From: a virus
Taxonomy: Duplodnaviria; Caudoviricetes
DNA length: 35,216 bases
Strand: one strand, 5' to 3'
IMG/VR virus record: IMGVR_UViG_3300025738_000168
Span: 1 to 35,216 of that record
Shown piece by piece: positions 1 to 35,216 of the stretch (positions are counted from its first letter, which is position 1; every line of letters starts with the position of its first letter). A program made the position numbers and the translations under genes. The notes under the pieces were generated by a model. The model did no database searches. It worked only from the letters and a program-made list of their open reading frames with translations, and was not told the DNA's origin.

Positions 1-3000
1 TTATTTGATTAAAGCAGGATCTACTGTGGTGGCTTTAGGGCCTCCTACTAAAGCCGTTTCGGGTGTAATAGGGTTTGTAAAATCATCTCCTGATTCGTTA
101 TTCAATACAAAATCACAACACGGTAATCCTGTTTCGTTTAAACCAACAGTATCTTTTTGAATCATTGTTAATGAAGTTGGCATTCTAGTTTCCCATTCAT
201 CTTCAACTGACCCCTCTACAACTTGCATTTCCTCAGCAATAGAAATGTATAGGTCATCTTCATTATCCAACACTAAGTCGCCACCATTCCAGATGTCACC
301 AGTTTCCATATAATACACTACGGCATCTTCAAAACCTGGACGAACAGGTATTACTGCTCTTGACATACCACTTTGTAAAAAGGCTTGAAAAATAGGGTCT
401 GCAGCATCATTTTGTTGAATTAAATCTTTCCAGTTACCTTGTTTTGCCCAATAGTAAGGGTAAAATAGGTATGCCATAATTTCCCAGTCAAAGGCTTGTT
501 CAAAGAATTTTACATGGGCTGCGTGGTTTTCAAACTCAACCGTTTGCTTAACATAAGGCACATCAGAACCTCCAATACCATAGTTGTCTTTTCCTAGTGG
601 GTTACCATAAGGTTTTGCCAACATTTCAATACAAATCCTTTTTAATTCTCTTTTTTCAATTGCTCTATTAAACAACGGATTAAAACGGATTTTTTCTTCT
701 TCTTGATTCTCACCAATACCTGCTGCTAACTTTGCATCTCTATACTCTTGTAAACGCTCATTATAGGCATCCACAATAGCTTTATACGTTTCATTTTGCC
801 ATTGTTGGAAATACTCTTCAGTTCTAACACACTTGATTACAATATTTACATTTACAATCCAATTCCATTCAAAATAAGCAGAAACAGGAACCTCTTCATT
901 GTAATGAGATCCAATAGGAATAAAAATGTCTTGATTAATATTCATGTTTATTCCTCCTACGGTAACATAAGTCCATCCACTTCCAGACACTCCAGATGTT
1001 TTAGCTTCAATAGCCTTGTACCCTTTTGTTACTTTAACGGTATCAGAAGGCGCTTTATTAGTTTTATTACTTCCATCACCTGCTTGTTGTGATTTAGTAA
1101 ATGAAGTTCCTGCATAGCTATATAATTCAGGAACAGCTCCTACTTCAGCACCATAAGCTGCTGCGAAGTTTTGATATTCTGATTCTGTAATATCTGCTGC
1201 ACTACTCAGGCCTAACGATTCTGGCGTTTTTGGCTCTTCAATTAAAAATATATTTTCTGATTCCTCCTCTTTATTTATAATTGCTTCTTTAAAAAATTTA
1301 GAAGGCTCAGGAACCATAAATTCATACATCAAACGTTTTCCATAATTCACCAGCTGATTCTTGTAAATAACATCAATCCAACGGTACACTCCAGAAACAT
1401 GCTGTTCTCCTTCTCTATTATCAAAACCGTGTTTGTTATTTTCTTCAAACTCTTTTAAAATACGTGACGTACGCTTTTTAGTTGTTTTTTGTACAATTCG
1501 CTCTAGTGTGCGTTCTGTAACTTCTTGTGCATAGGTTTGTGCATTACTATTTGATTGTGAACTTGATGATGAATTTGCAAAATCTGCATACCCTTCTGCA
1601 TGATATGTCCCTGATGGAAATTTACCATTAACTCCTGCAGACGCCCCAAATGCTGTAGATTTATCTTCATTTAATACTGATGAAACTTCAGTTTGCATTT
1701 CATTACGCTCAGTTGTTGACGAATCTGTTAAATTTTCAACTTCTTTTTCTGAGGTAGTTTCGGTTGTACGTTCAATACTTGTTAAATTCCTAGTTGATCG
1801 CTCTTTATATTCCCTAGCTAAAATGTTTTCAATATGTGATACTTGTCCCGGGACATAGCAACATACCTCTTGTTCTACTTTTCTAAAATCTGCTATACCA
1901 ACTTTATTAACACCGTACAGTTCAATATCAACCGGTAGTACTGGGTTATTCGTTATAAGTTCCCCACAACCTTTAGTATAAACTTTTGATATATAAACCC
2001 TTACACTATAAGTAACTTTATCTCCATTACTTAATGTAAATTCTCCAGATAAATCATAATAAGGTTCAGTTATAAAGAATGTTTTGTCATTAAACAATCT
2101 TAATTTTACTCCTCCACCTATTTGGCTAAACCCTAATGATTCTGTACTAGTAATTGTTGTCGCGCCATGTACCAATGTATGATTTTGACTTACTATATAA
2201 ACACCTGTGTTACCTAAATTTATAGTAAATAAAACATTAGTGCTTGGAGGCACAATGAATCCTTTTCTTTTAACAATTGTATTTACCAAAAAACAATATG
2301 GACTTAATTCTTGACCTATCTCTGGTCTAACGGTAACTCCATTTATTATTAAAGACTTATTTGTAGTTTTTATATTTGAAAAAAGCTCCCTATTTGCTTC
2401 TTTTAATTTAGCATCAACTAGTATTGAAGCTTCCTCTACTGTTTCTCTTTCTTCTAATTTTAATTCCTTAATAACATTTCTAGTATCATCACTAATATTT
2501 TTTAGGTATGCTTCAGTGAGTGGTTTTTCAAACGTAAAATCAAACTTAGGCAAATCTACCTCTAAAGGAATTTCTCTCGGCTCTCTTTTTTCTATTACAG
2601 CCAAATCATCCTCTTTTTTTTGGAGTTCTTCTTGATTTCTCTCAGCCACTTCAATCAAAGGTGCTATTACTTTTTCGTAAGAAGCCTTAGCTGACTCATA
2701 AGACTTTTTATATGCTTTTTGATAACTATAATCTACATCTTTAAGTTCAGTAGCAGCTACTTTTAATGCTGACACTTCTTCACCAATAAAATGTTCATTG
2801 GCAGCTCTTACTAATTCTTTATTAGTAGCTTCATAATTTCCTTTGCTAGAAACTGAATTATCTTCCTCTGTAGTAAAAGATTTATCAATAACTACTTTAG
2901 CATTTGCAAGACGTACTAAAAATTCTTCTTCCGTTCCTTCATGAACTGTAGCGTCATAAGTAGTGTATTTTGCAATAAAATTATTAGCTATGATTAATTG

Positions 3001-3423
3001 TATACATGCTTGCCTTACATAAGATGATTTTCTTGTCAATACTTGGTAGTACAAATTATCCCATAACTCATTAACTTTAGCATCTACTAAAGGAGTTAAT
3101 GATCCCATTTCCACAACAACTTCAGCTTTTGTAAAGTTGCTTCGGTTATTCATTAACCAAGAAGAAAAATTATATAAGTCTTTGTCTACTTCCTTTGTTT
3201 TTAAATACGTTTTTAAAGGATTAGTAAAATCATTCACTGCATCTCTTACAAAAGTTCTAGCCTGATTTATATCGGTTCCTTCTCCTATTTCTTCTAAAAA
3301 AACACTTTGCGAAGGGTTAGGATGAAAGATAAATCCTAAGTCTTTACGTTGTTCATTAATGAGCTGTGGTGTTCTCACTGTTACAAATCTAAACAGATCT
3401 GTTTTAATTGGTTTTGATGCCAT
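1..3423 (-). CDS. Large hypothetical protein (1140 aa), candidate toxin cargo, possibly a beta-pore-forming toxin
   Basis: Complete ORF with stop at 1-3 and no signal peptide. Coiled-coil N-half; C-half has GIADFRKVEQEVCCY..SHIENIL and FEQAFDWE..YLFYPYYW blocks plus a Ser/Thr-rich amphipathic segment (STAFGASAGVNGKFPSGTYHAEGYADF). Preceded by the locus promoter box. Function is inference. Confidence 0.55.
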   Translation of the reverse strand: MASKPIKTDLFRFVTVRTPQLINEQRKDLGFIFHPNPSQSVFLEEIGEGTDINQARTFVRDAVNDFTNPLKTYLKTKEVDKDLYNFSSWLMNNRSNFTKAEVVVEMGSLTPLVDAKVNELWDNLYYQVLTRKSSYVRQACIQLIIANNFIAKYTTYDATVHEGTEEEFLVRLANAKVVIDKSFTTEEDNSVSSKGNYEATNKELVRAANEHFIGEEVSALKVAATELKDVDYSYQKAYKKSYESAKASYEKVIAPLIEVAERNQEELQKKEDDLAVIEKREPREIPLEVDLPKFDFTFEKPLTEAYLKNISDDTRNVIKELKLEERETVEEASILVDAKLKEANRELFSNIKTTNKSLIINGVTVRPEIGQELSPYCFLVNTIVKRKGFIVPPSTNVLFTINLGNTGVYIVSQNHTLVHGATTITSTESLGFSQIGGGVKLRLFNDKTFFITEPYYDLSGEFTLSNGDKVTYSVRVYISKVYTKGCGELITNNPVLPVDIELYGVNKVGIADFRKVEQEVCCYVPGQVSHIENILAREYKERSTRNLTSIERTTETTSEKEVENLTDSSTTERNEMQTEVSSVLNEDKSTAFGASAGVNGKFPSGTYHAEGYADFANSSSSSQSNSNAQTYAQEVTERTLERIVQKTTKKRTSRILKEFEENNKHGFDNREGEQHVSGVYRWIDVIYKNQLVNYGKRLMYEFMVPEPSKFFKEAIINKEEESENIFLIEEPKTPESLGLSSAADITESEYQNFAAAYGAEVGAVPELYSYAGTSFTKSQQAGDGSNKTNKAPSDTVKVTKGYKAIEAKTSGVSGSGWTYVTVGGINMNINQDIFIPIGSHYNEEVPVSAYFEWNWIVNVNIVIKCVRTEEYFQQWQNETYKAIVDAYNERLQEYRDAKLAAGIGENQEEEKIRFNPLFNRAIEKRELKRICIEMLAKPYGNPLGKDNYGIGGSDVPYVKQTVEFENHAAHVKFFEQAFDWEIMAYLFYPYYWAKQGNWKDLIQQNDAADPIFQAFLQSGMSRAVIPVRPGFEDAVVYYMETGDIWNGGDLVLDNEDDLYISIAEEMQVVEGSVEDEWETRMPTSLTMIQKDTVGLNETGLPCCDFVLNNESGDDFTNPITPETALVGGPKATTVDPALIK

Positions 3424-3591
3424 AGTTATTGGTATAAATTTGTTATTTAAATTATTGTTTTTTTTTATTCTTTTTTAAATTAAGATTTCTTGATATCTTA
3501 ATTATTCCTAACCTATGCCCCTTGCTAGAAATTTTAGTAATAAAATGTGTAAAATATAAACGTCAAAAAAAAGTTCTATTTTTTGAGTTTA

Positions 3592-3656
3592 CAAAAGTAT
3601 ATAGGTAAGTCTCCCTGATGAAAAAAAACAGGGCTTTGATTCAGTAGTTTCAGTAG
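3592..3656 (-). promoter_or_regulatory. Locus box CTACTGAAACTACTGA (3641-3656) plus -7 element TACTTTTG (3592-3599)
   Basis: Seen in sequence; 41 nt spacer; TAnnTTTG is the established Bacteroidota sigma-70 -7 consensus. Confidence 0.8.
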
Positions 3657-3912
3657 ATTGTATTTCACGTATTAAGGACTCACATAAGTCAATACCTTTG
3701 CAGGTAAAATTGACCACAAGCTCTTTTACTAGTTGCCATTTGATTCAAAAACAATTGGCCTATCAACTGCAGTTTATTTATAAAAAGAAGGCCTTGAAAG
3801 TAGCTATCGAAAACTTAAAGTGAGTTTCAATTTTCAGAATGAAGGCAATAAATCCTTGATATATTTTGCTAAAGAAAAAGTAGTATTTAAAAGTAAGTTT
3901 TTTTGGGTTTGC

Positions 3913-4311
3913 TTACCTCTTAAATACTATACAGCCATTTTTAATATCTGCTGACGAAATAAACTCGGTGTTTTCTTGATCGAACTGTATAGTAAAACTC
4001 GTCTGATAATCTATTATTTCAATAAAAGAACCGTCACCTAAAATTTCAATTCCTAATTGCTCTTTTAACGCTGTAGCATCATCATCACAGATCATTTCGT
4101 TATTAGACAGGTATAAATCCATCTTTTGTATATCACCCAGCTTTTGAGCAGTAAATGTAACCTTGTATATTTCTGACTCAAATAATTTTTTTGAGGCTTT
4201 TCCGTTTATTATTGAATAGGAATTTGATAAGTCTATTGTATTTTTTACTCTTTTTAAACGAAAAATTCGTTTTGACGCATAAGTCTCTTCATGAGATTGT
4301 TTTTTCTTCAT
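3913..4311 (-). CDS. Hypothetical protein, paralog of 27124..27516
   Basis: Shares IDLS.SY, FESEIYKVTF, L.LS.NE.IC, LKE.LG.EI.GDGSF and FD.EN..FI with the 130 aa ORF. Confidence 0.8.
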   Translation of the reverse strand: MKKKQSHEETYASKRIFRLKRVKNTIDLSNSYSIINGKASKKLFESEIYKVTFTAQKLGDIQKMDLYLSNNEMICDDDATALKEQLGIEILGDGSFIEIIDYQTSFTIQFDQENTEFISSADIKNGCIVFKR

Positions 4312-4494
4312 AGGTTAAGTTTTGGAGTTTTGGCAGTTAAAGTTTGGACTAGTTTTCACCAATTTTAATTCTATCTTACCCTATAATGTTCCTGAATTTA
4401 AACTTTTGTTACCTCAAAAAAATTAGAAATTTAGTATTACTAGCCTGTCTGTTAGTGAAATTGACTAAAATATAATAAACCTTTACATTTTTAT

Positions 4495-5103
4495 TTAAAA
4501 TAGCTTAACTCCAAATTGAATTTGATGTGAAGGATTAGGAGTGTTTTTTAAATTAACCCCATACCCTACAAACCACTTGTTTTTATGTACATATTGTAAT
4601 CCTACATTTATAGCACTTAATTCCGTACTATTTCCTCCAACACCTGAATATATAAACATTCCGCTTTTAGGTACTTTCACGTTTTCAATAGTAGTTTCAG
4701 TAACCAAAGGGTATTTAAAATCATATTTTAACTTGTTTTCATATACCTTTCCATCCGTTAATACTGTGCTATAAATAGTAATATCTTTACTTTGCAAGGT
4801 ATCTTTATACTCATTTAACTGTAGTACTTCTTCTCCGGGTTTAAGAGCATCTAAACGAAATTGATTTTCAGTAATCCTTTTTAAAATATCCTCACTTGTT
4901 TTGACATATACTATTTTAGGTTTTACATTTTTATAAGCTTTAAATAATTTATGAATACTATCCATTTTACGGATCATTACTGTATCCTTCTCTACTCTAG
5001 TAGTAACCGTATTAGTTGATGTTCTTCTTAATTTATTGGCAAAGAGCAAGAGTACCAGTATTAAAATTATAATATGTTCAATTTTTATATCTCTAATTTT
5101 CAT
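4495..5103 (-). CDS. Putative spanin-like / outer-membrane lysis accessory protein
   Basis: N-terminal TM helix; C-terminal amphipathic beta strands ending QIQFGVKLF; directly after the endolysin. Confidence 0.5.
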   Translation of the reverse strand: MKIRDIKIEHIIILILVLLLFANKLRRTSTNTVTTRVEKDTVMIRKMDSIHKLFKAYKNVKPKIVYVKTSEDILKRITENQFRLDALKPGEEVLQLNEYKDTLQSKDITIYSTVLTDGKVYENKLKYDFKYPLVTETTIENVKVPKSGMFIYSGVGGNSTELSAINVGLQYVHKNKWFVGYGVNLKNTPNPSHQIQFGVKLF

Positions 5104-5117
5104 CTCATTTATATTCG

Positions 5118-5540
5118 TTATACAATAACTCTATAGCCTAGCAAACGATCTTTTGGGTAACTTGAAATTTTTACTTGATTATTTTGATTTCCACCAAGCA
5201 CAAAAATTTCATTACCAATAGCATTTATAAAAAATCCTACATGGCCTTTCCAACTTTTTTTGCTTCCTCTCCAAAAAATAACAACATCACCCATTTGCGG
5301 GCGATTGGTTTCCATACCAATTTTCAACCAACTTCTAGCATTTAGTTTTCCTGTATATGGTGCATCACTAGTTTTTAGTACCCAATTCACAAAGGCAGAG
5401 CACCAAGCTGTTTCATCTTTCAACTTGCTGCCATTAAAGCCTATTTCATCAAAATATTTTAAAATTTCCAGATTATCATTTTGACCTACAATCTCTTTTA
5501 CACCATATTCCTTAAAGGCGATTTCTACATGTTTTTTCAT
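5118..5540 (-). CDS. TIGR02594-family (CHAP/NlpC-like) endolysin
   Basis: DETAWCSAFVNW, ARSW, GDVVIFWRG, GHVGF and LGGNQ motifs; adjacent to the holin. Confidence 0.88.
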   Translation of the reverse strand: MKKHVEIAFKEYGVKEIVGQNDNLEILKYFDEIGFNGSKLKDETAWCSAFVNWVLKTSDAPYTGKLNARSWLKIGMETNRPQMGDVVIFWRGSKKSWKGHVGFFINAIGNEIFVLGGNQNNQVKISSYPKDRLLGYRVIV

Positions 5541-5670
5541 AATTCATTGTCTTTTTACATCCCAAAAGCAAACATTTATTTAAACAAATATTTGCTTATC
5601 AAGTATGATTGCTTCAATTTATTGTAATTTCTAACTACAAGTTTCATCAGCATTTATGTGCTTCTATTTA

Positions 5671-6132
5671 CTAAGCCGTTTTGGTGTCTATAGTACTTAA
5701 GAATTTTTTAAATAATTGTATCAATGCATTTCGTATCGCTTTCAACACCTTTGTTAGTGCATCAAAATTTTCTACTTCCTGCTTTGTTTTTATGGCTATA
5801 GCATTACTGAAAATTGAAATTCCGTCACTTACAATAAGTAAATCCATAACTATAGTTACAAACCATTTAAAGTTGTAATTAAGTCCTTTACTCATTAAGG
5901 CTAAAGCCATTGGAATTAGGAGAACCGCAAGTTTTGAAACAAAACCAAGCGCCAATATTTTAAAACTGAATGCTTTTTTTAAAACAATTGTTTTTACTAC
6001 TCCTAAAATGGTATCAATAACCATTAAGTAGAAGAGTACTTTTACAATTTCAATATCCATTTCTAAATACATAAAAACCCCATACAACAGTAATTTTAAT
6101 TCGTTTGAATACACTACTAGTTTATCTTTCAT
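5671..6132 (-). CDS. Phage holin family protein
   Basis: About three TM segments, IDTILGV and SIFSN motifs typical of toxin-secretion/phage holins, basic C-terminus, upstream of the endolysin. Confidence 0.75.
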   Translation of the reverse strand: MKDKLVVYSNELKLLLYGVFMYLEMDIEIVKVLFYLMVIDTILGVVKTIVLKKAFSFKILALGFVSKLAVLLIPMALALMSKGLNYNFKWFVTIVMDLLIVSDGISIFSNAIAIKTKQEVENFDALTKVLKAIRNALIQLFKKFLSTIDTKTA

Positions 6133-6153
6133 TTGGGTTGTTATTAGTTATTA

Positions 6154-6618
6154 TTAGTCGTCTACTATAGATTTTTGAGCATGATTAAAGTCTATTACTC
6201 CTAATAGGTTTGTAAATCGTTGCCCAAAAACAGAAAGGGTTTCATCTCTTTCATTTTCTCCAAGGTTATCACTAATAGTTTCTTGTACTACTCCAAATTT
6301 ATGTTTAGAATTTGATGCAATAAAATTGTCATTTAACAATTCTCCAGCAACTATATTTCCGCTTATATCAATACTTAAACTTAACCGTCTTAGGTAGTTA
6401 ATAAATCCTTTCCATTTTACAATTCGGTAACAGAAACTAATAGGATAAATTCCTAAAGCTGCTATGGAAGCAAATAAAAAGAGTATCCATTCTGCATAAT
6501 GCTTTTTTGAGATCAATAGTGTTAACAACAACACAATTGCCATTGGTAGCATGACCAATGTGGTTATTAAAAGCCATAGCAATGCCATGACTGTGAAAAT
6601 AAATTTTACAGTTTTCAT
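6154..6618 (-). CDS. Phage-type membrane protein of the lysis region
   Basis: Two N-terminal TM helices, then SIDISGN..ETISDNLG..IDFNHAQKSI, a pattern I recall from phage hypothetical proteins. Confidence 0.55.
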   Translation of the reverse strand: MKTVKFIFTVMALLWLLITTLVMLPMAIVLLLTLLISKKHYAEWILFLFASIAALGIYPISFCYRIVKWKGFINYLRRLSLSIDISGNIVAGELLNDNFIASNSKHKFGVVQETISDNLGENERDETLSVFGQRFTNLLGVIDFNHAQKSIVDD

Positions 6619-6832
6619 TATATTATTTGTTTTAATCCCACCTGTGGGTTTAATTCCTCGAGACTTACCTCGAATGGAAAATATTATTGTTAATTCATAC
6701 CTCGTGTGCTTACTCCTAGTATATTTATTTTTTGATGTAAGAATAACTACACTCGATGTATTGTGCTTATGTAGAAATGGCTAATTCAAATAAATTTTAA
6801 CCGAGTGTAGTATGTCTAAAAAAGAATAAAAA

Positions 6833-7777
6833 TTATTTTAGATTTCCTTTTAACTTTTCAACGAAATACGTTCTGACTGACTTGTCCTGCATGTCATTAA
6901 GCTCTAAGGCGTCAACATATCCCTGATAAGCTGCTCCTTCAGCAGCTGTTTTTCCTGAAGCTTCTAATTGCGCTTTAGTAGGGACATGTGTGTTTAACCA
7001 CGTAAATTCCGTATCATTTGCTATTGAACTATATAAATCAGTTGTTCCGTATGTTTTGTATTCGGTAAAATCAGTTGAATATTTCCTAGATAAGCTGCGT
7101 AAGGCATCATAAGCTTTCTTCTTTCCAGTACTTATTTCATCATCTATAAAAAACCCTAAAATAACTAGTATACTTCCCATTGTGGTAGAAGCTCTAGCCA
7201 TGACATTACTTCTTCGACTATGCCCTACTTCTAAAATTTGTCTATTGGTTTTGTAGATTTTAAATTTCGTTTTAGTATTTTCAACTGCAACATCTAAAGT
7301 TCCATCTTCAAAATAGTATTGCCATTTTTTCTCTTGAGAATACATTCCTCTTTCAGTAGGGTTAAAAGCCATATCTGAACTATGGTATTCATAGGTCTCT
7401 GTTATCTTAATTACAGCTTTTTTCACACTATCTTTTTCATAAAAATAAGTAGTTTCTTTTATAAGCCCGTCATTAGTTAAACTCACCTCTGCGTCCAAAC
7501 GTATTCCAGAAGCTAGTTCTGTTTTATAGTTAATCGCTGTAAGATCTTTACTTTTAACACTATCAACACAAAGTGAACGCAACAAATGTTTTTTAGCATT
7601 TTTCACATACCCATTTACTATTGCTGTTAAAGCGGTTGTGTCAGTATTAACATTAGGTGTAACAATTAATTTATCTTTCTCTATTTTTAATCTATCTAGT
7701 TTAATATCAGCTGTCTTTAAAAGAATTATTAACTCTTCTAAAATGATATCTCCTTTATCATATATTATATTTTCCAT
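6833..7777 (-). CDS. Hypothetical protein, possible tail-fibre-associated or assembly protein
   Basis: 314 aa ORF 10 bp downstream of the fibre-like gene; function inferred from position only. Confidence 0.5.
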   Translation of the reverse strand: MENIIYDKGDIILEELIILLKTADIKLDRLKIEKDKLIVTPNVNTDTTALTAIVNGYVKNAKKHLLRSLCVDSVKSKDLTAINYKTELASGIRLDAEVSLTNDGLIKETTYFYEKDSVKKAVIKITETYEYHSSDMAFNPTERGMYSQEKKWQYYFEDGTLDVAVENTKTKFKIYKTNRQILEVGHSRRSNVMARASTTMGSILVILGFFIDDEISTGKKKAYDALRSLSRKYSTDFTEYKTYGTTDLYSSIANDTEFTWLNTHVPTKAQLEASGKTAAEGAAYQGYVDALELNDMQDKSVRTYFVEKLKGNLK

Positions 7778-7787
7778 ATTGCTATTT

Positions 7788-9347
7788 TTAGATATTATCT
7801 GCTATTTTAAAAATCAAAACCTCTGCTTTATGTAACTCAGCAGTACGGAATAGAGAGTCATTAAATATCAGTTTGAAATTATGAGACCCAGGAGTAACAT
7901 TTGTAATACCAAAAAGTGTTCTTTTATGTCGTTGCTCCAATTTATCATCAACAAACTCTTCATTTATTACATCTAACTCCAAAAGATCGTTCAAAAACAT
8001 TTTAGCTACAAAATTTGAAAATGTAGAATCTGACGAAGCACTTATAGTACACATAAAAGCATACTGACCACCTCTTGCGAATGTCAAATCTTGATCTAAA
8101 TAATTTGTAGGTATTGACACCAACCCATTAAAATCAAAGTCTGAAGTACTATACTCTTCTCTTTTGAATGTTAGAAAATTTAAAACATCTAGGGTTTTAA
8201 CAAAGGTTTTATTTCCTGTATGATCCGTTCCATAAAAAGAATCGCTACTTGGAGTTTCAACATCTCCAACTAACTCTAAATTTCCTACAGTATCCGTAAT
8301 AGATTTTGCTTGCGCAGTTTTATCACGTTTTGCATTATTTAAGTCTTGAGCGGTTCCAGTATATCCTCCTTTATCAAGTTTGTCGTTTTGTAATGCAGTA
8401 ATATTTGTTTGTGACGCTAATATTTCATTAAATAAGTCCTGAGCAGTACCCGTATACCCACCTGCTGCCAATTTCTCAGCTAGTGATGTAGCAACATTAG
8501 CCGCAAAATTAACATCATCACCCAATGCATTGGAAAGTTCGTTTAATGTATCTAAGACTGCTGGTGAATTATCAATTAATGCCGATAATTTTGATGCTAC
8601 AAAATCTTCAATAGCTTTTACACTTGCAATTTTATCTGTAGCTCCAGAATTTGTAATCATGTCCTGAACCATATCCGCAACACCTTCCAAGTCTGACAAC
8701 TGTAAATTTTGCCATGACGTTCTTCCAGTTGCATCAGTACATTGTAAATACTTCCCAGCAGCTTCTATCCCGCTAGTCTGAAATAAAATACCATCATCAA
8801 TTGTTATTCTTGATTTTTGAGCAGGCCCTACAATATCTATTCGTTTATTTGCATTTACTTGAAAAAGCTCAGTTTGAAACTCTGCTGTTGTATTATCAAC
8901 GGTAAAATTAGTTCCATCTGCAATTACAAATTCTTTTAAAGCCTTAAAAATCAAACTTCCATTTTGATTTGCACCGTCTAGAATTCTTCTTTCTTTGATT
9001 GTTCCGTCTGAATTATAAATTGTCTTTAAACTTAATATTAAGTTATATAAACTTTGTGAAGTACCTGCATACCCTCCTGTTTCGGTTTTATTGTCTAATA
9101 AATCTTGTAAGTCTGTAATAAAACTTACTGGCATTTCATTAGGCAAATGGTATTTTGGTATTATAACACTTTGTCCTCCTACAAATAAAAAGGTGATATT
9201 TCCTTCGTCATCTGTAGTAACACTATCAATAATTTCTCCATCATTTTTATGAACTAAACTATCGAATACATCGATAAACTCTGTTTGTGTAGGCTTATCT
9301 CCTGTTTGAAAATAGGATTTTAAAGCCTGTATTGTTCTTATTGCCAT
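7788..9347 (-). CDS. Tail fibre-like protein
   Basis: N-terminal LKSYFQTGDKPTQTEF motif, phage-fibre motif SPAVLDTLNELSNALGDDVNFA, three GGY(A/T)GT(S/A)Q(S/D)L repeats, beta-rich C-terminal domain. Confidence 0.75.
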   Translation of the reverse strand: MAIRTIQALKSYFQTGDKPTQTEFIDVFDSLVHKNDGEIIDSVTTDDEGNITFLFVGGQSVIIPKYHLPNEMPVSFITDLQDLLDNKTETGGYAGTSQSLYNLILSLKTIYNSDGTIKERRILDGANQNGSLIFKALKEFVIADGTNFTVDNTTAEFQTELFQVNANKRIDIVGPAQKSRITIDDGILFQTSGIEAAGKYLQCTDATGRTSWQNLQLSDLEGVADMVQDMITNSGATDKIASVKAIEDFVASKLSALIDNSPAVLDTLNELSNALGDDVNFAANVATSLAEKLAAGGYTGTAQDLFNEILASQTNITALQNDKLDKGGYTGTAQDLNNAKRDKTAQAKSITDTVGNLELVGDVETPSSDSFYGTDHTGNKTFVKTLDVLNFLTFKREEYSTSDFDFNGLVSIPTNYLDQDLTFARGGQYAFMCTISASSDSTFSNFVAKMFLNDLLELDVINEEFVDDKLEQRHKRTLFGITNVTPGSHNFKLIFNDSLFRTAELHKAEVLIFKIADNI

Positions 9348-9367
9348 ATTGTATATGTTTTTTATAA

Positions 9368-9395
9368 GCCTTCTGAAATAAAATATTCAGAAGGC
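9368..9395 (-). terminator. Hairpin between the two fibre genes (weak terminator or mRNA stabiliser)
   Basis: GCCTTCTGAA-N8-TTCAGAAGGC; only a short U tail on the minus strand. Confidence 0.5.
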
Positions 9396-9431
9396 GATAA
9401 ATAATTTTTGCTTTTTTATAAAGCTTATTAA

Positions 9432-12056
9432 TTAAGGGGTAGTTTGTTCAATCTCAGCTTTGTTGTGTGCTACAATACCTCCTATTACATAATTGTCTAT
9501 AGTTTCAACATCTAAGGTCGCTACTTCTAAAGACTCTTTAATAAATTGAATGGTGTCAATAGCTTTTGCCAATCCTTTTTTATCAATTAAGCTCATTGAG
9601 TCTTTCACCTCTTTTACTGGTAACCAACTTACTTGTTTTCCATTTGAACTTACTAGTAATGGGTGTTCTCCAGTTACTTTAATAAACGTACCATCTTCTT
9701 TAGTAATTTGGTAATAATTTGGTGCTGCATGCGTTCGTTTAGCTACTACAGTAACTTCTGATTTTATAGCTTCACCTAGGTTCCCACTCCAATCAAAATA
9801 GTTTCCGTTAGACTCATCTATTCTATTTGGAAAATCAAAACCTACAAGTTTATCACCTACTTGAATGTTTTTTAGTTTCTTAGATCTACCAGAGGCTAAA
9901 GACACATATGATTCTACATCAAAACATTTAGGTCCTTCAGATTCAATAAGCCCATCATTAATAGTATAATTTATAGCTAATACTTCATTATTATTTTCAT
10001 TCTGTGCTAAAGCAATTTTTGATGAAACAGTGTATGTTGTATCATTATTTGCACCAGTAGATGATGGTTTATTTAGTATCAATTTTACTTGGAATAATTT
10101 ATACCCTTGACTATCTAAACCTACAGAAAAAAGAACAGGTTGGGATAACATTGGTATTGAGATAGTGTTTGTTTCAGTATAAACAGTTATTGATCCCGAA
10201 CCATTAAATAACGTAGGTGAAATTAAATGTGCCGCTGTCAATTCTACTTGCTGACTTGGATTTCCTTGTACTGCAACATTAAATGTTCTGGTAACAGTAG
10301 TAGCCGTTTCTGTTAGAACAGGAGATAACCCTATACTAATACTAGGTTCTTGTGATGCACTCACTTCATACGTTTTTGTAGCTACTCCTCCATCTTCATC
10401 AGTAGCAGTGAATCTAATTTTATCCCCTATAAGGAATACTTTACTTATTTTAAATTGATAGTACTTAATTCCAGTATCTGGTTGAAAAACCAACCATTCA
10501 GGAGTCTGAATTACTGCTGTTTCAGAACCATCTAAGTGTACTTTTGCACAAGTAACACTAGCCACAGAACTAAAGATATCTCCATCAGGATCAGAAACCC
10601 CAACCCTTAATATAAATTTATCTTCTGCAACTTTTGCTGCTACCTGAGTTTCAGTAAGAACATCTATACTTGTATTGCCTGTTATATTTATATCATTTAG
10701 AAAATCATAAACACTTTCAAATACAGGTGGTTGATTACTATTTTGAATATTAATTACACTTTCAGCAAAATATTCAGTTTCTACTCCATTCCCATCAGTA
10801 TAAATTCCTTTTATCTTAATAGTATAAATCCCAGGATATAACTCTCCTGTTACACTTGCTTTTAACGGATCTGTATTTTGTGTTATTACAGGTGTAGATA
10901 CTGGTGTTGTTACTGGTGCTATTATTTCCCAAGTAAAAGATGATAAGTTACTTGCAGTTGCAATTACATTTATAGATGCTGCAGTTGCATCATAACTAGT
11001 TTCACCAGAGCTTAATATTCTTAAAACACTATGCTCTATATCAATAGTTGGTGCATCTAAACCAACATAGATAATATAACTAACATAAGAAACTGGTGTG
11101 CTTAAATCTAAAATTGTATTACTACCTACACCTGGAGTACCATCTGAATTTGGAGTACCATTTAAGTTTGGTATTGTTAATGTATTTCCATTTGCTGGGC
11201 CTGCATTAACCGGATTACAATAAACCCATCCAGCTGGAACAGGTGAATTTACATCATGCCATAAAGCAATTAACCCAACTGGAATACTATTATAAGCATT
11301 TCCTTTACTTACTTTACCGTTAACATCTACAACTAAAGGAGTTGTTTGAGTTGAAGTACTGTTTTCTGCAAATTCAGAAAACTCAATTTTTCCAGAAATT
11401 ATGGTATTATCCCAGTCTCTTTGATAGTTTACATGTAATGCCGTTTCTCCATCTTTTTTCTCATCTGCCAAAGCCCTACCTAATGTTCCTAATTCAGTTG
11501 AATATCCTAACTTTAAAAATTTAGCCCTTAAATTTGCGAATTCAGTCTCTAAGGTATCTAAGTTAGATAGTTTATTTCCATCTAAATGCAGATCCCCTTC
11601 CATAGGTTTACTCCCATCAATAGGTAAGAAACCAACAGTTTCAAAATCAGTTAATTCATAGTAATCATATAAAATAGCATTTGGTTCAGTGTCCTGAATA
11701 TTTGGACCAGATTCCTCATCATCAAATTCTTCTTGTGTAATATATACTGCAGTATAATCTGTATATACTTGATTATAATTACCGTCACCAAATCGTAAAG
11801 CTGTTTCAGTTACTATAGTTCTTATATACCCAGTACGACTACCTCCTTCAGCTATAGCATATAAAGTGCCTTTAATAACCAACCAACCTTTTGTAGTACT
11901 CGTAGGTTGAGAAATTTCATAATTTTGGTCATTATTAATCCCAATATGTTGCTTTAACATACTGTAGAGTTCATCTCTATAGGCTGCTTGTAATCTTTTA
12001 AGCGTTTCTTGCTCTAACGGAAACCCTCCGTTTGTAGTAAAATTTATTTCTTTCAT
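9432..12056 (-). CDS. Baseplate-attached tail fibre protein with collar-like motif, Ig-like domains and a C-terminal Hint domain
   Basis: N-terminal GGFPLEQETL, follows the tail-I-like gene, collar motif IPVGLIALWH..PAGWVYC, SDPDGD and ATDEDG Ig/cadherin-like motifs, Hint motifs CF..., TGEHP and AHN. Confidence 0.8.
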   Translation of the reverse strand: MKEINFTTNGGFPLEQETLKRLQAAYRDELYSMLKQHIGINNDQNYEISQPTSTTKGWLVIKGTLYAIAEGGSRTGYIRTIVTETALRFGDGNYNQVYTDYTAVYITQEEFDDEESGPNIQDTEPNAILYDYYELTDFETVGFLPIDGSKPMEGDLHLDGNKLSNLDTLETEFANLRAKFLKLGYSTELGTLGRALADEKKDGETALHVNYQRDWDNTIISGKIEFSEFAENSTSTQTTPLVVDVNGKVSKGNAYNSIPVGLIALWHDVNSPVPAGWVYCNPVNAGPANGNTLTIPNLNGTPNSDGTPGVGSNTILDLSTPVSYVSYIIYVGLDAPTIDIEHSVLRILSSGETSYDATAASINVIATASNLSSFTWEIIAPVTTPVSTPVITQNTDPLKASVTGELYPGIYTIKIKGIYTDGNGVETEYFAESVINIQNSNQPPVFESVYDFLNDINITGNTSIDVLTETQVAAKVAEDKFILRVGVSDPDGDIFSSVASVTCAKVHLDGSETAVIQTPEWLVFQPDTGIKYYQFKISKVFLIGDKIRFTATDEDGGVATKTYEVSASQEPSISIGLSPVLTETATTVTRTFNVAVQGNPSQQVELTAAHLISPTLFNGSGSITVYTETNTISIPMLSQPVLFSVGLDSQGYKLFQVKLILNKPSSTGANNDTTYTVSSKIALAQNENNNEVLAINYTINDGLIESEGPKCFDVESYVSLASGRSKKLKNIQVGDKLVGFDFPNRIDESNGNYFDWSGNLGEAIKSEVTVVAKRTHAAPNYYQITKEDGTFIKVTGEHPLLVSSNGKQVSWLPVKEVKDSMSLIDKKGLAKAIDTIQFIKESLEVATLDVETIDNYVIGGIVAHNKAEIEQTTP

Positions 12057-12099
12057 GGTTTTATTATTGAAGAATGAAAATGTTTATTTTGTTTTTTTT

Positions 12100-12939
12100 C
12101 TAATTGTTTGCCAATGGTTCTTGTTCACAGTCACATTGGTCTGTTGATGACGTTTCTGGTGATTCACTAGTATTATACTTATAGGTTTCATAAGTTTTCC
12201 CTGCCAATTTGTAGAAATTAACCACTTTATGAAACTTTGGTGTTTTTACTTCAACCCCCCCAGCTATTTTTTTTCTCTGATCTGAATGAGGTTCAAAATA
12301 AATTTCATTAGTAATTTTTTGTAATGCTGCTTTTTCTAAAACACCTATTACCCCATCATTATTTAAATCAAAGTTGATATTTAATGATTCCGGAATCATG
12401 ATTCTGAAATTAGCATAAGCAACCTTTGTATAATCCTCCGTTGTTGCCAAATACGTATTGTATATTGGGTACGTCACATTGGAATAGCACTGGTTTTCAC
12501 AAACCAACTCGTGGTGTGTAAATAATTCTATCGGGTCTAAAAATCCTTGTTCATCTAATATTATATCTCCAGTGATATCGTTATACGTAGGGGTGTTAAA
12601 GTGTCCTACAGGATCGTGCAAATAATATTCCTCATGCTTGTGTACATATTTTAACTTCGGCTGTAGAGTTTCATCTATGTAAATAAGCTTATGAGATTGC
12701 TTTTTTTCTGTAGTATAGTTAGGATTATAAACTACTTCTGGATTAAAAGTTTCATTCAACACCTTTTCAAGGTATATCACCTGCCCTGTATGTTGCATCT
12801 TATACAAAGTATCTTCATACAACCATTTTAACGGTTCTAATAAGGTGTTTAACCATACAATATGTATTTGCTTTCTTACTATGGGAGGCAACATCCAAAG
12901 CAACTTTTTTCCCCAGTTGATTGTTATATATTTTTTCAT
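12100..12939 (-). CDS. Baseplate wedge protein (P2 gpI / Mu gp48-like)
   Basis: LLWMLPPIVRK..WL, HTGQVIYLEKVLNETF and FYKLAGKTY motifs; sits between baseplate J and the fibre. Confidence 0.7.
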   Translation of the reverse strand: MKKYITINWGKKLLWMLPPIVRKQIHIVWLNTLLEPLKWLYEDTLYKMQHTGQVIYLEKVLNETFNPEVVYNPNYTTEKKQSHKLIYIDETLQPKLKYVHKHEEYYLHDPVGHFNTPTYNDITGDIILDEQGFLDPIELFTHHELVCENQCYSNVTYPIYNTYLATTEDYTKVAYANFRIMIPESLNINFDLNNDGVIGVLEKAALQKITNEIYFEPHSDQRKKIAGGVEVKTPKFHKVVNFYKLAGKTYETYKYNTSESPETSSTDQCDCEQEPLANN

Positions 12940-12953
12940 CTTTTATTAGGGTT

Positions 12954-13955
12954 TTAAAATACGTTTTGGTTGTTTCTATAGAATGTATACGGCAAGTACT
13001 TTATTGTTAGATTTAGTTTTTCTAAATTGAAATATCCAGCGTTAGGAATGTAAAATTCCTCATTTATAGGGCTAGTATTGGTTGTACTAATTTCATCTAA
13101 CGAATGTGCTCCGGCTCTAAATTCTTTAAATACAGGGATATTTACTCCGTTTGCTTTTTGTACAGCATCTATTAAGAAGGTTTTTACTAATGCTCCATTG
13201 AACTCAATATTTTTCAAGTAATTTTTAATAGCGTCTTCTACTGGCTTTGTCTCTCCATCTGCTATTAACAAACCATTATTCTCATCTACCACATCTGTGT
13301 CAGTATTTACGTAAATAATTAACGGATCTACATATACTTCTAACTCTAAGCTTAACAAGTCTCCAGGTATAGACGTTACTTGTACTTGATTACCTGCATC
13401 TTTTATACGCTTGATAAACTCTTTAAGTTTGTCTTGTTCGGTTGCTGTTAATGGACCAATATTTTCACCATCATCTTTTGCTACTTTCATAAACACAACC
13501 CCTACTTGATTATGAAAATAATCTGAAAGCACTTGATTTTGAGCTTCTTCAAGTGTATTTTGTGTTGCTCCTTGCAAGGACAAAGTTCCGTCTTGATCAA
13601 TAATGGTATCTAAATCTACTTCGCTCACAGCACAGTATTTTACGATTCTTGCTTCTTCAATTTCTTGGTCATTTAACCCTATAGTATCGAATTTGAAAAA
13701 CCCATCTTCAAAAAACAATTCTCTTCCATGTAAAAAACTTAATGCTTGTGCTTTATACCATTCTAAGGTATGTGGTCTTGAAATCAACGCGTTACGTTCT
13801 ACGATTTGTTCATGCGCCCAGATAGCTGTAGCAACTATATAAGTCCATAGTCTCCAAACAGCAGATTTTGATTCATTTGTTAGCCCTTCTAAAGATGCCT
13901 GTCTTCCTTTTTCTAGGATTATTTCATTTTGTATTTCAGCAATTGTACGTGCCAT
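12954..13955 (-). CDS. Baseplate J-like wedge protein (Mu gp47-like)
   Basis: MARTIAEIQ, SKSAVWRLW, PHTLEWY, IKDAG and IKNYLKNIEFNG..LIDAVQ motifs of the Bacteroidota prophage baseplate family; synteny. Confidence 0.78.
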   Translation of the reverse strand: MARTIAEIQNEIILEKGRQASLEGLTNESKSAVWRLWTYIVATAIWAHEQIVERNALISRPHTLEWYKAQALSFLHGRELFFEDGFFKFDTIGLNDQEIEEARIVKYCAVSEVDLDTIIDQDGTLSLQGATQNTLEEAQNQVLSDYFHNQVGVVFMKVAKDDGENIGPLTATEQDKLKEFIKRIKDAGNQVQVTSIPGDLLSLELEVYVDPLIIYVNTDTDVVDENNGLLIADGETKPVEDAIKNYLKNIEFNGALVKTFLIDAVQKANGVNIPVFKEFRAGAHSLDEISTTNTSPINEEFYIPNAGYFNLEKLNLTIKYLPYTFYRNNQNVF

Positions 13956-13984
13956 ATTTTAATTTTTTAATATAGTTTACCCTG

Positions 13985-14006
13985 TAAGCAATAGATATAT
14001 TGCTTA
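13985..14006. other. Intergenic hairpin
   Basis: TAAGCAATA-GATA-TATTGCTTA perfect 9 bp stem between the LysM-like and baseplate J genes. Confidence 0.4.
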
Positions 14007-14075
14007 TTTATAGCGGTTTATGTTTTTATGTTTATAACTACTGATTTGTAGTTTCTTTTTAGAAGACTCTAAAAA

Positions 14076-14378
14076 TTATGTAATGATAAAATCATCTTCA
14101 AGAGTCATGTAATCTATACCACAAAGATTGGCTAGTAATAATTCCTCTTCTGTAGCTCCTGTAGCTGGAAGTATGCTGTTTGAACTATAATAGGCTTGAA
14201 TATCTTTTTTGAAAGCTTCTCTCCCTACTTTTAAGTCTTCATATACAGAGATGTCTTCTGTTAGGTCATATTGTTCATTATCTTCTAATATGTCAAATAC
14301 CGTTTCTATGCTTCCATATTCTTGTAAGGAAATATCTAAGATATTTTGGTTTTCTTGTGGTCTAATAGTTTCCATCAA
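14076..14378 (-). CDS. LysM-like / tail X baseplate protein
   Basis: ENQNILDISLQEYGSIETVFDILEDN degenerate LysM; C-terminal GIDYMTLEDDFII. Confidence 0.72.
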   Translation of the reverse strand: MMETIRPQENQNILDISLQEYGSIETVFDILEDNEQYDLTEDISVYEDLKVGREAFKKDIQAYYSSNSILPATGATEEELLLANLCGIDYMTLEDDFIIT

Positions 14379-14649
14379 TTTTAATGTTTTGTAAGTTGTT
14401 TACATCTAATGTTTTTACATAAAAGTTATCATACAACAATTGTTTATCTATTTCATTTTCTAATCGAAGTCTGGATGTAACATCTGGACTATTGATATAT
14501 TGTGAGATTCCTACTCCTAAAATCGGAAACTCTTTAAAACTTCCTTTTCTACTTAAGAGTATGTGTTCTATATTTTGCTGATCCGCATAATTAATTGCAA
14601 AATCTCCGTTTGCAATCAACAAATCATCATCTATGATATGATCGTTCAT
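14362..14649 (-). CDS. gp25/gpW-like baseplate (sheath initiator) protein
   Basis: DLLIANGDF..QQNIEHIL..KGSFKEFPILGVGI motif; 95 aa; first gene of the wedge operon. Confidence 0.75.
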   Translation of the reverse strand: MNDHIIDDDLLIANGDFAINYADQQNIEHILLSRKGSFKEFPILGVGISQYINSPDVTSRLRLENEIDKQLLYDNFYVKTLDVNNLQNIKIDGNY

Positions 14650-14739
14650 AGTTTTTGTTTTTAATTAATAATAAGTGTGTGTGTAATGTACTTTGAAAGC
14701 ATACCAAACAGCAGGACTAGTACGTTGTGTTTGATACTG

Positions 14740-14805
14740 TAAAAATAAGTGATTAACACCCCTTCGCCAAGTAATTACGACCTGCTAATCAGTAGTTTCA
14801 GTAAG
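14740..14805 (-). promoter_or_regulatory. Locus box CTTACTGAAACTACTGA (14789-14805) plus -7 element TATTTTTA (14740-14747)
   Basis: Seen in sequence; 41 nt spacer; upstream of the wedge/fibre/lysis operon. Confidence 0.8.
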
Positions 14806-14811
14806 TTACAA

Positions 14812-14949
14812 TTAAGAAGCTTCTTTTTGTAACAATGCTAATAGTACTTCTAATTTAGCTACTCCCATGTGTTCTAAAGCACAACCTTGGTTGCATTTTT
14901 TTAACTCTTCTTTTAAATTTATTAATTGCTCTTGTTCTTCTGGTGTCAT
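14812..14949 (-). CDS. Small 45 aa protein absent from the ORF track (MTPEEQEQLINLKEELKKCNQGCALEHMGVAKLEVLLALLQKEAS)
   Basis: Translated by hand; ATG 5 bp after the stop of 14955..16949 and fills the gap up to the promoter box. Confidence 0.6.
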   Translation of the reverse strand: MTPEEQEQLINLKEELKKCNQGCALEHMGVAKLEVLLALLQKEAS

Positions 14950-14954
14950 ATTTC

Positions 14955-16949
14955 TTATTTTGCGATTACTAATGTTGTTATTTGTGTGCTATTATTATTT
15001 GCGCCATCAATTACTTGATATACTAAATCACCTTGTAAGTTTGTGAAAACATGTTTTCCTGAAGTACTTGGAATTCCTTCATATAAAAATCCGTACTTAT
15101 TTTTGTTTGCATTTAACCCCGTAGTATCAATATTTATATTATTGGTATAAAAATCACCACTGTGTTTTACTGCAGTTAAAAACATGATACTATCTGACAC
15201 TCTTAAATATTGTCCTCTACTAAACACAAATAAGCATTTATTAGTTTGAACATTACTAAAAAACATTCTGTCAACTCGTTTACCACCAATCATAGTGTTT
15301 CTCATACGACATGCATCATCAAAATTTACATCAATATACGTTACCCCAAAGGCAGTTGCATTTGATGGCATACCACCTATAGTTACAAACTTTACATCAC
15401 CGTTATTGTTTAACTTACCGGTAGTTAGTACATGTAAGTTTTCAATTTTTCCTTTATTATTTAAAATGATGCTATCAATAGCAGTAATTCTAGACAAACC
15501 ATTAGTTCTATTTTCTGACGATGAAAACACTTTACAGCCTGTACTAAAAGTTGAATAGGAAATTCCATCAGTAATACTCACCTCAATTCTATTGGTTGTT
15601 GAATATTGGCTATTGTTATTTAGAAACACCGTGTTTTCTAAATTATGAGCTATAAATGCATCTAGATTTTCAACTACATTTAATTTCGTTTCAATTAACA
15701 TCGGTTTTGTAGTAGCGGTAGCTGTTTTTTCGTTTTCAGAAACAATTCCTATTTCAGGTTGAACAAATGGGATAATAAATAAATCTTTACCATTATCAAC
15801 CGCAGAAGCTATTACTGTTTGTTTATATACATCGTCATTATCCACTTCCATTCTTCCTCCATAAGCAATGTGTCCTGGACTAGAAGTACCTGCTAAAAAT
15901 ATATTCGTAGACGTACCTAGCTTACTAAAATCCTGGTAGAATTTTTTTTCTTCAATATATGGCAACACATATTTATGTGTGTCGGTAATATTAATATTAG
16001 CTGCTGTTATACCGTTATTACTTCCTAACTTATATACATCATCCGTAGATGAGTTTGCTAGCAAATAGTTTTGCCAATCAGCATCAGTCATTTTATAACG
16101 TCTATAACGTTGTACGCGCCAATCCTTATTTATATCTATTTTTTTATTAGCAGAAATACGTCTGGTAATTAACCCCATTCTTTCCCCTAATACTACTCCA
16201 TCTTCATTTTTAATTTGAGTGTCTGTGAAATCATAGGTAAGTAACTCTCCCAAATGCGTAATACTTTCTGCTTGCGTAGAAAATTCCGCTTCAGAAATTG
16301 CAGTTACTACAATTTTCTCTGTTGGAACTGCAGGATTCTCTTCGGCGGTCATTTGCATATACGCCTCTCCATTATGCACTATGGTATTGATTACACCACC
16401 TGCCTGCATCATTATTTTTGAATTCGAATCAATAACAGTTGCATCTTTAGTAATTGACGTATAACGAGGTAATGAATATTTAAAGGTAGCTCCTATAATC
16501 GTTTGTAACCCATTAGCGAATTTTAAATAAGAACCTGCATAGTATGCATTTACAGTAGTAGTATCGCCAACTTGTACAGCTCCTGAGTAATCTGTAGGAA
16601 GAGTCGTTACAATAACTTCAGACCCATGTTTTATATCTAACAAAGGTGGATCATAAAATCCATACCCCGTAACGACACCTGTATTTGTTATTATTTTTTC
16701 AATATTAGACGTGTTTGTCCCTTCAATATAGTACTTGGTTTGATAGCCTGATAAAATGTATTTTTGGCCTATTACCAGTTTCTTCTCATTTACTAAACTT
16801 TGTAAATCAGTATGAGTGAACTCTCTTTCTGAATTGGCAGCAAGATCATTCTCCGTTATCATACTGTCTATTAAATCGCAAAACTGCTCTTCTGTGGGCT
16901 TGTCTCCCGTTTCAAAGTAGGTTTTTAAAGTTGTTTTTGTTTGTTTCAT
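14955..16949 (-). CDS. Tail fibre/tailspike-like protein
   Basis: N-terminal LKTYFETGDKPTEEQF motif shared with 7788..9347; DWRVQRYRRY motif; Asn/Thr-rich C-terminus suggesting a beta-helix. Confidence 0.68.
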   Translation of the reverse strand: MKQTKTTLKTYFETGDKPTEEQFCDLIDSMITENDLAANSEREFTHTDLQSLVNEKKLVIGQKYILSGYQTKYYIEGTNTSNIEKIITNTGVVTGYGFYDPPLLDIKHGSEVIVTTLPTDYSGAVQVGDTTTVNAYYAGSYLKFANGLQTIIGATFKYSLPRYTSITKDATVIDSNSKIMMQAGGVINTIVHNGEAYMQMTAEENPAVPTEKIVVTAISEAEFSTQAESITHLGELLTYDFTDTQIKNEDGVVLGERMGLITRRISANKKIDINKDWRVQRYRRYKMTDADWQNYLLANSSTDDVYKLGSNNGITAANINITDTHKYVLPYIEEKKFYQDFSKLGTSTNIFLAGTSSPGHIAYGGRMEVDNDDVYKQTVIASAVDNGKDLFIIPFVQPEIGIVSENEKTATATTKPMLIETKLNVVENLDAFIAHNLENTVFLNNNSQYSTTNRIEVSITDGISYSTFSTGCKVFSSSENRTNGLSRITAIDSIILNNKGKIENLHVLTTGKLNNNGDVKFVTIGGMPSNATAFGVTYIDVNFDDACRMRNTMIGGKRVDRMFFSNVQTNKCLFVFSRGQYLRVSDSIMFLTAVKHSGDFYTNNINIDTTGLNANKNKYGFLYEGIPSTSGKHVFTNLQGDLVYQVIDGANNNSTQITTLVIAK

Positions 16950-17207
16950 CTATTATATTTTTATTATTTCTCAATGGTTAAACGGAACTTGATATTACTA
17001 ACTTCTGTAAGAAAAAAGTATTCCAACATGCTCCTTTCTTTATTAAACCTTATTGTTGTAATTACACAATAACTTAGGCATATAGAAATGCCATATAAGC
17101 GTTCATCCTATTTCCGTAGAATGGGGTTATTTTATATTATTTGTTTGGTGTGTAGCCTAGTAATCGGCTGCTGGAATTGTTCTTAGAATAAACAATTTAT
17201 TATGGTG

Positions 17208-17273
17208 TAAAAATACTACCCTAAAGCGATTTTAAAAAATAATTAACCTTGTAGAATCTGTAGTTTCAGTAGG
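17208..17273 (-). promoter_or_regulatory. Locus box CCTACTGAAACTACAGA (17257-17273) plus -7 element TATTTTTA (17208-17215)
   Basis: One mismatch to consensus; 41 nt spacer. Confidence 0.75.
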
Positions 17274-17285
17274 TTGTAAAAACAC

Positions 17286-17311
17286 AAAAGCTACCCATTG
17301 AGGTAGCTTTT
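17286..17311 (-). terminator. Intrinsic terminator after the lipoprotein array
   Basis: AAAAGCTACC-N6-GGTAGCTTTT. Confidence 0.7.
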
Positions 17312-17338
17312 TTATTAATTTCAGAACAAAATAGTATT

Positions 17339-17851
17339 CTATCCAGCAAACATTATTTCTGTGAAAAATAGTTTATTATCAAATTTTTCAATAGAAAACC
17401 AAACGTTAAACTCAATATTTGGGAAATCATTCTTGATTAAGTATTTACATTTTTCAGTATCATTATTTTCTTGTAAAATTTCTTCCCTAATTAGATCATT
17501 TTTTTCATCATCATCAATCATTTCTTCTAAAAAATATTGTGTTATTATGGAGTAATCACGGGATATTAAATCTTGAACATTATTAATGTTTTCGCCAGAA
17601 GAATTATATGGTAATTTAACTATTTTAGAAATACCTATTGTATCTTTTTCTTCTATCATTTTAGAAATGACTGATTTAAAATCATTAATTTCTTCTTTAG
17701 TAATACATTTTTTTTCAACTTCAATTTTAACATTATTATCTATAACAAAACTTTTTCGTTGTGTGTTAACATTTTCTTGTTCAATTTGATTTTTACAACT
17801 AATTAATACAAGTAAAAAAAACAAAATTATTTTACCTAGATGATTCGCCAT
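17339..17851 (-). CDS. Lipoprotein, putative orphan immunity protein
   Basis: Lipobox LVLISC; start overlaps an orphan toxin C-terminal remnant. Confidence 0.7.
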   Translation of the reverse strand: MANHLGKIILFFLLVLISCKNQIEQENVNTQRKSFVIDNNVKIEVEKKCITKEEINDFKSVISKMIEEKDTIGISKIVKLPYNSSGENINNVQDLISRDYSIITQYFLEEMIDDDEKNDLIREEILQENNDTEKCKYLIKNDFPNIEFNVWFSIEKFDNKLFFTEIMFAG

Positions 17852-17930
17852 TTTTAGAAGTTTTAATGTCTTTCTTGGTCAATTTGTAATTCGTATTAAA
17901 GCCAAGAGAGCCACCAGGAAGGTATCTCTC
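17832..17930 (-). pseudogene. Orphan C-terminal remnant of a TIGR02594-type effector (ERYLPGGSLGFNTNYKLTKKDIKTSKNGESSR*)
   Basis: Start-less reading frame translated by hand; P..YKL..DI..G.S.R* pattern resembles the end of 19227..22628. Confidence 0.5.
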
Positions 17931-17953
17931 TTATTTTTTTAATAACTCTTTTT

Positions 17954-18613
17954 TCAATTTTCTAAAACAAACTTCTGCCACTTTTCTTTTGAAAAATTTA
18001 AAAATTCTTCCGGCCCATTTAGCATAAATGAGTCTGCTTCATATTTTCCGTAACCATACTCTTCAATTTCTTCAGAAGAGTTTATTTTTAATCTACGAAG
18101 ACCTCTCAATTTGTATTTTGTATTATCTTCTATTAATACAAGTTTCATTTTAGAAGGTGATATATCTCCTTTACATGACATTGAGTATAAAAACGAAATT
18201 TCTTTATTTTCATCATTATCAAGATCTGTAATTTCAAAAGAATTATTAAGGTATTCAAGTGTGTAATCTACAGGACATTCTTTAATAAAATCATAAACAG
18301 AAATATGTCTTTTTAATTCATTATCCATTATATAGATGTCAAAAAATAATTGTTTTAAATAGCCTTCTTCTTGACTCTCAGATACGATAAATATTTTTTC
18401 TGAATTGTTATCCTTAAAAGTAGACCTGAAAATAATATTGTTTGATCTAGGGTTCAAATTTGATACATTTATATTTTTTTTAATATTACGAACGGTATCT
18501 ACAACTTGGTTTTTTTCTGATTTTGTTACTTCATTATTACTTTTTTGTTCTTTATTTCTACATGATGTTAATGTGATACTAATGAGAAGAACTATGAGAA
18601 TCTTTTTTAGCAT
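17954..18613 (-). CDS. Lipoprotein (M949_RS01915-family-like), putative orphan immunity protein
   Basis: Lipobox ITLTSC; CPVD..TDLDND..E..F.Y..SCKGDISP.KMKL..KYKLRG motifs recalled from that family. Confidence 0.68.
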   Translation of the reverse strand: MLKKILIVLLISITLTSCRNKEQKSNNEVTKSEKNQVVDTVRNIKKNINVSNLNPRSNNIIFRSTFKDNNSEKIFIVSESQEEGYLKQLFFDIYIMDNELKRHISVYDFIKECPVDYTLEYLNNSFEITDLDNDENKEISFLYSMSCKGDISPSKMKLVLIEDNTKYKLRGLRRLKINSSEEIEEYGYGKYEADSFMLNGPEEFLNFSKEKWQKFVLEN

Positions 18614-18710
18614 TGGTGTCTATTTCGTTTAATTTATAATCGTTTTTAAATATTTTATATCCCTTAGGAACTCGTAAAGATATAATATCATTTTTTGGTA
18701 ATTTTTTTCT
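18579..18710 (-). pseudogene. Orphan C-terminal remnant of a TIGR02594-type effector (RKKLPKNDIISLRVPKGYKIFKNDYKLNEIDTNAKKDSHSSSH*)
   Basis: Start-less frame aligning with the effector end KPQKYNPSSREKKLPKIDILADGSYNSTH* (PxxY, KLxxIDxxA, SxxS[ST]H*). Confidence 0.68.
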
Positions 18711-18711
18711 A

Positions 18712-18746
18712 ACAAAAAAAGCTACCCGTTACGATAGCTCTTTTGT
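18712..18746 (-). terminator. Terminator-like hairpin related to 17286-17311
   Basis: ACAAAAAAAGCTACCCGTTACGATAGCTCTTTTGT shares AAAAGCTACCC..TAGCT with the 17286 hairpin. Confidence 0.55.
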
Positions 18747-18769
18747 CATTTACTTGATATAATATTTTT

Positions 18770-19225
18770 TTATCCTGCTCCTTGATATGATTTAATTTTA
18801 AAGGTTCCATCTTTTTTTATAATGAAAATAACTAGCCCCTCTTCATATGGATATTCATCTTCACCATCTATATGTACAAATTGACAATTTTTGGATACTT
18901 GATATTCATCTTCTTTTGTTATAAAACTAAGGTTGTTAAAATCACACCCTTTTTCTGTTAAATTATTAATTTGTTGTAATAATTCTTCATTTACTTTATC
19001 GTCTATAAAATAATTATTTAAACTTTTCTTATGAAAAACATCATTTGTAAAATTTTTCATAAACTGTTTTACATCTATTTTATTATTAGAAACCAATTTG
19101 TTTAAATCTTTAGTTTCCTCGATACTTTCAGTTTTATCAAGTTTTTTTTTAACAATTTCTTTTGTATGGTTTTTTTTGCAATTAAGAAAAACTATAGATA
19201 GTAATACAAATAATATTTTTTTCAT
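18770..19225 (-). CDS. Lipoprotein, putative cognate immunity protein of the 1133 aa amidase effector
   Basis: Likely start MKKILFVLLSIVFLNC at 19225, 1 bp after the effector stop (track start 19252 is probably too long); lipobox. Confidence 0.72.
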   Translation of the reverse strand: MKKILFVLLSIVFLNCKKNHTKEIVKKKLDKTESIEETKDLNKLVSNNKIDVKQFMKNFTNDVFHKKSLNNYFIDDKVNEELLQQINNLTEKGCDFNNLSFITKEDEYQVSKNCQFVHIDGEDEYPYEEGLVIFIIKKDGTFKIKSYQGAG

Positions 19226-19226
19226 T

Positions 19227-22200
19227 TTAGTGTGTTGAATTATACGATCCATCTGCTAAGATATCAATTTTAGGTAACTTCTTCTCACGAGATGAAGGAT
19301 TATATTTTTGTGGTTTCATAATAGCATATTCTTTCCCTTTTAAAACGGTTCCTAATTTGATTTTTTGCAAGCCAGGAGTTTTTGATCCTTGATTTCCCCC
19401 TAAATACACATAACGCTTTTCATCTAATGTTTGACCAATTATAAATGCAGCATGCGAATAAGTGAAAACAATAACAGCACCTACAAAGGGATCACTTTCT
19501 TCACCTAAAATCCATCCATCAATTGCTTTGTTTTTTGCTTTACCTAATTTATTTCCTTTAGGAGCCCAATCAAAGGCATAGGTATTTAGCCCTGTATTTG
19601 TTTTCTTGTACCCCTTCGTTTCTTCAAAACACCAATTTATAAACGCTGCACACCAAGCATTTGTATATTTAAGTCCCTTTCCAGCTCCTGAGTTAAAGTA
19701 TTCTGAAACTTTTTCTTTCAAAGGAGATTGGTTTTCTGTAAAATTATTATACAAGTTATACTCTTTTAATGCGTTCTTCATCCATGGAGCAATAAGGTGT
19801 ATTTCGTCATAACCATCAGTTTTTTCATCGTCTGTAAAAACTAGCATAGCATTTTCAATGATAAACTCCTTACTATTGCATTTGTAACCGTCTGGAGTTG
19901 TTACTTCAATATAAAAGTATTTTCCTAAACTATGTTTTTGTTTTAATTTATCATTAAGGTTAAAATCTAGACTAATGGTTCCATCTTTTCCTATTTCTTT
20001 TTCAACTGATAAAATTTCTTCTGTAGCTTTTATTGGAAATTTAATTTCTGAAGTTCTGTTAATAACCACTTTTACTTTAGAACCTATAAAGTTTGATGAC
20101 TCTATTATAGCATTTAAATTAGCGCCATAAGGCACAATATTCTTTTTTGTAATTTTTTTGTTTTCAAAAATAAAATAAGCATCAGTTATTTCCTGAGTGT
20201 CTAAAACTTGCAATCCGTTTTTCGGGAAAGTTCTGTCTTGGTTTTTTAATTCATAGCCATCAGTTCCTTTTACGGTAAAACGTAGTGGTTTAGTAATGCG
20301 TGCTTTGTCTATAGCAGTTAGTGTAAACTTTAAGTCCTTCACCTCACTAAATTCATTGGTTTTTATATTCTCAAATAATTGTATTAATTCCTTTCCACTC
20401 CAAACTTCTATGTACACTGTTTGCTTCACGTAATTATCAAGTTTCGCATATATATAAGCGTCTTCATTATACCCAGTACTTTCTTTTTCACTTCCACCTG
20501 CATTGGTAAAATAGGCTTCGGTAACGGTTGGGTGCACAATGGTAACTTTAGCTGGTGCATCTTTACCATAGATAGAGTTTGGCATGTATGCACTAATGGT
20601 ATAGGTGCCTTCCTTAGCTTTTTCTAATTCTACAGGAGTAAATTTAACTCCTTTGTAGTCTTTTTTAATAGCTGTTTCTTTATTATAAGCCGTCTTCCAA
20701 CTTACCGATTTTTTATCATCATCCGTAGCCTTAAATTTAAAGCCAGTAGCTTTAAGGGTTAAGTTTTGGTTAGGCTTATTAAATAGCAATACAGAAGGAT
20801 TGGCTTGTATAGTAGTTACAAAGTTTCCTGCAACTAAAAATGGTACTGTTTCAACATTTTTGCTTCCTGAAGCACTCGCAACAATTTTATAAAACCCTTC
20901 TTTGTCAAATTGATGTACTATCTTGGTTTTTGCATCAAAACTAGTGAGGTCACAACTTTCATACTTCCCTTTTTTGGTAGTACCATAATGTAACTGCCAT
21001 CTAATATCTTTAATATCAGTTTCAGTTCCATTAATATTTGCTACTATTTCAAAGTCATGTTTTTTAGTGTTAAATTGTATTGATGGATCTTTAAAAGGTG
21101 TTTTTATACTCGCTATTTTCGGAGTGGTAATTTCAAATGCTACATAGGATTTTCTATTTCCTTTGTAAGTAATAACACATGTTTCTTCAACTTCTTTTTT
21201 GGATTCAACCAGTTTTTCGCTCATAGAAGTGACTCCTGCTTTATACAAATCATTAGAAGCACTTTTCATACTACCACCGTATGCTTCAACAAAATACTTC
21301 CCTGGTATTGTAAATTCTTTAAGTAGTACAGTCCCTTTATCTATGTGTGTTTCAAAAATCTCCCAATTTTTAGCCCCTTCTTTTAGTATGGATATTGCCC
21401 AGTTAATTTTATCAGATGATTTTAATTTGTTAACATATAAATCTATCGCCTCAAAACGCATTGACGTATTTGGTGTAAAGGCTTTTCCTTTTTGGTTTAC
21501 AGAAATCCTTCTTACTCCTTGTCCAACAGTATCTTCAGGGTTTTTTATTTTTTTATAAATGTCTTTAGTTCCTATTTTATAATCATATACTTTCTTTCCT
21601 GTTGCAGCATAAACGTCCAATTTTTTCCATATTTGGGTAGATACTACATAAAGCTCAGGCACTTCCAAAGCCAAGTCTAATACAGAAAATAAATCGTCGT
21701 ACTCATTAAATAAGGTGTAAAACTCTTCATCGTTTGTAGCACTATCAAGTTTAGATTGAATTAATTTCCAATGCCCTTGTACTTTCTTGTCCTTTATTTC
21801 AGGCAAAACATCATTAGTGATTTTTTTGGACATAGTCCCTTTAAGGTTTTTCCAGTTGTAAATTTCTTTTGACTGTAAATGTATTTTTTTAACCTTTTCA
21901 AACATTTCCGTTGTCCCTTGCATTAAACGTTCAACGCCTACATTGCCTCCTATTATATTCTTAAATGCGTCAAAAAGCACTTTGTGTTTTTTCAAACTCT
22001 CATCTAAAGGCAAAGTTTTTAAATCATGTAGAATTTCTTTTCTACTAACACCTTCAGGTAGTTCGAATACATGATCAATAATACCTTTAATTGCTTTAAT
22101 TGCTGTGGCACGATCTAACTGCTCAATTTCAGTAGTTTTTGTGCCTGTGCTTGATGATGGAACACCTGAACCTCCAGAATCCGAAGAAGTAGTGCTTGCT

Positions 22201-22628
22201 GTAGTAATGCCTTTAGCAGCGCCTCCTTCGGCTGAGGTAGTAGTGTTTGTAGTTCCTCCAGAAACCGAAGAAGTAGTACTAGTGGTAGCTTCAGAAGCTG
22301 TATTTGCTCCTGTTGAGGTGCCTCCACCAGCGCCTCCTCCGGCTGAAGTTGTTCCTGGTGTACCTGCTGTAGCCGAAGAAGTAGTGTTTCCAGATGTGGT
22401 AGCGCTTGTAGCCGTCGCTCCTGTAGTACCTGTAACGCCTCCTTCGGTAGCGGTAGTTTGTGTAGTACTGCTAATTGCATCAGCAGTAGAATTATCTTGG
22501 GTTGGATTTAGTTTTTTTGAAGCTAAAGCCAATTGTTTTATGACATTGTTTGCCAACTTATCAGGAGTAGCATCCGTTGAAGTTGATTTAATAACAATGT
22601 TTATATCATGTATAGTTTCGTTGCTCAT
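19227..22628 (-). CDS. Large effector with C-terminal TIGR02594-type peptidoglycan amidase domain
   Basis: C-terminal APWM..AWCAAFINWC..SHAAF..LGGNQ; central Ig-like repeats (GKYFVEAY, GFYKIVAS, GTYTISAY; VTEAYF, ITDAYF); Thr/Ser/Gly linker; no signal peptide. Confidence 0.8.
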   Translation of the reverse strand: MSNETIHDINIVIKSTSTDATPDKLANNVIKQLALASKKLNPTQDNSTADAISSTTQTTATEGGVTGTTGATATSATTSGNTTSSATAGTPGTTSAGGGAGGGTSTGANTASEATTSTTSSVSGGTTNTTTSAEGGAAKGITTASTTSSDSGGSGVPSSSTGTKTTEIEQLDRATAIKAIKGIIDHVFELPEGVSRKEILHDLKTLPLDESLKKHKVLFDAFKNIIGGNVGVERLMQGTTEMFEKVKKIHLQSKEIYNWKNLKGTMSKKITNDVLPEIKDKKVQGHWKLIQSKLDSATNDEEFYTLFNEYDDLFSVLDLALEVPELYVVSTQIWKKLDVYAATGKKVYDYKIGTKDIYKKIKNPEDTVGQGVRRISVNQKGKAFTPNTSMRFEAIDLYVNKLKSSDKINWAISILKEGAKNWEIFETHIDKGTVLLKEFTIPGKYFVEAYGGSMKSASNDLYKAGVTSMSEKLVESKKEVEETCVITYKGNRKSYVAFEITTPKIASIKTPFKDPSIQFNTKKHDFEIVANINGTETDIKDIRWQLHYGTTKKGKYESCDLTSFDAKTKIVHQFDKEGFYKIVASASGSKNVETVPFLVAGNFVTTIQANPSVLLFNKPNQNLTLKATGFKFKATDDDKKSVSWKTAYNKETAIKKDYKGVKFTPVELEKAKEGTYTISAYMPNSIYGKDAPAKVTIVHPTVTEAYFTNAGGSEKESTGYNEDAYIYAKLDNYVKQTVYIEVWSGKELIQLFENIKTNEFSEVKDLKFTLTAIDKARITKPLRFTVKGTDGYELKNQDRTFPKNGLQVLDTQEITDAYFIFENKKITKKNIVPYGANLNAIIESSNFIGSKVKVVINRTSEIKFPIKATEEILSVEKEIGKDGTISLDFNLNDKLKQKHSLGKYFYIEVTTPDGYKCNSKEFIIENAMLVFTDDEKTDGYDEIHLIAPWMKNALKEYNLYNNFTENQSPLKEKVSEYFNSGAGKGLKYTNAWCAAFINWCFEETKGYKKTNTGLNTYAFDWAPKGNKLGKAKNKAIDGWILGEESDPFVGAVIVFTYSHAAFIIGQTLDEKRYVYLGGNQGSKTPGLQKIKLGTVLKGKEYAIMKPQKYNPSSREKKLPKIDILADGSYNSTH

Positions 22629-22649
22629 GCTGTCGTGTTTTAAAGGGTG

Positions 22650-22715
22650 TAAAAGTAGTTCCAGACAATGGTAATTTAAAATTTTAAACCCCTACAATTC
22701 AGTAGTTTCAGCAAG
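22650..22715 (-). promoter_or_regulatory. Locus box CTTGCTGAAACTACTGA (22699-22715) plus -7 element TACTTTTA (22650-22657)
   Basis: 41 nt spacer; left arm of a divergent pair. Confidence 0.8.
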
Positions 22716-22723
22716 TCAAACTA

Positions 22724-22789
22724 CTTACTGAAACTACTGAAAACGCCCGTCATAATTTTATTTTTTTCTATTCTTCTTAGCTACTTTTA
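22724..22789 (+). promoter_or_regulatory. Locus box CTTACTGAAACTACTGA (22724-22740) plus -7 element TACTTTTA (22782-22789)
   Basis: 41 nt spacer; right arm of the divergent pair, upstream of the hub/spike operon. Confidence 0.82.
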
Positions 22790-22965
22790 CACCCTAATAC
22801 AACCACAAATTGTATTACAGCGTAATTAATAATAGTGATTACACTAGGCGTATCCGCCAATTTCAACACAAATACAACTTATCATTTTTAAACGCATTTA
22901 CCCTTACTAAATCATATGGGAATTGTAAAACAAATATGTACTAACACTAAAAAACAATTATATAT

Positions 22966-23163
22966 ATGAGCAAGAAAAAAGATATAGGAGAAACACCACC
23001 TATGCCAGATGCAGATGCTTTAAAAGCAACCAAAAAACAAGCAGCTAATGGAAATATTATAGTAGGAAAACTTAATGTTATCTATGGTGATACAGTAGCT
23101 AAAGGCGAGGATGTTGCTGCAGTAGTTAAAAAAGAACAATCCGACTCAGGCCACTCATCATAA
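22966..23163 (+). CDS. Small hypothetical protein (65 aa)
   Basis: First ORF after the promoter, A-rich translation start region, 17 bp before the next gene. Confidence 0.55.
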   Translation: MSKKKDIGETPPMPDADALKATKKQAANGNIIVGKLNVIYGDTVAKGEDVAAVVKKEQSDSGHSS

Positions 23164-23180
23164 CCCTTATTTAAAACATT

Positions 23181-23651
23181 ATGAAAAAAACAATAGACCT
23201 ACAAAAACTAAAAAAGAAACACGGATCGGTGCTAAAGTTTACCTCTGATGATGGAAGCATTACTACCTATTGCAAACAACCTAGTTTTGAGACTTATATC
23301 AGCTACCAGAAAAAATATGACGACGATGCTTATGCAGCTGTTCTGTTTTTATTTAAGGCTTGTGTGCTGACTAAAGAAACCTATGAGGACACTTTTATGT
23401 TGGCCGCAGGTAATGCTTTAGTTGCTGCTATAAATAAAGCAAAAGAATTTAGCATTGATGCCACCCCTAATACCGATGAATTTAAAAAATCAGCAGCAAT
23501 AATTAGGCATGCATTTCATGTAGATCCGTATTCCTTAGCAATAGATACATTTTATAAATTATTAGAAGAAGCCTTGTGGTTACAAAAACACCACAGCAAA
23601 AGATTAGAGAGCGTTTACTTAAACGCATTTAGCAAAACATTATCCAATTAA
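23181..23651 (+). CDS. Tail assembly chaperone paralog with C-terminal extension (gpGT-like)
   Basis: N-half aligns with 31014..31358 (KKKH/KYKH, YCKQPS/YFKKPS, LFKACVL/LFKNCYL); extra domain AIIRHAFHVDPYSL..LEEALWL. Confidence 0.62.
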   Translation: MKKTIDLQKLKKKHGSVLKFTSDDGSITTYCKQPSFETYISYQKKYDDDAYAAVLFLFKACVLTKETYEDTFMLAAGNALVAAINKAKEFSIDATPNTDEFKKSAAIIRHAFHVDPYSLAIDTFYKLLEEALWLQKHHSKRLESVYLNAFSKTLSN

Positions 23652-23663
23652 ACATACATAATT

Positions 23664-24224
23664 ATGGCATTTAACATTAACGCAAACGATATTTTAGGGG
23701 CAGGAAGTTCCCTTACCGGAGCTGCTACTGATTTTAGTCAGTTAGCTACACAAGATTTTATTGTAGATCAAGCAGGTGGAGGCGATTTTAACCTTCCTGT
23801 ATTTGCTCCATTAATTTTTGAACCTTTAATAAAAAACGGATTAAACCTCCCTCTGTTGCGTATTGACGCAGTTACCATATCCTTAAACCGATCAAAAAAC
23901 ATTGTAAAGGAAAGTGTGGAAGGAAAGGATATTTCAATTAAAGAACATATCTCTAATGGTGATTTTAGTATTTCTATTGACGGTATGATTGCTGGTGAAG
24001 GAGCTGAATATCCAAAATCAAAACTATTTCTATTAAAACAATTTTTAAACGCACCATACTCCTTAAAAGTAACGCATGCAATTTTAAACCGTTTTGGAAT
24101 TTATGAATTGGTTATTGATTCCTACTCCATCCCATCAATTGATGGAGTAAAAAATATTCAGAAATTTTCAGCTAGTGCTACCTCTGATGAAACTGTTGAA
24201 CTAATAATTAAAAACAATGCTTAA
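23664..24224 (+). CDS. DUF6046-like tail tube initiator (P2 gpU-like) protein
   Basis: ISLNRSKNIVKE.V.G...SIKEHISNGDFSISIDG, LNRFGIYELVI and ATSDE motifs; upstream of the hub. Confidence 0.72.
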   Translation: MAFNINANDILGAGSSLTGAATDFSQLATQDFIVDQAGGGDFNLPVFAPLIFEPLIKNGLNLPLLRIDAVTISLNRSKNIVKESVEGKDISIKEHISNGDFSISIDGMIAGEGAEYPKSKLFLLKQFLNAPYSLKVTHAILNRFGIYELVIDSYSIPSIDGVKNIQKFSASATSDETVELIIKNNA

Positions 24225-25527
24225 TCTAAATGCTAAAATAATAGTTTACGAAACCGATAAACTGAAGCCTACCGATACAAAGTATGAGTTTAGGCATGTA
24301 AAAAACGTAGAAATAAATTCGTCCTATAAAACCCTTACGGATACGGCAACTATTACCATGCCTAAAAAAGTATTCACCAATTTTGAGGGCTACAACTTTG
24401 GTCAGTTTGCTAAAAAACCAGAAGACAGTAAGGAAAAAACGATACATGATTTCTTTAAGCTAGAAAGTTTTGTAGAAATTTTCTTAGGCTATAATGGCGA
24501 TTATAAACCTGCCTTTACAGGATACATTACTTCTGTAAAAGGAGACTCTCCTGTGACTATAGAATGTCAGGACGCTATGTACGCCTGTAAAAAGATGAAA
24601 GCCGTAGAAGATAATGATCTTAATGACTCCGAAGATGAATGTAATATTATTTCACAAAATCCTACAACAACTGTTGAAAAGTTTAACCCTAAAACCTACT
24701 TTGAAAAGCGTTTAAAGGATTTAGGATTTCCATTTAAAATAGATGCACTTGATGAGGAACTAGGTGACATACTTGTTAAAAGAAATCAAAGTGTATGTCA
24801 GGTTTTTGAAGGCTTAAAAGAAAAGGGCATCCAAACTTACTTTAAAACAGAAAAAGACGGACCTATACTTACTATAACCAATAATCCGCAGCAATATGAT
24901 GCTGAGGAGTTAAGTGAATTTACCGACAGGAATTTTATTGAAACAGCGCAATCAAACCCGATAGTAAAAAAATTAATTGGTAAAGGATTTGCTGCTTTAA
25001 AAAACCAACTAAATGATATTGCTAGTGCTTTTACAAGTGACTTATTTTTAGGGAAAGCGCGCTTTAAATTTCATCATAACATTATTTCTGATGATTTAAA
25101 AGTAGTTGAAGAAGCTGTAAAAAACACTCGCTTTAGAGTAGAAAAATTTTTTGGGAATTCAAACACTTCAATTAATACTGAAGTTGGCGATCGTAACGGG
25201 CAATTAGTAAGCACACAACAATTACATGATAGTAATGAAATGTTACCTAATGACAAAGAGGCTTTTAAAAATAAGGTAGCAGAAATAACTTCGGAATTAA
25301 CACAATATGCTAGCAAACGTGCTATTGAAAATAGGCCTAATGGTTTAGAAGGTTCGTTTACCACTTTTGGTGAACCATTTGTACGTCCTACTGATAAAGT
25401 AGTTTTAGAAAATGCTGAGGACAAAGAAAAAAACGGAACTTTTCAAGTTACAAAAGTCATTCGTACTTACGGAGACGGCGGTTACCGACAAAAAATACAT
25501 TTAGGTAGAATAGTTAAAGAAAAATAA
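24217..25527 (+). CDS. Baseplate hub protein (Mu gp44 / P2 gpD-like)
   Basis: VEINSSYKTLTDTATITMP, LGY..FTGYI, IECQDAMY, GLEGSFTTFGEP and GGYRQKIHLG motifs. Confidence 0.8.
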   Translation: MLNLNAKIIVYETDKLKPTDTKYEFRHVKNVEINSSYKTLTDTATITMPKKVFTNFEGYNFGQFAKKPEDSKEKTIHDFFKLESFVEIFLGYNGDYKPAFTGYITSVKGDSPVTIECQDAMYACKKMKAVEDNDLNDSEDECNIISQNPTTTVEKFNPKTYFEKRLKDLGFPFKIDALDEELGDILVKRNQSVCQVFEGLKEKGIQTYFKTEKDGPILTITNNPQQYDAEELSEFTDRNFIETAQSNPIVKKLIGKGFAALKNQLNDIASAFTSDLFLGKARFKFHHNIISDDLKVVEEAVKNTRFRVEKFFGNSNTSINTEVGDRNGQLVSTQQLHDSNEMLPNDKEAFKNKVAEITSELTQYASKRAIENRPNGLEGSFTTFGEPFVRPTDKVVLENAEDKEKNGTFQVTKVIRTYGDGGYRQKIHLGRIVKEK

Positions 25528-25528
25528 C

Positions 25529-26605
25529 ATGGGAAATATAACAAGCTTAATAAAAGACATTGCCAGTAAGGACTTGGTTGTTCAAACCTGTGCGGCAAAA
25601 GTAATTAAGGTAAATACTGAAGAAAATTCATTGCATAGCCCAAAAGATGCATACACGGTAAACGTGATGCGTGCAGATGGCGCTATATTGAAAAACGTAC
25701 GCTTAAAAGCATCCATACAGGATAAAGAAGAAGGAATTATTGCAGTTCCTAAAGAGAAATCTTGGGTACTTGTTTCTGTAATTGACGGAATAGAAACTAG
25801 GGCTTTTGTAAGCCAATGTTCGGAAGTAGAACGTACTTTCGTGCGCCTTAAAAATGATGACAAACAGTTTTTAGAAATTGATACTACTGCAGATAAATTA
25901 GCAGTCACCTTTAAGGCTACTGCGGATGGTGAAAGTGAGACTCCGGAATACAACGCTATTGCTACAATAGAAATGAATAGTTTGGGATCGGACACTACAG
26001 CAGAAACCGCTAAACCAAACATCATTACTAGCTTTTATGATGGTGATGGTAAGGAAGTGTCTAAAAACACCTTTACAGGCACTACACAGGAAACAGTATT
26101 AAATACAGTAAGCGGTGACGATATTAAAGAACGTGTAAAACTAACACTGAACTCTGAAGAAACTACCTCAGCTGAATTAGTTTTTACAGATGCTGATGGC
26201 GCAGAAAAGCAAAAATTGACGTTTGATGAAACGCATACTGAAATTAGTTTAAATGCGGGAAATACTGTTTTTAATTTACAAGATGAGGAGTCAAAATTAA
26301 CTATAACTGATGGTTATGAAGCGATAATTTCAAAAGACTTAGTTCATTTTAATAAAACAGGGGCATATGAAGCCACTATCACCACGGATAAAGTCAATTT
26401 TAATAAAGGTGGGATAACTTTTGAAATGTTTGAGGATAAATTTCTTATCAAAAATGATGATGCTAATTTATTATCTGAACTAGAAAAATTAATTGATCAA
26501 ATAAAATTAATAACAGTTACAACTCCAGTAGGACCTTCAGGAGTACCAATTAATGCAAGTATGTTTGATCCGATAAAAGATCAATTAGGACTATTACTAA
26601 AATAA
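25529..26605 (+). CDS. Baseplate central spike (P2 gpV / Mu gp45-like), extended
   Basis: N-terminal OB-fold-like VRLKA..PKEKSWVLV, long beta-strand repeat region, C-terminal TPVGPSGVPIN. Confidence 0.72.
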   Translation: MGNITSLIKDIASKDLVVQTCAAKVIKVNTEENSLHSPKDAYTVNVMRADGAILKNVRLKASIQDKEEGIIAVPKEKSWVLVSVIDGIETRAFVSQCSEVERTFVRLKNDDKQFLEIDTTADKLAVTFKATADGESETPEYNAIATIEMNSLGSDTTAETAKPNIITSFYDGDGKEVSKNTFTGTTQETVLNTVSGDDIKERVKLTLNSEETTSAELVFTDADGAEKQKLTFDETHTEISLNAGNTVFNLQDEESKLTITDGYEAIISKDLVHFNKTGAYEATITTDKVNFNKGGITFEMFEDKFLIKNDDANLLSELEKLIDQIKLITVTTPVGPSGVPINASMFDPIKDQLGLLLK

Positions 26606-26618
26606 AAAACATAAAATT

Positions 26619-26840
26619 ATGGGATTAAGCGCAAGTACATTAAAAACTCTAATAGCAGCCGCATTTGATGAAAATCAAGAAACAGAAAGCAGTGACGCCG
26701 CTATTGATAGGTTATCAACAGCATTAGCTGATGCAATTGTAACTCACATTCAGGATAATTTAGAAGTTACAGTACAAGGAACAGGAAACATGGGAGCACC
26801 TGTTATTTCTAAAAGCAAACCACTTGGTTCAATTTCTTAA
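26619..26840 (+). CDS. Small spike-associated protein (possible tip protein)
   Basis: 73 aa, LSTALADAIVTHI helix then a Gly-rich strand; immediately after the spike gene. Confidence 0.55.
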   Translation: MGLSASTLKTLIAAAFDENQETESSDAAIDRLSTALADAIVTHIQDNLEVTVQGTGNMGAPVISKSKPLGSIS

Positions 26841-26852
26841 CTATCATAACAG

Positions 26853-26892
26853 TTAAAAAAGTCTTAATCATATATGATTAAGACTTTTTTAA
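26853..26892 (+). terminator. Perfect 40 bp palindrome, terminator of the hub/spike operon
   Basis: TTAAAAAAGTCTTAATCATA|TATGATTAAGACTTTTTTAA. Confidence 0.75.
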
Positions 26893-27123
26893 TATAATTT
26901 TCAAAAAATAAATAGAAAATATAATAATCTGACAAAAAATTACGTTAAAAACAAGGGATAATATTTTTAGCAACAATATTAACTAGTGAAACAGGGGATT
27001 TTACGCAATCAAATAACAGCCACGCTAATTTTAACTTTTTTAACAGGTAATATTAAGTACTTTTAGTAACTACTTAATATATAACCTCAATATAATATAT
27101 TAAGCACCAAACTAACTTAACTT

Positions 27124-27516
27124 ATGAAAGACCCAAAACTAACTAAAGAACCTACTGACTCATTAAAGCGATTTTTAACTATTAAGAAAAATGGAAACGC
27201 TATTGATTTAAGCGAATCATACAAAATGTACACTAATCAACTTACTAAGCTAGTATTTGAATCAGAAATTTATAAAGTAACTTTTAAAACCCTTAAAAAA
27301 AGCTACAACTTATTTTTAAGCGCCAATGAATTAATTTGTAACGATTGTATTGGCTACCTTAAAGAAAACCTGGGAGTAGAAATTTTTGGAGACGGATCCT
27401 TTTTTGAGGTAATCAGTTACACGCATGATTTTAAAATGATATTCGATACTGAAAATAGTACTTTTATTGATACCGATACCGTTCAAAATGGTGTAGTGTA
27501 CTTTTATAAAGAATAA
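27124..27516 (+). CDS. Hypothetical protein, paralog of 3913..4311
   Basis: Collinear similarity over the whole length with the 132 aa ORF. Confidence 0.8.
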   Translation: MKDPKLTKEPTDSLKRFLTIKKNGNAIDLSESYKMYTNQLTKLVFESEIYKVTFKTLKKSYNLFLSANELICNDCIGYLKENLGVEIFGDGSFFEVISYTHDFKMIFDTENSTFIDTDTVQNGVVYFYKE

Positions 27517-27538
27517 CTACTGCTTCATACAACATAAA

Positions 27539-27576
27539 AAAGAGGTCGATTAAAAATATTTTTAGTCGACCTCTTT
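27539..27576 (+). terminator. Intrinsic terminator
   Basis: AAAGAGGTCGA...TCGACCTCTTT stem right after 27516. Confidence 0.7.
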
Positions 27577-27741
27577 GTTATGAGTCGTATCCATTAATCA
27601 ATACTCAAATACATCAGTTTATTTTTCACCTAAGCACTCTTTTGCTAATACATAAATGTCTTTAAAAGCTCTTAAAACTTCACACTCTCAGAAATATCAA
27701 TAATTGAATATTGAGCCCCTTTTTTAGGTTTTGTTTAAAAT

Positions 27742-27771
27742 ACAACAGCCACTAATTAAAGTGGCTGTTGT
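27742..27771 (-). terminator. Intrinsic terminator after the immunity gene
   Basis: ACAACAGCCACT-N6-AGTGGCTGTTGT, followed by a U-rich tract on the minus strand. Confidence 0.7.
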
Positions 27772-27777
27772 GATAAT

Positions 27778-28383
27778 TTATTTTTCTATTTTTATTTTAT
27801 TAAGCTCTTTTAAACGCTCATAACTTATTCTGTATGGCTTAAATGGTACGCCAATTGAAGCTAAGGCCTTTTCTGCTTTTATATGTAAATTATTCATATA
27901 CTCCGTATCTTCTATATCCCATAAAAAATTTCTGTTTTTTATCTCAAATTCTGAAAACTCTTGAGCTCGTTGATACAGTAATCCTAAAAATTCTATTTTG
28001 GGTAATACAATTTCTGAATCATATCCTTCTCTAGCATAATAATCATCTTCAGGCTCTAATTCATTTCTGTTTACGTATTTTAAAACTAATGTTTCTTTAT
28101 CTGGAGAATTTATTTTATATGAAATATTTTCTTGACCACACGTTGTTATTTGTAATGGTTTACTCTCTACAATTTCTTGCATTTCAGGTAAAAACATATT
28201 GGTAAACACATCCCCAATAAATAATTGATTAATACAAAACGTTTGCTCTTCATATTTTATAATAATATTTCCTGCTTCATGTTTTTTAAAAAAAGCTAAG
28301 TCACTATCACCTAAAGAACCAGCTTCCAGTAAACTAACAAATCTATCTCCATTATCGATATCTATATTTATTTCTATTTCCAT
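27778..28383 (-). CDS. Putative cytoplasmic immunity protein
   Basis: Acidic 201 aa protein with no signal peptide, starting 2 bp after the stop of the 866 aa toxin-like gene. Confidence 0.6.
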   Translation of the reverse strand: MEIEINIDIDNGDRFVSLLEAGSLGDSDLAFFKKHEAGNIIIKYEEQTFCINQLFIGDVFTNMFLPEMQEIVESKPLQITTCGQENISYKINSPDKETLVLKYVNRNELEPEDDYYAREGYDSEIVLPKIEFLGLLYQRAQEFSEFEIKNRNFLWDIEDTEYMNNLHIKAEKALASIGVPFKPYRISYERLKELNKIKIEK

Positions 28384-28385
28384 AT

Positions 28386-30986
28386 TTATCTTTTAATATC
28401 TACTATTGCTTTTAACTCATTTTTACTAACTGAAATAATACCTTCCCCTTTATTCGGGTAAAACATTCCTATTACTTCTTTTTTTCCTTTATATTTTGAC
28501 CCTATATACACTTCCATCCCACTACTTAATTTGACCAACTCCTCTTTCCTAGGGCGTGGGTATTGTGGCCCTTTATTTTTCTTAAGTATTGCCAATGCCT
28601 CATCTATATAATTAACTACATCATTTTGTGTAGTACCTGGAGGAAACATATCATTCGTTCCAGAAAGATATTTACTATTGTTAACATCAAAATGTTTCAT
28701 GATATGCTTATCAATAGTATGTTCTATCTCTATATCATGAAAGTATCTATTCTCTTGATTAAAATACTTTGGTTTTAAACCTGTGTTTACACTTTGTTTT
28801 GTAAAATTATCAATATTTTTGGTAATTCTCTCAAAATTTTTGTGGTTTCCTGAAACTGCTACCCATAAACTTTCTAATTTTTCTGGTTTTCCATTGGCTA
28901 CTCGTAACACTTTATCTAAACCAACAACATCATAACTAGCTTTTTCAACTAATTCTACAATTTTTTCATCCGTAGCCCCTGTTTGTTTTTCTATTGCTCT
29001 ATAGGTTCTAATAAATTTTTCCTCACTTACAAAATAGGAAGCATCATCTTGTTTTTGATAGTTGCTTAATAGTTTTTTCTGCTGTTCTGTTACATCAATA
29101 TCATCAACTTTATTTAGGATTTTATTATTTCTAGCTCCAGTTTCAACTCCCTTTTTATTTTTCTTGGAAGCTAACACTTCTGCCTTTTTTTTGCTTTTCT
29201 TTATTGCCTTTAACTCTTTTTTAGCAGCAGCATTCCCACTTCTTACTTTAGGATGAACCTCATCAAAAAACTTTTTATTTTTATTATAAATTTCTTCAAA
29301 AATCTTCTGTTTGGTTAGCTCATCAACACCGCCTAAGTTTTTTATCGTTTCTTCTAATACTTTAGGGTCAGACTTTCTTGCTGCTCCTATAATATTTTTT
29401 ATAACATCTTTTATATTTGCTACTTTAGCTAAGGCCCCTATATCTATTAATACCCCTAAGACAGATACTACTACCCAAACTATAGATGGCTCGTCGTTAG
29501 ATAGTTGCACATCATATACAGCTAATTTGTTTTTATATATATCTACTTCTTCATAGCTTAAATAAGCTCCAACTCCTAAATTTACTGCAGCCCCTAATAT
29601 TGCAAGCGTACCTGTACCGTAAGTAAGTATACCAACTGCTATTGCCATAGCCCCAATTACTAAACCATGTAATACTTTATTAGCAATCTCAGCTTCCATT
29701 TTATCTTTAATAATTAAATCAAAAACAGACCCTTCTTGTATAGATAAATTAGTTAATACTTCAGCAATAATATTTTTAAACTCAAAAACAGTATCATCTT
29801 TTAAAAGGTATTCTTTAGATTTTATAATATTTTCTCTGTGTCTGTTAATTTCATTTTGAAGAAACTTTTTAAGTTCTTGAGCTGTTTCTATTTGAGATAA
29901 CTTTTCAAAATTGAATCCTCTTTCTTTTGTTAATGGTATGTTTAACTTTAAAATTTCTTTTTTACCTGCTTGCTTATTTTCACTTAACTCTACATATTCT
30001 TTTGCTCTTTCCTTTTTTTCATGCTCAGCTAGATTATTCATATAATCTCTAGAATTTTTGACTTTTTGATAAGACTCTTTAGCGCTGGTACTTTTTATTT
30101 TTTTAAGGATATTCTTTACTGCCTTATCATTTTCAAGCGTCTTTTCTTCTTCATTTAAATAGCTTTCATAAGTCGTTAGACGGTTTAGCACATGACAATG
30201 CGCTTCATTTCGTATAACATTTATAAACTGCTTTGTAAGTTGTTCGTATTCTCCAATGTTTTTAAACCCATAATCTTTAACTAGTTTAGCTATATTATTA
30301 GATGAATTTGATAATATAACTAACCCAGCCCCAGCCAATTGAAGACTTGTACTTAATTTTAAATCGGTTCGATGCTGTAATAACTTTTCAAAAAGACATT
30401 CAGTTCCTTTTAATTTTTCAAAAGAATTTGTTTCTTCATATTGGGCAAAAGTCACTTCAGACTCTTGTTTTTTAATAGCTTTTAAAACTTCCTCTTTAGT
30501 TCTGTAAATACTAACTCCATCATAAACAAAAGAAAACTCTTTACCATCTATAAGTACGTATACTACATCTCCTTGTTTGGCGTATTCAAACTTGTTATAA
30601 CTAAACTTGGCATCTTTGGGTATATCGCTTAAGTTATACTCCCCCGTATGATAGTCTGCTGTTAAATACCCTATTTTAGTAATTTTATCTAAATCTTTTA
30701 CACTAGACTTATAAAAATTAGCACTGTTATAAGTAAAAGAATGTATAAATAAATCGTATTGCAATACATTTATATTCGTTGCTTGTACAGGCTTACCCGT
30801 TGGTATTAAATAACACCGTTTACTGTTTTCTTTTGCTAAAGCATATTTTTGAGCACCAATTTTATTTAAACCATCATAATTTGCTTTATGCTGTTGGTTC
30901 ATTTTATTAATCTCCACTATTAAATCTTGCAGTTTATAGAGTTCACTGGAGTCTTCTAAATATAGAGTGTGGGTTTTACGAATCAT
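28386..30986 (-). CDS. Putative polymorphic toxin: helical body, hydrophobic hairpin, C-terminal nuclease-like (EndoU/RNase-type) domain
   Basis: TM-like segments VLHGLVIGAMAIAVGILTYGTG.. and PSIVWVVVSVLGVLID; basic C-terminal domain H..KH..MFPPG..IDEAL..IGMFYP; followed by a small acidic ORF. Nuclease class is inference. Confidence 0.6.
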   Translation of the reverse strand: MIRKTHTLYLEDSSELYKLQDLIVEINKMNQQHKANYDGLNKIGAQKYALAKENSKRCYLIPTGKPVQATNINVLQYDLFIHSFTYNSANFYKSSVKDLDKITKIGYLTADYHTGEYNLSDIPKDAKFSYNKFEYAKQGDVVYVLIDGKEFSFVYDGVSIYRTKEEVLKAIKKQESEVTFAQYEETNSFEKLKGTECLFEKLLQHRTDLKLSTSLQLAGAGLVILSNSSNNIAKLVKDYGFKNIGEYEQLTKQFINVIRNEAHCHVLNRLTTYESYLNEEEKTLENDKAVKNILKKIKSTSAKESYQKVKNSRDYMNNLAEHEKKERAKEYVELSENKQAGKKEILKLNIPLTKERGFNFEKLSQIETAQELKKFLQNEINRHRENIIKSKEYLLKDDTVFEFKNIIAEVLTNLSIQEGSVFDLIIKDKMEAEIANKVLHGLVIGAMAIAVGILTYGTGTLAILGAAVNLGVGAYLSYEEVDIYKNKLAVYDVQLSNDEPSIVWVVVSVLGVLIDIGALAKVANIKDVIKNIIGAARKSDPKVLEETIKNLGGVDELTKQKIFEEIYNKNKKFFDEVHPKVRSGNAAAKKELKAIKKSKKKAEVLASKKNKKGVETGARNNKILNKVDDIDVTEQQKKLLSNYQKQDDASYFVSEEKFIRTYRAIEKQTGATDEKIVELVEKASYDVVGLDKVLRVANGKPEKLESLWVAVSGNHKNFERITKNIDNFTKQSVNTGLKPKYFNQENRYFHDIEIEHTIDKHIMKHFDVNNSKYLSGTNDMFPPGTTQNDVVNYIDEALAILKKNKGPQYPRPRKEELVKLSSGMEVYIGSKYKGKKEVIGMFYPNKGEGIISVSKNELKAIVDIKR

Positions 30987-31013
30987 AATAAGGAGTTTAT
31001 TGGTAGTATGTTA

Positions 31014-31358
31014 TTACAGTACTTCTACTGTTACTGGTTTTGGCTGTATGTGGTCAGAAAAAGAAGTTGTAATATTTAAACGTAAATCGTCCTCTTGCTC
31101 TATTTTGGCATCTCCTCCTAAATAGCAATTTTTAAATAGTACTTCCAAAGCTTTAAACTCGTCCATTTTTGAAGCTTGTAATACTGCTGAACGAATAGCG
31201 ATAGAAGGTTTTTTAAAGTAAGCATATAACACCGTGTCATCATCGTCAGTTATGCTTAATTTCACTACTCTTTTATGTTTGTACTTCCATTGGTTTAGTT
31301 GCCCTTGGGTAATATTCCCATCTAAAACCGCTGCAATATTTGTTGTTGTATCTTTCAT
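31014..31358 (-). CDS. Tail assembly chaperone (gpG-like)
   Basis: QLNQWKYKH..AYFKKPS..LFKNCYLGGD motif; first gene after the tube. Confidence 0.75.
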   Translation of the reverse strand: MKDTTTNIAAVLDGNITQGQLNQWKYKHKRVVKLSITDDDDTVLYAYFKKPSIAIRSAVLQASKMDEFKALEVLFKNCYLGGDAKIEQEDDLRLNITTSFSDHIQPKPVTVEVL

Positions 31359-31492
31359 TGTGGTTTTTGTTAAATGTATCCTTCAACCTGCTCAGGATAT
31401 TTATTAATTTATGTGTAGTATTATGAGAATAGGCTTTAGTGCTTTAAAACATTCTGACTCTCTAATACGTTGGTTTAAAATTTGTATGTCTA

Positions 31493-31684
31493 TTCATTTT
31501 TCTTGATAAAAATGAACCAAAAAATCAAGTCTGTATATTAAGAAATCGCTTCGCATCATTCACTTTAAAAGCTACATGCTTAAATTTTCGATTTACTCAC
31601 GGATTTTAATAATTCCAAATTTATGTGTTCGTGAACCTTTGGTTTGCAATTTCGTTTTTCCGTTCTTTATTTCTTAATACAGAC
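31493..31684. repeat. Structured intergenic element (REP/MITE-like or ncRNA)
   Basis: TTCATTTTT/AAAAATGAA stem whose loop CTTGAT is complementary to ATCAAG; long-range inverted repeat GTCTGTA(TA)TTAAGAAAT ... ATTTCTTAATACAGAC. Confidence 0.5.
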
Positions 31685-31729
31685 ATATTATGGAAAAACT
31701 GTACATTATTTATTGTACTTAATTAGTAT

Positions 31730-31782
31730 AAAAAAAAGAGGCTGTTAGAAATACTATATATGATAGTTCTATACAGCCTCTT
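31730..31782 (-). terminator. Intrinsic terminator after sheath and tube
   Basis: AAGAGGCTGT...ACAGCCTCTT stem with a long U tail on the minus strand. Confidence 0.7.
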
Positions 31783-31958
31783 GTATATGGTTTTGTTAAC
31801 GCGGACAAGCTGAAGAGGAAGTTAAATTGTGTTGCGGTACAAAAATATGTTCTCTAAACGCTGTTTTTGCTCACAGTATATAAAAGTGTTGCTCTTGTTG
31901 TCGGCTTATTTACAAAACCAAAGGGTATTTGGGGATTTCTATTTATAGCTTAAGGCTA

Positions 31959-32384
31959 TTAGTTCCACTCAATGTGAGAACAGATAAAGTCAAAAGCAAC
32001 ATCAATTTTAGTATCACCTTGGCTAATTCCTCTACTGTTAGAGTTGAATTCACAGTTTCTTACTGTATGAGTAATAACGTTATCGCTATCATCTAAATAA
32101 CTTACAATAATACTAAAAGGTGCTACGTCCTGTAAGCGTTGTCCGCTTGGTAAAGCAGCTAAAATCTTTTCTACTTCATAATTATACATGGTCATAGAAG
32201 CTTTTGCCTCATATTTCCCTCTACCTCTGTGTACTGGCATATCTCCTGCACCATAGTGGTTTTCTTTCGCTACTGAATCGTCGTAGTTTACTGCAGTAAT
32301 ACCAGTAATGATGTTACCTAAAATACTTACTTCTACTGATGACCAACTGTGTTGTTGTCCGTTTATTAATGGTAATGTGTTCAT
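31959..32384 (-). CDS. Phage tail tube protein
   Basis: INGQQHSWSSV, YGAGDMPVHRGRGKY and HTVRNCEF..QGD motifs; 141 aa, directly after the sheath. Confidence 0.85.
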   Translation of the reverse strand: MNTLPLINGQQHSWSSVEVSILGNIITGITAVNYDDSVAKENHYGAGDMPVHRGRGKYEAKASMTMYNYEVEKILAALPSGQRLQDVAPFSIIVSYLDDSDNVITHTVRNCEFNSNSRGISQGDTKIDVAFDFICSHIEWN

Positions 32385-32420
32385 ATTGTTTTTGTGTTTC
32401 TTTTGTATTAATTAATAAGA

Positions 32421-33743
32421 TTAGGCTTTGTCAATTCCGAAAGGATTTTTGAATCCTAAATCAACCATAATTCTACGTGCTGTACCTACAGGAATAATTT
32501 CTGCTTTAATACGTAATTCAGACGTTGCTAAAATGTTTTGCTTAGGATCAACATACACATCAAATTGTGATACTTCCCCGTTAGATATCATTCCTTCTAA
32601 AGCTACTCTACATAATGTTTCAAAATCTTTAGAAACTACTAATGGTAATTCTCCAGTGTTACTAATTAAAACAGGAGAAGCAATTTTTGTAACCAATGCA
32701 GTACGTAACAAACGAGTTGCTTTGTTAATAGTACGGTTGTTCTCTACATAAGCAAAGTCAGACGTTCCTGCTGTTGCAGTATGACTATCGTTAAAATATA
32801 CTCCTGGGAAACCAACGTGTTTTTTTGCAAAAACGTAACGCATGTCGTTCAATGTTGATAAATCTCCTGTAGTTGCTAATTTTTTAGCTCCTACAAAACC
32901 TGCTTTTGCAAATCCTTCACCTGCTAAGTTGAATTTTTCAACCCAAGCAATATTTTCAGAAACTTTAGCACCAGAAACAGCACCTAAAGCTACTCCTACT
33001 GCTGCAGTGTTAACGTAATTAGCCTCCGCTCCTTTTTCAGGATCCATAGCAACTACTACTGATACGTTTTCTGCTCCAGAATCTTTTAAGTTTGGCATTG
33101 TCCCAATAGCATCTGCTTTAAACCCTTTTCCTTCTAATAAAATTTCAAAAGGCATGTAAAGCGCATACGCTTCTCCTGCTTGAGTTTGTGCAACTGAAAT
33201 TGCTGATGCTGTTCCAGTAAAAGCTAAATCAGCTGTTACATCTGAATAGATTACTGCCATTTGACGGATAGCTCCTTCTGCTTCAACTTGCATGTCTTTT
33301 GCTAAAGCAACAACATCTTCATATGCTCCCAGAGCACTGTCATCAGCTTTTTTAGATACAGCCATAATGAATAAATCACCTGAAGGATTCATTCTAAAAT
33401 ACTGTTGAATTTGGTAGTAAGCTGATTGTCCAGCAGCATCATAAGCAGCTGTAATTCCTAATGCTTCAGCATCGTCTAAAGAAGCTAATCGATAAAGTGT
33501 TTCCGTATCAAATAACTGCTTAGAGTATTGATCCGCTGTAGCATTTAAATCTGCTGCATCTGTTGGTTCAACAGGATGCAAGGTAGTTGTGTAACTATCT
33601 TTACCATCTACTGTAATTTTTCTTTTTACTTCAAAAACGTCTTTCCCGTCAAAAAGTAAACCAGAGACCATGTCCTGGCTAGGATTTCTTCTTCCTAATC
33701 CGCCTGATAGTTTGTTAATTACTACGTCGTTTAATGTACCCAT
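32421..33743 (-). CDS. Contractile tail sheath protein (DUF2586-like)
   Basis: LNDVVINKLSGGLGR, GVYFND, DFAYVENNRTINKA.R and VDPKQNILATS..IIPVGTARRI motifs. Confidence 0.85.
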   Translation of the reverse strand: MGTLNDVVINKLSGGLGRRNPSQDMVSGLLFDGKDVFEVKRKITVDGKDSYTTTLHPVEPTDAADLNATADQYSKQLFDTETLYRLASLDDAEALGITAAYDAAGQSAYYQIQQYFRMNPSGDLFIMAVSKKADDSALGAYEDVVALAKDMQVEAEGAIRQMAVIYSDVTADLAFTGTASAISVAQTQAGEAYALYMPFEILLEGKGFKADAIGTMPNLKDSGAENVSVVVAMDPEKGAEANYVNTAAVGVALGAVSGAKVSENIAWVEKFNLAGEGFAKAGFVGAKKLATTGDLSTLNDMRYVFAKKHVGFPGVYFNDSHTATAGTSDFAYVENNRTINKATRLLRTALVTKIASPVLISNTGELPLVVSKDFETLCRVALEGMISNGEVSQFDVYVDPKQNILATSELRIKAEIIPVGTARRIMVDLGFKNPFGIDKA

Positions 33744-33987
33744 AATATTTATTTAATTGTTTAAGGTTTATGTTATTATTTTGTGTTTTATTTTAAAATT
33801 GAGCAAAAAAATGGCTGTCATAAGTAGTTAAACTTATTGTTATCAAATACTTGCGTTTTTAAAATGATATGCTGTAATCGGTTACCTCAGTTATGAGATA
33901 TCGTTTTTGAAGTGTGTGTTATAACCAATACTTCAAATGGTATTTATTAGTAATTCCTAGTGAAAAACTTGTTTGTGCTAGCAAGAA

Positions 33988-34052
33988 CAAATTTAAAACT
34001 CAAGGTTGGAATTACCAATTTTTTAAGCTTCCAAAGCCAGTAGTTTCAGTGC
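33988..34052 (-). promoter_or_regulatory. Locus box GCACTGAAACTACTGG (34037-34052) plus -7 element TAAATTTG (33988-33995)
   Basis: 41 nt spacer; upstream of the sheath/tube operon. Confidence 0.78.
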
Positions 34053-34053
34053 T

Positions 34054-34233
34054 TTATGCACTCGCTTGTAATGATATTCCTTCATTTATAATAGTATAAA
34101 TGGTACGCTCCGTTAAAAACAAGCTTTCTGATAATTCAGCTACTACTACCTTCATTTGTTTGGCTTGATTTTCATTCATATAGTTTAATACAAAATCTCT
34201 TCTTTTGTCTAATAATATTCTGCTTCTTTTCAT
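34054..34233 (-). CDS. Small HTH DNA-binding protein absent from the ORF track (59 aa), Mor/C-like activator candidate
   Basis: Hand translation MKRSRILLDKRRDFVLNYMNENQAKQMKVVVAELSESLFLTERTIYTIINEGISLQASA; ELSESLFLTERTIYTII is a typical HTH recognition segment. Confidence 0.78.
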   Translation of the reverse strand: MKRSRILLDKRRDFVLNYMNENQAKQMKVVVAELSESLFLTERTIYTIINEGISLQASA

Positions 34234-34265
34234 ATTTAATATCGCTTAGTAGGTTAATAAAGGGC

Positions 34266-35087
34266 TTAGTTGTTTAGTTTTATCGTTTTTACTTCATCAG
34301 GATTACCACTTACAGTATTGTCTGTAGCTTCAATAGGGTCATTACCTATAACATTTCCTTCCGCATCTGTTATTAAATCTAAAATATCATCATCATCTAA
34401 ATCTGGATTTGTGATTATAGTTGTTTCAGGACTTGGAGCTATATCCTCCTTTGCAGCATTATTTGATGTTACACTATTCAGGTATAAATTTCCAGCAACT
34501 TTAGTAGTGTTGTCAATTTTAATATAGTTACTTTCTCTCCCATTAGTTTCCTCATCAGTTAAAGGAGCATACCCCATTTTTATTAAATCAGTATCAGAAA
34601 CGCCATTTTTTAATAGGGTATACCTCTTTTTCAGAGTATTTTCTATTAAGGTAGTTTTGTAGGTAATTTCCCAAATGAAGTAATCGTTTTTATCCCAATA
34701 TTCATGTTCATTTGTACATTGCTTTTCATGAACTTTAAAAGTTGCATTAGTGTCAATAAATGCTAAATCAGTTTTTCCAGAAATTATTGCTTTGTCTATC
34801 GCATGTGCAAATTCAAAAGCTTTCTCATAACTTTCATTTGGTGAAATAACTCCTTTAGGTAATACTATATATAAACAAAAATTAACATCAGCTTTATATG
34901 TTTTTTCAGATGAGGTTTCCCAATCTATAGCATCATACTTAAATAATATCACTGGATTAACAATTTCTGTTTTAAAAATATTATCCGTGTAAAGATGGAT
35001 AAGGGTATTGTCTTCTAAATTGGAATTATAAGAAAGTTCTTCAGTTATGGCTTTTCTTTTCTCTGTATAAAAATCTTTTAAAATCAT
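34266..35087 (-). CDS. Tail terminator/completion protein (Mu gp37-like) with acidic C-terminal extension
   Basis: MILKDFY..I.LY..PVILF...IDW..FCLYIV pattern; upstream of the sheath; Asp/Thr-rich tail. Confidence 0.6.
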   Translation of the reverse strand: MILKDFYTEKRKAITEELSYNSNLEDNTLIHLYTDNIFKTEIVNPVILFKYDAIDWETSSEKTYKADVNFCLYIVLPKGVISPNESYEKAFEFAHAIDKAIISGKTDLAFIDTNATFKVHEKQCTNEHEYWDKNDYFIWEITYKTTLIENTLKKRYTLLKNGVSDTDLIKMGYAPLTDEETNGRESNYIKIDNTTKVAGNLYLNSVTSNNAAKEDIAPSPETTIITNPDLDDDDILDLITDAEGNVIGNDPIEATDNTVSGNPDEVKTIKLNN

Positions 35088-35106
35088 ATGTTGCTATTAT
35101 TTTTGA

Positions 35107-35172
35107 CAAATATCAAACATATGTTTCAATTACACAACGTCATATTACAGATCTTAACAGTAGTTTCAGTAA
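35107..35172 (-). promoter_or_regulatory. Locus box TTACTGAAACTACTGT (35157-35172) with an imperfectly spaced -7 element
   Basis: Box is clear; candidate -7 elements are GATATTTG (35107-35114, 42 nt spacer) or TATGTTTG (35114-35121, 35 nt spacer). Confidence 0.65.
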
Positions 35173-35216
35173 TATGCACTAATCAACATAGTTTAAATAA
35201 CCGTTCAACTCAATAA

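What the first reader, a model, noticed from the sequence alone, without database searches (positions are those of the whole stretch)
1..35216. Headless Mu/P2-type contractile tail carrying polymorphic toxins: candidate new tailocin/injection system in Flavobacteriaceae
Seen: terminator, sheath, tube, chaperones, initiator, hub, spike, wedge, three fibres and a lysis cassette, all apparently intact, with no head, packaging, integration or replication gene in 35 kb. The genes are split into separately promoted operons and interleaved with toxin/immunity pairs. Known: R-type tailocins are headless tails without protein cargo. eCIS (Afp/PVC/MAC) carry cargo but use Afp-type genes with an AAA+ ATPase. 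T6SSiii needs TssB/C, ClpV and membrane genes. I recognise none of those here. Inference: an independently domesticated Bacteroidota prophage tail that is released by lysis and delivers antibacterial effectors.
Basis: partly seen in the sequence, partly recalled or inferred. Interest (0 to 1): 0.92.

Follow-up and report, generated by a model that had tools for sequence, protein, structure and literature searches.

The report
Headless toxin-carrying phage tail in Flavobacteria
A group of Flavobacteriaceae keep a headless phage tail that has lost its normal ruler (tape-measure) gene and has swappable predicted antibacterial toxins in that gene's place, so it likely works as a new, separately evolved toxin-injecting particle released when the cell bursts.

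Summary
The window encodes a contractile tail related to Mu-like Winoviridae phages, with no head genes. A longer contig identical to the window continues past 35216 into a cI-like repressor and host genes (gldMN). The same headless unit occurs in 51 of 54 genome loci found (Flavobacterium, Tenacibaculum, Dokdonia). Its sheaths form one clade nested among head-bearing prophages, its genes are under purifying selection, and 44 of 47 carrier genomes have no match to the cognate terminase.

(1) There is no canonical tape-measure gene; its slot holds polymorphic toxins (34 C-terminal types among 63) followed by immunity-like genes. (2) A conserved 65-aa protein and the leader of a second toxin resemble the tape-measure C-terminus, recalling the eCIS plug. 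(3) Sixteen of 36 loci carry a PAAR-like spike tip. (4) A 14-bp motif precedes each operon, with a 59-aa HTH gene as the likely activator.

Particle formation, cargo loading and killing are untested; release of the toxins by lysis alone is the main rival. Not found in nine literature searches.

The parts
1..3423 (-). 1140-aa protein of a large unnamed family; likely co-regulated; role unresolved (possible lysis-released toxin)
   Evidence: Motif 219 nt upstream; all 6 homologue loci fetched lie beside an S24 regulator paralogue; 3617 relatives; model pLDDT 78 with no clear whole-fold match
3913..4311 (-). Unknown 132-aa protein, paralogue of 27124-27516
   Evidence: 45% identical to the paralogue
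4495..6618 (-). Lysis cassette: membrane protein, holin, CHAP/TIGR02594 endolysin, spanin-like protein
   Evidence: PF05105, phrog_13191, TIGR02594; TM scan; the spanin label is inferred from position
6833..12056 (-). 314-aa unknown, 519-aa fibre, 874-aa fibre with C-terminal Hint domain
   Evidence: PHROG tail-fibre hits and PF01079; N-termini match pippi8-1 proteins
12100..14649 (-). Baseplate wedge operon: gp25-like, small tail-X-like protein, J-like, I-like
   Evidence: phrog_120; all four match pippi8-1; motif at 14790
14955..16949 (-). 664-aa fibre
   Evidence: N-terminal 30 residues 70% identical to a pippi8-1 structural protein; motif at 17258
17339..19252 (-). Three lipoproteins, predicted periplasmic immunity proteins
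   Evidence: Lipoboxes; variable lipoprotein-like genes follow the homologous toxin in G001-G004; one hits NF046077, which is annotated otherwise
19227..22628 (-). 1133-aa polymorphic effector: leader like the tape-measure C-terminus, conserved body, C-terminal TIGR02594/CHAP amidase-like domain
   Evidence: homologues in 30 of 47 carrier genomes and 0 of 3 prophage controls
22700..22739 (.). Back-to-back pair of the upstream motif in a divergent promoter region
22966..23163 (+). 65-aa conserved protein resembling the tape-measure C-terminus; predicted baseplate plug
   Evidence: Reciprocal best of 78 profiles; 0 of 70 column shuffles reach the score; dN/dS 0.17
23181..23651 (+). Second tail chaperone, paralogue of 31014-31358; likely a fixed G-T-type product
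   Evidence: 32% over 60 aa, E 3e-5; the G-T role is inferred from phage tail assembly
23664..26840 (+). Tube initiator (DUF6046), hub, spike, small spike-tip protein
   Evidence: the hub profile hits AlgoCIS chain 7aef_q (E 2.6e-4) and a VgrG
27124..27516 (+). Unknown 130-aa protein, paralogue of 3913-4311
27778..28383 (-). Predicted immunity protein for the 866-aa toxin
   Evidence: Abuts the toxin; replaced by a different gene in close relative L197; one homologue only
28386..30986 (-). 866-aa polymorphic toxin in the tape-measure slot: family leader, helical body, two TM segments, predicted EndoU-like RNase tip
   Evidence: Leader profile E 0.003, the only non-member hit; 32% to L197 over residues 1-584, then unrelated; Atlas structure TM 0.54-0.64 to LXG/EndoU clusters
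31014..31358 (-). Tail assembly chaperone
   Evidence: phrog_19076; same position before the tape measure in prophages
31959..33743 (-). Tail tube and contractile sheath
34054..34233 (-).
   Evidence: Present in 51 of 51 headless and 0 of 3 prophage loci; weak HTH hits and phrog_836 'late transcriptional activator' in 5 of 14 members
34266..35087 (-). Probable tail terminator
   Evidence: Family profile hits pippi8-1 gp31 and weakly a prophage neck-region gene; motif at 35158

Best explanation
This is a chromosomal, headless contractile tail descended from a Mu-like Winoviridae prophage that likely assembles around polymorphic antibacterial toxins in place of a tape measure, is likely released by its own lysis genes, and would inject those toxins into competing bacteria. 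Shown: no head genes, conservation, one clade, purifying selection, toxin polymorphism and an operon-specific motif. Inferred steps: (1) stress cleaves the S24 repressor encoded just past 35216; (2) the 59-aa HTH protein switches on every operon through the 14-bp motif, as PrtR/PrtN do for pyocins; (3) the 65-aa protein and the leader of the 1133-aa effector dock in the hub as the tape-measure end or the eCIS plug would; (4) the two chaperones that once coated the tape measure thread the adjacent toxin into the growing tube; (5) holin and endolysin release the particles, fibres pick the target, and a wall hydrolase and an RNase-like toxin are delivered; (6) the lipoproteins and the cytoplasmic gene protect kin.
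For: Host genes and no head genes flank the locus on the window's own contig and in five relatives. Cognate terminase in 3 of 47 carrier genomes and portal in 4 of 47, against 3 of 3 prophage controls. 28 headless sheaths form one branch (SH-aLRT 99) among head-bearing phages. Median dN/dS 0.005-0.30 for 14 genes. Motif before gp25 34/34, the 65-aa gene 32/32, sheath 45/51, terminator 45/50, endolysin 32/34, and 0 before eight internal genes. The tape-measure slot holds 63 proteins with 34 C-terminal types; 6 of 20 scanned carry Pfam toxin domains above cut-off. The tape-measure C-terminus profile matches the 65-aa protein and the 1133-aa leader. 16 of 36 loci have DUF4280 tips with VgrG-like spike ends, and 5 of those 16 genomes have no TssC match. 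The AlgoCIS plug is a strand-plus-helix trimer in the same place (PMC8894135).
Against: No particle, expression or killing data. The profile matches are short (HH probability 9-30%) and do not extend to the leader of the tape-measure-slot toxins (2 of 70 shuffles score as high). There is no AAA+ loader and no clear ruler, so tube length control is unexplained. A sister locus nested in the clade keeps a 509-aa tape measure in that slot with no toxin (L089-L091). 14 of 20 slot proteins scanned have no known toxin domain, and the window's RNase call rests on a low-confidence Atlas model. 21 of 47 carriers also have T6SSiii. One lipoprotein hits a family annotated for surface polysaccharide.
Confidence: 0.65

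Rival explanations
1. It is a real tailocin that kills by puncture, and the toxins are co-regulated passengers that are merely released by the same lysis, like cargo bacteriocin genes in Pseudomonas R-tailocin clusters.
For: PMC4684702 passages describe cargo bacteriocin genes inside R-tailocin clusters. No loader ATPase. The slot-toxin leader does not match tape-measure ends. The 1140-aa protein sits apart from the tail beside a regulator paralogue, once followed by an endolysin.
Against: In PMC4684702 the cargo sits mainly near the ends of clusters that keep their tape measure; here the toxin replaces it, directly after the chaperone, in nearly every locus. PAAR-like tips co-vary with the spike end.
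Confidence: 0.2
2. It stays in the cell and fires like a T6SS, growing to cell width without a ruler, or its toxins are really T6SSiii cargo.
For: No tape measure, as in T6SS; DUF4280 tips and VgrG-like spike ends in 16 of 36 loci; TssC in 21 of 47 genomes.
Against: Holin, endolysin and fibres are kept. No membrane-complex or ClpV hit among 31 ORFs. 26 of 47 carriers have no TssC match, including the single-chromosome genome G001.
Confidence: 0.08
3. It is a decaying prophage remnant, or a satellite that uses heads from a helper phage.
For: Related records come from a virus collection. Gene order is rearranged and the locus is patchy: 18 of 301 Flavobacterium and 2 of 301 family genomes.
Against: Strong purifying selection; the only short core ORFs are those cut by a locus end; one clade that follows host genera; no integrase or replication hit in the window; most carriers have no cognate head genes.
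Confidence: 0.05

Closest known systems
Winoviridae myophages (Pippivirus pippi8-1 and lotta8-1, FPSV-S1, Peternella)
   Same: DUF2586 sheath 29-33% identical; tube, initiator, hub, wedge and fibre N-termini homologous. Peternella is myoviral and Mu-like (PMC8776804 passages).
   Different: No terminase, portal, protease, capsid, transposase or tape measure; split into motif-led operons; polymorphic toxin-immunity genes inserted.
R-type tailocins (R-pyocins, Pseudomonas Rp clusters)
   Same: Headless prophage-derived contractile tail with fibres, lysis cassette and a cI-like repressor with a small activator (PMC4684702).
   Different: A separate phage ancestor; no tape measure; toxins in the tape-measure slot and PAAR-like tips, which PMC10598620 says R-tailocins lack.
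eCIS (Afp, PVC, MAC, AlgoCIS, BIS)
   Same: Likely cargo in the tube, a strand-plus-helix plug-like protein, toxin-immunity pairs (PMC8894135, PMC8213781).
   Different: No hit to Phage_T4_gp19 tube, Phage_sheath_1, DUF4255 or AAA; separate hub and spike; phage chaperones kept.
T6SSiii of Bacteroidota
   Same: No tape measure; DUF4280 tips and wall-hydrolase effectors with lipoprotein partners (the effector likeness is recalled).
   Different: No TssB/C, TssD, ClpV or membrane genes in the locus; has fibres and lysis genes.

Membership tests
R-type tailocin | Contractile tail with sheath, tube, baseplate and fibres | tested here: met
R-type tailocin | No head or packaging genes | tested here: met
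R-type tailocin | Lysis cassette and repressor/activator control | tested here: met
   Holin and endolysin, S24 gene, HTH gene and motif; the regulatory roles are predicted
R-type tailocin | Tape-measure protein | tested here: not met
   Best window score against a 39-TMP profile E 0.04; PF10145 in 8 of 47 carriers (2 of 3 controls); sister-locus TMP query 1 of 50. A very diverged ruler role for the slot toxin is not excluded
R-type tailocin | Kills by puncture without injected cargo | not testable with these tools
   Needs particles
Afp/PVC/MAC-type eCIS | Phage_T4_gp19 tube, Phage_sheath_1 sheath, DUF4255 terminator, AAA ATPase (core list from PMC8213781) | tested here: not met
   None hit among 31 ORFs; the sheath profile reaches Afp3/Pvc3 only at E 0.7
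Afp/PVC/MAC-type eCIS | Afp6-type plug | tested here: inconclusive
   The 65-aa protein has the strand-plus-helix pattern of tape-measure ends; no direct comparison with Afp6/Alg6 was made
T6SSiii | TssB/TssC, TssD, ClpV, membrane complex | tested here: not met
   No such hit in the window; TssC matches lie elsewhere in 21 of 47 carriers
Winoviridae | Core genes: Clp protease, capsid, portal, neck, sheath, protein D (PMC8776804) | tested here: not met
   Sheath and hub present; protease, capsid and portal absent
Polymorphic toxin system | Conserved N-terminus, swapped C-terminal toxin, adjacent variable immunity gene | tested here: met
Polymorphic toxin system | Toxicity and its neutralisation by the neighbouring gene | not testable with these tools
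   Needs expression assays

The most novel reading that the evidence does not exclude
A fourth, independent origin of effector-injecting contractile machines. A phage tail split its tape measure: the C-terminal tip became a stand-alone plug and a docking tag on one toxin, and the tape-measure slot became a cassette of interchangeable toxins that the old chaperones load, possibly with the toxin itself setting tube length (slot proteins cluster near 290-340 and 670-790 aa). A sister locus that still has its tape measure, and loci that took up PAAR-like tips, would be living steps from tailocin to eCIS/T6SS-like delivery.
Probability: 0.45. Interest if true: 0.93.

Novelty: new variant of a known kind. 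Interest (0 to 1): 0.82.

Why it matters
How phage tails became toxin-delivery machines is a long-standing question, and the known cases (T6SS, eCIS) are ancient with no visible phage parent. Here the parent phages, a headless form with a tape measure, the toxin-slot form and PAAR-tipped forms all exist and can be compared. It would be a tailocin-type weapon in Bacteroidota with cognate immunity arrays, carried by cultured soil, root and marine strains. It would suggest that the eCIS plug and the tape-measure tip are the same solution, and that cargo can be loaded without an AAA+ ATPase. These loci are also being filed as viruses: 34 viral-collection loci matched the sheath, most of them of this headless type.

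Tried and rejected
Complex prediction of hub with the 65-aa protein gave no verdict. A single-sequence model of the 866-aa toxin tip had pLDDT 44 and was not used; a homologue search with that tip found only itself among 305 candidates of similar length. Fold searches with the 1140-aa model gave no Foldseek match at E<=0.001 and only a generic jelly-roll at residues 766-867 (best Z 8.8, rmsd 3.3, 96 aligned); sequence searches of the PDB found nothing significant. The idea that the slot-toxin leader is a tape-measure N- or C-terminus was not supported. A tape-measure profile matches the helical middle of some long slot toxins (best E 1e-5, best of 254 host controls 0.09) but not the window's (E 0.29), and may reflect composition. 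The sigma-70 scan was at chance level. No tRNA and no Rfam match. No RNA holder listed. Six exact motif hits outside the locus in three genomes precede unrelated host genes or nothing clear, so no wider regulon is claimed. In four homologue loci of the 1140-aa gene a motif match lies in the intergenic region, but none on the sense strand within 500 nt. Four look-ups of earlier findings returned nothing. Rhapidosomes of F. columnare (PMC2107119, listing and abstract start only) were considered as a phenotype; no link was tested.
Full report
OBSERVATION. The window has 32 likely genes. Family scans of 31 of them gave sheath, tube, chaperone, initiator, hub, gp25-like, fibre, holin and CHAP/TIGR02594 hits, and no terminase, portal, integrase or replication hit. 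The nearest isolated phages are Winoviridae (pippi8-1, lotta8-1, FPSV-S1, Peternella; sheath 29-33%). Ten window tail proteins match pippi8-1, while 0 of 11 of its head, packaging, neck, tape-measure and helicase proteins match the window or its extension. PMC8776804 (passages) describes Peternella as myoviral and Mu-like, so the sheath family is contractile.

FLANKS. The record is only the window. A metagenome scan returned L196, from a 43,209-base contig that is 100% identical over 10,948 bases. Past 35216 it carries a divergent S24 repressor-like gene, then an ABC ATPase, DUF983, an FAD oxidoreductase, gldN and gldM. The other side cannot be seen.

RELATIVES. The sheath found 54 genome loci. 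51 share the headless layout (Flavobacterium, Tenacibaculum, Dokdonia and unnamed Flavobacteriaceae); 3 at 28-30% identity are prophages with portal, terminase, protease and capsid. Flanks fetched for five carriers show host genes on both sides and no head genes by my reading of the ORFs (part of that output was cut); G001 has a separate phage-like replication module about 20 kb away. A cognate portal matched 4 of 47 and a terminase 3 of 47, against 3 of 3 controls. In G016 and G019 these lie on other contigs with their own distant sheath; for G007 and G026 I did not map the contigs. Most are draft genomes and each search used one query. The headless type was in 18 of 301 Flavobacterium and 2 of 301 family genomes sampled, centre included; four next-closest sheaths (37-41%) all belong to prophages with heads and tape measures.

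DOMESTICATION. In a quick sheath tree (76 rows, SH-aLRT only, 41 near-redundant headless rows dropped at random), all 28 headless rows form one branch (99) among 41 head-bearing rows, with Tenacibaculum, Dokdonia and most Flavobacterium in their own groups. Sampling started from the window's sheath, which favours such clustering. Median pairwise dN/dS in 39 Flavobacterium-type loci (one pair in five, dS 0.1-1.5) is 0.005 for tube, 0.14 for sheath, 0.08 for hub, 0.17 for the 65-aa gene and 0.30 for spike.

REGULON. The motif TACTGAAACTACTG occurs 8 times against 0.42 expected. In carriers it precedes gp25 (34/34), the 65-aa gene (32/32), sheath (45/51), terminator (45/50) and endolysin (32/34), and none of eight internal genes; 47 head-bearing loci hold 22 matches in 830 kb against 217 in 966 kb. 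A 59-aa HTH gene between terminator and sheath is in 51 of 51 headless and 0 of 3 prophage loci, with weak hits to a late activator family. The layout parallels PrtR/PrtN control of pyocins (PMC4684702 passage); the roles are inferred.

NO TAPE MEASURE. In the prophages the usual order is sheath, tube, chaperone, tape measure, DUF6046; some have moved the tape measure next to the portal. In the headless loci the gene after the chaperone has a conserved leader of about 45 aa and a variable tip: 63 proteins, 34 tip clusters, a few cut by locus ends. Six of 20 scanned carry Tox-MPTase4, CdiA_C, AHH, NS_2 nuclease, EndoU or Ntox15 above cut-off, and one downstream gene is PoNi. The window's 866-aa protein shares the leader, matches close relative L197 over residues 1-584 and then differs, as does the next gene. 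Its tip resembles EndoU/LXG toxin models (TM 0.54-0.64 on a low-confidence Atlas model). The 1133-aa protein shows the same pattern with swapped tips (reading those tips as wall hydrolases is from the window's CHAP hit and recalled motifs). PF10145 matched 8 of 47 carriers, and the sister locus's tape measure 1 of 50. One lineage inside the clade, L089-L091, keeps a 509-aa tape measure and no slot toxin; this may be retention or re-acquisition.

PLUG AND TIPS. A profile of phage tape-measure C-termini has the 65-aa family as its best match of 78 profiles (pairwise E 6e-4, probability about 27%) and the 1133-type leader second; 0 of 70 column shuffles reach either score, but the slot-toxin leader does not match. 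AlgoCIS uses a strand-plus-helix trimer as a plug in the hub and carries cargo in the tube (PMC8894135 passages). After the spike, 16 of 36 loci have a small phage-type gene, as the window does, 16 have DUF4280 with a different spike end, and 4 had no call. TssC matched 21 of 47 carriers; 5 of the 16 DUF4280 carriers had none.

MECHANISM AND RIVALS. I put about 0.9 on a maintained headless machine and 0.65 on the full model with particle-borne toxins. [quoted passage not shown] The 1140-aa gene has the motif here and sits beside a regulator paralogue in 6 of 6 fetched homologue loci, usually away from the tail; its function is open.

NOVELTY. It fails defining features of R-tailocins (tape measure), Afp-type eCIS and T6SSiii, yet likely works like an eCIS built from tailocin-like parts. 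Nine searches found no description, and 'DUF2586' has no hit. I read passages only of PMC12210884, PMC8213781, PMC12090994, PMC11672841, bioRxiv 10.64898/2026.08.24.746745 and those cited above. PMC12210884 excludes clusters lacking the ATPase; PMC11672841 lists pippi-like regions in Tenacibaculum as prophages, which I did not check against this locus. No supplements were read.

Noticed in passing
L091 1654-18689 (also L089, L090): Headless sister locus with the same regulator, activator and motif but an intact 509-aa tape measure; beside relaxase-like mobilisation genes by my reading of the ORFs.
   Followed up: partly
L051, L146, L155, L159, L171, L175, L177, L179: Prophages of this family in which the tape measure has left the tail operon and lies after the portal on the other strand; several have portal ORFs of 800-1000 aa.
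   Followed up: partly
L110-L115: Homologues of the 1140-aa protein lie divergent from a paralogue of the locus's S24 regulator in 6 of 6 cases, once followed by an endolysin. The family has over 3000 relatives and no known whole fold; residues 505-705 form long low-confidence beta hairpins.
   Followed up: partly
window 9432-12056: Tail fibre ending in a Hint (intein-like) domain; relatives end in other domains such as fn3.
   Followed up: no
window 3913-4311 and 27124-27516: Two 45%-identical unknown proteins; L197 has two tandem copies and some relatives have one after the holin.
   Followed up: no
window 31359-31958: 600-base non-coding gap between tube and chaperone, without the motif or an Rfam match.
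   Followed up: partly
L030 13400-19000, L033 14600-19700, L042 13500-17000: Arrays of up to about ten small genes after the slot toxin, likely orphan immunity genes.
   Followed up: no
L185 10001-16000: Viral-collection locus with two tandem sheath genes, a 247-aa gene in the tape-measure slot and no head gene called upstream; possibly another headless lineage.
   Followed up: no
L038 1809-3512: DUF285 repeat proteins among the fibre genes of some Flavobacterium loci.
   Followed up: no
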